In this document: piece by piece, positions 1 through 64,000 of the stretch
How the letters are laid out: each line of letters begins with the position of its first letter
Position numbering within the stretch: the first letter of the stretch is position 1
IMG/VR virus record: IMGVR_UViG_3300042401_001180
Origin: a virus
Taxonomy: Duplodnaviria; Heunggongvirae; Uroviricota; Caudoviricetes
Reading direction: 5' to 3' (one strand)
DNA: 64,000 nt
Notes under the pieces: model-generated
The model's input: only the letters and a program-made list of their open reading frames with translations
Told to the model about the DNA's origin: nothing
Databases searched by the model: none
Position numbers and translations under genes: made by a program

Positions 1-679
1 CCCAATTTTATTATTTTCCTGTGGTATTCCTATTAATAAACAATCTATACCTTCTAATGCCATACCAACAACATCTTCAGCAATATTTAACAAATCATTA
101 TTTTTAGAATCAACTAAAACTTTTATTGGGTTGGAAGATGAAAAAATAGTTTTTAGTTGTTCTTTATTTTCAGGTGTCCCATCATAAGTATTATAATATT
201 TTTTTAAACTGTCAGATATAGATTTAATAACAACAGATTCATTTTCATTATTTAAAGTTTTAAGTGATATTTTTTGTCCGTTTGCGGTTATATCAAATGG
301 TGAAGTTTTATCTGTTGATATGTCTCCATCCAAAAATCCAGCAATCATTCCTTCAAAATCAAATCCTCTACTTCTTGATGTGTAAAACCTTTTATAATAA
401 TTATCAAATCTAAATTTAGAACGGGTTGTTACGTTTCTTAAATCTAAAGTCATTAAAGATGGTATTGTCCTATTAAAATTTATAGTTTTTCTTGATATCT
501 CAGCCATCATAATATTAGTTATAGCTTCTTTTGCGCTAAACATATCAAGTGGAATTAATTTAATTTTTTGAAGTTCTCTTGATATTATTTTTTTCAAGTC
601 TTCTTTTGGCATTTCATTTAAAATGTCATTAAGTCTTTCCATTTTTTGTTCAGCAATTGTGTAATATATATTATCCATC
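1..679 (-). CDS. hypothetical protein, 5' part only (continues beyond window start)
   Basis: Manual minus-strand translation from ATG at 677-679 (MDNIYYTIAEQKMERLNDILNEMPKEDLKK...) stays open to position 1. Absent from the ORF track because no stop falls in the window. Confidence 0.55.
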
Positions 680-695
680 TTATATAAATATTTAA

Positions 696-1796
696 TTATA
701 TGTAATCAGGGAATAATTCATTAACATATTTTTTAGTTAGTGTCCAATCTGCATAATCTGAAACTCTAAAACTTAACCAAGAATATGTATCATCGTTCAT
801 TAAACTAGTTATAACACCAATAAGCGTACCCCAATAATCTAAGTGACTTTCATTATAAGAACCACCTTCATTTGCAACTAAAAAATCATAAATAATCTGA
901 TAAAAACTATCTATTTTAAGATATTCATTATATATTTGTCTTCCGCTTGCTGTTTGTTTTGTTTCTGATTCCCAAGAGTTAACATCAAAATAGGTTGATA
1001 GTTCACTCCACATATCGTTGGATATTTCATCAGTATATGCGGTATTATATGCATTATTATGAATTGAGTATAATTCACTTTTTAAATCACTTAATTCACC
1101 TTTTAACATTTCTTTCATTGCATCCTTATCACCAATTAACGTCATAACATTATTGGTTGTTATTTGAAAAGTGTCTTCGGTTCCTTGTTCTTCTGAAAAA
1201 TTACTAAACAATTCGTCATCATAATCATCAAGTGAAAAATCTTGCCCTCCAATATGTTTAATAATATATTCAGCTAGTATAGATTTATTCTTATCGTTCA
1301 AATCTTCAATCACATCCCTATAAACATCATCAGTTGTGTCCCAATAAGGTTCCCAATAATCTTCACCTAACATACTTTTTGCATAATCTTTTGACGATGA
1401 GTCTCTACCACCTGATTCAAATAAATCTGCCAGTTCTTCCCTATCTTTAACATAAAGGTAATATCCTCCATTCATTGGGTAAACGTCATTGACAAGGCTG
1501 TTACAAATAATTTTTAAAGTTTTGTCAGTATCTTTTTCTAATTGATATAATAATAAGGTGTTTTTAATGTCGTCAGCAACACTTTCATAATCTAAATTAC
1601 CGATTAAACCAATTTCATCTATATATGGAAGGCACGGTTCTAGTTCATCGTATGGTATTTCATTTAAATTTAAATCCGTAATAAACCCATTACGATTTGC
1701 GTATTTTAAAAACGTTAAAACATCATTAAAATATGGTAATATATTATCCTCAATATCCCCATTATTAAAACTATCAACTAATTCTTCTTTATTCAT
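696..1796 (-). CDS. hypothetical protein (366 aa, acidic)
   Basis: Long minus-strand ORF in a co-directional gene array. No recognisable motif. Confidence 0.6.
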   Translation of the reverse strand: MNKEELVDSFNNGDIEDNILPYFNDVLTFLKYANRNGFITDLNLNEIPYDELEPCLPYIDEIGLIGNLDYESVADDIKNTLLLYQLEKDTDKTLKIICNSLVNDVYPMNGGYYLYVKDREELADLFESGGRDSSSKDYAKSMLGEDYWEPYWDTTDDVYRDVIEDLNDKNKSILAEYIIKHIGGQDFSLDDYDDELFSNFSEEQGTEDTFQITTNNVMTLIGDKDAMKEMLKGELSDLKSELYSIHNNAYNTAYTDEISNDMWSELSTYFDVNSWESETKQTASGRQIYNEYLKIDSFYQIIYDFLVANEGGSYNESHLDYWGTLIGVITSLMNDDTYSWLSFRVSDYADWTLTKKYVNELFPDYI

Positions 1797-1798
1797 AC

Positions 1799-2674
1799 TT
1801 AAAACTGTATTGGTGGTTCTTCAAATTGAACGTTATCATTATCTAAAATGGTGTATTTGTCTTTAGTATTTTTAAATATATATACGTCATCTTTCTCTGA
1901 AGAAGCAAATACAAAATAATCAACTGGTTTATTTTCAAGTCCTTTTATGTTATAACTTTTAATTTTATAAAATTTTCCAACTCTTTTAAAGTCACTCAAT
2001 GGTTTTACTTGGAATTTCGCTTCTCTTCCTGTTTTTTCATTAACCATAATAAAATCAACACCTTCTCTATCTGTTTTTGATCCAGGAACTGATCTACCTT
2101 TTAATTTCCACCCTTTAAGTGTAACTAATATATTTGTTAAATACTCGTATGCCTTTCTTTCATTTAGTTCTCCTTGATATAGAGAATCCACATTTTTTTG
2201 AATTAGAGTATTTAAAATTTCTCCGTCTTTGAATATTTTATTTCTATTTTTTGACATCCACTTAATGAAGTCTTCCATAACTTCAGTGTTGTCTATTATG
2301 TTTCCACTTTCTTTTTCATAAAGTCCTACAATGGTTTTTCTAACCTGTGGATTGGTATCAAAATAATTAAGTATTGACCAATCACCTCCTTCGGGATCAT
2401 AATCAGTTAATCCTTTTTTCTGTAGTAAATCATAAACTGTGTGTACGTTTACAACACCTCCACCACCGCCAGGTCCTCTACTTCTATCACTATCCCAATT
2501 TGATTTATATAAGTCTTTTAAAATGAAATACACTTTTTCTTTGAACCTTGATGTGAACTCGTTAGAATTTAAACTGATTGGTGTTTTATCTCCTGTGAAT
2601 AAAGAAAGTTGTTCGTCATTTTCAACCAACATCAATTCTTTAATTCTATTTATATTTTCGTTTAAGTTTTCCAT
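1799..2674 (-). CDS. hypothetical protein (291 aa; Gly-rich GPGGGGG segment)
   Basis: Long ORF tightly packed with its neighbours. Confidence 0.6.
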   Translation of the reverse strand: MENLNENINRIKELMLVENDEQLSLFTGDKTPISLNSNEFTSRFKEKVYFILKDLYKSNWDSDRSRGPGGGGGVVNVHTVYDLLQKKGLTDYDPEGGDWSILNYFDTNPQVRKTIVGLYEKESGNIIDNTEVMEDFIKWMSKNRNKIFKDGEILNTLIQKNVDSLYQGELNERKAYEYLTNILVTLKGWKLKGRSVPGSKTDREGVDFIMVNEKTGREAKFQVKPLSDFKRVGKFYKIKSYNIKGLENKPVDYFVFASSEKDDVYIFKNTKDKYTILDNDNVQFEEPPIQF

Positions 2675-3471
2675 TATACCAATTTAAATCCCCCTATTTC
2701 TTCCGTTTCTAAAGTTTCAAAATTTTCGGTGTGATATAATGTCACTGTTTTATTTTCAAAATCAAATGTTATTCTACCATCCCCACCTTCATTATTTTCC
2801 CAACCACTATAATAAATGGCAATTACCTCATAACCGATATATTCAATATCATTATTTATTTTCACACTTCCTTGATTAGTATCTCCGTAGTCATTAATTT
2901 GTCCACTATCACCTCCACCCTCATATGATATCTCTAAAGTATTTCCATAATCTTTTTTCATTTTTTCAATGAAGTTAGAATCGCCCAATTTTTTAAGTTC
3001 ATCATATTTTTCTCCCCATTGTCCCTGTGGTTGGTTTTTTAACCTTTCAAAAGTGAAGTCGTGTTCGTGGGTATTATAACCTCTAGTTCCAATATCTATA
3101 TTAACACTGAATGTACTGTTAAATGGGTTATACGTTACATTAACGTCCCCATATCCTGTGCAGTCATCACAATAAAGATAGTTTACAAATTCATTAGAAT
3201 TTTGTTCAAAAAAAACATCAATTAAGTTATATAGTAGGTTATATCCTTTACTATTAGGTTCTAATTCGTCCCTTCTATCATATCTATTAGAACCTACAGG
3301 TTGAAACCCCGAAAAGTCATATACTCCCTCGTCTTCAGATATGTTGGCATAACCATAAATCCCTTCTTCACCAACAACCGCCATTAAATAGAGGTTATAT
3401 TTATTTAGTATTTGTCTATCTTTATCAGACAATTTAATATTTTCCATATTAATAAATATATCAATCTTCAA
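2674..3471 (-). CDS. hypothetical protein (265 aa)
   Basis: Long ORF with a 1-nt stop/start junction to the upstream gene. Confidence 0.6.
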   Translation of the reverse strand: MKIDIFINMENIKLSDKDRQILNKYNLYLMAVVGEEGIYGYANISEDEGVYDFSGFQPVGSNRYDRRDELEPNSKGYNLLYNLIDVFFEQNSNEFVNYLYCDDCTGYGDVNVTYNPFNSTFSVNIDIGTRGYNTHEHDFTFERLKNQPQGQWGEKYDELKKLGDSNFIEKMKKDYGNTLEISYEGGGDSGQINDYGDTNQGSVKINNDIEYIGYEVIAIYYSGWENNEGGDGRITFDFENKTVTLYHTENFETLETEEIGGFKLV

Positions 3472-3814
3472 ACTCTAACTTCTGAGTTCTTGTCGCCCAT
3501 AAGGGTCTTTGTTTATTTTCCACAATTTGGAACCATTCTCTTGCTGTTGGTATGTACCCATCACAGTCTTCTTTCACATGTTGTTCTCCGACATAACGAG
3601 TATAAACCGTTTTACCGTCACTATTTTTAAACTCAGGACCAAACCTTTGTTCCATCTCAAAAATCCCTTCTGAGTGGTGTCTCCACATCCTGTGAAAGGA
3701 ATGTCCGTACCAACTCTTGGTTTCGTCTAACCAATTATGTAAATGGATATAATCTTCCCATTTTCCTCCGAATTTTTTTGCTGAACTTTTTGCATGAAGG
3801 ATTGGATGTGCCAT
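3461..3814 (-). CDS. hypothetical protein (117 aa, His/Trp-rich)
   Basis: ORF overlaps the next gene by 11 nt. HNWLDETKSWYGHSFHRMWRHH segment. Confidence 0.5.
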   Translation of the reverse strand: MAHPILHAKSSAKKFGGKWEDYIHLHNWLDETKSWYGHSFHRMWRHHSEGIFEMEQRFGPEFKNSDGKTVYTRYVGEQHVKEDCDGYIPTAREWFQIVENKQRPLWATRTQKLEFED

Positions 3815-3841
3815 AATTTTTTGATTTAATAATAAGATTTT

Positions 3842-4237
3842 TTATTCAGAAGGTAAATTATCATACTCATCATAACCAAAAAAAGTAAGATGCATAGAAA
3901 TTGGGAAGTCGTTCATCATTTCTTCACTTAACATTGAATCTAAATGTTCTATATACCAAGTATCTTCACTATATTCTTCATCAACCCAGTCGTAATAATA
4001 ATCTTCTTTATCTTTTTTTATGTCAGTAATAATAATATTAATTGACGCAATCACCCCGTCTCCTTCACCTAAAACTTCACCAACTTCAATATAGTATCTG
4101 AAATCATAGTCTATATACGCTAACTGCTCATCATCACCACTCCATACATATTCTTCGTCTTCAAATGAACTTTCAAACTCTTGGTTTTCGTAAAGTTTTT
4201 TAAGGGTGTTTTTTATTTTTAAATTTTCTTTAAACAT
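3842..4237 (-). CDS. hypothetical acidic protein (131 aa)
   Basis: ORF in the array. Confidence 0.5.
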   Translation of the reverse strand: MFKENLKIKNTLKKLYENQEFESSFEDEEYVWSGDDEQLAYIDYDFRYYIEVGEVLGEGDGVIASINIIITDIKKDKEDYYYDWVDEEYSEDTWYIEHLDSMLSEEMMNDFPISMHLTFFGYDEYDNLPSE

Positions 4238-4239
4238 TG

Positions 4240-4596
4240 TTATCTTTTTGGCATTATAAAATTTAAAAACTTTCTAATAGTTTTAATTATTTTTTGTCTA
4301 TTGGTGTCTAAACTATATTGGTTATACGAACCTAAATCGGTAATTTCGTTTTCTTCTAACATATTAATAATTTTTCTTTCCATATCTTTTCTATTGCTAA
4401 AAGAATTGAATCCGTATCCAGGTAAATCAATGAATGACACTTCAATTACTTTTAGTGGGTATTCATCGTCACCTATCTGTCTTTCTTTTTTTTCTGCTCT
4501 TCTTAAAAGAAAAGTCATTAACTTTCTATCAATATCATCATAACTGTTTGATATCTCATTTTTTTCTTCTTCTGTAATTAAAATTTTAGTTGACAT
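4240..4596 (-). CDS. hypothetical protein (118 aa)
   Basis: ORF in the array. Confidence 0.5.
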   Translation of the reverse strand: MSTKILITEEEKNEISNSYDDIDRKLMTFLLRRAEKKERQIGDDEYPLKVIEVSFIDLPGYGFNSFSNRKDMERKIINMLEENEITDLGSYNQYSLDTNRQKIIKTIRKFLNFIMPKR

Positions 4597-4608
4597 ATTA
4601 ATAAATAT

Positions 4609-4965
4609 CTAATCATTCAATAATGGAAACTCATCTATCACATCTTTAAACTCTAAATTTACTGGAATATTTTCAACAAGTAATAAATTAAAAAATTCTT
4701 TTGTTTTTTTTTCAGTTATTAACTCAAAAAATAACTTACTTAACTCAGATTGGAATTCTTTGTGGTGATATTGTATTCCTGTAACTTCTTCTATTTTACC
4801 CCAACATAAGGTAATTTTAATTCTACCGACTCTACCAATATCTATGTAGTTTCTGTTACTATAAGTTTCAAACTCATCATGTAATATGATTTGTTTTTGT
4901 TTTGGATCATATGATATCTCATAATATTCCTTCACGTATTTTTTTATAGTATTCCTAATTGACAT
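4609..4965 (-). CDS. hypothetical protein (118 aa)
   Basis: ORF in the array. Confidence 0.5.
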   Translation of the reverse strand: MSIRNTIKKYVKEYYEISYDPKQKQIILHDEFETYSNRNYIDIGRVGRIKITLCWGKIEEVTGIQYHHKEFQSELSKLFFELITEKKTKEFFNLLLVENIPVNLEFKDVIDEFPLLND

Positions 4966-5024
4966 AACAACTTATAAATTTAATTAATATTTATATATAA
5001 ATAAACAAATAAAAATTTTAAATT

Positions 5025-5621
5025 ATGTCTTACACAAAAGAACAAGTGGAAGCAGCTGTAAAATCAAAAGGGTATGTTTGGTTTGAGGACGCAAACAATA
5101 AAGGTTATGATGTTAATATCATAGGTATTAGAAATTCAAGTACAGGACAAAAAGTCACTAACGTGTTTGATGATTACATAACACTATCTTATAAAGTGGA
5201 TGGTGAATGGAAGTTTCACATTTGGCCAGCAACAACCGACCCAGGTAAAAAAGGTGTTATGCAATATCATAACGCTGCGGGGGTTGCAAGATTAGTTGAA
5301 GGTCAGTACCGTGGCTCACATACTATTAGACTTCATCAAGGTAAATACGAAGCACTTGGACAGAACAAACCTGTTAAAGTTTATCGTGACTCTAATCGTG
5401 ATTTGGTTTATGATGAATCAAAAATTGCTGAGGGAGTATTTGGTATTAACATCCATAAAGCGGGTGCTGACTCAACATACGTAGAAAACTGGAGTGAAGG
5501 TTGTACTGTATTTAAAAAGTCCGCAGATTTTGAGGAGTTTATGAAAATCTGTAGAAAGGCTAAGGATTTACACGGCAACTCATTTACGTATACTTTAATT
5601 AAATCATCAGATATTAAATAA
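5025..5621 (+). CDS. putative peptidoglycan peptidase, M15 (VanY/L-Ala-D-Glu endopeptidase)-like
   Basis: IIGIRNSSTGQ, IHKAGAD (HxxGxD) and C-terminal DLH motifs resemble the zinc-ligand layout of M15C endolysins such as the T5 endolysin. Followed by a strong terminator. Confidence 0.4.
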   Translation: MSYTKEQVEAAVKSKGYVWFEDANNKGYDVNIIGIRNSSTGQKVTNVFDDYITLSYKVDGEWKFHIWPATTDPGKKGVMQYHNAAGVARLVEGQYRGSHTIRLHQGKYEALGQNKPVKVYRDSNRDLVYDESKIAEGVFGINIHKAGADSTYVENWSEGCTVFKKSADFEEFMKICRKAKDLHGNSFTYTLIKSSDIK

Positions 5622-5652
5622 TAAAAAAGGAGGGTTACCCCCTCCTTTTTTA
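5621..5652. terminator. bidirectional rho-independent terminator
   Basis: aaaaaaGGAGGGttaCCCCCTCCtttttt: perfect GC stem with A-run and T-run on both sides. Confidence 0.65.
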
Positions 5653-5955
5653 TTCAATAATTTTTATTTCACCTTCTTCATATTCAACATTGATTGAGGT
5701 TTCACTCATAACCAATTTTTGTTTCAAGTCCTCCTCAATTGTAAATTCATTTGGTCCCATTACCACTTTATGTCTTTTAGTCATTTTAGTGAATGGGGTT
5801 TGAAATAAACTTATTTGTTCGTCATTAAGACATTCAACCATACTTGGGAACATACCGTTTACGGTTATAATTGCTTTATCCCCTATTTTTACATTTTCGT
5901 CTATTGTTAGATATGGTTCGTCTTTTACTACGAATAGCTTAAATATTTGTCCCAT
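5650..5955 (-). CDS. hypothetical protein (101 aa)
   Basis: ORF. Confidence 0.45.
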   Translation of the reverse strand: MGQIFKLFVVKDEPYLTIDENVKIGDKAIITVNGMFPSMVECLNDEQISLFQTPFTKMTKRHKVVMGPNEFTIEEDLKQKLVMSETSINVEYEEGEIKIIE

Positions 5956-6337
5956 TTTTAAATTTTAATAATGTTTTTATTTCATCTGAATGGTTTTGAA
6001 CCTCAACTATTGGTGCCCAATTACCTTTATAAGTAATACCCCTTACCGGTTTATTATCAATCCAAACGTATTCTTCATCTTCAGAACATCTTGGTTTATC
6101 AGTTATAAGATCGTGGAATTTAAATCCGTGTTTCCACAACCAAGCAAGAGTCACACTCTTATCTTTATATTCTCTTGCAGTAAAAAAAACTATTTTATTT
6201 CCTTTATCATAAAGGGTGTTGATTTGTTCTTTAGATCCTTCGTAAGGTGTTGCGTCTTTATATAAGTGACTATCTTCATTTTTTATATCATCACATACCG
6301 TTCCGTCAATATCAATTAAATAAACTCTTTTTTTCAT
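5939..6337 (-). CDS. HAD-superfamily hydrolase-like protein
   Basis: N-terminal LIDIDGTV (DxDxT motif I), FFTAR motif II-like. Confidence 0.5.
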   Translation of the reverse strand: MKKRVYLIDIDGTVCDDIKNEDSHLYKDATPYEGSKEQINTLYDKGNKIVFFTAREYKDKSVTLAWLWKHGFKFHDLITDKPRCSEDEEYVWIDNKPVRGITYKGNWAPIVEVQNHSDEIKTLLKFKNGTNI

Positions 6338-6648
6338 ATACCTAATTTATTTTTATAGTTCATATCCAAAATGTAAGTCTTTAAGTTTTTAACTAAAGAT
6401 TCTGCATCACTTTTTTCATACATATTAGGATATCTGTCAGCCAATTGATTTGTATCTTCCATATCACGACAACTAGTTAATATATCCTGTAACATAGATT
6501 TTAACATATGTTCTTTATCGTAGTTATCTTCAACTTTTTTTTCTAATACTTGTCCTTCAAGTTCTTGAGTATAATCAATTAACTCTTCAATAGGACTTAA
6601 ATCCATTAAATGTTCATTACCTTTGAATATTTGTCTTATATTTTTCAT
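6334..6648 (-). CDS. hypothetical protein (104 aa)
   Basis: ORF with ATGA overlap to the downstream gene. Confidence 0.45.
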   Translation of the reverse strand: MKNIRQIFKGNEHLMDLSPIEELIDYTQELEGQVLEKKVEDNYDKEHMLKSMLQDILTSCRDMEDTNQLADRYPNMYEKSDAESLVKNLKTYILDMNYKNKLGI

Positions 6649-7223
6649 TGTAAGTAATTTAATATTTTTTCTTTAACTCCTGATTGTTTAATACCCTCAT
6701 TTGATTTTGGTGTCAATACAAAATTATCTATTGCCCATTCATCCTTCCACGGCTCACCAATCTTACCCATATTTAAATCATCTATAGAAACCCAATGAGT
6801 TATTTCAGGGTGATCGTGAAGATATTGTTTTATTTCAATGGTTCGTATTTGTTCCAACTCCCATCGTGGTGACCATATAAAATTACTATCATAATCTTTA
6901 CAGTTTTGTATGTTTGGTGTTAAAGCTATTGGTTTTTTAGATATTCCTTGTGATTCGTAGTAATCTCCAAGTTCTTCAAGTGTTGCATGTAATTTCCAAT
7001 CAGAGCTTACAACAATCTCAGCGCCTGTTTCTTCTAATATTTCATTAAGGACTTTAATCGCCTTTGTATCAAAATCATCAAATCGGACAAATACAGGTGC
7101 ATCTTTTTTTTCATTACTTGAATCGGGATTCGCACTACGGTACTTTGCCCATTTCTTTGTTCGTCCCCCCCAATTGTTGGAAAGAGCAATAACTCCGTCA
7201 TGGTCTAAAAATATGGCTTTCAT
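6645..7223 (-). CDS. putative HAD-like phosphatase
   Basis: FLDHDGVI (DxDxV motif I) and VVSSDWK. Weak assignment. Confidence 0.4.
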   Translation of the reverse strand: MKAIFLDHDGVIALSNNWGGRTKKWAKYRSANPDSSNEKKDAPVFVRFDDFDTKAIKVLNEILEETGAEIVVSSDWKLHATLEELGDYYESQGISKKPIALTPNIQNCKDYDSNFIWSPRWELEQIRTIEIKQYLHDHPEITHWVSIDDLNMGKIGEPWKDEWAIDNFVLTPKSNEGIKQSGVKEKILNYLQ

Positions 7224-7245
7224 AGTACAAATATAATAAAACTAT
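7224..7245 (-). promoter_or_regulatory. Bacteroidetes-type -7 box (TAnnTTTG) just upstream of the start codon
   Basis: Minus strand reads TATATTTGTAC immediately 5' of the ATG at 7223. Confidence 0.4.
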
Positions 7246-7255
7246 TTTAAATAAA

Positions 7256-7295
7256 CAACCCCCTATTCAATTAAGAATGGGGGGTTTATAATTTG
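7256..7295 (-). terminator. rho-independent terminator (minus strand)
   Basis: Minus strand: AACCCCCCattcttaattgaatAGGGGGTT followed by gtttattt. Confidence 0.5.
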
Positions 7296-7455
7296 ATTCA
7301 AGAATTGAAAATGGTCAAGTTTAGAGTTTTAAGATTTAAAAAAATGACTTTTGACAATATGAATTTTGAATTTGGGACTATTACAGTATTAGTATCATTT
7401 ATCATCCATTTGGATCTTCAAGAAGTAAAACCAATAATTCCAACCTTTCCTCAAA

Positions 7456-7926
7456 TTATACTATTTCTGTGTTTGAATTAAAGATATCAAGTCTATCTTG
7501 GATTTCTTCAATTTTATTTTCTAATTCTTTTATTTTGTTGTTTCTTTCAACAATATTCATTTCAACAGATAAAATAATTTCAGATGAAGAATACCTATCT
7601 CTGTTTGATTTTCCTGACGTACAGTCCATTTTTTTAAGTCCTTGAGCGATTGACTTCATTTCCGCCATTAAGAAGATGTCCTCTAATACTGGACCATTTG
7701 CTCTATGAATTTTTGCCTTTAATTCTGATAAATTTTTAGATGTCTCAAGAACATTTAAAAATAATTCATTGATGTTATAATGTCTTTCATTACCTTCTTC
7801 AATCGAGTTGTATTGTTGCATCAACTTCGTATTTTCGCTAATCTCTTTGATTAACTTGTTTTTTTGTTTTAGTGCTTGTTTTATATTCATAATGTTAAGT
7901 ATATGTATTATTTTTTGATGTATCAA
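7456..7926 (-). CDS. hypothetical coiled-coil protein (156 aa)
   Basis: ORF with heptad-like K/E/L-rich sequence. Confidence 0.5.
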   Translation of the reverse strand: MIHQKIIHILNIMNIKQALKQKNKLIKEISENTKLMQQYNSIEEGNERHYNINELFLNVLETSKNLSELKAKIHRANGPVLEDIFLMAEMKSIAQGLKKMDCTSGKSNRDRYSSSEIILSVEMNIVERNNKIKELENKIEEIQDRLDIFNSNTEIV

Positions 7927-7934
7927 CTATTATT

Positions 7935-8177
7935 TTAAAAATTTTCATAATCTGTTAGATCAAGCGCAATATTAGCTAAAGAACTAAAAACACTAACCCC
8001 CATACCAATACCGCTCCCACCTGTGAAAACATATTCATAGTCACCATATTCACCATAAATTGCCTTTATGTGTCCTTGCCACTCTTCAAGTTGTTCAACT
8101 TGTTCTTTACTAATAGTAAATGTTTTTTCTTTTATTTCTTTTTTACTCATTTTATTGGTTTTTAATTTTATCCTCAA
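7935..8177 (-). CDS. hypothetical protein (80 aa)
   Basis: ORF. Confidence 0.4.
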   Translation of the reverse strand: MRIKLKTNKMSKKEIKEKTFTISKEQVEQLEEWQGHIKAIYGEYGDYEYVFTGGSGIGMGVSVFSSLANIALDLTDYENF

Positions 8178-8179
8178 TT

Positions 8180-8743
8180 TTAATATTTTACAACTTTAAC
8201 ACACCAGGGATTAAAAAAATTGTCTGTATCACATTTTTTAATTTCGTGATAAAAAGCATCGTAATATATATCACCATTTTTTATTTTAGAAAATAATGAG
8301 GGAGAATACATCTCACCATCAACTTCAACAACATCATTCAAAACCGAATGGTTTTCACATAATGTATAGTACCAACCTTTTTTATTTACAGTTTCTCCAG
8401 GTTCACCACAGATTTCACAAATAGTCCTACTTTCGTTATCCACCTCAATTATAATGTTTGTTGCCCCTTCAGGTAACCCATTAGTGTAAAAACAAAGTCC
8501 ACCAAATTTTTCTTTCACTTGTGTTATTTGTTTATCCCAACCAAGTTTAATTAAATCCTCAATTAATCTTTGGATTATTCCTAACCAACCGTTCCCGACA
8601 GAAAAGTACCCTCTACTTAGGATTGGTTTATCACCAATTCTATATCCATTTTCTAAACCACCTATAGATGTTAGAAAATCTTCAAACTCGGCATCTGTTT
8701 TATAATTCTGATTCATTTTGTTTTTTTCTTTCCGTTTTAACAA
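8180..8743 (-). CDS. hypothetical protein (187 aa; CxxC...C..H)
   Basis: ORF with CEICGEPG...CENH possible zinc site. Confidence 0.5.
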   Translation of the reverse strand: MLKRKEKNKMNQNYKTDAEFEDFLTSIGGLENGYRIGDKPILSRGYFSVGNGWLGIIQRLIEDLIKLGWDKQITQVKEKFGGLCFYTNGLPEGATNIIIEVDNESRTICEICGEPGETVNKKGWYYTLCENHSVLNDVVEVDGEMYSPSLFSKIKNGDIYYDAFYHEIKKCDTDNFFNPWCVKVVKY

Positions 8744-9131
8744 TAGTCAATGCATTTGTTAATGTCCAATAAGCATCCCAAAATCCACCTCTATCATCTA
8801 AGAAAATATTCGCATATATCTTACCATTTTTACCATATGTATGGTTCCACTCAGGATGCATTTCGTTTACTCCGTGAACAACAATACCTAACTCTTCTAC
8901 CTGTTGTTTTGCCTTTTCTAACTGAGGTTTGTTTCTTGCAGTATTAATCAAAAAGTAAATCCCCTCTTCTTGACATTCCAAAATCAAATCAACCATTTTT
9001 TTACAGTTGTCTTTTATTTCTTCATTGTAGGGTATTATCGTATCATCAAGATCACAACCAATTATAATCTTACCATTCTTTAACCATTCGGTTACCAACC
9101 TATTTACGTAAAAATTTGCGTGATGTCTCAT
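8700..9131 (-). CDS. HAD-superfamily hydrolase-like protein
   Basis: IIIGCDLDDTII (DxDxT), INTAR, IFLDDR motifs. Confidence 0.5.
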   Translation of the reverse strand: MRHHANFYVNRLVTEWLKNGKIIIGCDLDDTIIPYNEEIKDNCKKMVDLILECQEEGIYFLINTARNKPQLEKAKQQVEELGIVVHGVNEMHPEWNHTYGKNGKIYANIFLDDRGGFWDAYWTLTNALTIVKTERKKQNESEL

Positions 9132-9277
9132 TTAATCCTCTTCAATTAACGATATAATTCTTAATTGTGCAAGTAACGCACAACCCCAACCCATAACGGC
9201 AACCCAGTTTTCTGAGTAAATACTCATCCCTGTATTAAGGACGTAAAGTAACGCCAAAACTATTTCAAATTTTCTAC
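9131..9277 (-). CDS. small hydrophobic protein (48 aa), not in ORF track
   Basis: Manual translation MSRKFEIVLALLYVLNTGMSIYSENWVAVMGWGCALLAQLRIISLIEED. ATGA overlap with the upstream gene. Confidence 0.3.
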
Positions 9278-9459
9278 TCATAACATTTTTCTTCTTTTAT
9301 TATTTTTATTTCACCCATTGTTCTTGAGTAACCGTCTTCTAAATCATAACCCGATTTTCCACATTCACAAACTTGCATATCCCATCTTTTATTAGATTGT
9401 GATTCATGTTGTTTGTTACAACTTAAACATTCCCAAGTAACCTTTTTATATTTTCCCAT
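9274..9459 (-). CDS. small zinc-ribbon protein (61 aa)
   Basis: CxxC...CxC cysteine pairs. Confidence 0.45.
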   Translation of the reverse strand: MGKYKKVTWECLSCNKQHESQSNKRWDMQVCECGKSGYDLEDGYSRTMGEIKIIKEEKCYE

Positions 9460-9469
9460 CTTAATTAAT

Positions 9470-9628
9470 TAAAATAACCACCCGTCATTAATAATGTAAA
9501 ATAAATTCCAAAACTAATAAGTGTAACCCAAAAACTATAATTTCCTGTTCTTTCTTTTCCGTGATAGTATAACCCAAATAGTAAATTAAGGATTAATAAC
9601 ACTAACATAATAATTTGACTTGTTCCCA
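9470..9628 (-). CDS. small membrane protein (52 aa), not in ORF track
   Basis: Manual translation MGTSQIIMLVLLILNLLFGLYYHGKERTGNYSFWVTLISFGIYFTLLMTGGYFN. Two hydrophobic helices. Confidence 0.3.
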
Positions 9629-9648
9629 TAATTTTGTTTTTTTTTAAT

Positions 9649-10677
9649 TTATTTATTAAATCCCACTTTACCCGATCCTTTAATTGTTGGTGTTTTTTTC
9701 AAACCTTCAAGGTTATTGATTGTTTCTTCAAAAGTTCTACCCATAACAATAACCGAAATTACAACTTCTTTTAAGTGTGACAAAGACATTCCTTCAGTTT
9801 TTTTAATCCATTCTTCAATGTCAATGTTTTTTAAATCATCATCATTTAATTTATGTTGGATGTACGCTCTTCTGATATCTTCGTTTGGTAGTTCCACTTT
9901 ATACCTTCTATCAAAACGGGATGGTCTGTTTGTAATACGTTCCTGTAGTTTTTCAGGGTAATTGGTTGTTGCAATATAAACAACACCTTCAATTTGTTTA
10001 ACACCATCAAGGATGTTTAATAGTCTTGCCGTTTGGTATCTGTTTTCCCCCGCCAAAGAATCTATGTCCTCTAATAAAACTACTAATGGTCGGTTTGGTT
10101 CAACTTTTCTAAACGTTGCAATAAATGATGTGAATTTATCTACATCGTCTTCATCCTTAACGTTTATAACGATACCATCCTTTTCAATTAGTTGTTGTGA
10201 TATCAATTGTATAATACCTGATTTACCACACCCCGGCTCACCATACATTAAAATACCTCTTTTATGTATGTAGTTGTATTTTTTATAATTGTCAGCTCTA
10301 TTCCAAAAATTATCAATATCCTTTAAGATATCAGTAATTTCGTATGATGGTAAATGATATAACTCATCGGTTTTAAACGGTTGTTTCTTTAATGTGTGGG
10401 TTCCCATATTTGCATTCCAACCAATCTCATAAACACCAGCAGGTACTTTTGGTACTGTAGGATATGCTGGCGCGTACTCATCATTTTTTAGATTACTCCA
10501 ACAAGATGGAACGTCAACATCTTTTTTATCCTCATATTTTTCTGAATTTAATCTTTTACGAATAATTGGTTCATCCAAGCTTAAATCATCGTCCATAATT
10601 TCAATCGTTTCTTCAATATATTCTTCGCTCATATTGTTTTTTTTTAATATTTCTTTTAATTGTTTTTTCCAATCCAT
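9649..10677 (-). CDS. AAA+ ATPase
   Basis: Walker A GEPGCGKSG, Walker B VVLLEDID, sensor-1 TTN. Confidence 0.75.
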   Translation of the reverse strand: MDWKKQLKEILKKNNMSEEYIEETIEIMDDDLSLDEPIIRKRLNSEKYEDKKDVDVPSCWSNLKNDEYAPAYPTVPKVPAGVYEIGWNANMGTHTLKKQPFKTDELYHLPSYEITDILKDIDNFWNRADNYKKYNYIHKRGILMYGEPGCGKSGIIQLISQQLIEKDGIVINVKDEDDVDKFTSFIATFRKVEPNRPLVVLLEDIDSLAGENRYQTARLLNILDGVKQIEGVVYIATTNYPEKLQERITNRPSRFDRRYKVELPNEDIRRAYIQHKLNDDDLKNIDIEEWIKKTEGMSLSHLKEVVISVIVMGRTFEETINNLEGLKKTPTIKGSGKVGFNK

Positions 10678-10850
10678 TGTTCAATTCTTTTCCAATCCTC
10701 CTTTTTTACCGCAACTCTTATACCGTCAATCGTAAAAAAAACCTCATCAGTAAAAACCATAGGGCTTTCTATTTTTTTAGGGTTTATACTTATTGTGTTA
10801 TAATAAACTCCTTCATTTGCAAACCTGACTAAAACATCAATTTTTTTCAT
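10656..10850 (-). CDS. hypothetical protein (64 aa)
   Basis: ORF. Confidence 0.4.
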   Translation of the reverse strand: MKKIDVLVRFANEGVYYNTISINPKKIESPMVFTDEVFFTIDGIRVAVKKEDWKRIEQWIGKNN

Positions 10851-11049
10851 TTTTTTTATTATTAAACGACGACATTATTACACCATATTCTAAAATCAAT
10901 AAAATTATTCTACCCCATATACTAGTTATTAACCACCAATTAAGTGGGTTAAAATCAAAATATATTAAAGAAAATATAGCATACCACACAAAGTTTAACG
11001 TGAGGAATTCCGTTATCTTTAACCCTAAAGGTTTTTTTTCTTCAATCAT
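10837..11049 (-). CDS. small membrane protein (70 aa)
   Basis: Two hydrophobic segments. Confidence 0.4.
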   Translation of the reverse strand: MIEEKKPLGLKITEFLTLNFVWYAIFSLIYFDFNPLNWWLITSIWGRIILLILEYGVIMSSFNNKKNEKN

Positions 11050-11288
11050 CTTAAAACAAAATTATGGATAACAATTACTAACTCTTCAATTCTATCTGTT
11101 TTCATAATAACAGATCTATCTTCTTTTACTACAATATCCATCAAACCCAAATCCTCTTTTAATCTATCGGATTGTACTTTAATTTCTTTTTGAGCATCTT
11201 CATAACTTTTAAAGAACCCGAAGTATGAGTCACAATTTCCTGTTTTATCACATACTCCATAAATAATTTCTCTTGCTGGTTGTATCAT
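11046..11288 (-). CDS. hypothetical protein (80 aa)
   Basis: ORF. Confidence 0.4.
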   Translation of the reverse strand: MIQPAREIIYGVCDKTGNCDSYFGFFKSYEDAQKEIKVQSDRLKEDLGLMDIVVKEDRSVIMKTDRIEELVIVIHNFVLR

Positions 11289-11310
11289 AATTTTAATTTT
11301 TTATAAGTTT

Positions 11311-11348
11311 AATAAAAAAAGGTGACTCTATCAATGAGAGTCACCAAC
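11311..11348 (-). terminator. rho-independent terminator with the stop codon of the RNA ligase gene embedded in the stem
   Basis: GGTGACTCtatcaatGAGAGTCACC. On the minus strand it is followed by TTTTTTTA. Confidence 0.6.
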
Positions 11349-12464
11349 ATTATTTTTTTCACCGTATATTAAATAATCCGGATTTATCACTTTTGACACT
11401 TTTCTACGGTCACCAGTTATGGCTTTAACAACAACACCTTCGTGTGGTACTTTAGTTCCTTCTATATTGTTATTGAACACATATTTATCTTGTTCTTCTT
11501 TATTCCAATTACCCTTGTATAACAACTCAACTTGTGGTAATTGAAGACAATTAAAATGTACAGTTTCATTTATGTATGGTTGGTATACTCCATCAACTTC
11601 AACATCAAACCCCGCAAATTTAACATCAGTTAAACCGTACTCGTAGTTTTTTTGTATTCCTGCACCATATATCTCACCGTATATTACTACACCTTCACTC
11701 AAACCAAATGGTTCGTAAGTGTCTTTTACGTGAGCCCACAACTTACCTCTTATGTCATAAGTGTTTGCCACAGTTTTCCATACATCAGTATCGTAAAACC
11801 CTTGTGAGTCGGAACCCTTCTCTACGTTATGAGAACCATAAACATATTCAAATGCCGCCCATTGATTTCCAAAGAAGATTTTAACACGATCCCACAATGA
11901 TAGTTTTTTCTTTCTAACTATTCCGTAACGAGTATTTGTTCCGTGTAACTTACGAGTTATAACTACCTCATCTTCCTCATTGAACATATCAGGTACATTC
12001 TTTTGGTTAGGGAACTTGTAGTAAACTTTGAAGTTAGGGTTTTGGTGGTATTTTACTTTACGTCCACCAACACTTAACTGAACGGTTTTAACTGGTGGTT
12101 CGTATTTAGTTATACCAAGTATTCCCATCATGTCATCGCCTTCATTAACGTTTTTCTCCAATGATTTTGGTTCCAAGTATTTGAATGGTATTAACAAACA
12201 TTCAGAATAAACTCCACGAAGTTTTACGGTTCTAACCCTTTGTCCTTTACGAAGGTAGTTAGTTACTTCCATCAAGTCAGATAATCCTTGTGGTATCACA
12301 GCATCTGTAGTTGCAACAACAACCTTATCACCAACTTGGTATTCACCTTTTTTGGTTATGGCGTTCCATCCACCAACAGTAACTATTTCTATTTTATCTG
12401 CGTTTGGTATTTCAACCACTGAACCTATTTTTCCTACGTATGCTACGCTATTTTGATTTTCCAT
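11331..12464 (-). CDS. ATP-dependent RNA ligase (Rnl2/DraRnl-like) with N-terminal OB-like extension
   Basis: Nucleotidyltransferase motif I KLHGTN (KxHGxN as in T4 Rnl2). Confidence 0.6.
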   Translation of the reverse strand: MENQNSVAYVGKIGSVVEIPNADKIEIVTVGGWNAITKKGEYQVGDKVVVATTDAVIPQGLSDLMEVTNYLRKGQRVRTVKLRGVYSECLLIPFKYLEPKSLEKNVNEGDDMMGILGITKYEPPVKTVQLSVGGRKVKYHQNPNFKVYYKFPNQKNVPDMFNEEDEVVITRKLHGTNTRYGIVRKKKLSLWDRVKIFFGNQWAAFEYVYGSHNVEKGSDSQGFYDTDVWKTVANTYDIRGKLWAHVKDTYEPFGLSEGVVIYGEIYGAGIQKNYEYGLTDVKFAGFDVEVDGVYQPYINETVHFNCLQLPQVELLYKGNWNKEEQDKYVFNNNIEGTKVPHEGVVVKAITGDRRKVSKVINPDYLIYGEKNNVGDSH

Positions 12465-12466
12465 TT

Positions 12467-12727
12467 TTATATATTTTCAAATTCTTCTTTTACTAAATCC
12501 ATTTCTTCTTTCAATCTCTCAAGTTCTTTAGTTAACATCTCCCTAATTGATCCTGTGTTATAAATATTAACTTCACCTTTACTTCGGAATTCTCCACCTC
12601 TTGAGTATGCAATTGTTGCTCCCAAAGAACAAGATTTAAGTGCGTATTCTAATTTAGATTTTTGTGTTTCCAACCTATCAAGGGTTTCTTTAACTTTTTT
12701 TGCTTTTTCAAATTTTTCTAATTCCAT
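12467..12727 (-). CDS. hypothetical coiled-coil protein (86 aa)
   Basis: ORF. Confidence 0.45.
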   Translation of the reverse strand: MELEKFEKAKKVKETLDRLETQKSKLEYALKSCSLGATIAYSRGGEFRSKGEVNIYNTGSIREMLTKELERLKEEMDLVKEEFENI

Positions 12728-12885
12728 CAGTCATTCATTTTTAAACTGGGTGTTAATAATAAAGCCCAAAGACAATGTCCGCTTTAAGTAAAGTAAATCG
12801 CGGTTCCTATCAATCCAAAGAACCCTAAATAAATCAAACCAATACCTAAATATTTCATGACACAAAGATATAAATTATTTTTTAA

Positions 12886-13407
12886 TTATTCAACATCATC
12901 TTCAAGATAATTTATTTTCATAGATCTTGGTTCAGTGAAGTCCCACTTCTTACTTTCAAACTCCGTAACCCATTCACTAACATCTTCTCTTGTCCAATGT
13001 GGTGCAAAAGAAGGACGATACTTAAATGGTAAATTTTTACTTTCTTCCCATTCATCAAGTCGTTGTGTTACATCTTCAATAAGGTTTTTAGTCTTAGTAT
13101 GTTTAATCCACTCTCTGTAATCATCCTCAGATTTAATATACATAACGTCACCATAATTTTCAAACTCCATTTCGGGAAATTCTAAGTTTGGGTTGTTGGT
13201 ATAGACATCCACGATTCCATTGTCTCCGTAATACGAATCACACAGTTCCCTTAAACCATATAAACTACTTGGTCTTTCTTCCCAGACACTACCGAACTGA
13301 CGGACAGAACAGATATACAAATACCCATCTTCATAAGAATTTATTTTATATTGAATTTTATTTCGTAATGAAATAAGTTCGTCCATTGTTAGTTTAGTTA
13401 AGTCCAT
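12886..13407 (-). CDS. hypothetical protein (173 aa)
   Basis: ORF. Confidence 0.5.
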   Translation of the reverse strand: MDLTKLTMDELISLRNKIQYKINSYEDGYLYICSVRQFGSVWEERPSSLYGLRELCDSYYGDNGIVDVYTNNPNLEFPEMEFENYGDVMYIKSEDDYREWIKHTKTKNLIEDVTQRLDEWEESKNLPFKYRPSFAPHWTREDVSEWVTEFESKKWDFTEPRSMKINYLEDDVE

Positions 13408-13408
13408 A

Positions 13409-13816
13409 TTATATACCTAAATGTTTTTTTGCGTTTTCTAAAAATCCTTCAATATTTCTTTTTCCAACTGGGTTCGCACTATGAACCAAATATTCTGGTA
13501 ATGGTTGGTTTTCATCTGCACAATATTCCACAAGAAATTTTGCACAGTCAAGTCCTGTCTTTTCTTTTATGTTATCATAATCCAAAGTTCCTTTGGTTGC
13601 GACATTTCTAAAATATTCATCCATTGCGGTATCACCCAGGTCGTGATCAAATGATACAAATTTAGGAACACCATTAATTTCAATGTATTGTACAAATTCA
13701 TCGTAGTTTCTTACAACATCCCAATCATTCTCCCAATAAAACTTATTATGTTTATCCGGAATCAATCCAATTGCATCCTTTGGAATTCTGATGTCGTCTA
13801 AAAAGAGTTTACTCAT
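13409..13816 (-). CDS. hypothetical protein (135 aa)
   Basis: ORF. Confidence 0.5.
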   Translation of the reverse strand: MSKLFLDDIRIPKDAIGLIPDKHNKFYWENDWDVVRNYDEFVQYIEINGVPKFVSFDHDLGDTAMDEYFRNVATKGTLDYDNIKEKTGLDCAKFLVEYCADENQPLPEYLVHSANPVGKRNIEGFLENAKKHLGI

Positions 13817-13821
13817 AATTA

Positions 13822-14280
13822 TTATTTTTCATTTGTATATTTTCTTAATAGTTTGAATATCTCTGTAATATCTGTGAAATCAGATGGTGGACTATCATTT
13901 CTACCAGGAAGAAACATTACAGTAAACCCGTGATTTCCTGCAAACCTTTCGGTTACTCTTTTACCATTTATTTCATCAAGGTAGATCCAAGGAAAGTTTC
14001 CTGATAGTTTTACATCAATTCCTATTTTTTTAAGTCTTTCAACAAACACTGCGAGTTTATCTGTACTTATTTTTGTGCTGTTTCTTGTTTCCATTGTATA
14101 TGTTCCGAATTTTGATTCTATTTTGTATTTTGGTATTGATATGACATCGTTGTACCATTTAAAATTATCTAAGTCTTCATCCTTCATTGTAACCAAAAGA
14201 CTTTGGTATTCCATACCTGTTTCATAATAGTTACTTACGAACCATTGGATTCTTTCTTCATATGTTAGTTCTGTTTTCAT
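13822..14280 (-). CDS. hypothetical protein (152 aa)
   Basis: ORF. A -7 box (TATCTTTGTGG) directly precedes the ATG. Confidence 0.5.
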   Translation of the reverse strand: MKTELTYEERIQWFVSNYYETGMEYQSLLVTMKDEDLDNFKWYNDVISIPKYKIESKFGTYTMETRNSTKISTDKLAVFVERLKKIGIDVKLSGNFPWIYLDEINGKRVTERFAGNHGFTVMFLPGRNDSPPSDFTDITEIFKLLRKYTNEK

Positions 14281-14292
14281 ACCACAAAGATA

Positions 14293-14496
14293 TTAATATT
14301 GTTTAATTACGTCCCCTCTTAAATAGATGTTACTAAACGTCACACCATTTACAGATTCAACACCTAGATGAACTTGTCTACCCTCAATTTTGGTAATCAC
14401 ACCAGAATCTTCTACAGATCCTGTAATTCTATTAAACACCTTAACATAGTCACCTACTTTGATGTCTCTTCCGTTTTTATCCGTTGTTGTTTCCAT
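14293..14496 (-). CDS. hypothetical protein (67 aa)
   Basis: ORF. A -7 box TATCTTTGTGAT precedes the ATG. Confidence 0.45.
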   Translation of the reverse strand: METTTDKNGRDIKVGDYVKVFNRITGSVEDSGVITKIEGRQVHLGVESVNGVTFSNIYLRGDVIKQY

Positions 14497-14523
14497 ATCA
14501 CAAAGATATGTAATGTTTTTAAA

Positions 14524-14727
14524 TTATTTACCTCTTCCGTCACCATCAATGTAAATTAATTTAACTTTTTCACCATCTTTTCCGTGAATGGTTAAAGTTG
14601 GGTAAGATCCATCTTCATTTCGTTTATTAATTTTATCTGTTGGCCAAATTTCATAACCATATTCCCAACATAACGAATCCAACTTGTCGATGAACTCATC
14701 CATTTCTTTAGACATTTCTACTTCCAT
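14524..14727 (-). CDS. hypothetical protein (67 aa)
   Basis: ORF. Confidence 0.45.
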   Translation of the reverse strand: MEVEMSKEMDEFIDKLDSLCWEYGYEIWPTDKINKRNEDGSYPTLTIHGKDGEKVKLIYIDGDGRGK

Positions 14728-14884
14728 AACATTCTAATTTTTTATCTTTAACATTCCACAAATCTTTTTTACCTTCCGTCATATGACAATTATGTTTCTT
14801 TCCGGTTCTATCGGCAAAATCAACAATCATATCGTTGTGACGATTACGAATAAAGTGAGGACATTCTTTACAGGGTTTTTTCAT
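14712..14884 (-). CDS. small Cys/His-rich protein (57 aa), not in ORF track
   Basis: Manual translation MKKPCKECPHFIRNRHNDMIVDFADRTGKKHNCHMTEGKKDLWNVKDKKLECYGSRNV. ATGA overlap with the upstream gene. Confidence 0.3.
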
Positions 14885-15125
14885 CAATCAACTAATATAA
14901 AATTTTCAGAGGTTAACAACTTCAAAACTTTTTTTTCGGATGTTGTATTTATTGCGAATCTTGTTGCGGTTTCGTTATTTCCTGGTTTTGAAAATATAAT
15001 TTGGAATTTTCTTTTGTTGCCGATGTAGTATGAACCTACGGTGCAATATTCTCCATCGGTATTAACAAATACTCCGTAAGATTTACATTTAAGTGCTTGA
15101 CTCAATGTTTTATATTCTGTGTTTA
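14884..15125 (-). CDS. hypothetical protein (start revised to METINTEY)
   Basis: The track ORF 14884..15237 has a terminator hairpin and a -7 box inside its N-terminus. The internal Met at 15125 directly follows the TACTTTTG box. Confidence 0.45.
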
Positions 15126-15162
15126 TTGTTTCCATACCACAAAAGTAAGAAATGTTTTTTAA

Positions 15163-15200
15163 TAAAACAAAAAATCCCTCCGTAAAGAAGGGATTTAATT
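15163..15200 (-). terminator. rho-independent terminator (minus strand)
   Basis: Minus strand AAATCCCTTCtttacGGAGGGATTT followed by TTTTGTTTT. Confidence 0.5.
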
Positions 15201-15242
15201 TATTTTTAAAAAATATCTCTTCTCTTATATTTTTCATTTTTT

Positions 15243-15539
15243 TTAATTTTTTAAAATTTCAACTAAATTACCGTCAGTAAACTTTGCGGTAAATTCAAAC
15301 CATTCTTTATCGATAAAAGTATAAAAATTAAGATACCCGTGATATTGTAATTTGGTTTTTTCATTAGATGTATATCTAAAATTTACCATTAATTCACCCT
15401 CATTTGTTATATAAACATCAGAAAGAGTGGAATCCAAACTTTTTGTTTGCCACCCTGGATTATCACCAACTTTTTCTTTTATTTCATCAGATATCGGTAA
15501 CATACCAGTATCAATGAATAAGTAATCAAACATTCCCAT
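15243..15539 (-). CDS. hypothetical protein (98 aa)
   Basis: ORF. Confidence 0.5.
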   Translation of the reverse strand: MGMFDYLFIDTGMLPISDEIKEKVGDNPGWQTKSLDSTLSDVYITNEGELMVNFRYTSNEKTKLQYHGYLNFYTFIDKEWFEFTAKFTDGNLVEILKN

Positions 15540-15554
15540 TTTATGATTTTTTTA

Positions 15555-16136
15555 TTAATCCCACCATCTTTCGATGTTGGATTCCATTAATTTGAACAAT
15601 AATCTTTGGCATCTTGCTTGGTTTTCGTGAGCAATCTCCATCGCTATTGTATGTTTATTATCCGAGTCGACTTCTTTACGTTTAAACATATTTAATTCAC
15701 CTGATAAAACCCTTTTATATTGTCTTGGGTATTTGGCAAAATATTCGTCGTAACGTTCAGACAATGTTCTATGTTTCCATTCTGAAAAACCCGGTTTATC
15801 ATCTATATCCTCAAACCAATTTTCACTTTCTTCATAGTCCATATATTCCATATGGTAAAAATCCTCTTGTTGCAAACGGATTAGTTTAACAACAAGTTTC
15901 ATACGTTCAGAGTCTCTTTTTGCTTCAGTATGGAAATCCCTATCTCCGATGTATTTTGCCTGAAATTCTATTTTCTTAGCCAATAATTCGTAAATATAAT
16001 GTTGATCCCAATCCCTATCTTTCCAAATAGTTGGTGCCCATCTCCATAGGTTTTTAACTCCTTTTGCGAAGTCTTTGTGGTAATATCTGGCTTCGAATCT
16101 CCACCATAAATAAATTTTATTAAACATATTTTTCAT
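15555..16136 (-). CDS. hypothetical protein (193 aa)
   Basis: ORF. Confidence 0.5.
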   Translation of the reverse strand: MKNMFNKIYLWWRFEARYYHKDFAKGVKNLWRWAPTIWKDRDWDQHYIYELLAKKIEFQAKYIGDRDFHTEAKRDSERMKLVVKLIRLQQEDFYHMEYMDYEESENWFEDIDDKPGFSEWKHRTLSERYDEYFAKYPRQYKRVLSGELNMFKRKEVDSDNKHTIAMEIAHENQARCQRLLFKLMESNIERWWD

Positions 16137-16242
16137 ATTAATTTTCTTTAAAAAACCACAGTGTCATTTTAACAAATAACACAATTAAAACTATTTTTAT
16201 TATTATATCCACAAAGATATGTATTTTTTTTTAAACTGACAA

Positions 16243-16608
16243 TTATTTTTTAATATAAATAGTATCAACAATTTCAAGACTAACAGGTACAATTCCTCTA
16301 CCAATAAAATTTAATTCTTGAGCAGCACCATACGATAAATCAATAATATGTTTAGATGTTTTTGGGAGTCTATCGTTAATTTTTACATACCTAACTGAGT
16401 CGTTAATAAGGTTGGTTATCTTAACTATGGTTCCGAATTTAAATGTTTTGTGTGCTGCAGTTAGACTATCTTTATGAAATCTTTCTCCTGATGCAGTTAG
16501 TCTACCTGTGTAGTTTTTACCGTAATACGTTGCGGTACCTTTGTCGATTTTAATGGGTGCAATAAATGATAAGGTTAATAACGATATAAATAATATAATT
16601 TTTCTCAT
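16243..16608 (-). CDS. secreted RlpA-like double-psi beta-barrel (DPBB) protein, putative lytic transglycosylase
   Basis: Signal peptide. GTATYYG...GRLTASGERF...LTAAHKT..FGT.VKI.N...V.VKINDRLP matches the RlpA/expansin DPBB signature. Confidence 0.7.
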   Translation of the reverse strand: MRKIILFISLLTLSFIAPIKIDKGTATYYGKNYTGRLTASGERFHKDSLTAAHKTFKFGTIVKITNLINDSVRYVKINDRLPKTSKHIIDLSYGAAQELNFIGRGIVPVSLEIVDTIYIKK

Positions 16609-16653
16609 AGCATTAAAATAAAAAATCCCTTACAAAAAGTAAAGGATCTTATA

Positions 16654-17907
16654 TTAACGTCTAAATCTGAATTCGGTTTCTATTTTTCTTTTACCGTGTT
16701 TTTTCTCCATTATCTTTTGGTGTAAGTCCCAATCAATAATTGATTCATTTGTTTGTTCTTTTTCGTCAGGAATAAGTGAATAAATTTTACCGAGTCTTTT
16801 AATTAGTTTTGTTGAAACATAATTAAATCTTTCACACTCATCAACAAAGAACTGTTCTTCTTTATTTTGATATCTAGCAAGGTGACTTAAAAACTTGTGT
16901 CTAACTTTTTGAAGTCCTTCGTCGTCGCCATTATCTTTTACCATATGACCCATACCTAACATTCTCATAAATCCAGCAATTTTACTATTACTATCCTCTG
17001 TCATTCTATCAAAAATATCTCTTTTAGAGTTTATTAAATTGACGTAAACCAAATTCATAATTGTTTTTATTTTTTCCTCCTCATCCATATTTTCATACGG
17101 TACACCAGCATGTTCCAATAAAGCATCAATTCTATCCATTTGTTCGTATAGTTTTTCAATTAAATTTTCATAACTAAAATCTCTAATTTCTTTTAGTTCT
17201 TTAATAACTTTATCATTTTCAAAAAAGTCTTTAAATTGTTCCCTTGTAATATTATTTAATTTCATTCTTGTTGCCATTTCAGTTGGTCTAACAAGGTTCT
17301 CAACATATTGGATGAAATAACTATATCTCATAAATTCATTAATAACAGGAATTCCGAAGTTTAACCCTGAACTTGAGTATGCTTGGTAATCAGCGTCTTT
17401 ACCTATCAAGTCAGTTGTCTTTTTTTGTTTATCAAACTTATGTTTAATTTCGTGAGCAATTACAGATATCAAATCCACTCTATCTCGTCTAAAAAAGTCA
17501 TATACCTCTTTAGCGTTCCAATCATCACCACTTGACACAAAACTTAACTGTAACTCAATAGTGTTGTCCGATTCTTGAATCTTCATTAATATTTTTTTAT
17601 CAAAATTAAATTTGTTTGCAACTCCAGCAGACGCCATAACTAATGGTCCGTCGTAGTCATCCATCTCGTTAATTTCAACAAACAATTCTAAATCATTTAT
17701 TTTATAATCGGATATTGTTAAATCTAAATTATCTTCAGTAAATGTTTGTCTTGTGTCGTAATCATCCATACCTTTTAAAAGGTTTAAGATTATTTCGTAT
17801 AGTTCTTCTGCAGATTCAATAATCCCTTCTGGAACACCAACAGCCTCACTTAATAGATTTTTTACTATTAAACTCATTTGGTTTTCGGTTATAATAATTT
17901 TTGCCAT
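16654..17907 (-). CDS. hypothetical protein with HExxH motif (417 aa)
   Basis: IAHEIKHKFD is a possible zinc metallopeptidase motif. N-terminus MAKIIITENQMSLIVKNLL belongs to the shared N-terminal motif family. Confidence 0.5.
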   Translation of the reverse strand: MAKIIITENQMSLIVKNLLSEAVGVPEGIIESAEELYEIILNLLKGMDDYDTRQTFTEDNLDLTISDYKINDLELFVEINEMDDYDGPLVMASAGVANKFNFDKKILMKIQESDNTIELQLSFVSSGDDWNAKEVYDFFRRDRVDLISVIAHEIKHKFDKQKKTTDLIGKDADYQAYSSSGLNFGIPVINEFMRYSYFIQYVENLVRPTEMATRMKLNNITREQFKDFFENDKVIKELKEIRDFSYENLIEKLYEQMDRIDALLEHAGVPYENMDEEEKIKTIMNLVYVNLINSKRDIFDRMTEDSNSKIAGFMRMLGMGHMVKDNGDDEGLQKVRHKFLSHLARYQNKEEQFFVDECERFNYVSTKLIKRLGKIYSLIPDEKEQTNESIIDWDLHQKIMEKKHGKRKIETEFRFRR

Positions 17908-18100
17908 ACATATAAATATATCGTAATATTTTTTTAAAAAAGTAGTATTTTTTCTACTTATAAGATATTTATTAATATGAGAAAAAAATTAAATAAAGAA
18001 GATAAACGAGTTAAAATTTCAATCACATTATCTCCAAATATTAATAAAAAAATGGAAGATAGTCTAATAAACAAGTCAAAATTAATTGAAAAACTATTAA

Positions 18101-18697
18101 TTGATTACTATGGAAACAAAATATAAAGTTTATATAATAAAGTCATTGGTTAATGATAAAATATATATTGGGTATACAAAACATTCATTAAAACATAGAT
18201 TATCTACGCATTTTAGAAATGCCAAAAAAAATTCAATGGTTAATAACAAATTTGCAAGAGCCATACTGAAATATGGTTTGGATAATTTTACTATTAACTT
18301 ACTTTATGAGTGTTCAGACAAAAATGATGCGTTAATAAAAGAAGTTTTTTTTATTAATCAATACGATTCATATAAATTAGGTTATAACTCAACAGTAGGG
18401 GGTGAAGTCGGTTCACCTAATAAAAACCACGCAGACTTTTCGGGTGAAAAAAACCCATTTTACGGTAAAAAACACGATTTAGAGACAAGGAAAAAAATAG
18501 GACAAAGAGAATATAAAACAGGTAAAGATCATATGTGGCATGGAGTTAAACATAAATCTTCATTCAAAGAGGGTGAGGAACACCCTCTCGCAATACAAAT
18601 AACGATTGGTGGTGTGAAGTATGGTTCAATATTACAAGCATGTAAAATACTAAACCTTAGTCGTTGTAAGGTAATTAAATTATCCGATAACCCCTAA
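18101..18697 (+). CDS. GIY-YIG homing endonuclease
   Basis: YKVYIIKS...IYIGYT GIY-YIG core with NUMOD-like NPFYGKKH. Lone plus-strand gene inside a minus-strand array. Confidence 0.7.
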   Translation: MITMETKYKVYIIKSLVNDKIYIGYTKHSLKHRLSTHFRNAKKNSMVNNKFARAILKYGLDNFTINLLYECSDKNDALIKEVFFINQYDSYKLGYNSTVGGEVGSPNKNHADFSGEKNPFYGKKHDLETRKKIGQREYKTGKDHMWHGVKHKSSFKEGEEHPLAIQITIGGVKYGSILQACKILNLSRCKVIKLSDNP

Positions 18698-19333
18698 CAT
18701 CCCATCTAAATGGTGATCATCATCTATATCTGAACGCAAATCTCGTTTATCCATTATTTTAATAATATCGGAAATACTGTATGGATCCATTCCGTTACCG
18801 TCAACACCCACATCCATTTTTTTACCATTACCGAATTTATTTTTATATCCTGAATGTATGTGCCCGTAAAGATGGATTACTCCTTTATTCATTCCATGCC
18901 AACTTTGAAGGGGGTAATGACAAAGTACGAAGTTTCTACCATTTATGTTAGCCTCCAAATAGTGTTGTACACTTAAAAATCGTCCTTGTACGTGGTCTCG
19001 GTTGTTCTCTATATGATGATCGTGATTCCCAAGTATCAAGTGAATGTTGTGACATACCAAACGCTCAAGGAAGATTCCAATGTTATCAAACCCACCAAAT
19101 GAAACATCACCCAACATTATTAGTGTATCGTCTTGCCCAACAACATTATTAATACCATCAATAAGTCGTTGATTCATTTCTTCTATAGTTTGAAAGTCAC
19201 GAGTAGAATCTACTGGTACCTCACCATCTTTTGTTCTCCAATTTGTCACACCGCGACAAATGTTTTTATGACCAAAATGTGTATCTGAGGTAATCCAAAC
19301 TTTTCCTGTTGTCAATAATTTTTTAAAACTCAT
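18680..19333 (-). CDS. calcineurin-like metallophosphoesterase
   Basis: DTHFGH, GDVSFGG, GNHDHH, GHIH motifs. Confidence 0.7.
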   Translation of the reverse strand: MSFKKLLTTGKVWITSDTHFGHKNICRGVTNWRTKDGEVPVDSTRDFQTIEEMNQRLIDGINNVVGQDDTLIMLGDVSFGGFDNIGIFLERLVCHNIHLILGNHDHHIENNRDHVQGRFLSVQHYLEANINGRNFVLCHYPLQSWHGMNKGVIHLYGHIHSGYKNKFGNGKKMDVGVDGNGMDPYSISDIIKIMDKRDLRSDIDDDHHLDGMLGVIG

Positions 19334-19749
19334 AATTTTATGTTAAAACGATTACGCATTTGTTCTAATTTTTCTTCAGGTACATTATGGACGTTTGTCC
19401 CTCCGTGCCGATTTTCCACCACAATTGTGAACACAGCATACCCATACTCTTTTGCTAATTTAAAGTATGGTTCCATCTCCCATTCTTGTGTGAAGGTATT
19501 AGCAACCGCAATTTCTCTATAAAACTGATCATTCACTAATGAATCCTTCATATAAGTTTCCACTGTATCTTGACAAAATTTATGAGCGTCTTTGATTTTA
19601 GAAGCATCAAATTTATATTCACCCGTTTCTTTATCGATAAAATATTTATCCGCCTCACAAACTAAAAAGTCGTGCCCAACAATTTTTTTTGCGAATGTTG
19701 ATTTTCCTGATCCGCTAACGCCTCTGATTATAAAAAGTATTTTTTCCAT
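19330..19749 (-). CDS. P-loop nucleotide/polynucleotide kinase-like protein
   Basis: Walker A GVSGSGKST, AAA_33/PNK-like size. ATGA overlap with the phosphoesterase gene. Confidence 0.55.
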   Translation of the reverse strand: MEKILFIIRGVSGSGKSTFAKKIVGHDFLVCEADKYFIDKETGEYKFDASKIKDAHKFCQDTVETYMKDSLVNDQFYREIAVANTFTQEWEMEPYFKLAKEYGYAVFTIVVENRHGGTNVHNVPEEKLEQMRNRFNIKL

Positions 19750-19772
19750 ATTACAAATATACTAATTTATTT

Positions 19773-21203
19773 TTAATTTTTATCTTCTTTAACTCTTTTT
19801 TCTATTAAAGCATTAACTTCATCTTGATGATACCATTCACTTCCTGACATCATAACTTTAACACCATTTTGTAACGCCACTTCCATTTTATTATCAAAAA
19901 ACTTCATAACATCAACGTGGTTGATTTCTTTAACACCATTTTGAATGGCGTCTTCAACATTATCCTGTCTCATATTAAAATTCCACCCTAAAACATCTTT
20001 CACTCCATTTTGAATGGTGTCCTCAATATTGAATAATTTCTGTTCCATTCCTGGATGGGTTTTCTTAACCCCATTTTGAATTGTGTCTTCAACATTTATA
20101 TCTCCCTCAAAATAATACGGATAACTTTCTTTCACTCCATTTTGAATGGTATCTTCAACGGTAATAGTTTGTTGATGCAAGGCGGATTTGGTGGACTTCA
20201 CCCCATTTTCAATGGTATTATTAATTTCTTTTTCCGTCACCTCTAATGAACCAAGACCTTTGATTTCTTTCACCCCATTTTGAATGGTATCCTCAACGCG
20301 CATCGAGTAAGACAATTTGTACAGGAGGGTGGACTTCACCCCATTTTGAATGGTATCTTCAACGTATTCATATCGGGACAGAATATTCTCTTTGGTATTC
20401 TTTACCCCTTCGTTTATGACTTCTTCGATAACACAAGAACCATCAACTTTTAGAGAACTTTCAGTATGTTTCACACCATTTTGAATGGTGTCTTCAACTA
20501 TTTCATTAATTGCAAAATGAGAAGCCTTGGTGTCCTTCACCCCATTTTGAATGGTGTCCTCAATATTGAATAATTTCTGTTCCATTCCTGGATGGGTTTT
20601 CTTAACCCCATTTTGAATGGTATCCTCAATAATAGGCCAACCCCTTCTTTCATCAGCAATGGTGTGTTTCACCCCATTTTGAATGGTATTCTCAACTAAT
20701 GTTGTTCGCCATCTTTGTCGTAGCGAGGTGGACTTCACCCCATTTTTAATGGTATTCTCAACCGGAAGAGGACGAATCATTGACAGTGGATGGGTGGACT
20801 TCACCCCATTTTGAATGGTATTCTCAACTGGATCGTTCATCAATAATTCAACCGCTTCGGTGGACTTCACCCCATTTTGAATGGTATTCTCAACCTTTGG
20901 TTTAAATAAAAATCTATTTTCAAACCACTTTTTAACGTATTCTGCGGTTTCATCATTATCCATACCAAATAACATCAACACATTATTGAATATATAATAG
21001 TTATACCACAATGTTCTATCCTTTGTGAATTCAATAGCCCATCTTTTTTCATCTGTGAAAATAAGCCACATTGATCCGTTATTATTATAAATGTCAGTCC
21101 CTTCAATCTCCTTATCAAGGGTATCAAAAATAAGTTTTTTTAAATTTTTCCGTTTTTGGGTACTCATAATGTCAAATGTATGTGATTTATTTAATATAAT
21201 CAA
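19773..21203 (-). CDS. tandem-repeat protein (16 x ~22-aa units with V-E-D/N-T-I-Q-N-G-V-K core)
   Basis: Protein shows 16 units, each with a constant decapeptide plus a 10-14 aa variable spacer. Two units are identical at both DNA and protein level. Confidence 0.6.
   Translation of the reverse strand: MIILNKSHTFDIMSTQKRKNLKKLIFDTLDKEIEGTDIYNNNGSMWLIFTDEKRWAIEFTKDRTLWYNYYIFNNVLMLFGMDNDETAEYVKKWFENRFLFKPKVENTIQNGVKSTEAVELLMNDPVENTIQNGVKSTHPLSMIRPLPVENTIKNGVKSTSLRQRWRTTLVENTIQNGVKHTIADERRGWPIIEDTIQNGVKKTHPGMEQKLFNIEDTIQNGVKDTKASHFAINEIVEDTIQNGVKHTESSLKVDGSCVIEEVINEGVKNTKENILSRYEYVEDTIQNGVKSTLLYKLSYSMRVEDTIQNGVKEIKGLGSLEVTEKEINNTIENGVKSTKSALHQQTITVEDTIQNGVKESYPYYFEGDINVEDTIQNGVKKTHPGMEQKLFNIEDTIQNGVKDVLGWNFNMRQDNVEDAIQNGVKEINHVDVMKFFDNKMEVALQNGVKVMMSGSEWYHQDEVNALIEKRVKEDKN
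19840..20900 (-). repeat. coding tandem repeat array (~66-84 nt period)
   Basis: cttcaccccattttgaatggtat(t/c)(c/t)tcaac recurs about 15 times on the plus strand. Confidence 0.6.
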
Positions 21204-21220
21204 AGTATTTATAATAAAAG

Positions 21221-21718
21221 ATGAAACACCTGATTAGAAAAATATTAAAAGAAGTGGAGGAAGAAAAATTAACAAGTCTTCAAGAAAACTTATTAGGTTA
21301 TATTTCAACCGTTGGTATTTTAGATACAATTAAAATGGTTGGTGATATTGATAATTTCAATAAAATATTACCAAGTTACTTCGACAAAAATAGTCACAAA
21401 ATAGATTTAATTAATGAACTCGTTAATAATATTAATCCTTATAATAATATATATTTTAATGATATAGGAGGAGATTTTTATTTAGATTCTGATGACGTTT
21501 ATGATAGTGGTGATTATGATAGTGGTGATGGACACACATTTGAAGAGTATATAATTAGTGTTGGTGATGGTTCTGTTAGGGTTAATACTTATGAATTTGA
21601 TGAAGATGGTAATATGTTTGATGACTCCGCCGGTTTCTATTTTTTACCACTTAAAAAGTTATCGGATGATTTATTAAATTTAGTTTTTGAATCCCTTGTT
21701 AGTTATTATTTATTATGA
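21221..21718 (+). CDS. hypothetical protein (165 aa) with MKHLIRKILKE N-terminal family motif
   Basis: ORF. Asp/Gly-rich acidic tail. Confidence 0.5.
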   Translation: MKHLIRKILKEVEEEKLTSLQENLLGYISTVGILDTIKMVGDIDNFNKILPSYFDKNSHKIDLINELVNNINPYNNIYFNDIGGDFYLDSDDVYDSGDYDSGDGHTFEEYIISVGDGSVRVNTYEFDEDGNMFDDSAGFYFLPLKKLSDDLLNLVFESLVSYYLL

Positions 21719-21737
21719 AAGAAATAATTATAAAAAT

Positions 21738-22310
21738 ATGAAAATAGTAATTACAGAAGAACAGTATAAAAAGATATTAGTAGAGAGTACGTTAAAGGAC
21801 ACACTGAAGGATTTAAAAATAAACACGGGTATTTTATTTACGTTCGGTACTGGTATTGGATCGTTTATTGGTCCTGTTGAAAGATTACTTTCAGGTTCAG
21901 GATTTTCAATGGATGAAAGGGATATCATTCTTTTAATTATTACGTCATTTGCACTTATTATAAAAGATAGTGAAGGTGTAACGTTATTAGAAAAAGTTAA
22001 AGAAAAGGGATTAATGCCAACACTAAAAGGTGTTATCAACTTTATAACAAATGTCAAGGATGTGATAAATGCTGTAGCAAAAAATTTAGTAGGTGTTACC
22101 TATTCTTTATTAGATATCTTAGGATTTACACTTCTTTTAAATCCAACAATGAAAATTATCGATGAAGTTATAAAAGATAATAATATTAGTTCTGATAACG
22201 TAGAAAGGTTACTATCGGGAGCAGCACTTGCCGTGATTGTCTATTCACTTAAAAGTGTATTTGGTAAACTTAAAGGTAAATTTAAAAAAGATGTAAATAA
22301 CGCCGACTAA
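21738..22310 (+). CDS. hypothetical protein (start at MKIVITEEQYKKIL), hydrophobic segments
   Basis: The track ORF 21687..22310 is trimmed to the internal Met that carries the family N-terminal motif. Confidence 0.45.
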   Translation: MKIVITEEQYKKILVESTLKDTLKDLKINTGILFTFGTGIGSFIGPVERLLSGSGFSMDERDIILLIITSFALIIKDSEGVTLLEKVKEKGLMPTLKGVINFITNVKDVINAVAKNLVGVTYSLLDILGFTLLLNPTMKIIDEVIKDNNISSDNVERLLSGAALAVIVYSLKSVFGKLKGKFKKDVNNAD

Positions 22311-23011
22311 TCAGCGTTATCTACAAACTCCAACTCATTTGTTTTTGGATCCCAATCAACAGTTATTGGTTTGTTTCGGAACTCATATCGTCCATTTAAC
22401 ACCGCCGCGTTAATGAAGTGAGTATTTCCATCAAACACATAACCATAACCTTCGTGGATGTGTCCAAATACGTGGATTTTAGGTTTAACTTCTTCAACAC
22501 GTTTCATTAGTTCTTCACAACCAACATTTATATTATTGTAAGGTACATAATCCAATTTACCAAATGGTGGTCCGTGAGTAATAAGGATATCAGTGTCAAC
22601 AGGAATCATATCCCATTTTTCTTTTATTTTTTCACCACGAGGAAGGTTGAATGCCCAATTATGAAACTCAGGTTGCCAAGGTGAGCCCCAAATTTTAATC
22701 ATATTGTCATAATCTTCACCAACCATCAGTAAGTCATCTTGAAGATACTCTATAGTTTTGTAACCGGTAAGAAGTCCACGAAGTTTTTGATTATCATCTT
22801 GGAATCCAAAGTCGTGATTTCCTGCAATAAAAACTTTAGTGTCGTAGTTGTTGATATTATCATACCACTTCATAAAATTTTCAATCTCAGTGATATAACC
22901 ACGACCAGTTAAATCTCCCGCATGAATAAGCATGTCACCCCCAGTCAAGAACCCACTAACTTTGTCGTGTTTGGTGTGAGTGTCGCTAATAAATGTGATA
23001 CGTTTTTTCAT
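22307..23011 (-). CDS. calcineurin-like metallophosphoesterase (second copy)
   Basis: SDTHTKHD, GDLTGRG, GNHDF, GHIHEGYG. A -7 box TATATTTGTA lies 4 nt upstream of the ATG. Confidence 0.7.
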   Translation of the reverse strand: MKKRITFISDTHTKHDKVSGFLTGGDMLIHAGDLTGRGYITEIENFMKWYDNINNYDTKVFIAGNHDFGFQDDNQKLRGLLTGYKTIEYLQDDLLMVGEDYDNMIKIWGSPWQPEFHNWAFNLPRGEKIKEKWDMIPVDTDILITHGPPFGKLDYVPYNNINVGCEELMKRVEEVKPKIHVFGHIHEGYGYVFDGNTHFINAAVLNGRYEFRNKPITVDWDPKTNELEFVDNAD

Positions 23012-23121
23012 AATACAAATATAGTAAATTAATTTAAACCTTACAAAGTAAAATATAAAAAATTATGGTTACGGTACCTAATAATACAGTTAAAACTGTT
23101 TCCAAATCTTTTTCTTTCATT

Positions 23122-23442
23122 TTAATACTTATCAATTTGATTATTAATTTTTTCTAATAACTCTTCTGATATATTCTCAACCGCTGCGATTTCTTCTAAA
23201 AGTATTTTAATATCTTTCTTAGATCTCTCCTTTGCCTTTCGGGTAGTCTTTAACTCAACCTCATACAGATAATACGCTACCTCATCAACGTTTTTTAATT
23301 TTTGAATATACTTTTCAATTCTTTGATCAAGTTTTCTGCTACCATGCACATCCATCAACTCAAGAAATGATTTAAATAACTCATCCAATCTACCTTTAAG
23401 GTATTGTATTTCTCCGTATTTTAAAATGTCTTTATCTGTCAT
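23122..23442 (-). CDS. hypothetical coiled-coil protein (106 aa)
   Basis: ORF. Confidence 0.45.
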   Translation of the reverse strand: MTDKDILKYGEIQYLKGRLDELFKSFLELMDVHGSRKLDQRIEKYIQKLKNVDEVAYYLYEVELKTTRKAKERSKKDIKILLEEIAAVENISEELLEKINNQIDKY

Positions 23443-23443
23443 A

Positions 23444-23677
23444 TTAATTTATAATTTTTATTTCACTTTCAGTTTCAATTACCACTCTTGCCCCGCAAGA
23501 TAATAATGGTTTTTTATCTCCACTCCCACAATACTTTATTCTACTTGGACCTAGTATCTCCACTTCGTTACAGTATGTATTTGTCTTACCTTCCTTGATT
23601 GTTATTACAGGAAGATCTGTGTCCTTTGTTTTATTGGACCTAACGTGGTGTTGGTTTACGTGGATTCTTGTTTTCAT
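23444..23677 (-). CDS. hypothetical protein (77 aa)
   Basis: ORF. Confidence 0.4.
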   Translation of the reverse strand: MKTRIHVNQHHVRSNKTKDTDLPVITIKEGKTNTYCNEVEILGPSRIKYCGSGDKKPLLSCGARVVIETESEIKIIN

Positions 23678-23678
23678 A

Positions 23679-24245
23679 TTAACTTAAATAATTTGACATA
23701 TTTTTAGCAGCAAGAAATGCATCTTCCATCGTTTCAATTAGTTTTGATCCTCTTAACTTAAATGGTATCACATAAGAAATTCCATCACCATCCATCCATT
23801 TTTTACCTAACTCATCTTCAGTTTCATAAAGTTCGTTAAATTTTATTTCCCATTCACTCCATTGTTCTTCATCGTAATCTTCTTTGACTGGTTTGTATTT
23901 TTCATCAAATAACCTATCACCAATTTTAAACATATTACCACCTCTATGTGTATAACCATACATTCCTTCAATTACGGGGTTGTCTGTTCCATATGTCTCA
24001 AATGTAATAACCGCAGCAACTCCGTGTGGGTAATTTTCATCAACCATCATTTGATTTTTAACATACCATCGTGCTTCGTCAATACTACCGATGTATACTC
24101 CATTAGGTGATAAAAATGAATTTTCTAATGTGTTTTCGTTTTTTGGTCCAAATGTGTGTGTTCCGATCTTTCCACCAGTTAATCTTTCAATTTCTTGGAT
24201 TTCTTCTTGTGTTATTTCTTTTCCTTTTTGTGGTTTACTTTTCAT
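23679..24245 (-). CDS. hypothetical protein (188 aa)
   Basis: ORF. Confidence 0.5.
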   Translation of the reverse strand: MKSKPQKGKEITQEEIQEIERLTGGKIGTHTFGPKNENTLENSFLSPNGVYIGSIDEARWYVKNQMMVDENYPHGVAAVITFETYGTDNPVIEGMYGYTHRGGNMFKIGDRLFDEKYKPVKEDYDEEQWSEWEIKFNELYETEDELGKKWMDGDGISYVIPFKLRGSKLIETMEDAFLAAKNMSNYLS

Positions 24246-24300
24246 AACTTTAATTACTTTTTACATTTTTATCAGTTTTTGTAAAAACTATTTTACTTTA

Positions 24301-24615
24301 TTATTCTGTAATATAAATTTTAGTTGGCCTTTCGTTCTCTACCACCTTTCCGTCATCACTAGTATGCCATTCTGTAACTCTACCAGTGTTTGGTTGTTGT
24401 TCACATTTAACAGCGTAATGTATCTGACATCCAGCAATTATTATTTCTTTACCGTTTCCACCAACAACAGCATACCAGTTTGCACTATTTCTGTTGGTTT
24501 TAACTCCAAGGATTGAATCCTCCACGATTTTGACATCACCCCAAACCGCTTGATATGATTTTCCGTCTGGTGCGACAAAGTATTGTGATGTCGTTATTAA
24601 ATATTTTCCTGTCAT
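24301..24615 (-). CDS. hypothetical protein (start trimmed to MTGKYLITT)
   Basis: The track ORF overlaps the upstream gene by 74 nt. The internal Met gives an ATGA-type junction. Confidence 0.4.
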   Translation of the reverse strand: MTGKYLITTSQYFVAPDGKSYQAVWGDVKIVEDSILGVKTNRNSANWYAVVGGNGKEIIIAGCQIHYAVKCEQQPNTGRVTEWHTSDDGKVVENERPTKIYITE

Positions 24616-24616
24616 A

Positions 24617-25249
24617 TTATTCGGATTTAGGTTCTTCACCAACCAAATAACTCGGTTCACGTCTTTTATTCTCAATGGTTTCAAACACACCTCTTATTAA
24701 AACGTGTCTAGTTCCTTTGGTTCTATACTCTTCAGGATTATCTAACACATCATCCAATAACTTGTGAATATCATTTCTTAATGTTTTTTCATCATTAGAA
24801 CCTTTTAAATCTTGAGCCATTTCTGGTGACCAAGTTAATAAAATATGTTTTCTTGGTTCAAATGTCGTTGGGTCATATACTGTTGGTGATATCGATGCCC
24901 CATTTTTAACCGGTTCAAACGCTTTTATTGGATCATACATTTCAGGTGTTAAAGATATTGAATACAAATAACACTTACCTTTTATCTTCATTCCTTCTTT
25001 ATATTTGAAAGTTTGTACTGTTAATGTTTTATCTTCACCCACTTTAAATGTTGGAAAATGTACTATTTCCAAATCATCACATTCTGAAAACACATCAAGT
25101 TTTAATAGTTCATCTTTTACTTCTTCAAGTTCTTTTGAGTTTAAGATTGGGTCCATACCTTTAAGGTAATCAATCGTTGATTCCTCATTTTTTTGGTTTA
25201 ACACGGTTTTTTCGTCACAAAGTTTTGTTACAAATTCTTCTAATTTCAT
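24617..25249 (-). CDS. hypothetical protein (210 aa)
   Basis: ORF. Confidence 0.5.
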   Translation of the reverse strand: MKLEEFVTKLCDEKTVLNQKNEESTIDYLKGMDPILNSKELEEVKDELLKLDVFSECDDLEIVHFPTFKVGEDKTLTVQTFKYKEGMKIKGKCYLYSISLTPEMYDPIKAFEPVKNGASISPTVYDPTTFEPRKHILLTWSPEMAQDLKGSNDEKTLRNDIHKLLDDVLDNPEEYRTKGTRHVLIRGVFETIENKRREPSYLVGEEPKSE

Positions 25250-25254
25250 TTTTT

Positions 25255-25569
25255 TTATTTTAATTGTTTATTTTTTTTTAAGTTATCTATATATCCTTCA
25301 ATAAGAACAATCTTTCTTCTAATTCCAATCTTATCCATATCAGCTAACATCCTCAAATAGTCATTCAAATCATCAAGTTGGTTAAACTCTTGTTTTAAAA
25401 GTTTACTAGCATCACTTTCCATCAATTCTGCCATATTAGGTTTGTTTGAATTGTTTAATATTTTAGTGTCTTCCCATTTTTTAACTAAGTCAGGGAATAT
25501 GTTTTTAAGTGCGTTCTGTTGTCTGATCGGTGTATCAGCTGGATCATCCCACGATGTGTCTGTATTCAT
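25255..25569 (-). CDS. hypothetical protein (104 aa)
   Basis: ORF. Confidence 0.45.
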   Translation of the reverse strand: MNTDTSWDDPADTPIRQQNALKNIFPDLVKKWEDTKILNNSNKPNMAELMESDASKLLKQEFNQLDDLNDYLRMLADMDKIGIRRKIVLIEGYIDNLKKNKQLK

Positions 25570-25574
25570 AATTT

Positions 25575-26648
25575 TTAATTCGATAATGGGAAATAAATTT
25601 TAGGATGTGATTGATAATTTTCCAAAACAAAATCATCAACTGTTAAATGTGATAGTAATGATAAATCCTCACCTAACGATTTATAAAATTCATCAGTTTT
25701 CATATGCTTTAGAGTTGGTAGTGGATATGGTTCTCTTGTTAATTGTTCTTTAACACCATCAATTTGATTTAGATAGATATGACAATCACCCATATTTGTA
25801 ATCAATTCGTCAGGAACCATATTAACGGTTTTTGCAATGATTTCTAATAACAATCCGTAAGATGCTAAATTAAATGGGGTTCCTAATGGTACGTCCTGGC
25901 TTCTGCAATTATACATTAATGAGATTGCTCGTTTAGGAATATTAATAGAATCATAATATTCCATAACATTTCCTATACCATCATAACATAATAACCCTTT
26001 GTATTTTTTTAAAAGATTATACCTTTCTTTCTCACTCAATTCTCTTGTATAAACTTGAAATCCATAATGACAAGGTGGAAGAACTTGGTTCGGTAAATCT
26101 GCGGGATTCCACGCTGACACAAGTATCCTACGTGAATCAGGGTTTGTTTTAAGGTCGTTGATTAGGTTTGCAATTTGATCTATTTTCTCCCAATTAATTA
26201 CTCTTACCCCATCTTCATCTTTCTCCCCAATCATACCATTTTTTCCTCTCCAACTTCTCCACTGCTTACCGTAAATTAATCCCATATCAAACATTGAATC
26301 GTTAAAATGGTGGTTACCATCTTTTACTTTTTGTTTAACTTCTTCTATTGTATATGGTTCTGAACAAGTAGTTTTGTAATTTTTTTCCCAATCACCATCC
26401 CAGATTTTACAATTGTTTTCCCATAAAAACCTAATATCTGAACTGCCACGTAAGAACCATAACAATTCGGTTACCATTGTCTTAAATGCCATTTTTTTGG
26501 TGGTAATGGCTGGAAACCCATCTTTCATATTGTGACGGATCTGTCTTCCGAATACTGAAAGTGTTCCACCATTTCTAGTTTCTTTTTTTGTACCATTCTC
26601 TAAAATATCTTTTAAGAGGTTCTGATAATCTAAATCTAATTTATTCAT
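25575..26648 (-). CDS. thyA: thymidylate synthase (ThyA family) with internal insertions
   Basis: RNGGTLSVFG, FPAITTKK, ELLWFLRG, catalytic LPPCH, and QDVPLGTPFNLASY with Asn (dUMP-specific) are present. The protein is ~40-90 aa longer than canonical ThyA. Confidence 0.8.
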   Translation of the reverse strand: MNKLDLDYQNLLKDILENGTKKETRNGGTLSVFGRQIRHNMKDGFPAITTKKMAFKTMVTELLWFLRGSSDIRFLWENNCKIWDGDWEKNYKTTCSEPYTIEEVKQKVKDGNHHFNDSMFDMGLIYGKQWRSWRGKNGMIGEKDEDGVRVINWEKIDQIANLINDLKTNPDSRRILVSAWNPADLPNQVLPPCHYGFQVYTRELSEKERYNLLKKYKGLLCYDGIGNVMEYYDSINIPKRAISLMYNCRSQDVPLGTPFNLASYGLLLEIIAKTVNMVPDELITNMGDCHIYLNQIDGVKEQLTREPYPLPTLKHMKTDEFYKSLGEDLSLLSHLTVDDFVLENYQSHPKIYFPLSN

Positions 26649-26982
26649 AACTTTCTATTATTTCGTTGAAATATATTAAATCTTTACCAATAGTTTTTTT
26701 GAAACATTTTTCTATTTTAGGCGCAGGATTTGATTTATCCATCACACCATTTTTATCCCATCCGTGGTCACAACTAAAATAATGAATATTTCCATTTTTT
26801 TGATAAACCTCATAATCATAATCTTGCCACGAAATGGTATGTAAATCCTCAAGTTTATTAGGTGTACCTTCCCAAGAAAAAGCCTTTGGTATAATAACTT
26901 CTTCTCTAGTATATTTTCTTCCTTTGTACTCCACATTATGAGTGTATTCAATTCTTTTGGTTGGATTTCCTATTTCATTCAT
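26641..26982 (-). CDS. hypothetical protein ending in IIESYE
   Basis: ORF. C-terminal motif shared with three downstream paralogs. Confidence 0.5.
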   Translation of the reverse strand: MNEIGNPTKRIEYTHNVEYKGRKYTREEVIIPKAFSWEGTPNKLEDLHTISWQDYDYEVYQKNGNIHYFSCDHGWDKNGVMDKSNPAPKIEKCFKKTIGKDLIYFNEIIESYE

Positions 26983-27370
26983 AACTTTCTATTTTTTTGT
27001 CGTTGTATGTTATTGTGATTAGTTTGGTTGGAATATTTGCATTATCCATAGCTTTATTATGACCATCAGGATAGTGTAACATTTTACTTTGTGCTTCTAA
27101 TTCCTTTCTTAAATCTAAATTTTTATAAGCAATTCTAAACCTTTCATCATTACTCAACTCTCGTTCTTCAATCTGCAATCCCCACCTTTCAGAGAATGTT
27201 TTATCGGAAGTACATAAACCAACAAACATTTCTTTGTTGGGTTTACGATAGGTTTTTTTACCATCCATTCGTGCAACTAAAAGACACATCCCAATAGAAT
27301 TATCCTTTTCATATTCCTTTGAATAATTCTCATAAGCATCATTCAATAATTCTTGTTGTTCTTTATTCAT
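26975..27370 (-). CDS. paralog family protein (MNKEQQ...IESYE) copy 1
   Basis: Shares N-terminus MNKEQQELL, WGL[KQ]IEERELS and C-terminal KLITITYN..IESYE with the 27559 and 27881 ORFs. Confidence 0.5.
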   Translation of the reverse strand: MNKEQQELLNDAYENYSKEYEKDNSIGMCLLVARMDGKKTYRKPNKEMFVGLCTSDKTFSERWGLQIEERELSNDERFRIAYKNLDLRKELEAQSKMLHYPDGHNKAMDNANIPTKLITITYNDKKIESYE

Positions 27371-27569
27371 CTGTTCCTAAGTTTTTTAATCCTTCAATAA
27401 CTTCCTTATTAAACTCTAAGACAAAATCTCTTTCTATCATATTAATAAGTGCTTGTTCAGCGTCTAGCTTATCTTCAACCGTTGCCATTTCAACACAATC
27501 ATCATCTGTCTTCTCACCCCAAAACATCATATGTTTGAGTAAGTCATTTCCATCAATTTTAATATTCAT
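27363..27569 (-). CDS. hypothetical protein (68 aa)
   Basis: ORF between paralogs. Confidence 0.4.
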   Translation of the reverse strand: MNIKIDGNDLLKHMMFWGEKTDDDCVEMATVEDKLDAEQALINMIERDFVLEFNKEVIEGLKNLGTDE

Positions 27570-27888
27570 AATTTTCTATTGTTTCGTTGTTATATGTTAT
27601 TGTGATTAGTTTGGTTGGGATGTTTCTTGTTGTTAATTTTGAATTTAACCAATTGTTGTTTGTAATCTCTATGCTATGTGTAAACTCACCTTCATATAAT
27701 TTTTTCCTTTCTTCTAAACTCAACTCTCGTTCTTCAATCTTTAACCCCCACTTTTCAGAGAACTTATCATCAGTTTTGATTTTTTTGATGAATTCTTGTA
27801 TTGTACCCCCATGTGTCAAATATTTGGACTGTTCTAAACAATGTTCTCTATAAACATCTAAAATTATATCTTGTTGTTCTTTATTCAT
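27559..27888 (-). CDS. paralog family protein copy 2
   Basis: See copy 1. 8-nt ATGAATAA overlap junctions repeated at DNA level. Confidence 0.5.
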   Translation of the reverse strand: MNKEQQDIILDVYREHCLEQSKYLTHGGTIQEFIKKIKTDDKFSEKWGLKIEERELSLEERKKLYEGEFTHSIEITNNNWLNSKLTTRNIPTKLITITYNNETIENYEY

Positions 27889-28195
27889 AACTTTCTATTT
27901 TTATTCCGTTATATTCAAGTGTAATTAGTTTGGTTGATGTTTGTTTCAATAGATTAACTATATTTAACTCATCAACATTCAACTCACGTTCCTCAATCTT
28001 TAATCCCCACTTTTTAGAGAATTTAGAATTAGTTTTAATTTCATTAATAAAACTTTCTTTAGAATGCTCCATAGGAATTACACTACCTAATTGTTCACTT
28101 AAAAGTTTTCCAATTGGGTTTGATGGTGGAGTCCAATGACTATCTGCATAAGCTAAATAAACCTCATCCAATAATTCTTCTTGTTCTTTATTCAT
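27881..28195 (-). CDS. paralog family protein copy 3
   Basis: See copy 1. Confidence 0.5.
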   Translation of the reverse strand: MNKEQEELLDEVYLAYADSHWTPPSNPIGKLLSEQLGSVIPMEHSKESFINEIKTNSKFSKKWGLKIEERELNVDELNIVNLLKQTSTKLITLEYNGIKIESYE

Positions 28196-28372
28196 AATTA
28201 TTTTTTATATCGTTATTCATTTTTTCATTAAATGTTTCCCCATCAAATTCTTGAGATAACAGGTATAATATAAATCCAGGAATACCTAAAATAAATGGAA
28301 TTATCAATAGTAATATTGCAGGTATTCTTAATACCCAATATAAAATATTATTTATCATCTCCATTTTCTTTT
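28196..28372 (-). CDS. small membrane protein (58 aa), not in ORF track
   Basis: Manual translation MEMINNILYWVLRIPAILLLIIPFILGIPGFILYLLSQEFDGETFNEKMNNDIKNNYE. The stop overlaps the next ATG. Confidence 0.3.
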
Positions 28373-28384
28373 AAACATTGATTT

Positions 28385-28455
28385 AAATTTCATCCAAACT
28401 ATTTCAGGATAATTCCATAACCACCAAAAAAATATATAAATTTTTCTCATAAATC
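28385..28455 (-). repeat. duplicated ~70-nt upstream element, copy A (encodes W-rich 31-aa leader ORF MRKIYIFFWWLWNYPEIVWMK...)
   Basis: Near-identical to 29245..29315. The minus strand begins with ATG and ends overlapping the start of the downstream gene. Confidence 0.5.
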
Positions 28456-28457
28456 AA

Positions 28458-28760
28458 TCATTTTAATTTTGTTATGTCATTATAATGTATTCCACAACTT
28501 TTACAAATCAAATACTCCTCAGTAATCCAACTTGAAAACCCTGAACCCATAATTCCATTATTATTTCTTTTAATGTGGTGTATCTTATCCGTTGATTTAC
28601 AAAGTGGACATTTGATTTCATTAATTCTCACTACCTCTTGCTCTTCCGTTTTTCGTTTGAGTCCCTCCTCTTGTTCTTCTCTTTTGAGTTTGTCAGCCCA
28701 AAAATTTGAAAAATCAATGGTTTCACCTGTAATACTAGGAAATTTAATTCGTTTACTCAT
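28458..28760 (-). CDS. zinc-ribbon protein (100 aa)
   Basis: CPLCKS...CKSCG cysteine pairs. Confidence 0.45.
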   Translation of the reverse strand: MSKRIKFPSITGETIDFSNFWADKLKREEQEEGLKRKTEEQEVVRINEIKCPLCKSTDKIHHIKRNNNGIMGSGFSSWITEEYLICKSCGIHYNDITKLK

Positions 28761-28967
28761 CTTTGTTTTTATTTACTATTTAATACCAATTCCCTCTCCG
28801 TCAATGTATATTAACTTTACCGTTTCACCATCACCTATAATTGTTAAAGTGGGGTATTCATCATCTGGAACAGGATGGGTGGGTTTTATTTCATAACGAT
28901 ATTCATAACAAATTTTATCCACTTTATCAAGAAACTCTTTCATTTTATTTGTCATCTTTATTTCAAT

Positions 28968-29237
28968 TTACATCGTGCACATATTATATCTTTCAACATA
29001 ATAAACATTACCTGATTTTGTAACCAAACTTCCAATACCTTGTTTTGTGTAGTTTTCTAATAGATATACTTCAGCATCTTCATATGTGTGATGTGGTATA
29101 CGTTTATGACTACCATCTTCAATATTAAAAACCTCTTTCCATGATTTAAAGAATATCCCTTTGCGTCTTTCAATTACGAACTCAATACCTTTTTCACCAC
29201 TATGGTGCATTAACTTAATTATTCTGTATACTTTCAT
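28968..29237 (-). CDS. hypothetical protein (89 aa)
   Basis: ORF immediately downstream of repeat copy B. Confidence 0.45.
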   Translation of the reverse strand: MKVYRIIKLMHHSGEKGIEFVIERRKGIFFKSWKEVFNIEDGSHKRIPHHTYEDAEVYLLENYTKQGIGSLVTKSGNVYYVERYNMCTM

Positions 29238-29244
29238 CTTTTAA

Positions 29245-29315
29245 ATTTTGATTTAATTTTCATCCAAACTATTTCAGGATAATTCCATAACCACCAAAAA
29301 AATATATAAATTTTT
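29245..29315 (-). repeat. duplicated ~70-nt upstream element, copy B
   Basis: ttcatccaaactatttcaggataattccataaccaccaaaaaaatatataaatttttctcataa is shared with copy A. Confidence 0.5.
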
Positions 29316-29469
29316 CTCATAATCTTTAATCGTTTACTACTCCTTTTCTATTTCTATTTCCGATTTAACTTTAGTTGGTTTTTTAGTTGTTTCATCATCT
29401 GTATCGTCTTCAATAACGATCTTTACTGTTTCAGGAAAAAACATATTCATCCCAACCCCTAAATTCACC

Positions 29470-29760
29470 TCAATTACTTTTTCTTTTTTCATTTTTTTTC
29501 TTTTTTTTATCTATTAATTCTTTTAAAGTTCCCAGACATTCATCACAAAAAGGACGATTAATTCTTAATGAATCCATTTCTAATTCACAAACCAAACATT
29601 TTGGTGGATAACTAACAATAATCTTTTTTTGTTTATTGGTATCAGTATCGGTATCACCATATTTTTTTCTTAAATGTTCAGCCCAAGCATCTTGTTTTCT
29701 TCCATTTACAAACAACCAACTCCAGTTTAGTTCGAACCATTTTATAAGTTTATTTTTCAT
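29470..29760 (-). CDS. zinc-finger-like protein (96 aa, basic tail)
   Basis: CLVCE...CDEC. Confidence 0.45.
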   Translation of the reverse strand: MKNKLIKWFELNWSWLFVNGRKQDAWAEHLRKKYGDTDTDTNKQKKIIVSYPPKCLVCELEMDSLRINRPFCDECLGTLKELIDKKKKKNEKRKSN

Positions 29761-29767
29761 ATGTATA

Positions 29768-30139
29768 TTATTTTATTTTTAATTTAAATTCCACAATCTC
29801 AATTAACTTTTCAAGTCCATTATTTCCTTCATAAACTTGATTCTCTAAATTATAGATATACCATCCATTTTCACCTAAACAAACTTTATATTCATCATCA
29901 ATTTGAGGTATTAACCATCTAAATGCTTGTGAAAAAGTTGGAATTTCCACCCATCTTTCATCAAAATATACTTGTAAAATATCATCTATCCCAACACCTT
30001 CAACTCCAGCAACATCCATAAATCTCCAACAAATTGCTCCGTTTGGGTTACCGACTCTATAACAGTTTTCATTAAATCCAAGTTGCTTCATTCTTAAAGC
30101 AATTTGATAGGACACGAATTCTGATTCTATTTTTATCAT
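29768..30139 (-). CDS. hypothetical protein (123 aa)
   Basis: ORF. Confidence 0.45.
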   Translation of the reverse strand: MIKIESEFVSYQIALRMKQLGFNENCYRVGNPNGAICWRFMDVAGVEGVGIDDILQVYFDERWVEIPTFSQAFRWLIPQIDDEYKVCLGENGWYIYNLENQVYEGNNGLEKLIEIVEFKLKIK

Positions 30140-30163
30140 ATAACTAAATTATTTATCATTTTT

Positions 30164-30364
30164 TTAAAATAATAACCCTATTAATAATCCAATAACAAAT
30201 CCAAAAACAAATAATGATAATGATACCCATATTAGTAACTTTTTAATTTTACTAAAATCAAATGGGTTTTGGTTTGGTGTCATTTTTGGGAACCCTGTTA
30301 ACATCTTTTCCATTTCTTTCATCTTGTTCTTATCGAACATCTTATTGAAGTTGTTGTAATTCAT
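30164..30364 (-). CDS. small membrane protein (66 aa)
   Basis: C-terminal hydrophobic helix. Confidence 0.4.
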   Translation of the reverse strand: MNYNNFNKMFDKNKMKEMEKMLTGFPKMTPNQNPFDFSKIKKLLIWVSLSLFVFGFVIGLLIGLLF

Positions 30365-30527
30365 CTTTTGTTTTTTTTATCTCAGTTAATACTTTTTCTA
30401 TCTCTTCTTTCAAATCAGATTTATAAAGTGGATTTTTACTTATACCAACAAGAGAGTTATACCTATAGTTTAATCCTTCAAGGTACCCTCTTAATCTTAC
30501 TATTTCAGCTTCTTCGTTTGTTATCAT
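30342..30527 (-). CDS. hypothetical protein (61 aa)
   Basis: ORF. Confidence 0.35.
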   Translation of the reverse strand: MITNEEAEIVRLRGYLEGLNYRYNSLVGISKNPLYKSDLKEEIEKVLTEIKKTKDELQQLQ

Positions 30528-30831
30528 TTTTTATTATTTTGTAATTATTAAGTTTTAACCACATTAAAAATTCAAGTGCGTCCCAATCATCAGGATTCAA
30601 TTCACCAAGAGGTCCATCACCAAACTGATCTATAAAACCTTGTAAATAATCGGGTTGTATTTCAACACCACCTTTTTCGGTTTCAACAATTTTAACAGTA
30701 ACCATTTCGACGGCACAAGTTTCACACTGAACAGCCCTTTTATCTCCAAAAAAATCGTGTTTGCAAGTAATACACTTACACATATAATTTCCAGGTGCGA
30801 ATCCACCTATTGGGTATTTTTTATTTTCCAT
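30505..30831 (-). CDS. Cys-rich protein (108 aa)
   Basis: CKCITCKH...CETC. Confidence 0.45.
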   Translation of the reverse strand: MENKKYPIGGFAPGNYMCKCITCKHDFFGDKRAVQCETCAVEMVTVKIVETEKGGVEIQPDYLQGFIDQFGDGPLGELNPDDWDALEFLMWLKLNNYKIIKNDNKRRS

Positions 30832-31093
30832 TTAATCGGTTATCTAATAAATCACGTCTTTTACTGTGTATTTTATTTTCAAGTGGCCAAATAACATCAT
30901 AAAGATAATTATTCCAATACTTGTCTGGACTATTTTTCATTAACCGACTTCTAAAATTACGAACTAATCTTTGTGCGGTGGATAAATGGATTTGTGTCTC
31001 ACAAGAGTCAATTACCTTTTCAATCCATTTTGTTACATCTCCGTAGTGTGTACTTCTTTTTTCCATTTTTATAATTTTTTTAATATTAAACAA
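30821..31093 (-). CDS. hypothetical protein (90 aa)
   Basis: ORF. Confidence 0.4.
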   Translation of the reverse strand: MFNIKKIIKMEKRSTHYGDVTKWIEKVIDSCETQIHLSTAQRLVRNFRSRLMKNSPDKYWNNYLYDVIWPLENKIHSKRRDLLDNRLNGK

Positions 31094-31434
31094 CCCTCTT
31101 CATCCAATTTTGGTATACCTGTAGTAATACAATCACCTTTTTTATTTACACCATCACAATTCTTATCTAAACATTCTTCAACTATGTCAACATCCCATTC
31201 AGTTTGTTTTCTACTACCTCTATACAAATGGTCATCCCATCCTTCTCCATTCACTTCCAATACATATTCTTGAAGAGGGCTATCTTGTTCAATTGCTTGA
31301 CAGTTTTTAAGTGATAGTTTATACCACTCATAATCTTCCGCAAGTTCTTTATTCACAATAGCGTATGGATCATCAATATCCCCATTCAAAGATAGAATAT
31401 AACCAGATTCCATTTTATGTAATTTTCCTTTCAT
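31069..31434 (-). CDS. hypothetical protein (121 aa)
   Basis: ORF. A -7 box TATATTTGTGAT precedes the ATG. Confidence 0.45.
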   Translation of the reverse strand: MKGKLHKMESGYILSLNGDIDDPYAIVNKELAEDYEWYKLSLKNCQAIEQDSPLQEYVLEVNGEGWDDHLYRGSRKQTEWDVDIVEECLDKNCDGVNKKGDCITTGIPKLDEEGCLILKKL

Positions 31435-31457
31435 ATCACAAATATAATAAAACGTAT

Positions 31458-31500
31458 TTAAAAAAACAAATCCCCACTCTGTTAAAGTGAGGATTTAATT
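31458..31500 (-). terminator. rho-independent terminator (minus strand)
   Basis: Minus strand AAATCCTCACtttaacagaGTGGGGATTT (10-bp stem with one GU) followed by GTTTTTTT. Confidence 0.6.
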
Positions 31501-31511
31501 TTACTAAGAGA

Positions 31512-32462
31512 CTATTGTTTAATATTTAAGAATGTTCCAGAACTACCTGCCACGGTTGTTGGTAATTTACCATCCCAAGCGGATGCCTTAACGAACTCAA
31601 CATATAATGGTGTCAATTCTTTTTGTTTAATTTTCATTGATAGTGCCGCAGCATTTGCATTAATGATAGTTTTTGCAGAATCACCTCTTGCGATTGCAAT
31701 CTTCTCTAACGCCTCAGCCTGTGCTACTAATGTTCTTTGTTGTGCAGCTTGAGCTTCCTGTACCGCCTGTGTCTTACCTTCAATCGCCTTTTGAAGTGAT
31801 GCTGGTGGAACTATGTTTGTGCGTAACTGAGACACTGTGAACCATTTAGAAACTCTTTTATTACATTCTACAATGATTGCAGCCTCAAACTCTTCTCGTT
31901 TATTAAAGATTGCGTCCACTTCCCAACGGTTTGCAACATCATTTACAGATGATACGATTGCGTTTTTTAACCACCCTTGTTGTATTTCTGTAATATCTAA
32001 ACGTAAGTTCACAAACATATCCCCAATCGCATCCTCACGTAATGAGTAGTTAAAACTTGGTTTGATTGTTGCAGAGAAACCACCTTTTGTAATCACTTGT
32101 TGAGCGTCATACTCAATGTGTTGTTGGAATAAAGGAAATTCTTTTACTTGTTCTGTCCAATCATTATAAACCACCCAACCTGTTTTGTATTGGTATTTTG
32201 CCACACCACGTTCAGAACCTGTTAAATTAACTTTAAGTCCTTTGTTACCCGCATCAATTCGTTCCAATGCAAATGGTTGTACTAAAGACACTATAATACC
32301 AAGTACAAAAATCACTACTGGTTTAATCAACCACGACGTGTTGAAATGTTCACGGGAATCTCCCCATCTGTCTTGTCCTGTGACATACATATTACCTCTT
32401 GTTGATAATCCTACAAAAATTGCAGATATCAAACACACCATAAAAATTACCGTACTAATCAT
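31512..32462 (-). CDS. SPFH/band-7 (prohibitin/stomatin/HflK-like) membrane protein
   Basis: N-terminal TM, SPFH core and Ala/Gln-rich coiled-coil tail (QAVQEAQAAQQRTLVAQAEALEKIAIARGD). Confidence 0.7.
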   Translation of the reverse strand: MISTVIFMVCLISAIFVGLSTRGNMYVTGQDRWGDSREHFNTSWLIKPVVIFVLGIIVSLVQPFALERIDAGNKGLKVNLTGSERGVAKYQYKTGWVVYNDWTEQVKEFPLFQQHIEYDAQQVITKGGFSATIKPSFNYSLREDAIGDMFVNLRLDITEIQQGWLKNAIVSSVNDVANRWEVDAIFNKREEFEAAIIVECNKRVSKWFTVSQLRTNIVPPASLQKAIEGKTQAVQEAQAAQQRTLVAQAEALEKIAIARGDSAKTIINANAAALSMKIKQKELTPLYVEFVKASAWDGKLPTTVAGSSGTFLNIKQ

Positions 32463-32655
32463 TTTTTTCTTCTTTTTTAAAATTTGTTAATTGTTTTATT
32501 GTTTCGCTCCCTACTAAAAATAAAAGTCCAAACATACCGACAAAACCTAATAGTTGTATGAACCCGTTTACTTCTCTACTTACGACATACTCGCCGTAGA
32601 ATGATGCTACGACTATCAGTCCTAGCCACATCAAAAATACTTTAAAATACTTCAT
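32455..32655 (-). CDS. small 2-TM membrane protein, possible SPFH partner
   Basis: 66 aa with two hydrophobic helices. Its stop overlaps the SPFH start. Confidence 0.45.
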   Translation of the reverse strand: MKYFKVFLMWLGLIVVASFYGEYVVSREVNGFIQLLGFVGMFGLLFLVGSETIKQLTNFKKEEKND

Positions 32656-32678
32656 TTCATTTTTTTACTTTTTTATTA

Positions 32679-33053
32679 TTATTCCACAAATATACAATTT
32701 TCTAATTCATAAACGTGGTTTCCTCTTGTTGATCTTACATATAAATCAATAATATGTCCATAAATTTCAAACTTTTTAGGTTCTTCACCTTCTTTAAGGG
32801 GTCTTAATGATTCTGTCCAATTAGTATGAATACCAAAATTTGATTCGATATTTTTAACCTTATCTGTCCAATCTGATAACCCATATTTACTTTTATATCT
32901 GAACTCTTTACCTATAAGTGATGATAAATTAAAACAATAGTTCTCATCATCTTTATTATCGGGTGACAATGGATTTTTTTCTCCCGTTAGTTCTTCATAA
33001 TACGGATTTAATTCCCCCGTTTGTGGATCATGTGTTGGTATTTTATTTTCCAT
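32679..33053 (-). CDS. hypothetical protein (124 aa)
   Basis: ORF. Confidence 0.45.
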   Translation of the reverse strand: MENKIPTHDPQTGELNPYYEELTGEKNPLSPDNKDDENYCFNLSSLIGKEFRYKSKYGLSDWTDKVKNIESNFGIHTNWTESLRPLKEGEEPKKFEIYGHIIDLYVRSTRGNHVYELENCIFVE

Positions 33054-33300
33054 TTTTTACAATTGCTTTTGTTAATTGGTTAATTAATCCCTGAACTTCA
33101 CCAAAATCATAAAACCTAACCAAAGGATCAGTATTGAAAAACTCAACGTACCAATTATCGTCTTTAATCTCCTCATTTGTTGGTGTGATGAATGTTAGTC
33201 CGTCAGCAATGTCTAAGACATAATAATAAGATTCATCTTCATCGTGTTCTTTAATTTCTTCACTTTTGAGTCCCAAAAGTATTAATTCTCTTTCTGTCAT
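33043..33300 (-). CDS. hypothetical protein (85 aa)
   Basis: ORF. Confidence 0.4.
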   Translation of the reverse strand: MTERELILLGLKSEEIKEHDEDESYYYVLDIADGLTFITPTNEEIKDDNWYVEFFNTDPLVRFYDFGEVQGLINQLTKAIVKNGK

Positions 33301-33301
33301 A

Positions 33302-33565
33302 TTACTTAGTTTCTACAATGTTATATGTTCCCTCAACCATACCCCAAGAAGATTCTTCGTGGAATTGATATGTTTCAGCAACATCAGTTGAATTCATTGG
33401 ACGAGTTAAATACCAAACTTCTGTCTCTTTCCAAGTAACGTTAACCAATTTACGTCCTTTAGGAAGATTGATGGTTCCTTTACCACCCCAATTCTTTACT
33501 CTGTTGTTTTCTGTACAAGATGTTACCATAACACCTAACATAATTGCTAAAATTACTTTTTTCAT
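33302..33565 (-). CDS. putative lipoprotein (87 aa)
   Basis: Signal peptide ending VTSC (lipobox-like). Confidence 0.5.
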   Translation of the reverse strand: MKKVILAIMLGVMVTSCTENNRVKNWGGKGTINLPKGRKLVNVTWKETEVWYLTRPMNSTDVAETYQFHEESSWGMVEGTYNIVETK

Positions 33566-33568
33566 ATA

Positions 33569-33802
33569 TTATTTATTTAAAGATTTATCAATTAAAACAT
33601 AAGGTGGTTTAATTCTAACTTCAGAACCATCACTATTAAAGTAGTATACGGTATCACCATCAAAACCAATTGTATCTGTATACCAAATAGCTGGATGATG
33701 TCCTTTATTTGTCATAACGGTACCTTTTATTTTATACCTATAATCGTTTCTTCCACAGGAAAATACAAGTAATACTATAAGAATACTAATTAACTTCTTC
33801 AT
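33569..33802 (-). CDS. putative lipoprotein (77 aa)
   Basis: Signal peptide ending VFSC. Confidence 0.5.
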   Translation of the reverse strand: MKKLISILIVLLVFSCGRNDYRYKIKGTVMTNKGHHPAIWYTDTIGFDGDTVYYFNSDGSEVRIKPPYVLIDKSLNK

Positions 33803-33939
33803 CTTCCACTAATTTAACTAGATTAATAGACGTTACACCAACAACTCCATTTGGTAGTGTGTAATTCACTTTTTTACCACCTAAAAAGTGATAGTCATCT
33901 TTTATGGTTGCATCAACGGTTTTCCCGTCAATTTTAATT

Positions 33940-34137
33940 TTAATTTTGTTGTTTTTCATATTCCATTATTTTATCTGTAAACATATTATTTTCAGGATCA
34001 TGTTTCCCTAAGTTATATGTTGTAAATGTACCATTTTCAAAGGACACTCTCAACATTAGATAACCTAATTCGGAAACATAAATTTTATCTATCTCACCTA
34101 ACCCTTTAGGTGTTTGCATCATTACCATTTTTGTCAT
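33940..34137 (-). CDS. hypothetical protein (65 aa)
   Basis: ORF. Confidence 0.4.
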   Translation of the reverse strand: MTKMVMMQTPKGLGEIDKIYVSELGYLMLRVSFENGTFTTYNLGKHDPENNMFTDKIMEYEKQQN

Positions 34138-34555
34138 TTAAAACTTTTTCTAAAATTGTGTTTAATGTATTGTTGATTTGTGATTTAATATCGTTTTCAT
34201 ATTCCAACCTGATTTGCTCTACTTTACCATCAAACTGTTTTTTAAGTTTAGTAATATCTCTTTCACTAAGTTTAATAATATAATGATATACGTGATTTGT
34301 GATTTCAACCCTATTTTCAACCATTACAACAAAGATATCTAACTCCTTGTTGATGATATACCTTTTTTCAGAAAGTGGTGCGATTGTATATTTAGAACCA
34401 TTATGGTTGATTAGTTTTCTGCAAATAGCAGTACAGGTTTTTTCATAACCCATTATATCTTCAGGAGCTTTGAACCATTTGGTTCCTCGTTCCCATAAAT
34501 AAAATCTTAATTTTAACTTTTTGACTTTTCGTCTTAACCATTTAGCGAATTCCAT
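34106..34555 (-). CDS. hypothetical protein (149 aa)
   Basis: ORF. Confidence 0.45.
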   Translation of the reverse strand: MEFAKWLRRKVKKLKLRFYLWERGTKWFKAPEDIMGYEKTCTAICRKLINHNGSKYTIAPLSEKRYIINKELDIFVVMVENRVEITNHVYHYIIKLSERDITKLKKQFDGKVEQIRLEYENDIKSQINNTLNTILEKVLNDKNGNDANT

Positions 34556-34606
34556 AAATTTAATCTTTTAATTAAATTTATGTATTTTTTATTGATTAGA
34601 CAAATG

Positions 34607-35251
34607 TTATTTGAATTTTTTGACTCTTTCTTTTGATTTCATTTTGTTTGCGTAGTCCATCCAAACATTTTTAACCTGAAACCATTCCTTTTTTGGGTTG
34701 TCAAACTTACTCTTATTTTCTTCAAACCATTCGTCCATAGCATCACTTAACGATATTTTTTTGGTTTTAGATCTTTTAATTAGTCCTCTAACATATGCTG
34801 GGATTTCTTCTTGTGATAATAAGTAATCTAAATTATTATCTTCAACCTCCTCATAAGGAACAGACATATCCTCAAAGTTTTGTTGTTCAATATGTTCTAA
34901 TTCGTGTTCAACGGTTTCTTTTATTTCTGCAACAAGATCATTCATATGTTTTGGAAAGTCTTGTGGTCTATAAGTAATTTCAATTTCTAGTTCTTGTATG
35001 TCAGCACTTGCACTAACAGAGAATGGGTGGTTGAAGTCCTCATCTTCAATAAAGTAACATTTTAAATCAAAATTAGCGTAATCATCACCTCTTTCAAATT
35101 GTATACCTTCCAATTCAAAATCTTCATTTTTTTTAAATTGGTTAATTATCAATCTTGATAACAATAATGATATCTTTTCTGATTTTCTTTCGGCAATTAG
35201 TTTTTGACTAACTCTTTTTACTATATTTTCTATTATGTAGTTTTTTTCCAT
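34607..35251 (-). CDS. hypothetical protein (214 aa; HELEH motif)
   Basis: ORF with a possible HExxH. Confidence 0.5.
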   Translation of the reverse strand: MEKNYIIENIVKRVSQKLIAERKSEKISLLLSRLIINQFKKNEDFELEGIQFERGDDYANFDLKCYFIEDEDFNHPFSVSASADIQELEIEITYRPQDFPKHMNDLVAEIKETVEHELEHIEQQNFEDMSVPYEEVEDNNLDYLLSQEEIPAYVRGLIKRSKTKKISLSDAMDEWFEENKSKFDNPKKEWFQVKNVWMDYANKMKSKERVKKFK

Positions 35252-35286
35252 ATAAATAAATATCTATTAAAAAAAAAGTATTATAT

Positions 35287-35877
35287 TTGAAGTTAAACAA
35301 AACAGTTATGAGAAATTTAATTTATTTAATTATCGTTTTTTTATCGTTTAATTCTTTATCTCAAAGAATCACTATTGAAAATTTTAATTCATCTGAATTA
35401 AATCGAGTACTATTAAATGAAATCAATTCTTACCGTAAAAATAAAGGGTTAGATACTTTGGTTTACTCCCAAGTTGTTTTTGATAGTCTTTCTTTTCCTA
35501 ACTGCGTTGAGGTTTCTAATAGTGGATTATTTTACCATCCGGTAATTACGGAAAAGTGGAAACATTCTATATTAAGAGAAATGATTGTTTCTGAATCTAT
35601 AGATAAGGTTGGCGGTACAGTTGATAGACATTCTTCAGGGCTTCCTTGGTTGGACACTTATGAGAATGCTCTTAGAAGTTATAATAATTTTACGTCTTAC
35701 GAACAGATTGCTAAATTTGCAATTAGTTCTTGGGAAACTTCCCCTTCACATAATAGAGTACAGAATTTAGATTTTGACTCAGGAGATTTACCTGGTTTGT
35801 TTTCGTGTCATTCAAGTTACGGTAAGAATGGTTACGTTTACATTTACATAAACTTTGTTAGAGTTCACAGAAATTAA
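35287..35877 (+). CDS. secreted hypothetical protein (196 aa)
   Basis: N-terminal signal peptide. Plus-strand gene. Confidence 0.5.
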   Translation: MKLNKTVMRNLIYLIIVFLSFNSLSQRITIENFNSSELNRVLLNEINSYRKNKGLDTLVYSQVVFDSLSFPNCVEVSNSGLFYHPVITEKWKHSILREMIVSESIDKVGGTVDRHSSGLPWLDTYENALRSYNNFTSYEQIAKFAISSWETSPSHNRVQNLDFDSGDLPGLFSCHSSYGKNGYVYIYINFVRVHRN

Positions 35878-36492
35878 TTATTGTTCCAAATGTGTCATAA
35901 GAACGCCACCCAAAGATGTCGCATGAACTTGTAAGTGGTTAATTGATTCCATGTCTAATTTTTTCTTACGTTTTGTGTAATCCAACCCTAAAGTTCCAAT
36001 GAACCTGTCATCAATTGTTTTAATTGCAAATAAATAACCTGATTTACATCCCGTATCTTCAGCAATATATTTTAACCCGAATGTTGCAATTGTAGAATCT
36101 TTAAAATCCGCAATCTCAATAATGTTATTACTTAATAACTCGTTAATTGATTTTGAAAATAAATTAACAGGGATGTTATGAAAATTGGTTTGTACTGATG
36201 CTACACCAGGATGAACCGTTTCATACATTATCGAAAACTTTGCCATTGATTTACCTGTTGGGTAGAAATTACCACCATTGTGGAATTGTGTTATCCAAAC
36301 ACGATCTGCATCAAATTCATCCTTTATATGTTCAATTTTAGATGTTATCAACTCGCTCACACGAAGAGTTTCTCTAACCATATCTGGTTTCTCTTTTTTC
36401 TTCTCTAATTTACTTTTTATGTAAACTAATATAATCGGTCCTAACACACCTGTTATAAACGCAATAATAATTCCACTCATATTTTCAAACAT
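35878..36492 (-). CDS. membrane-anchored hypothetical protein (204 aa)
   Basis: N-terminal TM helix. Confidence 0.5.
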   Translation of the reverse strand: MFENMSGIIIAFITGVLGPIILVYIKSKLEKKKEKPDMVRETLRVSELITSKIEHIKDEFDADRVWITQFHNGGNFYPTGKSMAKFSIMYETVHPGVASVQTNFHNIPVNLFSKSINELLSNNIIEIADFKDSTIATFGLKYIAEDTGCKSGYLFAIKTIDDRFIGTLGLDYTKRKKKLDMESINHLQVHATSLGGVLMTHLEQ

Positions 36493-36540
36493 ATTAATAA
36501 ATAGTGTTTAAATTAAAAAAATTATTAAGTATTTATAATT

Positions 36541-37464
36541 ATGAGAAATTTAATCCGAGAATGCCTAATTGAAGAATTTAGACCTGATCTAATAAAAGAA
36601 TGTACAATCGCCGCAGTAAGACTGGATGATGGTGTTGTTTTAGCAAAAAATAGGGATCGAGGATATAAAGCAAATGTGGAAGTTGTACACGAATTAATAG
36701 ATGATGTTGAGGTTCTTTATTGGAGAGATGTTGATACAGATTGGAGTGAAGGGATGAATGAATATGGGATTGGTATCGTTAATTCAAGTCTTATGGTTTC
36801 TCAGGACGAAAAAGAAGGTAAAGAAGTAGAAAAGACCAGGAAAGATAAAACTACAAAAAAAAGACCATCATACGATGGTAATAAAATTAGAAAGGCTTTA
36901 ACTTATAAAACATTACCTAAAGTAATTAAATCAATTGTTGGTTATTCAGGTGAGGATAAAAAAGATGTTGGTTTAAAAGGGGAAACATTTGTTTCAGATT
37001 CAAATAACATATATGTTGTTGAGATGACATCAAAACATTCACCAATTATAAAAAAATTAAATAAAGAACAAAAAGTTCTTGTTAGAACAAACCACGGAGT
37101 TTACCACAAAGAAGCGGGATACACAAAAGGAGAAAAGAAAAAATCATCTCACACAAGATTAAATTTAGCAAAAAAACATTTAAAAAATGCTAAAACACCT
37201 ATGGATGTAATTAATAAATTAAAAGAAAAATATAAAGAGGATCCGTTTTTAAATCCATATAGAACTGATAATATGTACCATATGCAAACTACAGGTCAAA
37301 TTATGATGGATCTAGACAAAAAAGAAATTGTTATCAGAATGGATAATGAAATGGGTAACTTTGTGGGGATCAAAAATAAATTACCTAAAGATTACACACC
37401 AAAATTAAAAGTGAGAATTGATAAAGAAAAAACTCATAATAAAGGTAAAAAATTACCAACATAA
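36541..37464 (+). CDS. hypothetical Lys-rich protein (307 aa) with MRNLIRECLIEE N-terminal family motif
   Basis: ORF followed by a terminator. Confidence 0.5.
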   Translation: MRNLIRECLIEEFRPDLIKECTIAAVRLDDGVVLAKNRDRGYKANVEVVHELIDDVEVLYWRDVDTDWSEGMNEYGIGIVNSSLMVSQDEKEGKEVEKTRKDKTTKKRPSYDGNKIRKALTYKTLPKVIKSIVGYSGEDKKDVGLKGETFVSDSNNIYVVEMTSKHSPIIKKLNKEQKVLVRTNHGVYHKEAGYTKGEKKKSSHTRLNLAKKHLKNAKTPMDVINKLKEKYKEDPFLNPYRTDNMYHMQTTGQIMMDLDKKEIVIRMDNEMGNFVGIKNKLPKDYTPKLKVRIDKEKTHNKGKKLPT

Positions 37465-37465
37465 A

Positions 37466-37500
37466 AAACCCACCTTGTGAGTGGGTTTCATTTATATTAC
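37466..37500. terminator. bidirectional rho-independent terminator
   Basis: aaaaAACCCACttgtgaGTGGGTTtcattt. The minus strand gives the hairpin followed by TTTTTTAT. Confidence 0.6.
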
Positions 37501-37507
37501 GATAAAT

Positions 37508-37681
37508 TTAAGCTTTGTTTTTCGCCACAATAGACCAAATAGCCCCTGTTAATGTCATTGCTCCACCAACAATCTCAGTAATTGTCGCTTCATCCACAAG
37601 TCCTTTCATTACAACGATACCACCAACAAACGTTAATGCGTGTCGGATAATACCCATAATTTGTTCTTTAGATAATTTCAT
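37508..37681 (-). CDS. holin-like small membrane protein (58 aa), not in ORF track
   Basis: Manual translation MKLSKEQIMGIIRHALTFVGGIVVMKGLVDEATITEIVGGAMTLTGAIWSIVAKNKA: two TM helices and a charged C-terminus, directly downstream of the endolysin gene. Confidence 0.4.
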   Translation of the reverse strand: MKLSKEQIMGIIRHALTFVGGIVVMKGLVDEATITEIVGGAMTLTGAIWSIVAKNKA

Positions 37682-37716
37682 AATTTAAATTTTAAAAGTT
37701 TATTTAATAATAAATA

Positions 37717-38541
37717 TTACTTAAGTAGGTTATAATACTCTTTAAAGTGTTTAATTCTATCTGCAAGTCCTATTGTACCCCCATTTACTCTCTTTGTTAC
37801 TGCAGTTACCGTAGTGTCATCAGATCCCTTATCACAGATACTCCAAAGTTTGTTTGAGTCAAAGAAAAATGCGGCAGAAGCCAACGGATATTTAGTCGCA
37901 ACCAAGTCAGGATTTGCAACACAATCTTCACCAATAAATTTTGTAAAACTTGTGTAGTTACCTTTACCTGTTAATTGGATGTACCCTCTACCTCTAAATT
38001 TATACCCTTCTTTTGATGCCTCGTCTCCGTTATTCATACGGTTAGCATAAACTCTTGATGCAATCTTTTCAGGTTGTTTTGCGTATGATTCAGCCAAGTT
38101 ACCAGGAAAGTATTTACCAAACGTTTTTTTTAATCCATCAGCAGAATAATTTAAATTTTCTGATACCGCTTTAAATCCTCCTGACTCATGTCCACATTGT
38201 GATAAAAAGTGAGCAAGTCTAAGATTTGTTGTAATGTTAAATTTCTTTGCGGTTTCCGATATTTGTGTAATAACAACATCAGGAATATGTCCTTTTAGTT
38301 TTTCAATATTCAATCCTGTTACCGGTGTGATTACAACATCTTCTTTAACCACCTGAGTTGTCCCGAACATTTTAGACCAAGTACCGTCACCAACAATACC
38401 ATCAGCGGTTAATCCGTTTTTAGTTTGCCATTCTTTTACTACCGTTTCAGTTTTAGGTCCAAAAGAACCATCAACAGTTAATCCTAATTTCTCTTGAAGT
38501 TTTTTTACATCGTCTCCTTTCGATCCTACTTTTAATAACAT
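37717..38541 (-). CDS. endolysin: N-terminal peptidoglycan-binding domain + glycoside hydrolase family 19 (chitinase/lysozyme-like) catalytic domain
   Basis: PG_binding_1 repeats (LQEKLGLTVDGSFGPKT, WQTKNGLTADGIVG) followed by GH19 hallmarks HFLSQCGHESGGF and YKFRGRGYIQLTGKGNY. Confidence 0.85.
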   Translation of the reverse strand: MLLKVGSKGDDVKKLQEKLGLTVDGSFGPKTETVVKEWQTKNGLTADGIVGDGTWSKMFGTTQVVKEDVVITPVTGLNIEKLKGHIPDVVITQISETAKKFNITTNLRLAHFLSQCGHESGGFKAVSENLNYSADGLKKTFGKYFPGNLAESYAKQPEKIASRVYANRMNNGDEASKEGYKFRGRGYIQLTGKGNYTSFTKFIGEDCVANPDLVATKYPLASAAFFFDSNKLWSICDKGSDDTTVTAVTKRVNGGTIGLADRIKHFKEYYNLLK

Positions 38542-38551
38542 AGTTTTTATT

Positions 38552-39229
38552 TTATTGTTTATTTTCTGTTGCGTATTTAATACCCATAATAGTTCCCACT
38601 ATTGAGAATGCGTTTGTTAGAAGTATACCAAATATGTTTGACCAAGCAGCCCCTATAACTTGAGTGTCTTTACCTATTACAAGTGTAAAGACATATACTC
38701 CTGTGGTAACAATACCAACACCAATAATGATGTATAGAGCAACTCTAACAATTGTTGATATCAGTTCTGTTTGGTTTTTCTTTTGGAGTATGTCCAAGTC
38801 ATTTAATGCGTTTGTCTTAGATTCTTCAGCCCTTATTCTTGCACTTTCAGATTTAATCATCTCCTTTTGTAGTTCTTGTTGAATCTTTTCGTTCTCTTCT
38901 CTCCAATCAATTAACTCACCATTCTGTTTTTCTATTTGTGTCTTTTGTTCTTCAGCCTCTTTTAGTGTTGATTGAATATCTTCCATCATTTTTTGATTCT
39001 GTTCGTTTAACGTTACAAGTTCTTCATTTTGTTTTTGTATTTTTTTTGTCATCTCAAGACGTTTTCTTCTTTTGTCCCCGTCTTTTGTTTCACAATCCTT
39101 TAAATACTTTTTAAAGTCCTCATCATTTTCAGTATCAATAAGTTTAGTAATATTACCTTCAAGACCTATACCTTTTTTAAGGTATAAGTCCATCAATGTT
39201 TTTTTAGTGTTACTATCTATTTTTATCAT
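38552..39229 (-). CDS. coiled-coil protein with C-terminal double TM (putative lysis accessory: holin/antiholin/spanin-like)
   Basis: Long Q/E/K heptad region, then two hydrophobic helices. Lies between the receiver gene and the endolysin gene. Confidence 0.45.
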   Translation of the reverse strand: MIKIDSNTKKTLMDLYLKKGIGLEGNITKLIDTENDEDFKKYLKDCETKDGDKRRKRLEMTKKIQKQNEELVTLNEQNQKMMEDIQSTLKEAEEQKTQIEKQNGELIDWREENEKIQQELQKEMIKSESARIRAEESKTNALNDLDILQKKNQTELISTIVRVALYIIIGVGIVTTGVYVFTLVIGKDTQVIGAAWSNIFGILLTNAFSIVGTIMGIKYATENKQ

Positions 39230-39663
39230 TTGTAAACTTTAAATGGTAATGTTCGATTTTTGTAACCGTCATAATCTTTTCTAAACTCTTCTAAACGTGG
39301 TTCAATGTCATCTGATTTGATAATCCAAAATTGAGCTCCTGCCTGAACAGCCTTTGCTTGTTCTTCTGGTTCATTACTTGATGATATAATCCCAATAACT
39401 ACGTGATTACCGTACTCAAAATTAATTTTTCTAATTAACTCAATACCATCAAAAGAACTACCAATGATGTTTAAATCAACAAACACACATTCAGGTTTAT
39501 TATTATCGTCCCCACTTTTGAACCATTTTTCAAATTTCTTTGCCGCTTCGTCAGAGCTATTTAACGCATTTAAAGACAAACTTATGTCCAATAAAGAACA
39601 CGCATCTTCAAATACTAAGTGGAATAAATCCTCATCATCAACTAATAATATTGAATCAATCAT
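39226..39663 (-). CDS. orphan response-regulator receiver domain protein (CheY-like)
   Basis: ILLVDDED acidic pocket, VFVDLNIIGSSFDG phospho-acceptor Asp, IGIISSS, and FWIIKSDD lysine all at canonical positions. No output domain. Confidence 0.7.
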   Translation of the reverse strand: MIDSILLVDDEDLFHLVFEDACSLLDISLSLNALNSSDEAAKKFEKWFKSGDDNNKPECVFVDLNIIGSSFDGIELIRKINFEYGNHVVIGIISSSNEPEEQAKAVQAGAQFWIIKSDDIEPRLEEFRKDYDGYKNRTLPFKVYK

Positions 39664-39678
39664 TTTTGTTTTTTGTTT

Positions 39679-41124
39679 TTATTTGTTTATTTTAATTTTA
39701 ATTTTTGTTCCTGTTTCTAGTTTTTCAAACTCCATATTAAATCCGTGTTCTTCTAATATTGTTTTAGTGATTCCTAACCCTAAACCACTTTCAGAATCCG
39801 CATCTTTTTTTATTTTTCCACCAGTAACATTTTCAAATTCTTTTTGTGTAAAACCAATACCATTATCCTCAACAATCAAATCATTGTTTTCCATATAAAT
39901 TTTAACAATTTTAGTATCACTATTATTATATCTTAGCCCATTTTTAATTAAGTTATCAATAGCATTCCAAAATAAAGTTTCATTGACATTTAATGTTACT
40001 AAATCATCAAGTTCTACTTGATTTTTATATGAAGTATTTGTTAAATATTTTAATAATGATTCTTTTATATCAACCATATCTCTATCTAACACTACAGTAT
40101 GTTTTACAAGGTTTGTAAATTCATAAACACTTTTATAAACCTTCTGTGTGTGAGCCAACCCATCTTTTATCATTTTAATTGGGGATGTTATCTTTAGGTT
40201 GTTCATCTCGTCTACTGAAATTCTTTTTTCTAATGATGATAACCCTCTTGGGATATATGTGTTAATACCTGAGTGCATATCGTGTCTTATGATTCTAGCC
40301 GCATACTCCAAGTAAGTGTTTTTCTTATTGATATCTCTTAACTGACTTTCAATTTCAACATCTTGCACTTTAATCGTTTTTCTTTGTGTTAATACAACCA
40401 GAGTTAGAACCAAGATAAAAAGTATTATAGACGCCCAAATTAAATACATCTTTAATTTATTTCTCTCAACCTTTAAATCTTTGGTTTCTACTTTTAGTCC
40501 TCCATTTTCAAGGTTTAGTCCAATAATTTTTTTCTCCTTACCTAACGTTTTTATTGTCTCGTCTTTGGCATTAATAACATCTTTACTCTCACCATTTTTA
40601 AGAAGTTGTTCTTTTTCTTCAATTAATTTTTGTAACTTACCTTCAATTTCATTTGCAAGTTTTTTCATATCTGAAGGAGAAACATTATCATAAGATTTTG
40701 GTAAACTACTTAAAAATTCTTTATCCTTAGCCAAACTAGCAGCAACATCCGCAGATACTTCATCCACTTCAGGTACCTCGTCTTTTGGTGTCTCAAATAC
40801 GACTTCAGGTGCCAACTCTACAACATCAACATACCCTTTAACCCTTTCAAGGTACCAGTCAGCTGCGTCATACGCCCCCCTTTTATTTAGTAAGACACCA
40901 ATCTCCCTACATACATTTGCTTCAGATTTTGTAATATTTTTTTTAGATTTTAATAGATTATTAATCCCCACCTTATTAATAAGTTCTGTGATTTTAGAAT
41001 CATTAGGACACGTAGGGATTCCCTGGTTCAAAACAATTTCATTTGATTGTTTTTTTATTGTTTGGGAATTTAGATTAGTGAAACTAATTAAAAATAATAA
41101 AATTAATAATATAGTATTTTTCAT
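39679..41124 (-). CDS. sensor histidine kinase with signal peptide, ~220-aa extracytoplasmic domain, one TM
   Basis: H-box YAARIIRHDMHSGINTYIPRGLSSLEKR. HATPase_c N-box NAIDNLIKNGLRY, G1 EDNGIGF, G2 GLGLGI. Confidence 0.75.
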   Translation of the reverse strand: MKNTILLILLFLISFTNLNSQTIKKQSNEIVLNQGIPTCPNDSKITELINKVGINNLLKSKKNITKSEANVCREIGVLLNKRGAYDAADWYLERVKGYVDVVELAPEVVFETPKDEVPEVDEVSADVAASLAKDKEFLSSLPKSYDNVSPSDMKKLANEIEGKLQKLIEEKEQLLKNGESKDVINAKDETIKTLGKEKKIIGLNLENGGLKVETKDLKVERNKLKMYLIWASIILFILVLTLVVLTQRKTIKVQDVEIESQLRDINKKNTYLEYAARIIRHDMHSGINTYIPRGLSSLEKRISVDEMNNLKITSPIKMIKDGLAHTQKVYKSVYEFTNLVKHTVVLDRDMVDIKESLLKYLTNTSYKNQVELDDLVTLNVNETLFWNAIDNLIKNGLRYNNSDTKIVKIYMENNDLIVEDNGIGFTQKEFENVTGGKIKKDADSESGLGLGITKTILEEHGFNMEFEKLETGTKIKIKINK

Positions 41125-41126
41125 AA

Positions 41127-41723
41127 TTATAGTTTGATTTTATATGGATATCTAACAACAACAGGTCTCCATTTTTCTTTATAGTTTAATTCCCAATTTA
41201 ATCCAGGTTCTTGGGGATATTGTATATTGTATTTTTTCCATTCATTGTCCTGAGACACCGGACATCTCCTTACCAAGGAAAAATTACCTGTACGTCTATT
41301 ACCTATAAAAAAGTAACTACTTAAATCAATTGACATTATACTTGTATCTGAATATGAGTAGTATAAATAAGCATTGTCTACTGATGCGGTATATAACCAA
41401 TGCTCAATAGTATTAACTTTATTTTGTAAACTATCGTAAGTGTAAAACTTATGTTTAATTACAGTATCCAAACTATCAATAACATAAACTCTTCGATTAC
41501 AAACCTCAGTTAAACTATCAATTATTTTTTCTTGGATAGAAATATCTTCCTTATACCCATTAACTCTATATCTTTGGTTACTTAATAATAATTCAATATC
41601 TCTATATTGTTCTGTAGTCATTATAACCACAGAATCACCTTTAAGTTTTGTCTGTACTGGATAGTTTTGTGATAAACTTAAAAATGATATAATTGTAAAT
41701 AATAATGTTATAACTTTTCTCAT
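41127..41723 (-). CDS. secreted protein (198 aa) encoded between the two kinase genes
   Basis: Signal peptide. ATGA and 3-nt junctions to the flanking kinase genes. Confidence 0.5.
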   Translation of the reverse strand: MRKVITLLFTIISFLSLSQNYPVQTKLKGDSVVIMTTEQYRDIELLLSNQRYRVNGYKEDISIQEKIIDSLTEVCNRRVYVIDSLDTVIKHKFYTYDSLQNKVNTIEHWLYTASVDNAYLYYSYSDTSIMSIDLSSYFFIGNRRTGNFSLVRRCPVSQDNEWKKYNIQYPQEPGLNWELNYKEKWRPVVVRYPYKIKL

Positions 41724-43339
41724 TTAAATTTAATTTTCATTTTAGTTCCTATTTCATTTTTTTCACAGGTTATATCAAATCCGTGTTCTTCTAATATTGC
41801 AACACAAATATTTAATCCTAACCCTGTTCCTGATTCTTTTTGTCCTTCTTTTCTTGTATACGGTTTTGATAGGTGATCAAAATCTTCTTGGGTAATACCT
41901 CTACCATTATCTTGTATGTATACATATTTTTCATCTGAAGTTATTTTAACGAATTTGGTATCAGAATCATTATACTTCAACCCATTTCTAATTAAATTGT
42001 CAACTGCGGTACAGAATAGTGGTTCGTTTACTTCTATTGTTGGTAAATCCTCAATGATAACTTGACTACTATATGCGGTTGATGATAGATAATCGTCAAG
42101 TATACTTTTTAAATTACACTCTACTTTATTTAAAACCACATCTTTTTTAACTAGATTTGTAAACTCATACACCCCTTTATATACTTTTTGTGAGTGTTTT
42201 AATCCTTCTTTAATCATTTTAATTGGTGCTTCAATTTTTAATGATGCGATATCCTCAGAACTTAATCTTCTCTCTAAAGAACTTAATCCTCTAGGCATAT
42301 ATGTATTAATACCTGAGTGCATATCGTGTCTTAATATCTTTGCGGCATGTTCTAAGTAAGTGTTTTTCTTTTCTATTTCTTTCCTTTGTTCGTAAGAGTT
42401 AGTAATATCTGTTGCAATTTTCATAATACGATAAATCTTACCGTCTACACCAATAATAGGATTGTAAGTTGCTTGAAGATAAATTAAGTTTCCATCTTTT
42501 TTCTTTCTAATGATTTCACCCATAAAAAAATGCCCTTCTTTTAAAGTGTTCCAAAAGTTTGAATATTCTTCAGAGTCTTCTACTCCATCTTCAACAAATA
42601 TACTATGATGTTTACCAACGAGTTCATTTTGCGAATCATAACCTAAAGTACTTAAGAATAAATCATTTGCAAATTTTATGTTACCATCTAAATCAAATTC
42701 GATAACGGCATTTGATCTGTTAATTGCATTCATTCTATTTGATATTTCTTGTTCAGTCTTTTTTAAAGAAGTTAAGTCTTGACGAATTGACATAAACTCT
42801 AACAATTTACCATTTTCATCAAAACTACATTTAATAAAAGTATCCACATAATAAAGACTTCCGTCTTTTGCTCGATTAATACAAACTGAGTTCCAAAGCC
42901 CTTTATCTACAACAACAGTTTTGTACATATCAGACCAAAACTCTTTTGGGTGTGTTCCAGAATTTACAATATTGTGATCTTTACCAAGAACATCTTCTAA
43001 TGAATAACCTGAGATTTCGGTAAATTTTTGATTAACGTAGGTAATCTTTCCTTTTGCATCGGCTTTAGATATGATGGAAGAAGAGTTTAAGAAATGTTCT
43101 AATTCTACCAACTTATCCACCGATTCTTTAGATACGGTATCTTTTGTAGATTTAATAAAATCTTTAATTAATAATATTGATATGGGAATGTATGATATAA
43201 CCCCAAAGAATTCTAACCATCTAGTGATTTCTGTGGATTCTCGTAAACCAACAAGAACCGAAATTTTAACACACATATAAGTAACCATCAGTAATGCTGC
43301 GATAACTAATGTGATTTTTATTCTTAAACGATATTTCAT
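41720..43339 (-). CDS. sensor histidine kinase with N-terminal TM segments and two PAS domains
   Basis: PAS-like blocks (ITYVNQKFTEISGYSLEDVLGKDHNIVNSG...; KFANDLFLSTLGYDSQNELVGKHHSIF...). Same H-box as the other kinase (HDMHSGINTYMPRGLSSLERR). HATPase NLIRNGLKYN, DNGRGIT, GTGLGL. Confidence 0.8.
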   Translation of the reverse strand: MKYRLRIKITLVIAALLMVTYMCVKISVLVGLRESTEITRWLEFFGVISYIPISILLIKDFIKSTKDTVSKESVDKLVELEHFLNSSSIISKADAKGKITYVNQKFTEISGYSLEDVLGKDHNIVNSGTHPKEFWSDMYKTVVVDKGLWNSVCINRAKDGSLYYVDTFIKCSFDENGKLLEFMSIRQDLTSLKKTEQEISNRMNAINRSNAVIEFDLDGNIKFANDLFLSTLGYDSQNELVGKHHSIFVEDGVEDSEEYSNFWNTLKEGHFFMGEIIRKKKDGNLIYLQATYNPIIGVDGKIYRIMKIATDITNSYEQRKEIEKKNTYLEHAAKILRHDMHSGINTYMPRGLSSLERRLSSEDIASLKIEAPIKMIKEGLKHSQKVYKGVYEFTNLVKKDVVLNKVECNLKSILDDYLSSTAYSSQVIIEDLPTIEVNEPLFCTAVDNLIRNGLKYNDSDTKFVKITSDEKYVYIQDNGRGITQEDFDHLSKPYTRKEGQKESGTGLGLNICVAILEEHGFDITCEKNEIGTKMKIKFK

Positions 43340-43554
43340 ATTAATAAATATGACAATACCCTAAAAAAAACTATTTACTTTTTTTGTGTTTTAAATAAGA
43401 GACTACTAAAATTCCAATCATAATAATTGGGACAATGAACGCAACAATGATTTCCATAAACTTTTTTTTAATAAATAATAAACTATATCAATAAAACTAT
43501 AACAAATGAACAAAGTGGTTGTTTAAATTAACAACCACCTCATTTAAATTAATA

Positions 43555-44289
43555 TTACACCATTTTCAACAAGATGTCCGCCGTCCCCTCCCAAGTTTTG
43601 ATTTGAGATTTTGGAATCCAAAACTCCATCTCACCGATTTCGTCAACACGTTTCATATAGTCCAAACGGAAAGACTCAGCTTGTGACTTGTCAGTGATGT
43701 AAGGAACACCTACGTGTTTAGCACATGTCTTACCCAACCCAGTCAACATTGAGAACTCATCTGTAAGTGTTTTCATACAACAAGTACAAACCGATCCACG
43801 TTTGATTGTAAGTTTCGCTGCGAATTTCACAGCTTTAGGTGAAATAGAAATAACCTTAGTGATATCCAAAAGAATTGGGTTGAATTTCAAACCGTAACTC
43901 TCTTTAAGAGATACCCCCGTCTTACGTCCAATTTTAATCGTATCTCCGATTGCTGGAATGTTCAAATGAACAGTTGCTGCTTTGTTCTCTTCTTTTTGGA
44001 TTTGATTCAAAGCGACTGAGATTTGTTTGTCAGACAATTTTCCGTATTGTGCAAGTTTACCTTTCAATTCGATAACGAAAGAATTCTCACCCTCGTATGC
44101 TGCGATTTTTTTCATATCGTCAGTCATCTCAACAGCTTTCGCTTCCACAGGATTGTTAAATATTTTCTCAACCGCAGTTCTTTGATTAACTGTTAATGAG
44201 CCATATTTACTCATAGCGTCTTTCATTTTCAAGATGAAAGAGTTAGTTCCTTTGTAGTTCTTTACTTGTGTTGTGATGTCAGTTGCCAT
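43555..44289 (-). CDS. hypothetical protein with internal ~30-aa duplication (start revised to MATDITT)
   Basis: A -7 box TATCTTTGTA overlaps the first ATG of the track ORF, so the second Met was chosen. Internal repeat NSF[IV][LI][KE][ML]K...YG.L...Q. Confidence 0.5.
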   Translation of the reverse strand: MATDITTQVKNYKGTNSFILKMKDAMSKYGSLTVNQRTAVEKIFNNPVEAKAVEMTDDMKKIAAYEGENSFVIELKGKLAQYGKLSDKQISVALNQIQKEENKAATVHLNIPAIGDTIKIGRKTGVSLKESYGLKFNPILLDITKVISISPKAVKFAAKLTIKRGSVCTCCMKTLTDEFSMLTGLGKTCAKHVGVPYITDKSQAESFRLDYMKRVDEIGEMEFWIPKSQIKTWEGTADILLKMV

Positions 44290-44309
44290 ATTTTTCCGTT
44301 TTGATTTAT

Positions 44310-44319
44310 ACAAAGATAG
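44310..44319 (-). promoter_or_regulatory. Bacteroidetes-type -7 box
   Basis: Minus strand CTATCTTTGT (TAnnTTTG). Confidence 0.4.
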
Positions 44320-44359
44320 GTAAAATACTTATACCGCCAAACATATTGGTAAAAAAATA

Positions 44360-44430
44360 ATAAAATTTGTGATTAGTAAAGGATTCGAACCAATGACACG
44401 TCCATAAAATGGATTGCTCTAACCAACTGA
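44360..44430 (-). tRNA. tRNA-like gene, possibly Lys(TTT); weak anticodon and T stems
   Basis: Acceptor GGTTAGT/ACTAATC and D-arm GCTC/GAGC are good, with a GGTTCGAATCC T-loop. The anticodon loop ATTTTAT is closed by only 3 bp. Confidence 0.4.
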
Positions 44431-44517
44431 GCTAACTAACCATATAAAATATAAATAATAATATTCAGGTTGTCAATAATTCACATACATTTTAAATACT
44501 AAATATATTTATTTTAT

Positions 44518-45150
44518 ATGAAAAATATAATCAAAAGAGTTTTAAAAGAATTTGTTGAATCAAAAGATATTACACTGCAAGAGATTTTTATAGATCCTTA
44601 CAATTTAATTTTATCTGAAGGTAAGTCTTTTGTAAAAATACCAAACGGTACCGAATCAATATTATTAAGAAAAATAGAATCATATTATAATTGGCCACCA
44701 ACAGTAAATAAAATATGGTGTTCCGATATTAAAGAAAAGTTTAAGGAAGGTATACCTATAAAGTCATGTTTAAAAAAGTTTGAATTAAGTTTAACAAATC
44801 ATTGGATTCAAAGATTGTTTAGAACAAGTGAGGACGATTATAAATTGTTAAACCCTCGAACAGGTAATGTTGGTAAGTTTTATAACCCTTCTATTGTTAA
44901 TCCTGATATTTTTGAGGGTATTGAGTTATTTTTTAACAGTAAAGATAAGATTAATGATTTTATTGATAACTCAAAAAACTGGATTCCTTTAAGTGATAAA
45001 TTCATAATTTTAAAGTCAAAATCCTATCAAACAATTATAGAATTAAAAAAAATGGATCAGGGAACATATAGGGTAATATTCATAACACAAATCAAAGGTG
45101 TTCCGTTTTTTGATACCCCTGAGTTGAAAAAATCAAGATTAATAAAATAA
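44518..45150 (+). CDS. hypothetical protein (210 aa) with MKNIIKRVLKEF N-terminal family motif
   Basis: ORF followed by a terminator. Confidence 0.5.
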   Translation: MKNIIKRVLKEFVESKDITLQEIFIDPYNLILSEGKSFVKIPNGTESILLRKIESYYNWPPTVNKIWCSDIKEKFKEGIPIKSCLKKFELSLTNHWIQRLFRTSEDDYKLLNPRTGNVGKFYNPSIVNPDIFEGIELFFNSKDKINDFIDNSKNWIPLSDKFIILKSKSYQTIIELKKMDQGTYRVIFITQIKGVPFFDTPELKKSRLIK

Positions 45151-45152
45151 AA

Positions 45153-45185
45153 AAGGTGGGTTACCCCACCTCAGTTACACTTATT
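45153..45185. terminator. rho-independent terminator (minus-strand sense strongest)
   Basis: aaaaaaGGTGGGttaCCCCACC. The minus strand is followed by TTTTTTATTTT. Confidence 0.6.
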
Positions 45186-45405
45186 ATCGTCAAATGTACG
45201 ACGCCTGTTGGGTACTTACAGGTGAACCGATGATTACCGTCTTTCGACGTATTCGGGGGTACATCCCTCCTTTTCAATCACCCCACTAACCCCTAAAGGT
45301 TGGTGGATGACTTTTTATATGGAAAATCATAAAACCATTATCTCAATTCGATACATCAAAGATATATGTATTATATATAAATTCCAAACTTTTTAGTAAA
45401 TATTT
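45186..45405 (-). ncRNA. ORF-free, GC-enriched structured region (candidate ncRNA, function unknown)
   Basis: Nested hairpins (CGTCaaatgtaCGACG, CCGAtgattaccgtctttcgacgtatTCGG, GGGatgtaCCC). No ORF. Sits between the terminator and tRNA-Met. Confidence 0.3.
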
Positions 45406-45409
45406 TTTG

Positions 45410-45483
45410 TGGTCCTTGTTGGAATCGAACCAACCACCTACTGATTATGAGTCAGTTGCTCTAACCGAATGAGCTAAAGGACC
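45410..45483 (-). tRNA. tRNA-Met(CAT) (or Ile-LAU; anticodon CAT)
   Basis: Acceptor GGTCCTT/AAGGACC, D GCTC/GAGC, anticodon stem ACTGA/TCAGT with loop CTCATAA, T stem GTTGG/CCAAC. Confidence 0.8.
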
Positions 45484-45644
45484 TAATTGGTGGAGATTTG
45501 ATGCCAACGTATGATCACCCCTACGTCTCGTTTCTGCGTATTCGGTACTCCACCTTTGTAAGTTCCTCTTACTTACACCCCCATTCGTGGACTTTCCGAC
45601 ATCCCAATGGTTTTTACCGTCCTATCGGAGTCAGGTAACCGCTG

Positions 45645-45722
45645 ATGTCAGGGTGGGATTCGAACCCACAATGAACAACCTTTTTACGGGACTTGGTACC
45701 ATACCTCATTACACTCCTGACA
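45645..45722 (-). tRNA. atypical tRNA-like element (perfect 7-bp acceptor and T-arm, no canonical anticodon arm)
   Basis: Acceptor TGTCAGG/CCTGACA and T-arm GTGGG-TTCGAAT-CCCAC. The 44-nt internal region does not give a 5-bp/7-nt anticodon hairpin. Confidence 0.35.
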
Positions 45723-45887
45723 AACTTCGACTCTTCAGCTTTCTACTCCCAGCACCGAGGAATTGTATATAACTTAGCCCATCTCACCGCTGTGTGGGAA
45801 CTGAAGTTTATCGTCTTTTTCTTATCGTAAAGATAAACAATATAAATAATATAAACAATAATGGTGTCATAATTTTTTAAGTTTTTG

Positions 45888-45987
45888 TAGTCAGGACAGG
45901 ATTCGAACCTGTATGGTAATTTTTTCAGTACCTCCACAACCCATGGATTTACGTGGTCTTTGCGTCTACCAATTTCGCCACCTGGCT
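45888..45987 (-). tRNA. atypical 100-nt tRNA-like element (Leu-like 5' half GCCAGGTGGCGAAATTGGTAGACGC)
   Basis: Acceptor AGCCAGG/CCTGACT (one mismatch), Leu-like D-arm, T-arm ACAGG-TTCGAAT-CCTGT, variable-arm-like hairpin GGTActgaaaaaatTACC. The anticodon region is non-canonical with a 15-nt loop. Confidence 0.35.
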
Positions 45988-46320
45988 ATGTTGAGGGTGA
46001 GAAGCCCTCTGTGTTGTTGACTAGTTTAACCTACCCTAAAGTCATTTTAGGTACAACCGTTTTCTGTTTACTATGATGGTAAAGCTTTCACCACAAGGGC
46101 CGGTCTTCGTCAGCTCAATATCTATCCCTTTCTCAAGGGAACAACACAATATTGTTGATAGTGTTGGGATACCCGTCTCGTCCCAATCTTAACTGCATCG
46201 TCTGAGTTTTCTCAGGGCCCTCGGCAGGGGGTGCTGAATTCCTGATCCACTCAGGATTGTCGACATCCGTTGAGATGGGGGAAAACCACTATCAATATTT
46301 TCAAAGAACTTTTTTCCTTA
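45988..46320 (-). ncRNA. GC-enriched ORF-free structured region (candidate ncRNA; tmRNA or other not confirmed)
   Basis: ~330 nt with local GC well above the genome background (e.g. cagggccctcggcagggggtgctgaattcctgatccactcaggattgtcgac). Immediately downstream of promoter repeat copy 1. No ORF. Confidence 0.35.
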
Positions 46321-46380
46321 TTTGTTTAACAAAGATATGTAATCTATTTCAATCTACCAAATCTTTTTTTACTTTTTTTT
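46321..46380 (-). promoter_or_regulatory. repeated strong promoter module, copy 1 (A-rich UP-like tract, -33 TTTG, -7 TATCTTTG)
   Basis: Minus strand aaaaaaaagtaaaaaaagaTTTGgtagattgaaatagattacaTATCTTTGtt. Near-identical to 47640..47700. Confidence 0.55.
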
Positions 46381-46546
46381 GTGGGACCCGCTCCCCACAC
46401 TGAACTTGTACTTCGTTCTATTAAGCGTTTTTTTCAGTTTTTTTAACCAATCAGTATTCGTGTTAGTTTTAACAAATTTAAATCTTCCTGATTCGCAAGT
46501 TCCTGATAAAACTTCTCTCATCATTCATTTGTATTAATTGTTTATT

Positions 46547-46619
46547 TGGTGGACACTGTGGGAATCGAACCCATACGATCTGATTGCAAATCAGTCGACC
46601 TGCCGTCGGCATCAGGCCC
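46547..46619 (-). tRNA. tRNA-like element with encoded CCA; anticodon loop contains TTGCAA (Cys-GCA or Ala-TGC); acceptor stem does not pair
   Basis: T-arm ATGGG-TTCGATT-CCCAC and a 3' end AGTGTCC-A-CCA. The 5' region GGGCCTG... is not complementary. Possible pseudo-tRNA or part of a larger RNA. Confidence 0.3.
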
Positions 46620-46624
46620 ATTTG

Positions 46625-46696
46625 TGCGGGTAGAATGAATCGAACACTCATCTCCACATTGGAAGTGTGGAGTAATAACCATTATACGATACCCGC
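46625..46696 (-). tRNA. tRNA-Gly(TCC)
   Basis: Acceptor GCGGGTA/TACCCGC, anticodon stem CCACA/TGTGG with loop CTTCCAA, T-arm GAGTG-TTCGATT-CATTC. Confidence 0.8.
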
Positions 46697-46702
46697 TTAT
46701 TG

Positions 46703-46795
46703 TACTGACGGTTGGATTCGAACCAACGTTTTAAACTTACCGCTACAGGCATAGATGATATAAGCATCCACTGGTACGTCAGCATAATCGTCAGT
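46703..46795 (-). tRNA. atypical 93-nt tRNA-like element (perfect acceptor ACTGACG/CGTCAGT and T-arm; candidate anticodon hairpin GGATG-CTTATAT-CATCT; 25-nt variable region)
   Basis: Folding gives anticodon TAT with one GU pair, an aberrant D-arm and a very long variable region. Confidence 0.35.
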
Positions 46796-46867
46796 CTTTC
46801 CTGACCGTCACCCCCAACCCACAGGTATGAACCCGTATCGTAGTAAAGCTTGGTTGGCTATTAGTTG

Positions 46868-46939
46868 TTGCAGGAGAAGGGTTCGAACCTCCGACCTCAA
46901 GGTTATGAGCCTTGCGAGCTACCACTGCTCTATCCTGCG
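46868..46939 (-). tRNA. tRNA-Met(CAT), initiator-like (C1xA72 mismatch)
   Basis: Acceptor CGCAGGA/TCCTGCA with a C1-A72 mismatch, D GAGC/GCTC, anticodon stem CAAGG/CCTTG with loop CTCATAA, T-arm GGAGG-TTCGAAC-CCTTC. Confidence 0.7.
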
Positions 46940-46960
46940 ATATACCATTTGTAGTTTAGT

Positions 46961-47000
46961 AGTTGACTCAAACTCTCGTTTCACCATCTTGAGTCAACAG
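46961..47000. other. perfect 10-bp inverted repeat hairpin (GTTGACTCAA-n17-TTGAGTCAAC)
   Basis: Read directly from the sequence. A second imperfect hairpin GGGAGTAGG...CCTACCCCC lies at 47075-47120. Confidence 0.5.
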
Positions 47001-47120
47001 GTTAATGCACTTTACGAGTTTCCCGTTTCTTACAACCACAATATTTTTATTTCAATGAACTTCTTCTGTCTTCACGGGAGTAGGACACCAACCTCTAACT
47101 TCCTACCCCCGTTCTCTGTC

Positions 47121-47165
47121 TTACAAAGATATGTAATCACTTTTGATTTGCCAAATTTTTATTGA
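47121..47165 (-). promoter_or_regulatory. repeated promoter module, copy 2 (-33 TTGgcaaatcaaaagtgattacaTATCTTTG)
   Basis: Shares the TATCTTTGTAA -7 region and an upstream A-tract with copies 1 and 3. Confidence 0.5.
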
Positions 47166-47655
47166 ATAAAACTTCCCCTTCTTTCATATATTCCTTTTTC
47201 ACTTTTTCAATCAAGGATTTTAAAGCAGTGTTACCTTGTGCTGTTTTTTTAAGATCCTCAAGTTTAGGGTTACCTTTAAAACCAACCTTAGTATAAGACG
47301 TTCCGTTTTCTTTACCCCACACAATGTTAGTTAAACACAATTTGTCGATTTTCTTTTGTTCCTTTTCTTTTTCTTTCTCGAATAAAAGATTATCAATAAC
47401 TGAATCGAGTGTTTGTGGATAATCAAATTCTTTGGGTAAAGTTTTACAATAGTTATAAACCTCGTTTAAAACTTTAGACATACCTTCATAAGGTTGAACA
47501 TTTGTATTACCACCGTGTCCGTCATTTTGAGCATATGCAGTTTTTTTACCGTTTATAAAAACATCAGCCATAAAACAAGTAGTTTCTTCGCTAAACATTT
47601 TGTTAATCTTTACATTTTTAAGTTCTATTTTCATAATGTTTTTTTTGTTTATCAA
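47137..47655 (-). CDS. hypothetical protein (172 aa)
   Basis: ORF downstream of promoter copy 3. Confidence 0.5.
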   Translation of the reverse strand: MINKKNIMKIELKNVKINKMFSEETTCFMADVFINGKKTAYAQNDGHGGNTNVQPYEGMSKVLNEVYNYCKTLPKEFDYPQTLDSVIDNLLFEKEKEKEQKKIDKLCLTNIVWGKENGTSYTKVGFKGNPKLEDLKKTAQGNTALKSLIEKVKKEYMKEGEVLFNKNLANQK

Positions 47656-47700
47656 ATGTAAGTAATCTATTTCAATCTACCAAAACTTTTTTTACTTTTT
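47640..47700 (-). promoter_or_regulatory. repeated promoter module, copy 3
   Basis: Minus strand aaaaaaaagtaaaaaaagtTTTGgtagattgaaatagattacTTACATTTGat, about 90% identical to copy 1. Confidence 0.5.
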
Positions 47701-47706
47701 TTTCTG

Positions 47707-47790
47707 TAGTCCGGAAGGGACTTGAACCCTTAATCCCTCATGGGAATTTGATTTTAAGTCAAACGTGTATACCAATTCCACCACCGAACC
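47707..47790 (-). tRNA. tRNA-Leu(TAA)
   Basis: Acceptor GGTTCGG/CCGGACT (two GU pairs), anticodon stem TTTGA/TCAAA with loop CTTAAAA, long variable arm TCCCatgaGGGA, T-arm AAGGG-TTCAAGT-CCCTT. Confidence 0.75.
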
Positions 47791-47867
47791 ATTTTACCAA
47801 TATGTCAAAGAACCCTTCTTGTTTGTTCTACAAATATAAAACTTTTTTTCTATTCGCCAAACACCTA

Positions 47868-47900
47868 AAACAAAAAAACCCCTCTTTGTTAGAGAGGGGC
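47868..47900 (-). terminator. rho-independent terminator (minus strand)
   Basis: Minus strand CCCCTCTCTaacaaAGAGGGG followed by TTTTTTTG. Confidence 0.6.
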
Positions 47901-48075
47901 TTCAAAATTTATTATATAATTAATTTATCATACCATCTCCTTATAGGAACGATCCTCAGCTATCGCCAATCCGCCTAATAATATGATATGTAAATTTTTC
48001 ATTTGCGTTTTTATTTGTTTTGTTATAAATATATGTAACTTTTCAAAAGTGTCAAGTTATTTCATATTTTTTTAA

Positions 48076-48447
48076 TTACCCCCATCTTCCTAACCATTGC
48101 ACAACTTCTTCAGCTCCGTCAGATGAATTACGTTCAGGTGTTTGATCTTCTTTACGTCCAAATCTAGAGCTTTCATAATAAACCTTATCGTCTTTGTGTT
48201 TCGCATCTGAGTCTTGAACTCTATATGTCCCGTTATCATTCAAATAAATTCTATATTTGGTTCCATCCAAATTCAACCAATTTTTATTTAACGGCCAACT
48301 ATATTCAATATCATTTTTTCTCAATGTACGAGCCATTAAATCTAACGGGTTTTTTGGCATATCTCTATCCATTCCAAACCCTTCTTTAATCACTTTTTCG
48401 ATAACATCAATTAATTGTGATTCTGTAAATCTGACAGTTTTTTTCAT
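48076..48447 (-). CDS. hypothetical protein (123 aa), N-terminal MKKTVRFTESQLIDVIEKVIKE family motif
   Basis: ORF. Confidence 0.5.
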   Translation of the reverse strand: MKKTVRFTESQLIDVIEKVIKEGFGMDRDMPKNPLDLMARTLRKNDIEYSWPLNKNWLNLDGTKYRIYLNDNGTYRVQDSDAKHKDDKVYYESSRFGRKEDQTPERNSSDGAEEVVQWLGRWG

Positions 48448-48466
48448 TATATATTATTTATATTTT

Positions 48467-49090
48467 TTATGCAAATTCTTCATCCTCAAAGTCCTCAAAC
48501 TCATCAAAAGGATCCTCACGTCTTTTTGTTATTATCGTTCCTTCACGATCGATTTTACTACCAGATTTGAATGTGTCTTTTGGTAATTTTCTATAATTTT
48601 CAGGTTTATAATCTTCAGGGTGTCTTTTTTTTTGAATAAAGTCGTCCCAACCTTCATCTAATTCTTCATCTCTTCCTTTTGTTTTTGCAAATGCTTTCTT
48701 TAAATCATTTACAGAATGTCCACCAATTGAATCGTATGGTTCATCTTCATCAGCAAAGCCTTCTTTTTCTAATAAATATTCAATATCGTACGCCAATTCA
48801 TCATAATTATAATCATGTAATACGTCCACAATATAATACTCATCCATTTCATTAATAGCATCAATTGACATTCCAAGTTCGTTTTCCAAGATATCTCTTG
48901 CTTCTTCAATTAAATCTTGAAGTTCTTGTTCACCTCTATCAGTCTCACCCCACTCTTCATCTTGTTGTTGTTCTTCATCACCATAGTATGGATCATACAT
49001 ACTTCTGTCTTTATAGTCATCGTTTTCTTTAATAACACGTTTAACAATACGTGCTAAATCCGATTCTGTTAATCTTATAATTCTTTTCAT
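48467..49090 (-). CDS. hypothetical highly acidic protein (start revised to MKRIIRLTESDLARIVKRVIKE)
   Basis: Track ORF trimmed to the Met carrying the family motif. D/E-rich body. Confidence 0.5.
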   Translation of the reverse strand: MKRIIRLTESDLARIVKRVIKENDDYKDRSMYDPYYGDEEQQQDEEWGETDRGEQELQDLIEEARDILENELGMSIDAINEMDEYYIVDVLHDYNYDELAYDIEYLLEKEGFADEDEPYDSIGGHSVNDLKKAFAKTKGRDEELDEGWDDFIQKKRHPEDYKPENYRKLPKDTFKSGSKIDREGTIITKRREDPFDEFEDFEDEEFA

Positions 49091-49100
49091 TATATATTTT

Positions 49101-49607
49101 TTAGTCTTCAATATTATCTAGTAAATCTACTATTTTATCCAACGACCTTTCTAACGCATTAAGATTTTTTATCGTTGCGTCGTCTTCAACCATTTCTTCT
49201 AACTCTCTAACTTTATCATAAATTTCACTTAGTTTGTTTAGTAATGATTCAAGATCAATATCATAATCTTCAAAATCACTTTTACGTAATTTCATATCTC
49301 TTTTTTCAAATGAAGAAACCAATTGTTTTAAAATACTCAAAGTTTCTCTAAGATCTAAAAAATCATCCATTAATACACTCGCAACTTTATATTGTGCATA
49401 TTCAAAAGAATCTCCTTTTAACATCGATTTAAACTTACCAAACCCAATCATTAGTTTACTAATCATCCCAAAAAGACCTGTCGCACCTTTAGAAGCGATT
49501 CTTCTATTTTTCATTTCTTTTTCAATGGATTCATATCCACCTTCATTCATTACACGTTTAACAATTCTTGTTAAATCGGATTCTGTTAATCTTACAATTT
49601 TTTTCAT
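49101..49607 (-). CDS. hypothetical protein (168 aa), N-terminal MKKIVRLTESDLTRIVKRVMNE family motif
   Basis: ORF. Confidence 0.5.
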   Translation of the reverse strand: MKKIVRLTESDLTRIVKRVMNEGGYESIEKEMKNRRIASKGATGLFGMISKLMIGFGKFKSMLKGDSFEYAQYKVASVLMDDFLDLRETLSILKQLVSSFEKRDMKLRKSDFEDYDIDLESLLNKLSEIYDKVRELEEMVEDDATIKNLNALERSLDKIVDLLDNIED

Positions 49608-49641
49608 AATTTTTTATTTTATATATAAATAGTCTATTAAT

Positions 49642-50586
49642 TTAAAAATCAATTCTTCCACTGAAATTTTCTAACTTGGTACATTCCCTCACTTCAACAA
49701 AATCGTCTTCCATATCAACAGATTCTCTTCTTTCTTCAACCGTTATGTCATTATCATCAAAATGATTTACATATACCTCAACGTTAAACGGTATTAGTTC
49801 ATCATCTTCTTCAATACTATTATAGTGTTCTAATGATATAAATTCTCCCTCATATTTTAAAAATCCATCACCTAACGTCACATTAACACTTCTTCTTATA
49901 CTATACTTCAAATCACTTGAGTCTAAATTTCCATCACCATCACAACTCCCACAACCATACTCACCATGTCCGGCACATTCTTCACACGAAAAATTTCCAT
50001 CACCATCACAATTAAAGCACTCTAAATTCCCTTTACCACTACAATCTCTACACTTTTCCGTACCATCACCATCACAATGAAAACATTCGACTTCTATTTC
50101 ATCCCCCTCATCATCTTCTTCTGTTTCAGTACCTTTACCATCACAGTAATGACAATCATCGATCCCTTCACCTGAACAAGTATCACAATCTATAGTACCA
50201 TCACCATCACACGAATCACAATCAATTCTACCATTACCATCACAATTCCCACAATGTTCACTTCCTGTACCATCACAATCATCACATTCAGCTTGTATAT
50301 GTACGGTATCTTCATATAAATCAATAATTGATGTATGTAAATTCATAAGAATCCCCTCTAACGCGGATAATTGGCTTTTTCTATTTAAAATAAAAAACGT
50401 AGCAATTAACACTTTAATTTTTTCTGGGTTACTACTTGTTTTGGATAATAATAGTTTGGCGAAATGATCAGTACTCATACACTTTTTAATATCACGAATT
50501 CCGATGAATCTATCTCCCTTTTCGCTTTTTAATAAATCTGCAATATTTTTTGATATTGAATATATTTTTTTAAATTCAGGTGTCAT
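49642..50586 (-). CDS. CxxC-repeat (DnaJ zinc-finger-like) acidic protein
   Basis: About 14 tandem C-x-x-C-(D/S)-G-x-G units (CDDCDGTG, CGNCDGNG, CDSCDGDG, CDTCSGEG, CHYCDGKG, CFHCDGDG, CRDCSGKG, CFNCDGDG, CEECAGHG, CGSCDGDG). Confidence 0.55.
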   Translation of the reverse strand: MTPEFKKIYSISKNIADLLKSEKGDRFIGIRDIKKCMSTDHFAKLLLSKTSSNPEKIKVLIATFFILNRKSQLSALEGILMNLHTSIIDLYEDTVHIQAECDDCDGTGSEHCGNCDGNGRIDCDSCDGDGTIDCDTCSGEGIDDCHYCDGKGTETEEDDEGDEIEVECFHCDGDGTEKCRDCSGKGNLECFNCDGDGNFSCEECAGHGEYGCGSCDGDGNLDSSDLKYSIRRSVNVTLGDGFLKYEGEFISLEHYNSIEEDDELIPFNVEVYVNHFDDNDITVEERRESVDMEDDFVEVRECTKLENFSGRIDF

Positions 50587-50626
50587 ATTTATAAATAGTA
50601 TTATAAAATAAAAAAACGTGTATTAT

Positions 50627-50974
50627 TCATACACGTTTCACTAACTCTGTTGGAACCAATCTTCTTAAAGGTATTCCGTAATTTGAAATAAACCAATCAA
50701 GAAGTAACCCTTCAGTTTGATCATCAAAATATCCTTCAATATCATTTATTAGTTCCATTGGACAATTCAAATCTCTACCGTGTCCAATATTATTAAAATA
50801 GAAAAATACAAAATATGTTATTTTAGTTTTACTATCCTTTAAATAAAATGTTATAGTATCCTCATTATAATCGTAACCTAACTTTAAATTATTTAATTGG
50901 GGATAAAACTTATCAATATAATCTGAAAAGGATTTTTCTAAACTCATAGTTGTTGAATTTGAATCATAATCCAA
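50627..50974 (-). CDS. hypothetical protein (115 aa)
   Basis: ORF. Confidence 0.45.
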   Translation of the reverse strand: MDYDSNSTTMSLEKSFSDYIDKFYPQLNNLKLGYDYNEDTITFYLKDSKTKITYFVFFYFNNIGHGRDLNCPMELINDIEGYFDDQTEGLLLDWFISNYGIPLRRLVPTELVKRV

Positions 50975-51237
50975 TCTACTTCTCCTTCCGATAAGTTACC
51001 TTTAACACCATCAGTTATATGTGTATCATAAGTAATATCATATTTTTTTTCATCCCCAAACAAAACAGCAATTTCCCACTCATTTTCATTTGATGTGTAA
51101 CTACCATAACCTCTATCACTATATGGTGTTTTATATCTTACAACAGAAATACCGTAACCATTAGGAAAAAATAATATTCCGTGTAACCCTTCACCAAAAG
51201 AATGGGGTTTAAATGTGATATCTTTAAATGATTTCAT
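50944..51237 (-). CDS. hypothetical protein (97 aa)
   Basis: ORF. Confidence 0.45.
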   Translation of the reverse strand: MKSFKDITFKPHSFGEGLHGILFFPNGYGISVVRYKTPYSDRGYGSYTSNENEWEIAVLFGDEKKYDITYDTHITDGVKGNLSEGEVDWIMIQIQQL

Positions 51238-51406
51238 AATTAATTAAATAAATATTTTTTGTGTTTTAACTTTCTATTATATAGATTCTTTGGTGTCTCA
51301 ACTCTTGACACAAATCTCCCATCAAAAAATCCCGCCTCAAGTTGATCCTTTCTTACCTGAGTTCTTTTCATTCTATGTTGGTCATATGTTTTCATCTTGT
51401 TTTTTT

Positions 51407-51820
51407 TTACAAAGATATGATTTTTTTTAAATTATCCCTTTCTTGATCTCGTTTTTTAATTGTTTCTCTTTTATCGTATAGTTTTTTACCTCTACCAATA
51501 ACAATAACCATTTTTATTAATCCCTTGTCGTTGGTGAATATTTTATATGGTACAATTGTTAATCCTTTATCCAATCGTTTACTGATGTCCTTTATTTCCT
51601 TTTTATTCAAAAGTATTTTAATGTCTCGTTTCTCGTCTGTTGAAGTTATGTTGATGTTTCTAACGTACATTTCATTATTTTTTAAATAACAATATGTATC
51701 GACAATGCTAACCTTATTATTTTTTATGGATTTAACCTCATTACCTACCAATACAACACCGCATGTGTATTTTTCAATAATCTCATACTCAAAACCTACC
51801 TTTTTGTTTGTTATTAACAT
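51407..51820 (-). CDS. smpB: SsrA-binding protein SmpB homolog
   Basis: Residue pattern NKKVGFEYEIIEKYTCGVVLVGNEVKSIK...SIVDTYCYL...RKLLL..KEI..L.....GLTIVPYKIF.....IKMVIVIGRGKKLYDKRETIKKRDQERD matches the conserved SmpB fold signature (EVKS, GKKxxDKR, basic tail). Confidence 0.7.
   Translation of the reverse strand: MLITNKKVGFEYEIIEKYTCGVVLVGNEVKSIKNNKVSIVDTYCYLKNNEMYVRNINITSTDEKRDIKILLNKKEIKDISKRLDKGLTIVPYKIFTNDKGLIKMVIVIGRGKKLYDKRETIKKRDQERDNLKKIISL
51408..51417 (-). promoter_or_regulatory. Bacteroidetes-type -7 box
   Basis: Minus strand ATATCTTTGT. Confidence 0.35.
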
Positions 51821-51833
51821 TGTTTAATTTTTT

Positions 51834-51914
51834 GTACCCCCGGAGAGACTCGAACTCTCACGCCCTTCGGCATCAGATCCTAAATCTGACATGTCTACCA
51901 TTCCATCACAGGGG
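51834..51914 (-). tRNA. tRNA-Leu(TAG)
   Basis: Acceptor GCCCCTG/CGGGGGT, anticodon stem TCAGA/TCTGA with loop TTTAGGA, long variable arm, T-arm GAGAG-TTCGAGT-CTCTC. Confidence 0.7.
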
Positions 51915-51923
51915 CATTTATTT

Positions 51924-51995
51924 GAGCTCAGGGAGGGATTTGAACCCACATACCAGGCGTTTGCAGTGCCGGACCTTACCAATCGGACACCTGAG
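51924..51995 (-). tRNA. tRNA-Cys(GCA)-like (short anticodon stem)
   Basis: Perfect acceptor GCTCAGG/CCTGAGC and a T-arm TTCAAAT loop. Loop CTGCAAA is closed by a 3-bp GGC/GCC stem. Confidence 0.45.
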
Positions 51996-52001
51996 CATAT
52001 A

Positions 52002-52457
52002 TTAACGGCAGTGATGATCTGCCGCTCTTGTTGCAATTTGGTTGTCAGGTTTAATATTTGTTTTATACCCCAATGACGTTGCCCAACCAACAACTGGTTG
52101 TACAAGTTTTGAACTAAAGTGTTTTTCTTCACTATTATAATCCAAATCAATCTCAACCTTAACTTTTACTTTTTGAGTTAACCATTCGGCAACCTCAATT
52201 GAATAATCAGCTTCATTCCAAAGACGCGTCCATTTGTCTTTTATTTTTTTTACTTTTTGTTTGTGTAGGATATAGTGAACACCTCTGTTACCATACCTGT
52301 AAGCAATTACCGTAACGTATACGGTACTTCTTCTGTGGTTTTGTGAATCTGTACCGATGTGCATTTCAACCCAAGGACATTCCTTTAAAACGTCTAAGGT
52401 GTGATTTACCACATCAGGAACCGTATCACCATTAACCGTTCTAAATACTCTGTTCAT
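52002..52457 (-). CDS. hypothetical protein (151 aa)
   Basis: ORF packed between tRNA genes. Confidence 0.5.
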   Translation of the reverse strand: MNRVFRTVNGDTVPDVVNHTLDVLKECPWVEMHIGTDSQNHRRSTVYVTVIAYRYGNRGVHYILHKQKVKKIKDKWTRLWNEADYSIEVAEWLTQKVKVKVEIDLDYNSEEKHFSSKLVQPVVGWATSLGYKTNIKPDNQIATRAADHHCR

Positions 52458-52473
52458 TGTTTCTATTTTTTTG

Positions 52474-52546
52474 TGGACAGAGAGGGTTTCGAACCCCCGA
52501 CTCCAGGATCTTCAATCCTGAGCTCTACCAACTGAGCTACCTGTCC
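52474..52546 (-). tRNA. tRNA-Phe(GAA)
   Basis: Acceptor GGACAGG/TCTGTCC, D GCTC/GAGC, anticodon stem CAGGA/TCCTG with loop TTGAAGA. Confidence 0.8.
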
Positions 52547-53056
52547 TTATTTAACTTGAAACGCAAATTTCACAATACGTTTCTTTTTTACCGCATCATC
52601 CCAATTACCAATTACAACACCATCTTTAATCGTGAATGCATGTCCCTTAACAAGGATGAAGAATGTACCGACAGGGTTTTGTTTTGCAAAAGTCCCCACA
52701 GTCATTTCTCTTTTAGTCACAACACCTTTAGTTTTAACTTCGTATCTCAAACTGTGAGTCCCCATTTCACTTTTAGTTCCCAAACATTTAACTTTTTTAT
52801 AGTTAATTTGTTTTCTATCTTCAGCAATTTGTCTCATTTTTAAAACCGTACCGTAAGTCCCCTCACGATCTTTACGCCCAAAATTCTCTTTAACATATTT
52901 GTGAGCGTAGTCATATGAAACCCCAAATGAAGATGCAAATGCTCTAACAACACAATCGTTTCTTTCTCCTCTTGCGATAGGTGATTCTGCATAACCCTTA
53001 ATCGCTTCTTTCGTCGTACAATATGGTAATCCTTCTTTCATATTGTAAAGATACAA
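52547..53056 (-). CDS. hypothetical protein (169 aa)
   Basis: ORF ending at the tRNA-Phe 5' end. Confidence 0.5.
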   Translation of the reverse strand: MYLYNMKEGLPYCTTKEAIKGYAESPIARGERNDCVVRAFASSFGVSYDYAHKYVKENFGRKDREGTYGTVLKMRQIAEDRKQINYKKVKCLGTKSEMGTHSLRYEVKTKGVVTKREMTVGTFAKQNPVGTFFILVKGHAFTIKDGVVIGNWDDAVKKKRIVKFAFQVK

Positions 53057-53086
53057 AATTTTTTTTAACTGGCAAAATTAAATTTG

Positions 53087-53159
53087 CACTCCAGGAAGGG
53101 GTTGAACCTCCGACACCCGGATTTGGAATCCGGTGCTCTACCAACTGAGCTACTGAAGT
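53087..53159 (-). tRNA. tRNA-Trp(CCA)
   Basis: Acceptor ACTTCAG/CTGGAGT, anticodon stem CCGGA/TCCGG with loop TTCCAAA. Confidence 0.8.
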
Positions 53160-53223
53160 ATATGTTAAACCTGTTTTTGTTACAATAAACTAACCTTGTT
53201 TATTGATGCAATTTTTAGTTTAG

Positions 53224-53295
53224 TACCCCCTCAGAGATTCGAACTCCGACCTGACACCTTAGAAGAGTGTTGTACTTCCGTTATACGAAAGGGGT
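53224..53295 (-). tRNA. tRNA-Arg(TCT)
   Basis: Acceptor ACCCCTT/AGGGGGT, anticodon stem ACACT/GGTGT with loop CTTCTAA. Confidence 0.75.
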
Positions 53296-53468
53296 AAATA
53301 AAAGATGATGAATAACTTTATCAGGAATCTTGGCTTGGAAGCCTTCACACACCATTAGAGAGTTGGGTTGTTACATCAATACAATTAAGATTGAATACCT
53401 TTCCTTAGTGTGTACCCTTACGACACGTCTCTCCACGTCTGTCATTCTACGCATTGTATCATCTTTTG

Positions 53469-53541
53469 TACCTTCGGCGAGATTCAAACTCACATCTTGT
53501 GGTCCGTAGCCACAGGTTCTATTCTATTTAACTACGAAGGT
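53469..53541 (-). tRNA. tRNA-Arg(ACG)
   Basis: Acceptor ACCTTCG/CGAAGGT, anticodon stem TGTGG/CCACA with loop CTACGGA. Confidence 0.75.
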
Positions 53542-53548
53542 ATTGTTG

Positions 53549-53621
53549 GGAGTATACCGGGAATCGAACCCGAATCGTAGGTACCACAAACCTAAGTCTT
53601 AACCGTTAGACGATACACTCC
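53549..53621 (-). tRNA. tRNA-His(GTG) with encoded G-1
   Basis: Extra 5' G pairs with discriminator C. Anticodon stem TAGGT/ACCTA with loop TTGTGGT. Confidence 0.8.
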
Positions 53622-53639
53622 ATATAAAATTTTTCTCGG

Positions 53640-53709
53640 TACCGATAAAGGGTATCGAACCCAATGACATCCAGGATATGAGCCCGGATCGGAAACCTTT
53701 CCTATCGGT
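53640..53709 (-). tRNA. tRNA with CAT anticodon (third CAT tRNA; Met or Ile-LAU), short D-arm
   Basis: Acceptor ACCGATA/TATCGGT, anticodon stem CCGGG/CCTGG (one GU) with loop CTCATAT. Confidence 0.55.
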
Positions 53710-53715
53710 ATTTTG

Positions 53716-53801
53716 AGGAAGACATTGGAATCGAACCAAATACCCTTACGGGTACATCTCGCTTAGCAGGCGGACCCTATCGCCATCAAGGTTTATCTTC
53801 C
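53716..53801 (-). tRNA. tRNA-Ser(GCT)
   Basis: Acceptor GGAAGAT/GTCTTCC, loop CTGCTAA, long variable arm TACCCgtaaGGGTA. Confidence 0.7.
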
Positions 53802-53805
53802 GTAG

Positions 53806-53879
53806 TGCTCATAACAGGACTCGAACCTGTAACCTCCGACGTATCAGGTCGACTATCTAACCAATTGATGTATATGAGC
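53806..53879 (-). tRNA. tRNA-Ile(GAT)
   Basis: Perfect acceptor GCTCATA/TATGAGC, anticodon stem TCGAC/GTCGG with loop CTGATAC. Confidence 0.75.
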
Positions 53880-53885
53880 TTGTTG

Positions 53886-53960
53886 CGGATCAGATAGGAC
53901 TCGAACCTATTATCTTCCGCTTAACAGGCGGTAGCTTATAACCACTTAAGCTTCTGATCC
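53886..53960 (-). tRNA. tRNA-Asn(GTT)
   Basis: Acceptor GGATCAG/CTGATCC, loop CTGTTAA. Confidence 0.75.
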
Positions 53961-53964
53961 AGTG

Positions 53965-54050
53965 TGGGAGAGGAGGGACTTGAACCCCCAAGTTCCATTA
54001 CAGAAGACGGTTTTACAGACCGCTGAGCCAACCAATTGCTCAACTCTCCC
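53965..54050 (-). tRNA. tRNA-Tyr(GTA)
   Basis: Acceptor GGGAGAG/CTCTCCC, loop CTGTAAA, long variable arm. Confidence 0.75.
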
Positions 54051-54181
54051 AGTTCAGGAAAGGGGAAGATGGTTCGGTGAACATCCCCTTTTATGATTGG
54101 CGTTACTATGACAGTTAAAACTCCGACATAACTACGAACTACTGACACGTTAACGTTATATCATTCCCCAATCAACCTTTG

Positions 54182-54255
54182 TACACTCTACAGGGATCGA
54201 ACCTGTGACCTTTTGCGTATCAGACAAACGCTACTACCATCTGAGCTAAGAGTGT
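54182..54255 (-). tRNA. tRNA-Ile(GAT), second copy
   Basis: Perfect acceptor ACACTCT/AGAGTGT, anticodon stem TTTGT/GCAAA with loop CTGATAC. Confidence 0.65.
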
Positions 54256-54328
54256 GTGTTTTAGTTTCTTGGAACGAAGATAACCATTTTTTGGTAACTA
54301 TCGTTCTTTTTTACTAAATATTTTTTGT

Positions 54329-54379
54329 GACCCCTCCATTAAAAGTGGAGTGCTCTGAAACCAACTGAGCTACGAAGAC
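54329..54379 (-). pseudogene. tRNA-Lys(TTT) 5' fragment (acceptor, D-arm, anticodon arm, variable loop present; T-arm and 3' acceptor absent)
   Basis: GTCTTCG-TA-GCTC-AGTTGGTTTC-AGAGC-A-CTCCA-CTTTTAA-TGGAG-GGGTC, then no T-arm or CGAAGAC 3' strand within 150 nt downstream. Confidence 0.5.
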
Positions 54380-54384
54380 ATTAG

Positions 54385-54460
54385 TCGGGATACCAGGACT
54401 CAAACCTGGATGATGTCCACTTCCCAAAAGTGGCGACTTAGTCAATTAGTCCACATCCCG
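54385..54460 (-). tRNA. tRNA-Pro(TGG)
   Basis: Acceptor CGGGATG/TATCCCG, D GACT/AGTC, anticodon stem CCACT/AGTGG with loop TTTGGGA. Confidence 0.75.
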
Positions 54461-54471
54461 TTATTTTACAG

Positions 54472-54557
54472 AGGAGAGAGCGGGATTCGAACCCGCGGAA
54501 CCGTGAAGTTCTCCGGTTTTCAAGACCGGTGCAATAAACCAACTCTACCATCTCTCC
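54472..54557 (-). tRNA. tRNA-Ser(TGA)
   Basis: Perfect acceptor GGAGAGA/TCTCTCC, anticodon stem CCGGT/ACCGG with loop CTTGAAA, long variable arm. Confidence 0.75.
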
Positions 54558-54564
54558 TTATTGT

Positions 54565-54634
54565 TTTCCCCCAAGGGTTCGAACCTCGATTCCATGGACC
54601 AAAACCATGTGTCCTGCCGATTAGACGAGGGGAA
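54565..54634 (-). tRNA. tRNA-Gln(TTG)
   Basis: Acceptor TTCCCCT/GGGGGAA, anticodon stem CATGG/CCATG with loop TTTTGGT. Confidence 0.65.
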
Positions 54635-54678
54635 AATTTATGAAGCCAATATGTCAAAGAACTTTTTCTTTTTGTTTG

Positions 54679-54751
54679 AGGTTCCTATCAGGTTCGAACT
54701 GATGACTCCGGGTTACAAAGCCGGGATATTACCAAACTATACTAAAGAACC
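54679..54751 (-). tRNA. tRNA-Thr(TGT)
   Basis: Acceptor GGTTCTT/AGGAACC, anticodon stem CCGGC/CCCGG (one mismatch) with loop TTTGTAA. Confidence 0.6.
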
Positions 54752-54759
54752 AAATTTTT

Positions 54760-54800
54760 GGGTATAAAAAAACCCTAACTGTTTTGAGTTAGGGTCTTAT
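54760..54800 (-). terminator. rho-independent terminator (minus strand)
   Basis: Minus strand GACCCTAACTcaaaacAGTTAGGGTT followed by TTTTTTAT. Confidence 0.6.
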
Positions 54801-55136
54801 ATTTCTTTTATATTTTTAGTTAATCTTTATCAACTCATAAATGAAACTGCCCTAATATGTGACTTAAGCGTACGATACACGTTAAACGACCACTGAATGC
54901 TCGGGTTACAAATGTTCATATGTCTATTAGTTGTTTTCATCTTGTTATAAATATATCGTTGTTTCTAAAAGTTTTAATTCTTGTACAAATTTAGTTGTTT
55001 TTTTCTATTTGACAAGTGTTTTTTAAATAATTTTCTTGTTCTTCATCCAATCTACGTAAAAACACGTAGTAATCTTCTGATTCTATGAACTCGTTGTGTA
55101 TTAATTCTAATATTTCTTCCATTGTTTTTTTGTTAG

Positions 55137-55208
55137 TAGTCCCGCCTGGATTCGAACCAGGAATAGAAGATTAGAAATCTACTGTGATATCCCTTTCACT
55201 ACGGAACC
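55137..55208 (-). tRNA. tRNA-Arg(TCT), second copy
   Basis: Acceptor GGTTCCG/CGGGACT, D GTGA/TCAC, anticodon stem GTAGA/TCTTC (one mismatch) with loop TTTCTAA. Confidence 0.6.
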
Positions 55209-55214
55209 ATATTA

Positions 55215-55400
55215 TTAGATTTTCTTAACCTCGTAAACGTGTCCCGAATCTGAATTGGTTTGGAAAATATCTTTCATATCTTCAGCCTCTTTTTCAGTTT
55301 CAAACTCCCAAACCTCAGTATCACTATTTAAAAGTATCACAGGTACTTTATTACTCATAGGGTTTGAATTCATTTTAACGTGTTTAACTATTACGTACAT
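55215..55400 (-). CDS. hypothetical protein (61 aa)
   Basis: ORF. Confidence 0.4.
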   Translation of the reverse strand: MYVIVKHVKMNSNPMSNKVPVILLNSDTEVWEFETEKEAEDMKDIFQTNSDSGHVYEVKKI

Positions 55401-55481
55401 ATCTTTGTTTTTTTATAAATATAAGAAATAAAAAATCCCCAGTCAATAAAGAAAGGGGGATTAAAATATTCTTTTAAAATT

Positions 55482-56069
55482 TTATAATCCTGTTTTATAT
55501 TTTTCAGTACCTCCACTGTATTTTACCTTAACAGACTTTAAATCACCTTGTTGGTTATATTTAGATACAGTTTTACCTAATTCTGTTTTTTGTACGTTTC
55601 TTCCTACTTTCCCATCAGGGTTTAACAATAAAGATACTCCTTTTTTTGCTTCTTCTTGTGTTGTATAACCTTGACCATTATTTGTTGCGGTAACATAATA
55701 ACGACTTCCTGAATTAAACATCTCTATTTTACCTGAACTTGTATTATGGAATTGTATATAAAATTTACCTGCGGATATTGTGGTGAAACCTTCTCCACAT
55801 GTGGATCCTGTCATTTGAAATACTTGTCCTGTGTATACACTTGTGTTATCTCCAAATGCTTGTGACTTTGATTGTCCGTCCCATCTACATAATGATTTTT
55901 CCAATTTCATTATATAAACATTACCAACACCTTCTAATCTATCTATAAATGGACCTTCAATTTTGGTGTACTGTTCACTAACAACCTTTTTTTTAAACGA
56001 TTCGTGTAGATTAAGTATTCGTTTTTTTTCTTCGTTATCAATTATAAATGTTTTCATATTATCTACCAA
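55482..56069 (-). CDS. hypothetical protein (195 aa)
   Basis: ORF. Confidence 0.5.
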   Translation of the reverse strand: MVDNMKTFIIDNEEKKRILNLHESFKKKVVSEQYTKIEGPFIDRLEGVGNVYIMKLEKSLCRWDGQSKSQAFGDNTSVYTGQVFQMTGSTCGEGFTTISAGKFYIQFHNTSSGKIEMFNSGSRYYVTATNNGQGYTTQEEAKKGVSLLLNPDGKVGRNVQKTELGKTVSKYNQQGDLKSVKVKYSGGTEKYKTGL

Positions 56070-56376
56070 TTACTATTTCATCAAAATTAATGTCGTTTGC
56101 TCCTCTCATCTTACCTTCAACCTCATCATACATATATGATTTAACAACAGATGTTACTGACTGTTCCGCTTGAGCAATTTTGGTTTCCATCCAATCTTCA
56201 AGTTCCTCACCCTCTTCCATCATTTCCCACATTTTATAACATAATGTTGCCATGGTAAAAAGTTGTTGTTTTGCCATATAAGAACCATCATGATCATTTT
56301 CCTTTAGGATTCTAACCATGTTTTCTAATTGTTTTTCTGTTATTATTATTTTTCCCATATTTTTTTTATTTACCAA
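56059..56376 (-). CDS. hypothetical protein (105 aa) with KIIITEKQLENMVRILKE family motif
   Basis: ORF. Confidence 0.45.
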   Translation of the reverse strand: MVNKKNMGKIIITEKQLENMVRILKENDHDGSYMAKQQLFTMATLCYKMWEMMEEGEELEDWMETKIAQAEQSVTSVVKSYMYDEVEGKMRGANDINFDEIVIGR

Positions 56377-56738
56377 GTTCTACATGCCCAATATCTAGGT
56401 TTCCATCTCGGACCCGGATTATCACAATTATGTCTAGCTCTAAAAGATTTTCTTCTTTCAGGATTATTTTTCTTAATTGTCATTCTTTTACCTTTAGCCG
56501 ATTTTCCACCAAAACCAAAGTTTACTTTAACAACCTTTCCTTTGTCGTTTTTAACGTACACCTTGAACTTTTTGATGTCTCCTTGCATTATTTTTCCAAG
56601 ATTCACTTTTCTTCCTTGATACTCAGCTTCATTTAAAAACCGTACCTCTTCAACAGATCCAAATATATCCTCATAGATTAAATAATTTGTAAGGAATTCT
56701 TCTTTTAATACTTTTCTAATAATCGATTCTATAATCAT
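56370..56738 (-). CDS. hypothetical basic protein (start revised to MIIESIIRKVLKEEF)
   Basis: Track ORF trimmed to the Met bearing the family motif. Lys/Arg-rich C-terminus. Confidence 0.45.
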   Translation of the reverse strand: MIIESIIRKVLKEEFLTNYLIYEDIFGSVEEVRFLNEAEYQGRKVNLGKIMQGDIKKFKVYVKNDKGKVVKVNFGFGGKSAKGKRMTIKKNNPERRKSFRARHNCDNPGPRWKPRYWACRTW

Positions 56739-56793
56739 ATTAATAAATATCCTATAAAATAAAAAAGGTGGAAGTAATTCCACCTTATTATTA

Positions 56794-58230
56794 TTATGCC
56801 AATCTTAATTTGTTTCCTGGTTTAATTTCTAAACCATGAGCGTAGTTAAGTTGTTTTAAAATTTCTTGTGTAACTCCTTGGGGTTTAAACTTACTTATTA
56901 TAGTCTGTAAAGTATCTCCTGCCTTTATAGTATAATACATTTTAGTTATTCCCCCAACCACCATCTTTGTAAGTGTTTTATCCGCAGTTGCTAAAAGTTT
57001 TTTTGCAATACTAGCAGTATCAAAATGTGCGTGACCACCTAAAGCCCCCTTGACGTTTTTAACGGTTGGAGCGTTTTGTAAAGCACCCTTTTTAAAATAT
57101 GTTTGGAATCCACTAACAACCTCATCTAAGAACCCTTTTATTTTATTTACAGCTCCTCCGATTGGTTTTAAAAATCTTCCAATTAGTGGAAACTTTGCTG
57201 TTAATGTGGTAAATGCTGTCATAACCCATCCCATAATTTTACCAATACCAGCACCCATTGATTTAATCAATGGGGCAATTTTGTTAAATAACTGTGGCGA
57301 TTTAGAAAGTGCTGGTCCAATTTTAGAACCGGCAGTAACACCTTTTAGAACCCCACCTAATGGTTTTAAAACCGCTGCGGCACCTGTCGCAACTAAAGCA
57401 ATTGCTGAGGTTAATATATTATACCAATTCCAATTACCTTTACCTATACCTTGATATGCGACATCATAAATTAACATAAGTCCGTTTGCTATCCAGTTTG
57501 CAATATTACCAATACCTGTAAGGGCTAAAACAATTTGAATAATGACACCTGCTGTACCATTTAGAAAACTTCTAAACTCCTCAGCCCAATCTTCAAAAGT
57601 CATTTTTTTAATTTTTTCCCAATTTTGATATATTTTATTAGCATCATATGCTACTTTTGCTAACTGAATACCTGGAACAAATTTTGCAAACTCACTATCC
57701 AAAAATTTGGTTACATAAGGAGTAACCGCCTTAACCACCTTTTTTCCAATCTCAACACCTTTTTGTACCCCTGTTTTTAATGTCTGATATCCTTTATTAA
57801 TAGCATTACCAACACTGTCTAAGAAACCTTGTTCATTTAATGAAATGTTAAAATTTCTTGTATTAAGGAATCCACATTCGTAAAGTACGCTACTTTTTAA
57901 AAAATCAAAAAAGTTATATAAAGTTCTAAATGAATGATTGGAACTTTCTAATAACATATTATTTGTAAAATTATTATCAAATTGTTCATGTATAAAATTT
58001 GTTCTTGGGAATATATCTAAAACGTAATTATCCATCATCTCTTCAAGATATTCTTGTCTTTCAGATTCGTTCATTTTTTTCATGTTTCTAATGTGAACAC
58101 CTTTTTGGATATTCAATTCATTAAATAAAGTTCCAAAAACCTTTTTGAAATTTGACATTTCCATTTGTTGTTTTGTTTTTTGAGCAATTAAGTCAACTTG
58201 GTTTTCAGATAGTAAATATATATTTTTCAT
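56794..58230 (-). CDS. LysM-domain protein with Gly/Ala-rich hydrophobic repeats (putative virion-associated or membrane protein)
   Basis: C-terminal LysM (YTIKAGDTLQTIISKF...IKPGNKLRLA). Multiple hydrophobic G/A-rich segments. Start moved to MKNIYLLSENQVDLI because a terminator hairpin covers the first ATG of the track ORF. Confidence 0.55.
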   Translation of the reverse strand: MKNIYLLSENQVDLIAQKTKQQMEMSNFKKVFGTLFNELNIQKGVHIRNMKKMNESERQEYLEEMMDNYVLDIFPRTNFIHEQFDNNFTNNMLLESSNHSFRTLYNFFDFLKSSVLYECGFLNTRNFNISLNEQGFLDSVGNAINKGYQTLKTGVQKGVEIGKKVVKAVTPYVTKFLDSEFAKFVPGIQLAKVAYDANKIYQNWEKIKKMTFEDWAEEFRSFLNGTAGVIIQIVLALTGIGNIANWIANGLMLIYDVAYQGIGKGNWNWYNILTSAIALVATGAAAVLKPLGGVLKGVTAGSKIGPALSKSPQLFNKIAPLIKSMGAGIGKIMGWVMTAFTTLTAKFPLIGRFLKPIGGAVNKIKGFLDEVVSGFQTYFKKGALQNAPTVKNVKGALGGHAHFDTASIAKKLLATADKTLTKMVVGGITKMYYTIKAGDTLQTIISKFKPQGVTQEILKQLNYAHGLEIKPGNKLRLA

Positions 58231-58261
58231 TTTCTTTTTAACTATAAATATCACATAAATA

Positions 58262-58292
58262 AAAAAAGGTGAGATTTCTCTCACCTTTCAGG
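58262..58292 (-). terminator. rho-independent terminator (minus strand)
   Basis: Minus strand GGTGAGAgaaatcTCACC followed by TTTTTTTTATTT. Confidence 0.6.
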
Positions 58293-58351
58293 GTCGAACA
58301 CGGATTGTGTTTCGAACTACCACCACTTTGTTTTAAAGATAAACAAAGAAA

Positions 58352-58618
58352 CTACCCCTCTAACTTGGATTTTGCAACCACTATTTCAGCCATGGACACC
58401 TCCTTCGTTAGACCAATTATCATACATTCTTTTAACATTTCAACCGGTACGTGAATCAAAAAATCTTTCCCATTGAATGTCGATAGGTTTTGGTTTAACT
58501 CAATGGATGAGTGTATCATCTTCAAAAACAATTTGAACTGTACGTCATCCATAAACGTCTCATTCAAAACTTCCCCATACTTTGGGTGTACTATTGTTAC
58601 GTGTTTTAGTGTTGCCAT
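58352..58618 (-). CDS. hypothetical protein (88 aa)
   Basis: ORF. Confidence 0.4.
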   Translation of the reverse strand: MATLKHVTIVHPKYGEVLNETFMDDVQFKLFLKMIHSSIELNQNLSTFNGKDFLIHVPVEMLKECMIIGLTKEVSMAEIVVAKSKLEG

Positions 58619-58658
58619 ATTTTTTATTTATGTAAATGTAATGATTTTTTTTAATCTA

Positions 58659-59069
58659 TCAAATTTCTTTGTACTCAATTTTTGAAATAACCACATTCAT
58701 TTCACGGTTATCAATTCCAAAATATTTTAGTTCTTGTGTTACTGCACCTAAAATACATCTTCTATAGTATCCATTAAATTTTTTAGCATATCTCTTACAG
58801 TAGGAGTTATTTATAAACCAATGATCATTACGCATATCAACAATAACATCAACCTCATAAACATATTGCTCTTGGTTATTGGAGTATCTAGTGCGTCTGT
58901 GTAGATACTTTCTAACTGATTTAATTTTAATAACTGAGTTATTTAGATCACTATCCAAATAATACCCATCATTTTGTGATGGTGTAATTAACATATTTTT
59001 AGTTAGTTTTTTAACCGACTTAATGTGTGTGTCTGATATTACCTTTCCTATTTTGTCTCCGTTTTCCAT
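58659..59069 (-). CDS. hypothetical protein (136 aa)
   Basis: ORF. Confidence 0.45.
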   Translation of the reverse strand: MENGDKIGKVISDTHIKSVKKLTKNMLITPSQNDGYYLDSDLNNSVIKIKSVRKYLHRRTRYSNNQEQYVYEVDVIVDMRNDHWFINNSYCKRYAKKFNGYYRRCILGAVTQELKYFGIDNREMNVVISKIEYKEI

Positions 59070-59105
59070 ACATCAAAGATAGAAAAAAAACTTTAATGCA
59101 CAAAA

Positions 59106-59150
59106 AAAATGGATACAAATATTATCTGTATCCATCAATTTTTTTCCTTA
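59106..59150. terminator. bidirectional rho-independent terminator
   Basis: aaaaaaaaTGGATACAaatattatcTGTATCCAtcaattttttt. Confidence 0.6.
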
Positions 59151-59159
59151 TAAGATTTT

Positions 59160-60150
59160 AAACCTAAAAATAAAAACCTGAGATTACAGTTTTTGTTGAG
59201 AACCTTTCGAGTCATTATTGTTTCTACTCTTATCCACCATCTTTTGAATGGTATTTCTCAGTGACGATTATTTAGGTGAATCACTCCTTGAGGTACTAGT
59301 TACTCTCTCATTACTCAACTCTCTTCGAGACTGCCGTCCCAACTCTTCCTTGCGGGAATAGAGGTTTTTGGTAAGAATATAGGTCAACTTGCGGTCTTCC
59401 TATGCAATGAACAGCTCATTACTATGTAGTCACCTTTCACTATTACCTGACGAACACTTTTGCTTTTTAGTTTTAGTTTTACCTTTTCCATAAAAGTTTT
59501 TGTGTTGTGGATTGATAGAAGTAGTGGTCCGTCACGGGCTTCGTTATCTTTTGAACAACGAAATACTCAACTACTCCTTGAAATGTCCCCATCTCAATAT
59601 TTCAAGACTACTTCGAGATTTAACCTTTGGTAAGGTTCAATCAAGGTTAGTAACAACACCACTTGTACACCAACATACCTTTCGGTTTTAAGTATCCTAT
59701 CATAATGGAACACGCAATAATAAAATCGGATAATCTTATTTTTTGCAATACCCCTACGAGTTATTCCTTTTGGTGTTCCCACCTCAAACTGACAACCCAC
59801 ATTGCCAATTCATCTAACCACTTTCCCTACAGCGTTGCCCTCGGTACTAAAGATTAAACGGTATCCCGCTTGTGTACTCGATCTCGACAAATCCGAAGAC
59901 TCACCAAGACGCAAATCAGTTACACTTCTGACTCACTTTATCCTACTTTCGTAGTTTATTTTAATGGACCATACACGGCCCAATGACTTAATTTAGTTTC
60001 ACACATAAAGAAAGGGAGGTGTTAAGTCTCATCTTTTAATTGTGACGACCGTTTCAGTCGGATTTAGATTTTCAAAGAACGTTTCAGGACTTTTCCTGAT
60101 TTGTTTTACAAATTTAAGTCTTTTTTTTCATTAAGACAAGTGTTTGTGAA
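59160..60150. ncRNA. ~1-kb ORF-free, GC-richer region: candidate large structured RNA / intron-like / origin element (unassigned)
   Basis: The track has only short spurious ORFs here. Composition is clearly less AT-rich than the flanks (e.g. gactgccgtcccaactcttccttgcggg). Bounded by a terminator upstream and a T-rich tract downstream. Confidence 0.3.
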
Positions 60151-60156
60151 CTTTTT

Positions 60157-60306
60157 TTTTTAAACTTTTTCTACGTACACCTCGTGTGTTCCGTATTTAG
60201 TCGCTTGAGCAGATGCAAACTCACTGTTAGGTGTGTAAAACTTCTCCCCTTTTGCTCCGTAGTAGAAAAACATTACGTTCTCCACAACTTCAGTTTCTTC
60301 ACTCAT
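60157..60306 (-). CDS. small hypothetical protein (49 aa), not in ORF track
   Basis: Manual translation MSEETEVVENVMFFYYGAKGEKFYTPNSEFASAQATKYGTHEVYVEKV. Confidence 0.3.
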
Positions 60307-60475
60307 ATTTTAAGAGTTTAAAGGTTAATATTTCAACTTATTATTAGGACGTTTCCCAATTGTTTAACAAATCTAATTATATTAAATTGTTTTGTCAAAT
60401 GTTTAAATGAAAAAAATTGATTTTTTTACGGAAGTAAATATAAATATAACTATGTTTGGTAAAATACAAAAAAAA

Positions 60476-60847
60476 TTAAATAAATTTTAATAATTTTAAA
60501 CCTAAATCTTTGTATTTACCTTTTAATGGTATTTCAAATACCATGTTACCCGGAAATTTGTAATTATTGTTGGGTAACATTAGTTTGGTGTGACCCGTAT
60601 CATCAATACCTATTAATGGGTATGGTACATTCTCCATTGTAATCATATTACTATTAATCATTGTACACTTACCAGGGTGATCCCACTGTCCTCTATTATC
60701 AACAACACATTCAAGTTCATCCATTATGTAATCCCATTCACTTTTAGATAATAAATTATCCTTTTGGATGTGGTTTTTTAACATTAACTGAACATCTTTA
60801 TTTTTTGCTAACTCTTCTTTAAGTACCCTAATAATTAAATCTTTCAT
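60476..60847 (-). CDS. hypothetical protein (123 aa) with MKDLIIRVLKEE family motif
   Basis: ORF. Confidence 0.5.
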   Translation of the reverse strand: MKDLIIRVLKEELAKNKDVQLMLKNHIQKDNLLSKSEWDYIMDELECVVDNRGQWDHPGKCTMINSNMITMENVPYPLIGIDDTGHTKLMLPNNNYKFPGNMVFEIPLKGKYKDLGLKLLKFI

Positions 60848-60861
60848 ATTTTATAAATACT

Positions 60862-61020
60862 TCATTTTTAAATTGTAGACCTCATCCAACGTTATAAAGT
60901 TTTAATTGTGTAATATTCCAGGTGTGACTCCCCTTAAATTATATACCTCATCCAACGTGAAGTAAACGGTGCATTAAAAGTTTGGGTGTTGTGATTCCCC
61001 TTAAATTATATACCTCATCC
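60862..61020 (-). repeat. three direct repeats of ~24 nt (minus-strand GTTGGATGAGGT(A/C)TA(T/C)AATTTAA) at ~64-nt spacing
   Basis: Copies at 60862-60885, 60928-60957 and 60992-61020. Copy 1 overlaps the stop codon of the upstream gene. Copy 3 lies ~35 nt upstream of the next start. Confidence 0.55.
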
Positions 61021-61382
61021 AACCACGTCTCTGTAAGTGACTGAATTTCATCATAGTTAAGTCCAAAACCGTGATGCAAAACTGACCATATCCCATAGTA
61101 ATTAATATAAACATCATCATTTTTTCTATCGTAAATCATCAGATTTTCGTGTTTTTTATATCGGAATAATGTCCAATATTGTTGTTTTTCACTCTGAACA
61201 ACGTCTAAATCATTATACGTATTTAAAAACTCCCTTGGATCGTTGTTAAACCCTAATTTTACTAAGTTTTCTGCACCACCAACAAGTTCTGCAGTATCTT
61301 TAAAACCAAATTCTTTAACTTGTTGTTTTAAAGTTTGTTTAAGATTTTCTTCTTTTAGAATTTTTTTGATTATATGTTTCAT
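60948..61382 (-). CDS. hypothetical protein (144 aa) with MKHIIKKILKEE family motif
   Basis: ORF. Confidence 0.5.
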   Translation of the reverse strand: MKHIIKKILKEENLKQTLKQQVKEFGFKDTAELVGGAENLVKLGFNNDPREFLNTYNDLDVVQSEKQQYWTLFRYKKHENLMIYDRKNDDVYINYYGIWSVLHHGFGLNYDEIQSLTETWLDEVYNLRGITTPKLLMHRLLHVG

Positions 61383-62782
61383 TGGTTAATTTTTGTTTTT
61401 AAAACTCTAACAAATTCATTTTGAATCATTTTAGTAAACTTCACGTATGCAGACTCTTCTTTACCATCATTGTAATTATATTTACCTTTTGGTGGTCGAT
61501 TTGATCTTCCAATGTAACTTAATCCCGAAATGTTAGTAATACATTTGTGTCCGCCACTATTTGCCTGAATCAAATCCCACACATTAACTTTAACATCATC
61601 CATCAATCTCATTTCTGTTTCCGTTAAACTTGTAAATGGTTTTGACATTGCGGTTTCAATCATATCTAAAAGGTCTTCACCTCTTTCAACACCTCTATAC
61701 GCATTACCATACAAGGCATTAAAATCTTTAAATGTAAAACCAACAGATTCAGAACCAAAATCTTTACCAGATTCAGATACCCATTTTAATGTGGATAATG
61801 TTACAAACTTTTGTTTTAATTGTGGTTCCCATTTTGATAATACTTCTTGAGCAATTTCACCCAAATTCACACCTTTAAGTGAACGTTCTTTTTTAAATGG
61901 ATTACAAGATGCCTGTACCAAACCTAAGGGCCAAGCAATAACAATAAAGTCAGCTTCAGGGTTATTTCTAAATGGTGTATATCTATCATATGATCCAGGT
62001 TTCATCATATTACCACCACCATATTGAACAATTATATTATCCTCAACTTTAACATTTGGATGTGATTTCATGGTTTCAACGTAAGATACTTGATTTTTTG
62101 TTAAAGCTTCAGGTTTTGCATAACCTTTTTCTTCTATTATACGTTTAATTGTAAGTAATATATTCAATAAAGAAGGTTTACACTCCATTACAAGTGTTTC
62201 CAAAAATTTTGGTTTGTTTTTAAATGCCAATAACAATTTATTGGTTACCAATCCCATTAAAATTTTATTTTGTTTTAATGAAGAATCTTTATCAAATTTA
62301 AAAAGATAATTCATAACCATTTCTGGTGTAATGTCGTTTACTGCAAAATTTGCCGAATCCACCGTTGAGATTAACATTATGTCTTCAGATGGGAAAATTT
62401 CTTTTGGTGATACTATTTGAGATATAGTTTCAACGTTTGATCTTGAGGATTTGAAATTTGTTGAGGTTCCTTGTTCTACCCCTGCTTGACTGTCGTGGTG
62501 ATCTGTGTGGATAGTAAACATGGGTTTTCCATGTGCGAAATCAACTAAAACCGGCATTATATCTCCACCACCTTCGGGTTTTTTAATTGCAAATTCTTTA
62601 TCCCCATACTGGATAACCTCACAATCAACAACCTGTATTCCGTGTTGTTCTAAATAGTTTTTCATCGCTAACGCCGTAGTCACACCATCCAAATCTTGAT
62701 GAAAATAAATTTTAGCTTTTTTGTATCTTTTAGCAATATTATTTATATCCCGTATTCCTGATTCTTTTAATAGTTTTCTCAT
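61379..62782 (-). CDS. DHH/DHHA1-family phosphoesterase (RecJ/NrnA-like)
   Basis: HQDLDGVTTA (motif I DxD), HTDHHD (DHH motif), C-terminal YGGGNMMKPG (DHHA1 GGGH-like). Start set at the internal Met MRKLLKESG to avoid a 90-nt overlap with the methyltransferase gene. Confidence 0.55.
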   Translation of the reverse strand: MRKLLKESGIRDINNIAKRYKKAKIYFHQDLDGVTTALAMKNYLEQHGIQVVDCEVIQYGDKEFAIKKPEGGGDIMPVLVDFAHGKPMFTIHTDHHDSQAGVEQGTSTNFKSSRSNVETISQIVSPKEIFPSEDIMLISTVDSANFAVNDITPEMVMNYLFKFDKDSSLKQNKILMGLVTNKLLLAFKNKPKFLETLVMECKPSLLNILLTIKRIIEEKGYAKPEALTKNQVSYVETMKSHPNVKVEDNIIVQYGGGNMMKPGSYDRYTPFRNNPEADFIVIAWPLGLVQASCNPFKKERSLKGVNLGEIAQEVLSKWEPQLKQKFVTLSTLKWVSESGKDFGSESVGFTFKDFNALYGNAYRGVERGEDLLDMIETAMSKPFTSLTETEMRLMDDVKVNVWDLIQANSGGHKCITNISGLSYIGRSNRPPKGKYNYNDGKEESAYVKFTKMIQNEFVRVLKTKINQ

Positions 62783-62819
62783 ACAAATAAATACCCCTAT
62801 TAAATAAAAAAATCCAAGA

Positions 62820-63671
62820 TCACTCTTGGATTTCTTCTGATACGCTTTGTAAATTTTTAAAGTATTCAATTCTTGTTTTTGCAACCTCAGTGTAGTTGGG
62901 GGATAATTCAATACCTAACCAACGTCTACCTAATATTTCCGCAGCTACAAGACTAGTTCCACTACCAGCAAACGGATCTAAAACTATATCGTTCTTGTAG
63001 GATAATATTTTAATTGCTTTGGTTGGGATGTCCATTGAGAACGTTGCCTTGGTGAGTGACTTAGTATCTGCGAAATAATTCCACTGACCAAAAACAAGTT
63101 CCATAAATTCTTTCTTATCTTGCTCCTCATATACCACTTTCTTTTTTATGGTACCATCTTCCTGTTCGATTTCGGTAGGTACTCCCTTCCATTGTGGTTC
63201 CCCTTTAACCTTTTTAATATGGTGTTTCTTATATGCCAAAATAACACACTCTTTCGGGTTATAAATATATGGCGAGCTCGGACTCATCCAAGAACCCCAA
63301 GCCGTTGTCTTACTACGGTGAGGTGATTGTTCTTCTAAATCCACAATACCAAAGAATCCAAACCCAATCTCTTTCATTATTTGCCACATCTCAGAAACAA
63401 AGAAAATTCTTCCCCCTTTCTTTTGTCTGTTGATTTCGTAGGGTATATTTAACGCGATTCGTCCGTCATCCTTTAATACGTTATACGCTTCAGTTAACCA
63501 ATTTCTTGCAAATACCAAATATTCCTCAAACTCAACATCATCATCGTGTACGTCATAAGCTATACCCACGCCATATGGCGGCGATGTGCAAATTAAGTCC
63601 ACAGTTCCTTTCGGTAAGGTTTTCATTACCTCAACACAGTCCCCTGTTATTATTTTTCCTGTTTCTATCAT
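62820..63671 (-). CDS. DNA methyltransferase (beta-class N6-adenine/N4-cytosine, ParB-less)
   Basis: Motif IV DLICTSPPYG precedes motif I VLDPFAGSGTS, a beta-class order. Confidence 0.8.
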   Translation of the reverse strand: MIETGKIITGDCVEVMKTLPKGTVDLICTSPPYGVGIAYDVHDDDVEFEEYLVFARNWLTEAYNVLKDDGRIALNIPYEINRQKKGGRIFFVSEMWQIMKEIGFGFFGIVDLEEQSPHRSKTTAWGSWMSPSSPYIYNPKECVILAYKKHHIKKVKGEPQWKGVPTEIEQEDGTIKKKVVYEEQDKKEFMELVFGQWNYFADTKSLTKATFSMDIPTKAIKILSYKNDIVLDPFAGSGTSLVAAEILGRRWLGIELSPNYTEVAKTRIEYFKNLQSVSEEIQE

Positions 63672-63892
63672 TTATTCTCTAATGTTTCAATATGGTGTTG
63701 TAGATACCACAACGCTTTACGTAAATCTTGTAGTTCTTTATCTTTTTCTTTTTTACCCGCCCTTGAGATGTACTTAACCGTATTACCAAGAGAGAACCCC
63801 AATCCCCAAGAATCAATCACCTTGATTGCTTCATATGGATTATCTTCTCCCCCATAATGTTGTGGGTGGTTTACTTGCTCATTTGTTTTCAT
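63668..63892 (-). CDS. small conserved phage protein (DUF3310-like)
   Basis: HPQHYGG...YEAIKVI..WGLGF.LGN..KYI.RAG.K pattern typical of DUF3310 phage proteins. Confidence 0.45.
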   Translation of the reverse strand: MKTNEQVNHPQHYGGEDNPYEAIKVIDSWGLGFSLGNTVKYISRAGKKEKDKELQDLRKALWYLQHHIETLENK

Positions 63893-64000
63893 TTATATAA
63901 TTTAGTATTTCTTCCTCAGTTTTTCCTTGATTAAACATTCTATAAACTTCTCTTGAGAACTCGTCCGTTGTGAATACCGCATCAGCGTCAAGGTATTTCA
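63879..64000 (-). CDS. hypothetical protein, 3' end only (gene enters from beyond window end)
   Basis: Minus-strand frame open from 64000 (…KYLDADAVFTTDEFSREVYRMFNQGKTEEEILNYINENK stop). Confidence 0.35.
   Translation of the reverse strand, partial: KYLDADAVFTTDEFSREVYRMFNQGKTEEEILNYINENK

Follow-up and report, generated by a model that had tools for sequence, protein, structure and literature searches.

A minus-strand tRNA island in a probable Bacteroidota jumbo phage that may mainly supply decoders for over-used A-ending codons

The minus strand of the 64,000-nucleotide viral DNA stretch analyzed here (hereafter, the window) carries a genuine tRNA island at positions 44369–55208, composed of approximately 22 working tRNA genes and 5 degenerate or tRNA-like elements. 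With moderate confidence, we propose that this island, borne by a jumbo phage of approximately 270 kb, mainly supplies decoders for A-ending codons that the phage over-uses. Large phage tRNA clusters are a well-known kind of feature, and the side lead of the analysis is a pair of tRNA-like RNA families found among the non-canonical elements.

ARAGORN at its default setting called 21 minus-strand tRNA genes at 44369–55208, Rfam returned 21 tRNAs above gathering score (E 1e-6 to 7e-14), and the 2 methods agreed on 21 canonical genes with high-scoring structures (46–72 bits). The T-loop motif GTTCRAWYC occurred at 22 sites against 5.4 ± 2.2 expected, with 17 of them on the minus strand inside the island. 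These results bear out the original prediction of a dense minus-strand tRNA island in this region. From the first gene of the island onwards, ARAGORN and Rfam (bit scores in brackets) identified tRNA-Arg(UCU) (55136–55208, 56.2), tRNA-Thr(UGU) (54678–54751, 53.0), tRNA-Gln(UUG) (54563–54635, 50.6), the class II tRNA-Ser(UGA) (54471–54557, 57.6), tRNA-Pro(UGG) (54384–54460, 47.8 in a sensitive Rfam run), a first tRNA-Ile(GAU) (54181–54255, 59.7), the class II tRNA-Tyr(GUA) (53964–54050, 51.3), tRNA-Asn(GUU) (53885–53960, 55.7), a second tRNA-Ile(GAU) (53805–53879, 60.3), tRNA-His(GUG) (53548–53620, 54.1), tRNA-Arg(ACG) (53468–53541, 53.0), a second tRNA-Arg(UCU) (53223–53295, 53.6), tRNA-Trp(CCA) (53086–53159, 65.3), tRNA-Phe(GAA) (52473–52546, 65.6), the class II tRNAs Leu(UAG) (51834–51915, 53.4) and Leu(UAA), cognate to UUA (47706–47790, 58.4), an initiator-type tRNA(CAU) (46867–46939, 64.4), tRNA-Gly(UCC) (46624–46696, 63.2), and the last gene, tRNA-Lys(UUU) (44369–44441, 46.3). 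A sigma-70-like promoter match lies at 44476–44448, immediately upstream of this last gene. To these are added a tRNA-Ile2-type gene with anticodon CAU (45409–45483, 72.3 bits) and tRNA-Cys(GCA) (51924–51996), which is identical in the 97%-identical strain L081, scored 43.9 bits in Rfam and was called by ARAGORN only with the relaxed setting. All of these except tRNA-Lys(UUU), which is real and had gone unnamed, had been predicted; both methods thus assigned the same anticodons to 20 of the 22 genes named from the sequence, among them 2 with a CAT anticodon. The predicted G-1 of tRNA-His is encoded at 53621, opposite C73. A further predicted gene, the class II tRNA-Ser(GCU) at 53715–53801, is probable: it was called by relaxed ARAGORN, scored 34.9 bits with the tRNA-Sec model (below the cutoff of 47), has a 95%-identical copy in the relative L001, and is a default ARAGORN call in the relatives L003 and L081. 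The predicted total of at least 24 genes is reached only if the 5 non-canonical elements are counted in.

The 21 canonical tRNAs and the probable tRNA-Ser(GCU) serve 16 amino acids plus the initiator. The set amounts to approximately one tRNA per codon box, with U34 tRNAs in four-codon and purine-ending boxes and G34 tRNAs for pyrimidine-ending two-codon boxes. No Val, Ala, Asp, or Glu tRNA was found in the 64-kb window, and none for Glu, Asp, or Val in a search of the window plus 10 kb to its right, outside which lie approximately 200 kb of the genome. The duplicated genes are strongly divergent, with 41 of 73 positions identical (56%) between the 2 tRNA-Arg(UCU) genes and 47 of 75 (63%) between the 2 tRNA-Ile(GAU) genes.

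Three genes with a CAT anticodon had been proposed to encode initiator tRNA, elongator tRNA-Met, and tRNA-Ile2, giving the phage its own full set for AUG/AUA decoding. Three cloverleaves with a CAU loop are indeed present, and 2 of them classify cleanly. The gene at 46867–46939 is initiator-like: the predicted C1xA72 mismatch was confirmed, it has an A11:U24 pair, among E. coli genes it is most similar to metZWV, which lies beside amiC (57/73 identical), and a 92% match occurs in a 635-kb megaphage. However, its anticodon-stem pairs are A-U/G-C/G-C, only two of the three G-C pairs. The gene at 45409–45483 carries C4:G69 and C5:G68, and its best match in every E. coli chromosome sampled is annotated as tRNA-Ile with a CAT anticodon; it is identical at 58–60 of 75 positions to ileX-type genes versus 44 of 75 to the initiator, and its acceptor strand GGTCCTT is the same as in the E. 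coli tRNA-Ile matches. Judged by these features, it is of the Ile2 type, presumably modified with lysidine by the host TilS and reading AUA. The third structure (53638–53710, minus strand), which had been taken as a Met gene, forms a compact cloverleaf fold (z = −2.0) with the 7-nt loop CUCAUAU, but only relaxed ARAGORN called it, and its status as a canonical tRNA was not confirmed. The D loop has 4 nt, and the T arm is weak (T stem of 3–4 pairs); the element also has U1:A72 and discriminator C73, whereas by the E. coli identity rules Met and Ile tRNAs use A73. Rfam gave no match with a limit as loose as E ≤ 10, BLAST retrieved no relative from approximately 4 Mb of related phage loci or from E. 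coli genomes, and the element is missing in L081 and L001, both close relatives. Because this element is aberrant and carries C73, an elongator tRNA-Met is not established; the complete trio is unlikely, and the element is possibly a pseudogene.

The other 4 non-canonical elements also lie on the minus strand. The element at 54319–54379 (Rfam 21.9 bits, E 1.4; sequence inspection) is a truncated tRNA-Lys(UUU) relic that keeps the 5′ acceptor strand, D arm, and anticodon arm and has lost the T arm; L001 has an intact tRNA-Lys(UUU) directly after tRNA-Pro, in the syntenic place. An aberrant 94-nt tRNA-Ile(UAU)-like gene (46702–46795), detected by ARAGORN and not by Rfam, the sensitive run included, has well-formed acceptor, anticodon, and T arms but lacks a normal D arm, and it carries a 24-nt extra arm and a duplicated 5′ acceptor strand. 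It is 84% conserved in L002, and L081 and L001 carry a canonical 75-nt tRNA-Ile(UAU) (60 bits) at the matching place. This gene, overlooked in the original prediction, is part of the phage lineage, canonical in relatives and aberrant here. The remaining 2 elements belong to recurrent, widespread families of phage tRNA-like RNAs, in which the acceptor and T arms are retained and the anticodon domain is substituted. The family 1 member (45887–45987; Rfam tRNA 34.3 bits over 100 nt) is of the tRNA-Leu type in its acceptor, D, and T arms, but an unrelated insert of approximately 49 nt takes the place of the anticodon and variable arms; this copy has a C3xA70 mismatch and a fold z of +0.55. The family 2 member (45644–45722; ‘Leu(taa)’ in relaxed ARAGORN, Rfam 21 bits) is, at 77 nt, a short version of a phage RNA of 115 nt and combines a tRNA-like acceptor and T arm with a helix AATGAG/(C/T)TCATT, whose closing pair is G-U in the window’s own copy. 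Family 1 occurs on more than 120 viral contigs and family 2 on 36, and we found no published description of either.

The array is syntenic around the SmpB gene in the relatives L001, L003, L006, L007, and L081, and the core order Thr-Gln-Pro…Tyr-Asn-Ile-His-Arg-Arg-Trp-Phe-Cys-Leu-SmpB is kept among relatives with SmpB only 78–83% identical. Alignment of the window with L081 breaks at tRNA gene boundaries, and L001 has the Val, Ala, Asp, and Glu tRNAs that are missing in the window. The island may evolve via cassette replacement of single tRNA genes at a time, leaving relics.

All 27 elements have C74 and none encodes CCA, so that the claim that most genes lack CCA holds and was understated; the same signature was present in 9 of 9 Bacteroidota tRNAs in the fetched loci. 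Since all copies end N73-C74 without CCA, the host CCA-adding enzyme would have to complete the tRNAs. The genes are co-oriented with the flanking phage genes and would probably be transcribed in a few polycistronic units, from which host RNase P and a 3′ nuclease would release the tRNAs; charging would fall to host aminoacyl-tRNA synthetases, and host TilS would turn the CAU tRNA of 45409–45483 into its AUA-reading form. Matches to sigma-70-type promoters were not enriched (80 versus 70 ± 8.5) in a scan that did not include Bacteroidota promoters.

The island encloses a gene for SmpB, the tmRNA-binding ribosome-rescue protein (51407–51820, minus strand, 137 aa; PF01668, E 9.8e-39), which keeps the C-terminal tail motif GKKLYDKRETIKKRD and matches PDB SmpB chains with E down to 4.5e-33; no tmRNA was found. 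Huge phages are known to carry large tRNA sets, SmpB, and tmRNA (PMC7162821). SmpB is paired with a gene for a YkuK/DUF458-type RNase H-like protein just upstream (52002–52457, minus strand; PF04308, E 2.6e-25), as it is in L001–L003, L006, and L007 and, at 33–35% identity, in L030 and L039; this gene is absent from 80 Bacteroidota smpB loci. Also inside the island are a 169-aa phrog_3754 protein (52547–53056, minus strand; E 2.6e-26) and 8 minus-strand protein genes without known function, which form a block dividing the array (48076–51395); one of them encodes a protein of 314 aa that carries DnaJ-type CxxCxGxG zinc-finger repeats. The conserved 3′ domain of a GOLLD RNA (59175–59578, minus strand; RF02032, 323 bits, cutoff 150) lies 4 kb from the island and is kept in L003–L007 and L081; conserved non-coding DNA extends beyond it to about 60.4–60.7 kb, and a terminator-like hairpin is located nearby (59136–59108). 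Elsewhere, the window encodes a phage RNA ligase (11331–12464; phrog_968, E 8e-58), a cREC_REC cyclic-phosphate-processing domain (13409–13816), HAD_SAK_2 (6645–7223), Metallophos (22307–23011), and a homologue of the anti-Thoeris protein Tad6 (23679–24245).

We then compared the tRNA set with codon usage. The phage has 30% GC and a GC3 of 23%, with RSCU values of 3.9 for AGA, which has two tRNA-Arg(UCU) genes, and 3.3 for UUA. Measured against 80 pooled Bacteroidota loci, a proxy and not the phage’s real host, over-use was 2.25x for AGA, 1.9x for UCA and UUA, 1.7x for ACA, and 1.5x for CCA, AUA, and AAA. Each of these 7 most over-used A-ending codons has an exactly cognate phage tRNA, and AGA, the most over-used, has 2; the phage has no tRNA for GCA, GUA, and CGA, none of which is over-used (Mann-Whitney p = 0.004). 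Because the tRNA set matches the over-used codons, codon supply is supported; among hypotheses on phage tRNAs, codon compensation is the one that has found the widest acceptance (PMC10264068). The proposed adaptation to AT-rich codon usage stands insofar as the set tracks over-used codons, but relative to a proxy host only. Against codon supply, GAA (6.4% of codons, 1.36x), GAT (1.43x), and GTT (1.63x) are abundant and over-used without a tRNA, and the G34 tRNAs for His, Asn, and Tyr match C-ending codons that the phage does not prefer. The phage’s own set could read 63–74% of its codons, and the view that it substantially re-tools translation is overstated because Val, Ala, Asp, and Glu tRNAs are missing although GAA, GAT, and GTT rank with the most common codons of the phage.

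The island might instead mainly substitute for host tRNAs lost during infection to cleavage or depletion by host anticodon nucleases, other tRNA-targeting defences, or phage-induced shut-off, with SmpB rescuing ribosomes stalled by tRNA shortage and RNA-repair enzymes mending cut tRNAs. We regard this reading, which is compatible with codon supply, as possible rather than probable. The RNA-repair-type set formed by the RNA ligase, cREC_REC, HAD_SAK_2, and Metallophos genes, the Tad6 homologue, and the position of SmpB inside the island all favor it, as do the nearly one-per-box composition, more like a replacement kit than a rare-codon top-up, and the strong divergence between the two copies of Arg(UCU) and of Ile(GAU). 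In the literature, phage-encoded tRNAs escape defences that target tRNAs (PMC10264068), and arrays of tRNA genes are viewed as putative anti-defence systems (PMC12803027). However, the repair genes lie 20–48 kb away from the island, and it is codon supply, not tRNA replacement, that predicts both the fit between anticodons and over-use and the missing Ala and Val tRNAs for codons that are not over-used. A further reading, in which recombination brought the island in and most of it is now decaying or hitch-hiking cargo, on its way to being lost and of little current function, is quite unlikely: 5 of 27 elements are truncated or aberrant, 4 tRNAs of L001 are missing here, and gene content varies even among 97%-identical strains, but 21 genes retain high-scoring canonical structures, C74 is invariant, core gene order is conserved, and the anticodon set follows codon over-use.

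It is very unlikely that the region is a cluster of tRNA genes from a bacterium or a piece of chromosome that was mis-binned. All bacteria have SmpB, and the window encodes 2 histidine kinases and 1 response regulator; however, it contains no rRNA or housekeeping genes, and most of its ORFs have no Pfam match. A phage origin is supported by its 100% identity to a 270,513-bp JGI metagenomic contig with phage hallmarks, by an endolysin (E 1e-69), the phage-type RNA ligase, Tad6, a GIY-YIG homing endonuclease, DNA methylases, and GOLLD, and by many IMG/VR relatives. The nearest SmpBs overall (77–83% identical) are on IMG/VR viral contigs of up to 296 kb, and those nearest among GenBank phages belong to a 735-kb phage and Prevotella Lak megaphages; cellular SmpBs are at most approximately 50% identical, the nearest being almost all from Bacteroidota. 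The island is carried by an uncultivated jumbo phage, which probably infects a freshwater Bacteroidota host.

Altogether, these results favor codon supply as the main role of the island, which would add decoders for AGA, UUA, UCA, ACA, CCA, AUA, and AAA, codons used far more by the phage than by its likely hosts. SmpB, the RNA-repair genes, and GOLLD suggest a broader module that safeguards the capacity to translate during infection, and the extra decoder supply would allow phage translation to stay fast in the late stage of infection.

Across the 64 kb of the window, ARAGORN at default settings found 21 tRNA genes, which all lie between 44369 and 55208 and are encoded on the minus strand, and the Rfam tRNA model, which is independent of ARAGORN, gave 21 matches at the gathering score, with Pro(UGG) (47.8 bits) as a twenty-second match when the filters were relaxed. 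Twenty genes were common to the default ARAGORN and the Rfam lists. A 94-nt "Ile(tat)" (46702-46795) was called by ARAGORN alone, and Cys(GCA) (51924-51996, 43.9 bits) and a 100-nt match at 45887-45987 (34.3 bits) by Rfam alone. Lowering the ARAGORN threshold added Cys(GCA), Ser(GCU) (53715-53801), an element with a CAU loop (53638-53710), and a "Leu(taa)" (45644-45722), and a weak Rfam match at 54319-54379 reads as a tRNA-Lys(UUU) without T arm. Altogether, the island consists of 21 canonical genes, one probable gene (Ser(GCU), which has a 95% identical copy in the related phage contig L001), and five non-canonical elements. With 21 to 22 canonical, co-oriented minus-strand genes in 10.8 kb it has the density of phage tRNA arrays, and the T-loop motif GTTCRAWYC occurs at 22 sites in the window versus 5.4 ± 2.2 expected, 17 of them on the minus strand of the island. 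The dense tRNA island of the original prediction is thus borne out in substance by both methods, and its gene list was largely correct: 20 of the 22 genes that it named were confirmed with their anticodons unchanged, and Lys(UUU) (44369-44441) is a gene that it had left unnamed. The G-1 proposed for tRNA-His is present, opposite the discriminator C73. Most genes had been said to lack an encoded CCA, which understates the matter because none encodes it. A C directly follows the discriminator (position 74) in 27/27 elements, usually followed by A-rich (or T-rich) sequence, and in a region of approximately 34% G+C this invariance cannot be due to chance. The same signature, C74 without CCA, was found in 9/9 tRNAs of the Bacteroidota loci that we fetched and in most tRNAs of related phage loci, and may be a processing signal common to phage and host. 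The predicted duplicated isoacceptors were also found; the two Arg(UCU) genes are identical at 41/73 positions and the two Ile(GAU) genes at 47/75, and these duplicates are old or independently acquired. The genetic code is the standard one, with TAA, TGA, and TAG all in use as stops.

The window is 100% identical across 20.4 kb to a JGI contig of 270,513 bp (3300049596 Ga0502572_000001). The location of the island in a phage genome is supported by this 270.5-kb contig, by an endolysin (phrog_181, E = 1e-69), a phage RNA ligase (11331-12464, minus strand; phrog_968, E = 8e-58; PF09414 plus an OB domain), a homologue of the type I Thoeris inhibitor Tad6 (23679-24245, minus strand; Pfam, E = 9e-14), and the GOLLD RNA, and by the nearest relatives, which are IMG/VR viral contigs. 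At the DNA level, no relatives were found among 50,697 GenBank phage records, and a megablast search with 44000-60000 gave two tRNA-length matches. The window has approximately 30% G+C (GC3, 23%) and the great majority of its genes are encoded on the minus strand, the few exceptions including a GIY-YIG/NUMOD3 homing endonuclease gene (18101-18697, plus strand). It also encodes thymidylate synthase, DNA methylases, and a two-component-like set on the minus strand (39226-43339), whose three members are a response-regulator receiver (39226-39663), a protein with HATPase_c (39679-41124), and a PAS-PAS protein resembling histidine kinases (41720-43339); most remaining ORFs belong to no family. An AAA_33 kinase-like match was also seen in the window. 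By coordinate mapping, the start of the window (1-1565) runs approximately 1.5 kb beyond the end of the JGI contig, and because of this overhang a 366-aa ORF (696-1796) was matched only on other, shorter contigs. Such an overhang could arise from a genome that is circular or circularly permuted, or from a record that was rotated differently. A "freshwater-1" RNA is present in the relative L001 and, together with the sample set, points to lakes as the habitat; as the host we infer a member of the Bacteroidota. The CRISPR-DR44 repeat model has a weak match at 49106-49133 (plus strand; 30.1 bits versus a cutoff of 35), which lies within coding sequence and is probably due to chance.

The original prediction read three CAT-anticodon genes as a trio of initiator, elongator Met, and Ile2 tRNAs. 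As an external classifier for these genes we used PGAP-annotated E. coli genomes. The gene at 45409-45483 is a canonical tRNA with a CAU anticodon (ARAGORN; Rfam, 72.3 bits), and in each E. coli chromosome sampled its top match is a gene annotated as tRNA-Ile. Of these matches we inspected two, ileX (next to mug) and a prophage gene; each has a CAT anticodon, and the GGTCCTT acceptor strand of the prophage tRNA-Ile(CAU) is the same as that of the phage gene. Identity is 58–60/75 to ileX-type genes versus 44/75 to the initiator, these being the types explicitly compared, and E. coli elongator Met, although outside that comparison, never ranked first. The acceptor stem GGTCCTT/AAGGACC gives C4:G69 and C5:G68, which are the acceptor pairs used by E. 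coli TilS, so that TilS-dependent Ile2 identity elements are present. Taken together, the tRNA-Ile best matches, the identity values, and the two acceptor pairs assign 45409-45483, by sequence, to the Ile2 (lysidine) type and not to Met. Among the window ORFs scanned there was no TilS-like Pfam match. In the second gene (46867-46939), the predicted C1xA72 mismatch is present in both the ARAGORN structure and the sequence, and the D stem GAGC/GCTC gives A11:U24. The best match of this gene was the metZWV cluster beside amiC in 5426/5426 E. coli genomes, with an identity of 57/73 versus 44–47/73 to Ile2. Its anticodon stem (A29:U41, G30:C40, G31:C39) has two of the three G:C pairs of the initiator; AU/GC/GC variants of this stem exist in initiators of some mycoplasmas, and two G:C pairs may be compatible with initiator function here. 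The third element (53638-53710) was called by relaxed ARAGORN only, had no Rfam match at E ≤ 10, and had no relatives in approximately 4 Mb of related phage DNA or in E. coli. Its fold is a compact cloverleaf (z = -2.0) in which the D loop measures 4 nt, the T stem is weak, and the T loop of the MFE fold has 5 nt, and its discriminator is C73, not the A73 of an elongator tRNA-Met. Because this element has neither Rfam match nor relatives, and has odd loops and C73, an elongator tRNA-Met is not established. The proposed trio was therefore right for two of its members, the initiator type (46867-46939) and the Ile2 type (45409-45483), while its third member, 53638-53710 as elongator Met, is not supported. 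Directly upstream of Gly(UCC), the lineage carries a tRNA-Ile(UAU) gene as well, which is canonical (approximately 60 bits) in L001 and in L081, an approximately 97% identical strain, and takes the form of the 94-nt variant without normal D arm in the window and in the related contig L002.

The anticodon set provides essentially one tRNA per codon box. A-ending codons are preferred, with RSCU values of 3.9 for AGA and 3.3 for UUA, and with AAA, CAA, ACA, UCA, and CCA also favored. We assessed over-use relative to the pooled coding sequence of 80 Bacteroidota loci, a proxy and not the true host. By this reference, the most over-used A-ending codons each have an exactly cognate phage tRNA: AGA (2.25-fold, 2 genes), UCA (1.88-fold), UUA (1.86-fold), ACA (1.68-fold), CCA (1.53-fold), AUA (1.52-fold), and AAA (1.46-fold), while GCA, GUA, and CGA have neither a phage tRNA nor over-use (p = 0.004 for the codon/tRNA fit). 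The attribution of the island to a phage adapting translation to its AT-rich codon usage is thus a reasonable one, resting on the phage hallmarks and on the cognate tRNAs for codons over-used relative to the proxy host. Strict wobble would allow the canonical set to read 63% of the phage codons, and superwobble 74%. For GAA, GAT, and GTT, which are likewise frequent and over-used, the window has no tRNA, a gap that weakens a pure codon-supply model. The main rival explanation is that the phage tRNAs stand in for host tRNAs lost to defence nucleases or to shut-off, and the one-per-box design, the SmpB gene embedded in the island, and the RNA-repair-type genes of the window, namely the RNA ligase, HAD_SAK_2 (6645-7223), a cREC_REC cyclic-phosphate-processing receiver domain (13409-13816), and a Metallophos phosphoesterase (22307-23011), all on the minus strand, fit this model, as does the current literature (PMC10264068, PMC12803027). 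The two explanations are mutually compatible, and we rate codon supply as the better supported. For the tRNAs to supply these codons, the island would be transcribed together with its flanking genes, the tRNAs would be excised by host RNase P and a 3' nuclease, CCA would be added onto C74 by a host enzyme, and charging and lysidine formation would be carried out by host synthetases and host TilS, respectively.

In the tRNA clusters of large phages such as the T4-like and T5-like ones, too, there are genes without an encoded CCA that use host 3' processing and the CCA-adding enzyme, an AUA-reading Ile tRNA is present, and an RNA ligase for tRNA repair co-occurs. The window differs from these in that no Pnk homologue was identified in it, in that its repair domains are of the HAD_SAK/cREC kind, and in the SmpB–YkuK gene pair embedded in the island. 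The rare-codon sets of Stx/lambdoid prophages, with tRNA-Ile2(CAU), Arg(UCU), and others, contain AUA and AGA decoders as the island does, and the prophage tRNA-Ile(CAU) is 80% identical to 45409-45483. However, these sets comprise 3–4 tRNAs beside lysis genes, whereas the island is a near one-per-box set across 10.8 kb.

From 55208 to 51834, the upstream part of the island holds, in order, Arg, Thr, Gln, Ser, Pro, the Lys relic, Ile, Tyr, Asn, Ile, Ser, the CAU-loop element, His, Arg, Arg, Trp, a 169-aa ORF, Phe, an ORF with a YkuK-like RNase H fold, Cys, and Leu(UAG), after which SmpB (51820-51407) follows directly. Eight ORFs without known function come after SmpB and split the island in two, and the downstream part (47790 to 44369) holds Leu(UAA), the initiator, the Ile(UAU) variant, Gly, one element each of two tRNA-like families (family 1 and family 2, described below), Ile2, and Lys. 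The core order around SmpB is kept in four related contigs (L001, L003, L006, and L007). When the window is aligned with L081, which is approximately 97% identical in the flanks, the alignment blocks end at tRNA gene edges. The tRNA complement of L081 differs from that of the window and includes the canonical Ile(UAU), and its locus contains a 233-aa HTH (transposase-type) ORF within the tRNA array (L081 5483-6184) and, separating the YkuK-like gene from SmpB, an ORF of 371 aa (L081 8573-9688). The breakpoints at tRNA edges and the extra L081 ORFs suggest that the array evolves by cassette-like replacement, from which the relics in the island would result. Matches in a sigma-70 promoter scan were not enriched, and no further tRNAs were found in the 10 kb past the right edge of the window or on the short contigs retrieved past its left edge.

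The SmpB gene (51407-51820, minus strand) encodes a full-length PF01668 domain (E = 9.8e-39, residues 3-133) that matches PDB SmpB chains. Its basic C-terminal tail, GKKLYDKRETIKKRDQERD, can be aligned with the tails of SmpBs of solved structure; this tail is needed for trans-translation, and because the motif is kept the protein, judged from its sequence, looks functional. SmpB has 84 relatives on IMG/VR viral contigs, the closest being 77–83% identical and lying on contigs of up to 296 kb. It is 46–50% identical to the SmpB of a 735-kb phage and of Prevotella Lak megaphages, and the nearest cellular SmpBs, with up to approximately 50% identity, are almost all from Bacteroidota. No tmRNA was found in the window by ARAGORN or Rfam, nor by ARAGORN in the 10 kb past its right edge. 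In more distant relatives, a tmRNA lies 0.5–1 kb from SmpB (L008/L009 and L062-L080) or 7 kb from it (L004/L005), and the SmpB of the window may work with the tmRNA of the host or with one encoded in the remaining approximately 200 kb of the genome. The YkuK-like gene (52002-52457, minus strand; PF04308, YkuK/DUF458) directly precedes SmpB both in close relatives and, with 33–35% identity, in two distant phage loci, L030 (1612-2058) and L039 (9519-9971), and it was absent from 80/80 cellular (Bacteroidota) smpB loci. The two genes look like a phage-specific pair. PF04308 is an uncharacterised RNase H1-like predicted endonuclease family (PMC3985635), and we found no solved structure for one of its proteins. 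SmpB and tmRNA encoded by huge phages have already been described, and the tRNA arrays of huge and jumbo phages (PMC7162821; Lak megaphages) resemble the island in having dozens of co-oriented tRNAs, a genome of more than 200 kb, and SmpB among the translation genes, but the 64 kb of the window contain no tmRNA, aminoacyl-tRNA synthetase, or suppressor tRNA.

A GOLLD RNA (59175-59578, minus strand) is located 4 kb upstream of the first tRNA of the island and matches RF02032 over its full length (model positions 1-416; 323 bits versus a cutoff of 150). It is directly followed by a 13-bp terminator-like hairpin (59136-59108), and sigma-70-like promoter matches were found at 60405-60370. GOLLD and the non-coding DNA out to about 60400-60700 are conserved in L003-L007 and L081. 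In six sub-lineages GOLLD adjoins SmpB on the same strand, with a gap of down to approximately 100 nt (L010, L203, L204, and L240), and in L008/L009 it is placed between SmpB on one side and tmRNA on the other. Across the relatives with GOLLD near SmpB and/or tmRNA (these five loci or pairs and L033, L037, L041, L196, L199, L232, L236, L251, and L004/L005), we observed GOLLD 0.1–1.2 kb upstream of SmpB and/or 0.4–1.3 kb from tmRNA, often with few or no tRNAs nearby. An obligatory link between GOLLD and SmpB was ruled out with 46 GOLLD loci picked independently of SmpB: SmpB was present in 3/46, tmRNA in 5/46, and tRNAs in 19/46. Nearness of GOLLD to SmpB and/or tmRNA holds for 8/46 of these loci, and adjacency to SmpB is frequent in loci selected for SmpB. 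The arrangement of GOLLD with SmpB or tmRNA is therefore a recurrent minority pattern, and it may be synteny inherited by descent. The literature ties GOLLD to tRNA islands (PMC12286853, PMC6582537), and in the searchable literature we found no description of a link to SmpB or tmRNA. As in the GOLLD-associated arrays of a Lactobacillus brevis prophage and of Mycobacterium tRNA array units (PMC12286853, PMC6582537), GOLLD stands beside a tRNA island on a phage-derived element in the window, and the rare tRNA-Ile(UAU) is common to that array lineage and to the lineage of the window. The window differs from them in that no tRNA lies inside GOLLD, which is 4 kb off the first tRNA. For another member, GOLLD env-38, a 14-mer nanocage has been described (PMC12286853).

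Two of the non-canonical elements, 45887-45987 and 45644-45722, belong to recurrent families. Family 1 elements, of which 45887-45987 is one, have in common with many phage contigs the acceptor stem AGTCAGG/CCTGACT followed by A73-C74, a tRNA-Leu-type D arm, TGGCGGAATTGGTAGACGC, and the T arm ACAGGTTCGAATCCTGT, and unrelated sequence fills everything between the D and T arms, replacing the anticodon and variable arms. A scan with the 3' 23-mer found family 1 on at least 120 IMG/VR contigs, an abundance that is not a sampling artefact, since the corresponding 23-mers of the Phe and Leu(UAA) genes of the window match 5 and 0 contigs, respectively. The loci analysed contain 173 instances (162 unique) of 62–180 nt, in arrays of up to 7 copies (7 in L271 and 6 in L196; also L285 and L306), either co-oriented with ordinary tRNAs or alternating with small ORFs. 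The D stem shows compensatory variants (GCG/CGC, GTGT/ACAC, GTG/CAC, and GCTT/AAGC), and in full-length folds of the first sample the acceptor stem was closed in 94/104 unique elements. The inserts are 16–130 nt long (median 55 nt) and weakly structured (median z = -0.7), and 61/4095 pairs have a 9-mer in common. Orthologous copies, 87–100% identical, were found in related contigs for 40/121 inserts, and a search of approximately 4.1 Mb for spacer- or guide-like copies returned only such orthologous elements. Rfam sees family 1 as weak tRNAs (31–41 bits) and has no separate family for it, and there was no match among GenBank phages. The copy in the window has a C3xA70 mismatch and a poor fold and may be decaying; the L081 copy has an intact stem and a different body of 145 nt. 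Family 2, represented by 45644-45722, was found on 36 viral contigs (among them L001, approximately 20261-20375, L418, and L386-L420). Its commonest form is 115 nt long, with an acceptor stem, conserved internal hairpins, and an AATGAG/CTCATT helix abutting the T arm, and the window has a short 77-nt variant.

Several origins were considered for these elements. Against recombination debris between adjoining tRNA genes, an internal T-arm-like hairpin was present in just 5/132 family 1 inserts; a plausible anticodon arm was found in 15/132, with scattered anticodons. Family 1 showed no specific link to SmpB or GOLLD, and the idea that it is the RNA partner of SmpB, an ORF-less mini-tmRNA, was not supported, as SmpB occurs in 1/120 and tmRNA in 3/120 of the loci selected for the family and the elements have no G3:U70. 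The topology of family 2 recalls the tRNA-like domain of tmRNA, but family 2 also lacks G3:U70. Simple pseudogene decay is argued against by the selective conservation of the parts recognized by RNase P, RNase Z, and the Leu synthetase together with free replacement of the decoding domain. It is possible, though we put this forward only tentatively, that 45887-45987 and 45644-45722 are not decayed tRNA genes and represent two classes of non-coding phage RNA, so far undescribed, with a tRNA framework. Such RNAs would be excised by RNase P and RNase Z as tRNAs are. Plant mitochondrial t-elements, mascRNA, and engineered tRNA scaffolds keep the acceptor and T-arm (D-arm) features for RNase P and RNase Z and have the anticodon domain replaced, and the two families are like them in retaining the acceptor and T arms with a swapped anticodon domain. 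Among the possibilities, we rank highest a role as tRNA-scaffolded small RNAs or as transcript punctuation, followed by decoys or anticodon-less (possibly Leu-chargeable) acceptors, with debris last. No description of comparable elements in phages was found in the literature searched.

Altogether, the island is a real but ordinary jumbo-phage tRNA island and thus one more example of a known strategy, which should be annotated with 21 to 22 tRNAs, an initiator, an Ile2 tRNA, and no proven elongator Met. It is a clean case, in which the anticodon content follows codon over-use box by box, absent tRNAs included. Added interest comes from its neighborhood, with GOLLD, SmpB, and the YkuK-like gene, and from the two tRNA-like families. 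The nanocage-forming RNA GOLLD is set in a conserved neighborhood with SmpB, tmRNA (in relatives), the YkuK-like nuclease, and tRNAs, which suggests translation rescue and tRNA handling as directions for experimental work on GOLLD. Families 1 and 2 are abundant and are missed or mislabelled as odd tRNAs by standard tools, so that they inflate and distort phage tRNA counts, and they may constitute a new class of tRNA-scaffolded RNAs.

What the first reader, a model, noticed from the sequence alone, without database searches (positions are those of the whole stretch)
45645..46795. Cluster of elongated, non-canonical tRNA-like elements interleaved with normal tRNAs
Four elements have perfect or near-perfect 7-bp acceptor stems and canonical T-arms (GTGGG-TTCGAAT-CCCAC etc.). 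Their interiors cannot be folded into a standard D/anticodon arrangement.
- 45645-45722 (78 nt)
- 45888-45987 (100 nt; a Leu-like 5' half, but a 15-nt loop where the anticodon should be)
- 46547-46619 (the only element with an encoded CCA, but its 5' strand does not pair with its 3' acceptor strand)
- 46703-46795 (93 nt with a 25-nt variable region)
They could be tRNAs with small insertions, pseudo-tRNAs, pieces of a permuted tmRNA, or tRNA-like decoys or handles. Flanking tRNAs (Met, Gly, Met, Leu) fold perfectly, so this is not a general sequence-quality problem.
Basis: seen in the sequence. Interest (0 to 1): 0.7.

Follow-up and report, generated by a model that had tools for sequence, protein, structure and literature searches.

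The report
Odd-shaped phage tRNAs and tRNA look-alikes
In a large freshwater phage, four conserved minus-strand RNA genes among ordinary tRNAs comprise two apparently working tRNAs (Ala, Ile) with a shrunken or relocated D-arm and two tRNA-shaped RNAs with no anticodon, so phages seem to keep tRNA body plans previously described mainly in mitochondria, plus a very diverse family of tRNA-framed RNAs of unknown role.

Summary
The four elements are real genes on the minus strand, in a 2-kb non-coding RNA island of a ~28% GC large phage that also carries GOLLD RNA and SmpB. All four recur in related IMG/VR phage contigs.

**E4** (true span 46783-46703, not from 46795) has the tRNA-Ile(UAU) anticodon arm but no D-arm. 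It has a 9-bp anticodon arm and an 18-nt strand with a D-loop-like AGNGGUA motif. 11 of 21 pairs covary.

**E3** (46619-46547) is tRNA-Ala(UGC)-like, with G3:U70 and A73. Its acceptor stem does pair if one U is bulged. It has a 4-bp mini D hairpin and a 7-bp anticodon stem.

**E1** (45722-45645) belongs to a conserved family (37 variants) with no anticodon loop.

**E2** (45987-45888) belongs to a very diverse family (at least 172 variants, 65-182 nt). The family shares a constant tRNA-Leu-like acceptor, D-arm and T-arm. The interior varies freely.

I reject the tmRNA-piece, intron and pseudogene readings.

Best reading: E3 and E4 decode. E1 and E2 are non-decoding tRNA-shaped modules that serve as processing or stability frames, and E2 may be chargeable with leucine. 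None of these functions is shown. No description was found in Rfam 15 or in the literature I searched.

The parts
45645..45722 (-). E1: anticodon-less tRNA-like RNA, short-arm class (78 nt). Layout: 7-bp acceptor, conserved linker AGUGUAAUGA, mini D-like hairpin GGUA-UGG-UACC, short variable hairpin CC-CGUAAAAA-GG, conserved GGUUGUUCAUU, T-arm, discriminator U.
   Evidence: Rfam tRNA 21.0 bits, below threshold. The family has 37 distinct members in three length classes. The RNAalifold consensus has 9 of 18 pairs with compensatory changes. Spacer module D always sits directly in front of it.
45888..45987 (-). E2: member of the hypervariable tRNA-Leu-framed family (100 nt). Layout: acceptor AGCCAGG/CCUGACU (C3.A70 mismatch), Leu-type D-arm GGCGAAAUUGGUAGACGC, 49-nt unique interior (CCAC/GUGG helix with a 15-nt loop; GGUA/UACC helix with a 10-nt loop), T-arm ACAGG-UUCGAAU-CCUGU, discriminator A.
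   Evidence: Rfam tRNA 34.3 bits, with the anticodon arm skipped. Family: 172 distinct members, with no information content in the interior. This copy folds poorly, z = +0.55.
46547..46619 (-). E3: compact-core tRNA-Ala(UGC)-like gene (70 nt plus encoded CCA). Layout: acceptor 4 bp + bulged U + 3 bp with G3:U70, mini D hairpin UGCC-GAC-GGCA, 7-bp anticodon stem with a bulged A, loop UUUGCAA (anticodon 46588-46586), 2-nt variable loop, 4-bp T-stem, A73.
   Evidence: 99.4% of cells paired and 6 pairs with compensatory changes. The same architecture occurs in L161, L003 and LR756502 with different sequences.
46703..46783 (-). E4: D-armless tRNA-Ile(UAU)-like gene (81 nt). Layout: acceptor GCUGACG/CGUCAGU, UAC linker, 9-bp anticodon arm with a 3-nt bulge, loop CUUAUAU (anticodon 46762-46760), 18-nt single strand UAGCGGUAAGUUUAAAAC, T-arm, A73.
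   Evidence: 99.1% of cells paired and 11 of 21 pairs with compensatory changes. L037 and L041 have a canonical tRNA-Ile(UAU) in the same slot.
46784..46866 (-).
   Evidence: 94-97% identical in 9 or more loci. Followed by E4-type, canonical Ile(UAU), Asp-like or E1-type elements.
46624..46696 (-). Canonical tRNA-Gly(UCC) between E4 and E3.
   Evidence: ARAGORN and Rfam, 63.2 bits.
46867..46939 (-). Canonical tRNA-Met(CAU).
   Evidence: ARAGORN and Rfam, 64.4 bits.
45409..45483 (-). Canonical tRNA-Met(CAU).
   Evidence: ARAGORN and Rfam, 72.3 bits.
45723..45810 (-). Spacer module D, a conserved hairpin-type RNA that abuts the 5' end of E1.
   Evidence: In 14 of 14 distinct contexts in relatives it is followed directly by an E1-family element.
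47124..47135 (-). Promoter-like motif UACAUAUCUUUG at the upstream edge of the RNA island. A second copy lies at 46330-46341.
   Evidence: 7 copies in the window against about 1 expected, 6 of them on the minus strand. The promoter role is inferred.
45153..45172 (-). Intrinsic-terminator-like hairpin plus U-run at the downstream edge of the island.

Best explanation
The cluster is part of a roughly 2-kb, promoter-to-terminator array of RNA genes in a large phage whose host is probably in Bacteroidota. The four elements fall into two kinds.

**(i) E3 and E4 are structurally reduced tRNAs that still decode.**
- E3 reads GCA/GCN as tRNA-Ala(UGC). It carries the AlaRS determinants G3:U70 and A73. 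Its core is compact: a 4-bp D hairpin with a 3-nt loop, a 7-bp anticodon stem and a 2-nt variable loop.
- E4 reads AUA as tRNA-Ile(UAU). It has no D-arm. A 3-bp helix extends the anticodon arm. A D-loop-like AGNGGUA segment lies 3' of that arm, where it could still reach the T-loop.

**(ii) E1 and E2 are anticodon-less tRNA-shaped RNAs.**
- They keep the acceptor stem, the T-arm and a D-element containing GG, so the tRNA 'elbow' is retained.
- That should let RNase P, 3'-end trimming and the CCA-adding enzyme recognise them.
- They would then mark the cutting points in the transcript, releasing the conserved spacer RNAs and neighbouring tRNAs, and they would provide a stable frame for a variable insert.
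- E2's frame also keeps what bacterial LeuRS is reported to need (A73, U8-A14, G18G19 and the T-loop). It varies freely in what LeuRS can do without (the anticodon arm). E2 may therefore be charged with leucine without being able to decode.

**Shown:** existence, strand, conservation, covarying helices, invariant anticodon loops, and position in the array.

**Inferred:** transcription, processing, charging and ribosomal use.
For: **E4**
- 21 distinct variants from 38 contigs. 99.3% of cells are paired, 0 of 500 shuffles reach the observed covariation, and RNAalifold independently gives the same fold.
- Adding the copy from the 642-kb phage LR756502 gives 11 of 21 pairs with compensatory changes. 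There the acceptor stem is replaced almost entirely and the anticodon stem in part, while the architecture, the loop positions 32-37 (CUUAUA) and the UAGCGGU..AAAAC strand are kept.
- It occupies the slot where L037 and L041 have a canonical tRNA-Ile(UAU) with the same anticodon arm.

**E3**
- 5 of 7 anticodon-stem pairs and 1 acceptor pair covary. U33, UGC and A37 are invariant.
- The elements in L161 (positional orthologue, with the same downstream mini-ORF), L003 and LR756502 share the architecture but differ in helix sequence.

**Decoding demand**
- No other Ala tRNA or AUA-reading tRNA was found in the window. AUA is 33% of Ile codons and GCA is 49% of Ala codons.
- Within the fetched IMG/VR loci, E4-type never co-occurs with canonical Ile(UAU) (48 loci versus 23, none with both). 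The same holds for E3-type and canonical Ala(UGC) (43 versus 11, none with both).

**E1**
- 37 variants. 4 of 7 acceptor pairs and the mini-hairpin covary. The arm is a 6-7-bp hairpin with a GUURA loop in the medium class, so it is not an anticodon loop.

**E2**
- 172 distinct members in more than 120 viral stretches, up to 7 copies within 5 kb.
- A73 in 156 of 172. U8, A14, G18G19 and U48 are kept. Information content between the D-arm and the T-arm is about zero.
- Some cargo hairpins show compensatory changes within subfamilies.

**Array layout**
- Conserved spacers abut the 5' ends of tRNAs or tRNA-like elements. The element that follows a given spacer can be a canonical tRNA or a tRNA-like element.

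**LeuRS requirements**
- PMC2377443 reports A73 and the core tertiary pairs as critical. Deleting the whole anticodon stem-loop cost only 2.5-fold in affinity.
Against: - There are no expression, end-mapping or aminoacylation data.
- Bacterial ribosomes and EF-Tu are not known to use D-armless tRNAs.
- LR756502 carries canonical tRNA-Ile(UAU) and tRNA-Ala(UGC) within about 1.3 kb of its E4-like and E3-like genes. The odd forms are therefore not simply replacements and may do something other than decode.
- The never-co-occur counts rest on partial loci of 1-15 kb.
- The window's E2 copy has a C.A mismatch in the acceptor stem and folds no better than shuffled sequence (z = +0.55), so it may be a weakened member.
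- E2 interiors are only weakly structured (mean z = -0.6). That fits neutral filler as well as it fits cargo.
- The E1 discriminator base is not conserved, which argues against charging of E1.
Confidence: 0.6

Rival explanations
1. E1 and E2, and possibly E3 and E4, act outside translation as tRNA mimics. They could be chargeable or unchargeable decoys or sponges for host factors that bind the tRNA acceptor/T/D body, such as tRNA-targeting defence nucleases or toxins, synthetases or modification enzymes. They could also donate amino acids to non-ribosomal transferases. On this view the variable E2 interior is either irrelevant or a specific bait.
For: - E2 keeps the whole LeuRS determinant set while its interior varies freely.
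- The non-canonical Ile and Ala genes coexist with canonical ones in LR756502.
- The phage carries an RNA ligase of the kind used in tRNA repair, plus SmpB. That suggests conflict over the translation apparatus.
- About 1 in 5 tRNA-shaped genes in 85 related loci are non-canonical.
Against: - No aminoacyl-tRNA transferase or similar enzyme turned up among the 26 window ORFs scanned, and that scan was incomplete.
- The anticodon loops of E3 and E4 are under the selection expected for decoding.
- The E1 discriminator base varies.
- No target is known.
Confidence: 0.25
2. The elements are decaying tRNA pseudogenes left over from duplication and recombination in a tRNA array, with no function of their own.
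For: - The window's E2 has an acceptor mismatch and a poor fold.
- E2 interiors carry no information.
- The region is highly mosaic among relatives.
- Phage tRNA arrays often contain pseudo-tRNAs (general knowledge).
Against: - E3 is 91-100% and E4 93-98% identical in relatives whose flanking protein is only 62-89% identical.
- Compensatory changes occur in every helix.
- The same unusual architectures are kept in a distant 642-kb phage.
- The E2 frame is maintained across more than 170 different interiors.
Confidence: 0.05
3. The elements are tRNA genes interrupted by short introns or intervening sequences. Removing these would restore ordinary cloverleaf tRNAs.
For: - E1 and E2 homologues differ by insertions of 5-130 nt at one position.
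- The phage has an RNA ligase.
Against: - Removing the extra 25 nt of E4 leaves no D-arm.
- The shortest E2 members (65-72 nt) have no room for an anticodon arm. No 7-nt loop with U33 is conserved in E1 or E2.
- Rfam finds no group I or group II intron, even at E <= 10.
- Bacteria lack the archaeal-type splicing endonuclease (general knowledge).
Confidence: 0.05
4. E3, with or without its neighbours, forms part of a two-piece (permuted) tmRNA that works with the phage SmpB.
For: - E3 has G3:U70, A73, an encoded CCA and a reduced D region resembling a tmRNA tRNA-like domain.
- SmpB is encoded at 51407-51820.
- No tmRNA was found in the window.
Against: - E3 has a complete anticodon arm with an invariant UGC loop.
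- The relative L037 has both E3 and a separate one-piece tmRNA (Rfam 118 bits) beside GOLLD.
- ARAGORN's tmRNA call in L161 spans two real tRNAs and is not supported by Rfam.
- The encoded CCA is not conserved in relatives.
Confidence: 0.02

Closest known systems
Mitochondrial D-arm-lacking tRNAs (mt-tRNASer(AGY)) and compact-core tRNAs (tRNAPyl, mt-tRNASer(UCN)), as reviewed in PMC7609411
   Same: - E3 has a small D-loop, an elongated anticodon stem interrupted by an unpaired A on the 3' side, and a 2-3-nt variable loop. This matches the description of M. alvus tRNAPyl and mt-tRNASer(UCN).
- E4 has no D-arm and an extended anticodon arm, like type III mitochondrial tRNAs.
   Different: - These are phage genes, presumably used with a bacterial ribosome and EF-Tu, not organellar or methanogen systems.
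- In E4 the long connector lies on the 3' side of the anticodon arm and carries a D-loop-like AGNGGUA motif. In mitochondrial tRNAs the D-replacement loop lies on the 5' side.
- Both E3 and E4 keep canonical T-loops.
Phage T4 stable RNAs C and D (species 1 and 2; rnaC, rnaD)
   Same: - They are elongated stable RNAs (139 and 119 nt) encoded inside a phage tRNA cluster.
- rnaC ends in a canonical T-arm, CCGGGUUCGAAUCCCGG, followed by an acceptor-like strand.
- Their function is still unknown (PMC9697503).
   Different: - No sequence similarity to E1 or E2 was seen.
- T4 has single copies. It does not have a family with a constant frame and many different interiors.
- rnaD shows no obvious T-arm.
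tRNA-like processing handles and scaffolds: MALAT1 mascRNA, MHV68 vtRNA-miRNA (TMER) units, mitochondrial tRNA punctuation, engineered tRNA scaffolds (from my own knowledge)
   Same: A tRNA-shaped element without decoding function sits directly next to another RNA, so that tRNA-processing enzymes define the ends. Here, spacer modules abut the 5' ends of E1, E2 and E4.
   Different: Those examples are eukaryotic, viral-eukaryotic or synthetic. Processing has not been demonstrated here. E2 keeps a full D-arm and core, which is more than RNase P needs.
tmRNA tRNA-like domain
   Same: E3 shares the G3:U70 alanine identity, A73 and a reduced D region. SmpB is encoded in the same window.
   Different: E3 has an anticodon arm and no mRNA-like domain. 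Relatives have a separate tmRNA.
allo-tRNAs and tRNAs with 8/4 or 9/3 acceptor/T branches, some with a bulged nucleotide (Mukai et al., PMC5389517)
   Same: They are non-canonical cloverleaves found in metagenomes and phages. E3 has a 7-bp acceptor stem with one bulge and a 4-bp T-stem.
   Different: E3's branch is 7 bp plus a bulge over 4 bp, which totals 11 bp rather than 12. Its main deviation lies in the D and anticodon region. Its identity is Ala rather than Ser, His, Sec or Cys.

Membership tests
Canonical tRNA (Rfam RF00005 / cloverleaf) | Score at or above the Rfam gathering threshold (29 bits) | tested here: inconclusive
   E2 scores 34.3, which passes, but the match skips the anticodon arm. 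E1 scores 21.0 and E3 18.6, both failing. E4 gives no hit at E <= 10.
Canonical tRNA (Rfam RF00005 / cloverleaf) | 7-bp acceptor stem plus discriminator base, and a 5-bp T-stem with a UUCRANY loop | tested here: met
   E1 pairs 7 of 7 and E2 6 of 7. E3 has 7 bp with one bulged U and a 4-bp T-stem. E4 pairs 7 of 7 including G1.U72. The stems covary.
Canonical tRNA (Rfam RF00005 / cloverleaf) | D-arm between positions 10 and 25 (3-4-bp stem, 7-11-nt loop with G18G19) | tested here: not met
   Only E2 has it. E1 has a 4-bp hairpin with a 3-4-nt loop containing GG. E3 has a 4-bp hairpin with a GAC loop. E4 has none at that position.
Canonical tRNA (Rfam RF00005 / cloverleaf) | Anticodon arm with a 7-nt loop, U33 and a purine at position 37 | tested here: inconclusive
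   Met by E3 (YUUGCAN, on a 7-bp stem) and by E4 (CUUAUAU/CUUAUAA; positions 32-37 invariant, position 38 U or A). Not met by E1 (pentaloop or variable arm) or by E2 (15-nt loop, and no conserved loop across the family).
tmRNA (one-piece or permuted) | tRNA-like domain joined to an mRNA-like tag reading frame and pseudoknots; detectable by ARAGORN or by the Rfam tmRNA models | tested here: not met
   No hit in the window, even at E <= 5. The relative L037 has E3 and also a separate tmRNA.
tRNA gene with intron (group I, or bulge-helix-bulge type) | Removing the insert restores a canonical anticodon arm, or an intron model matches | tested here: not met
   No intron family matches at E <= 10. 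The shortest E2 members have no room for an anticodon arm. E4 lacks a D-arm whether or not the extra 25 nt are removed.
D-armless / compact-core tRNAs (mitochondrial type III, tRNAPyl-like) | No D-arm or a minimal one, an extended anticodon stem and a short variable loop, with a functional anticodon loop retained | tested here: met
   The architectures of E3 and E4 are supported by covariation. This match is to a structural type, not to a lineage, and function in translation was not tested.
D-armless / compact-core tRNAs (mitochondrial type III, tRNAPyl-like) | Aminoacylation and use on the ribosome | not testable with these tools
   This needs charging assays and translation assays.
tRNA-like processing handle (mascRNA / TMER / punctuation type) | A non-decoding tRNA-shaped element sits directly next to another functional RNA | tested here: met
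   Module D is followed by E1 in 14 of 14 contexts. Module B is followed by E4-type or other tRNA-shaped genes. Module C runs up to E2.
tRNA-like processing handle (mascRNA / TMER / punctuation type) | Cleavage by RNase P or RNase Z at the element's ends in vivo | not testable with these tools
   No RNA-seq or end-mapping data are available.
tRNA-Leu identity (bacterial LeuRS substrate), for E2 | A73 plus the core tertiary pairs U8-A14, G18-U55, G19-C56 and R15-Y48 | tested here: met
   A73 in 156 of 172 members. U8, A14, A15, G18G19, U48 and the T-loop are conserved in the family profile. The determinants are taken from PMC2377443. Actual charging was not tested.

The most novel reading that the evidence does not exclude
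Large phages of Bacteroidota-type hosts maintain a parallel set of tRNA bodies, of two kinds.

(a) D-arm-permuted or compact-core tRNAs (Ile-UAU, Ala-UGC) that really do work on a bacterial ribosome. They would have been kept because their altered bodies escape host tRNA-targeting defences, or escape a phage's own attack on host tRNAs.

(b) A natural 'tRNA scaffold' system. A leucine-chargeable tRNA-Leu body without an anticodon carries hundreds of different inserts, which act as decoys, sponges or guides during infection.
Probability: 0.25. Interest if true: 0.88.

Novelty: new variant of a known kind. Interest (0 to 1): 0.74.

Why it matters
- If E3 and E4 decode, they would be the first tRNAs I know of outside organelles and methanogens that lack a normal D-arm yet serve a bacterial-type translation system. 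That would loosen the assumed structural requirements of bacterial EF-Tu, ribosomes, RNase P and synthetases. It would also offer compact, possibly orthogonal tRNA bodies for engineering.
- The result shows that standard finders under-call phage tRNA-shaped genes. ARAGORN missed about 1 in 5 in 85 related loci.
- The E2 family, with one constant tRNA frame and at least 172 different interiors, is a large class of phage RNA for which I found no description. Together with T4 RNAs C and D, whose function is still unknown, it may help explain why phage tRNA clusters carry non-tRNA stable RNAs.

Tried and rejected
- **Rfam at relaxed thresholds**, over the region and over the whole window. Nothing turned up apart from tRNA and GOLLD.
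- **tmRNA.** ARAGORN -m on the window and on all loci gave a call in L161 that is a false positive spanning two real tRNAs.
- **Cultured or deposited phages (INPHARED).** There is no close relative of the region. E1, E2 and E3 queries gave no match. Only E4 matched, in the uncultured 642-kb phage LR756502.
- **Bacterial and archaeal species genomes.** The E2 3' end occurs only in 23 low-GC MAG contig stretches, several carrying phage-like tRNA arrays. It is not a copy of any isolate's tRNA-Leu.
- **Antisense-target idea for E2.** The 15-nt loop and its flanks have no complement elsewhere in the window. A 14-nt match at about 55,500 lies inside an ORF and is chance.
- **Structured-cargo idea.** E2 interiors average z = -0.6 and only 4% fall below -2. 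128 of 166 interiors are singletons.
- **E1 helix AAUGAG/CUCAUU or AGUG/CAUU.** Variants do not support it.
- **Pfam scan of 26 ORFs** for aminoacyl-tRNA-using enzymes. None was found. Only SmpB, an RNA ligase and an RNase H-like protein appeared.
- **Literature searches** for phage D-armless tRNAs or hypervariable tRNA-like RNAs. Nothing matched.
Full report
**Observation**

All 21 ARAGORN tRNAs in the window lie on the minus strand, and so do the four elements. I call the elements E1 (45722->45645), E2 (45987->45888), E3 (46619->46547) and E4.
- The Rfam tRNA model passes only E2 (34.3 bits, threshold 29). It does so by replacing the anticodon arm with a 41-nt insertion.
- E1 scores 21.0 and E3 18.6, both below threshold. 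E4 gives no hit.
- ARAGORN calls only E4, as a 94-nt 'Ile(tat)'.
- A strict scan of both strands of the 64-kb window (5-bp T-stem with T-loop consensus, plus a perfect 7-bp acceptor) returns only known tRNAs and E1. The features are therefore not background.

- E3's acceptor stem does pair.
- E4 begins at 46783, not 46795.

**Context**

The genome is about 28-30% GC. The stretch 45150-47130 is 40-48% GC and has no long ORF.
- The window also carries GOLLD RNA (59175-59578, 323 bits), an SmpB gene (51407-51820) and an RNA ligase.
- A motif, TACATATCTTTG, occurs 7 times against about 1 expected, 6 of them on the minus strand. Two copies lie at 47135-47124 and 46341-46330.
- A terminator-like hairpin lies at 45172-45153 on the minus strand.
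- I therefore read the region as one or two transcription units made only of RNA genes. This is an inference.

Flanking proteins retrieved 85 related loci from IMG/VR contigs of up to about 320 kb. Pattern scans added more.
- The tRNA-like elements are conserved, and so are the 'spacers' between them, at 85-97% identity.
- The order of modules differs between relatives.

**E4**

Conservation in relatives starts at GCUGACG (46783). The upstream ACUGACG is the 3' arm of a hairpin in spacer module B, and that hairpin is present whichever tRNA follows.

I collected 21 distinct variants from 38 contigs. RNAalifold and my own proposal agree on the fold:
- a 7-bp acceptor stem;
- a UAC linker;
- a 9-bp anticodon arm (3 bp, a 3-nt bulge on the 3' side, then 6 bp);
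- the loop CUUAUAU, invariant in these 21 variants;
- an 18-nt single strand, UAGNGG(U)AAGUUKAAAC;
- a T-arm and A73.

In that alignment 99.3% of cells are paired, and 0 of 500 shuffles reach the observed covariation.

An E4-type gene also exists in the 642-kb uncultured phage LR756502.
- Its acceptor stem is replaced almost entirely and its anticodon stem in part, while the layout is identical.
- Its loop differs only at position 38 (CUUAUAA).
- With that copy added, 11 of 21 pairs show compensatory changes and 99.1% of cells pair.

In L037 and L041 the same genomic slot holds a canonical tRNA-Ile(UAU) with the same anticodon arm, GGACGCUUAUAUCGUC. Compared with that gene, E4 has lost the 17-nt D-arm and gained 20 nt after the anticodon arm. 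The gained strand begins with A-G-N-G-G-U-A, which matches the D-loop consensus A14-R15-N-G18-G19-N-A21. My reading is that the D-loop function has moved to the 3' side of the anticodon arm. This is an inference.

**E3**

Eight distinct variants support the following fold:
- an acceptor stem of 4 bp, a bulged U, then 3 bp, with G3:U70;
- a mini D hairpin, UGCC-GAC-GGCA;
- a 7-bp anticodon stem with a bulged A on the 3' side;
- the loop YUUGCAN (position 38 is A, C or G in these variants, U in L003);
- a 2-nt variable loop, a 4-bp T-stem and A73.

In that alignment 99.4% of cells are paired, and 6 pairs have compensatory changes, 5 of them in the anticodon stem. The change U6:A->A6:U in L098 fits only the bulged register.

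Three other elements share the architecture while differing in helix sequence:
- L161 is a positional orthologue, followed by the same small ORF.
- L003 and LR756502 are the other two.
- All three have a 4-bp D hairpin with a 3-4-nt loop, a 6-7-bp anticodon stem, a 2-3-nt variable loop, G3:U70 and A73.

This resembles the compact core described for tRNAPyl and mt-tRNASer(UCN), including the unpaired A in the anticodon stem (PMC7609411).

**Do E3 and E4 decode?**

In favour:
- The loop positions show the conservation pattern of real anticodon loops.
- The window has no other Ala tRNA or AUA reader.
- AUA makes up 33% of Ile codons and GCA 49% of Ala codons.
- In the fetched IMG/VR loci, the odd and canonical versions never co-occur (48 versus 23 loci, none with both; 43 versus 11, none with both).

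Against:
- Those loci are only partial genomes.
- LR756502 has canonical Ile(UAU) and Ala(UGC) next to its odd copies.

So the odd forms may have an added or different role.

**E1**

There are 37 distinct variants in three length classes: 75-78, 83-84 and 115-116 nt. The consensus structure is:
- a covarying acceptor stem (4 of 7 pairs);
- a conserved single strand, AGYGUAA..;
- a 4-bp hairpin whose 3-4-nt loop always contains GG;
- a variable arm (2-3 bp in the window copy; 6-7 bp with a GUURA loop in the medium class; about 45 nt in the long class);
- a conserved strand, GGUUGCUCAUU;
- a T-arm.

There is no anticodon loop, and the discriminator base varies. In 14 of 14 distinct contexts an E1 element directly follows spacer module D.

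**E2**

The 3' 23-mer occurs in more than 120 viral stretches. One 5-kb stretch holds 7 copies.

I extracted 172 distinct members of 65-182 nt. ARAGORN calls nothing in 133 of them.
- The family profile is AGUCAGG-U-GGCGGAAUUGGUAGACGC ... UACAGGUUCGAAUCCUGUCCUGACU-A, with A73 in 156 of 172.
- Information content between the D-arm and the T-arm is about zero.
- Interiors are A-rich and only weakly structured (mean z = -0.6).
- 128 of 166 interiors are singletons. A few small subfamilies keep hairpins through compensatory changes.
- Because I fished with the 3' end, the constancy of the acceptor stem is partly built into the sample.
- The frame is not a copy of any tRNA-Leu among 185,579 species genomes. 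It occurs only in low-GC MAG contig stretches, several of which carry phage-like tRNA arrays.
- The window's own copy has a C3.A70 mismatch and folds poorly (z = +0.55).

Bacterial LeuRS is reported to need A73 and the core tertiary pairs. Deleting the whole anticodon stem-loop cost only 2.5-fold in affinity (PMC2377443). E2 conserves what LeuRS needs and varies what it can do without. That makes leucylation plausible, but it is not shown.

**Rejected readings**
- **tmRNA pieces.** No model hit in the window. L037 has E3 and also a complete tmRNA (118 bits) beside GOLLD. ARAGORN's tmRNA call in L161 contains two real tRNAs.
- **Introns.** No intron family matches. Excising the inserts cannot restore a cloverleaf.
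- **Pseudogenes.** The conservation and covariation argue against this.

**Mechanism proposed**

E3 and E4 are decoding tRNAs with reduced cores. E1 and E2 are non-decoding tRNA-shaped modules. Their retained acceptor, T-arm and elbow would recruit RNase P, 3'-end trimming and CCA addition. That would mark the cutting points in the RNA-only transcript and stabilise the variable inserts.

The layout fits this model. Conserved spacers end at the 5' ends of tRNA-shaped genes, and the following element can be a canonical tRNA or a tRNA-like element.

A mimic or decoy role is the main rival. The hyperdiversity of E2 and the coexistence of canonical and odd forms in LR756502 keep that rival open.

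**Comparison and novelty**

The closest precedents are:
- mitochondrial D-armless tRNAs and tRNAPyl-type tRNAs, for E3 and E4;
- T4 RNAs C and D, for E1 and E2. These are elongated stable RNAs in a tRNA cluster, rnaC has a canonical T-arm, and their function is still unknown;
- mascRNA/TMER-type handles.

Rfam 15 has no family for these elements. My literature searches found no description of phage D-armless tRNAs or of a tRNA-framed hypervariable family. I rate the finding as a new variant of known kinds (tRNA and tRNA-like RNA). All functional claims still need experiments.

Noticed in passing
window 59175-59578 (-): GOLLD RNA (Rfam RF02032, 323 bits) lies 12 kb from the cluster, near the larger tRNA array at 51.8-55.2 kb. 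In the relative L037, GOLLD sits beside a tmRNA.
   Followed up: partly
window 51407-51820 (-): A phage-encoded SmpB (Pfam 133 bits), with no tmRNA detectable anywhere in the 64-kb window. The tmRNA is presumably elsewhere in the genome.
   Followed up: partly
window 45808-45870 (-): A 20-codon mini-ORF, MTPLLFILFILFIFTIRKRR, lies between E2 and spacer module D. It is conserved in several relatives with hydrophobic substitutions and is absent in others. It could be a small membrane peptide or toxin, or a Leu/Ile/Phe-rich leader peptide.
   Followed up: partly
window 46940-47110, 46796-46866, 45988-46290, 45723-45810, 45484-45644, 45153-45350 (all -): Six GC-rich non-coding 'spacer' modules (A-F). 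Five of them (A-E) are 75-97% conserved in relatives and are shuffled between genomes. Module F had no homologue in the fetched loci. None matches Rfam. Module B contains an acceptor-like CCAACC/GGUUGG helix and a T-arm-like hairpin. Module F ends in a terminator. Modules E and F share a CCGAAUACG..GAAA motif.
   Followed up: partly
window 14501, 16212, 34330, 44311, 46330, 47124 (-) and 55396 (+): The motif TACATATCTTTG occurs 7 times against about 1 expected. It resembles the Bacteroidota -7 promoter box TAnnTTTG (from memory) and is probably the phage's promoter element.
   Followed up: partly
window 51925-51996 (-) and 53716-53801 (-): Two more tRNA genes missed by ARAGORN. One is Cys(GCA)-like (Rfam 43.9 bits). 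The other is a type-II Ser(GCU)-like gene that Rfam scores only as tRNA-Sec, at 34.9 bits, below threshold.
   Followed up: no
window 11331-12464 (-): An RNA ligase (PHA02142 OB-fold plus RNA_ligase domains) of the kind phages use to repair cleaved tRNAs. This suggests conflict with host tRNA nucleases.
   Followed up: no
window 46369-46524 (-): A 51-aa ORF immediately after E3, conserved in L006, L013 and L161, with no convincing family match.
   Followed up: no
L341 (LR756502.1 389485-392551), positions 1495-1574 and 1583-1657: In a 642-kb uncultured phage, an E4-type and an E3-type gene sit 8 nt apart. Canonical tRNA-Ile(UAU) lies at locus positions 315-387 and canonical tRNA-Ala(UGC) at 1669-1742. 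The odd pair is therefore conserved as a unit across distant large phages.
   Followed up: partly
L207, L218, L338 and others: Some E2-family interiors contain an extra internal T-arm-like hairpin (NNNNGUUCGAWUCNNNN), giving 'double T-arm' RNAs.
   Followed up: no
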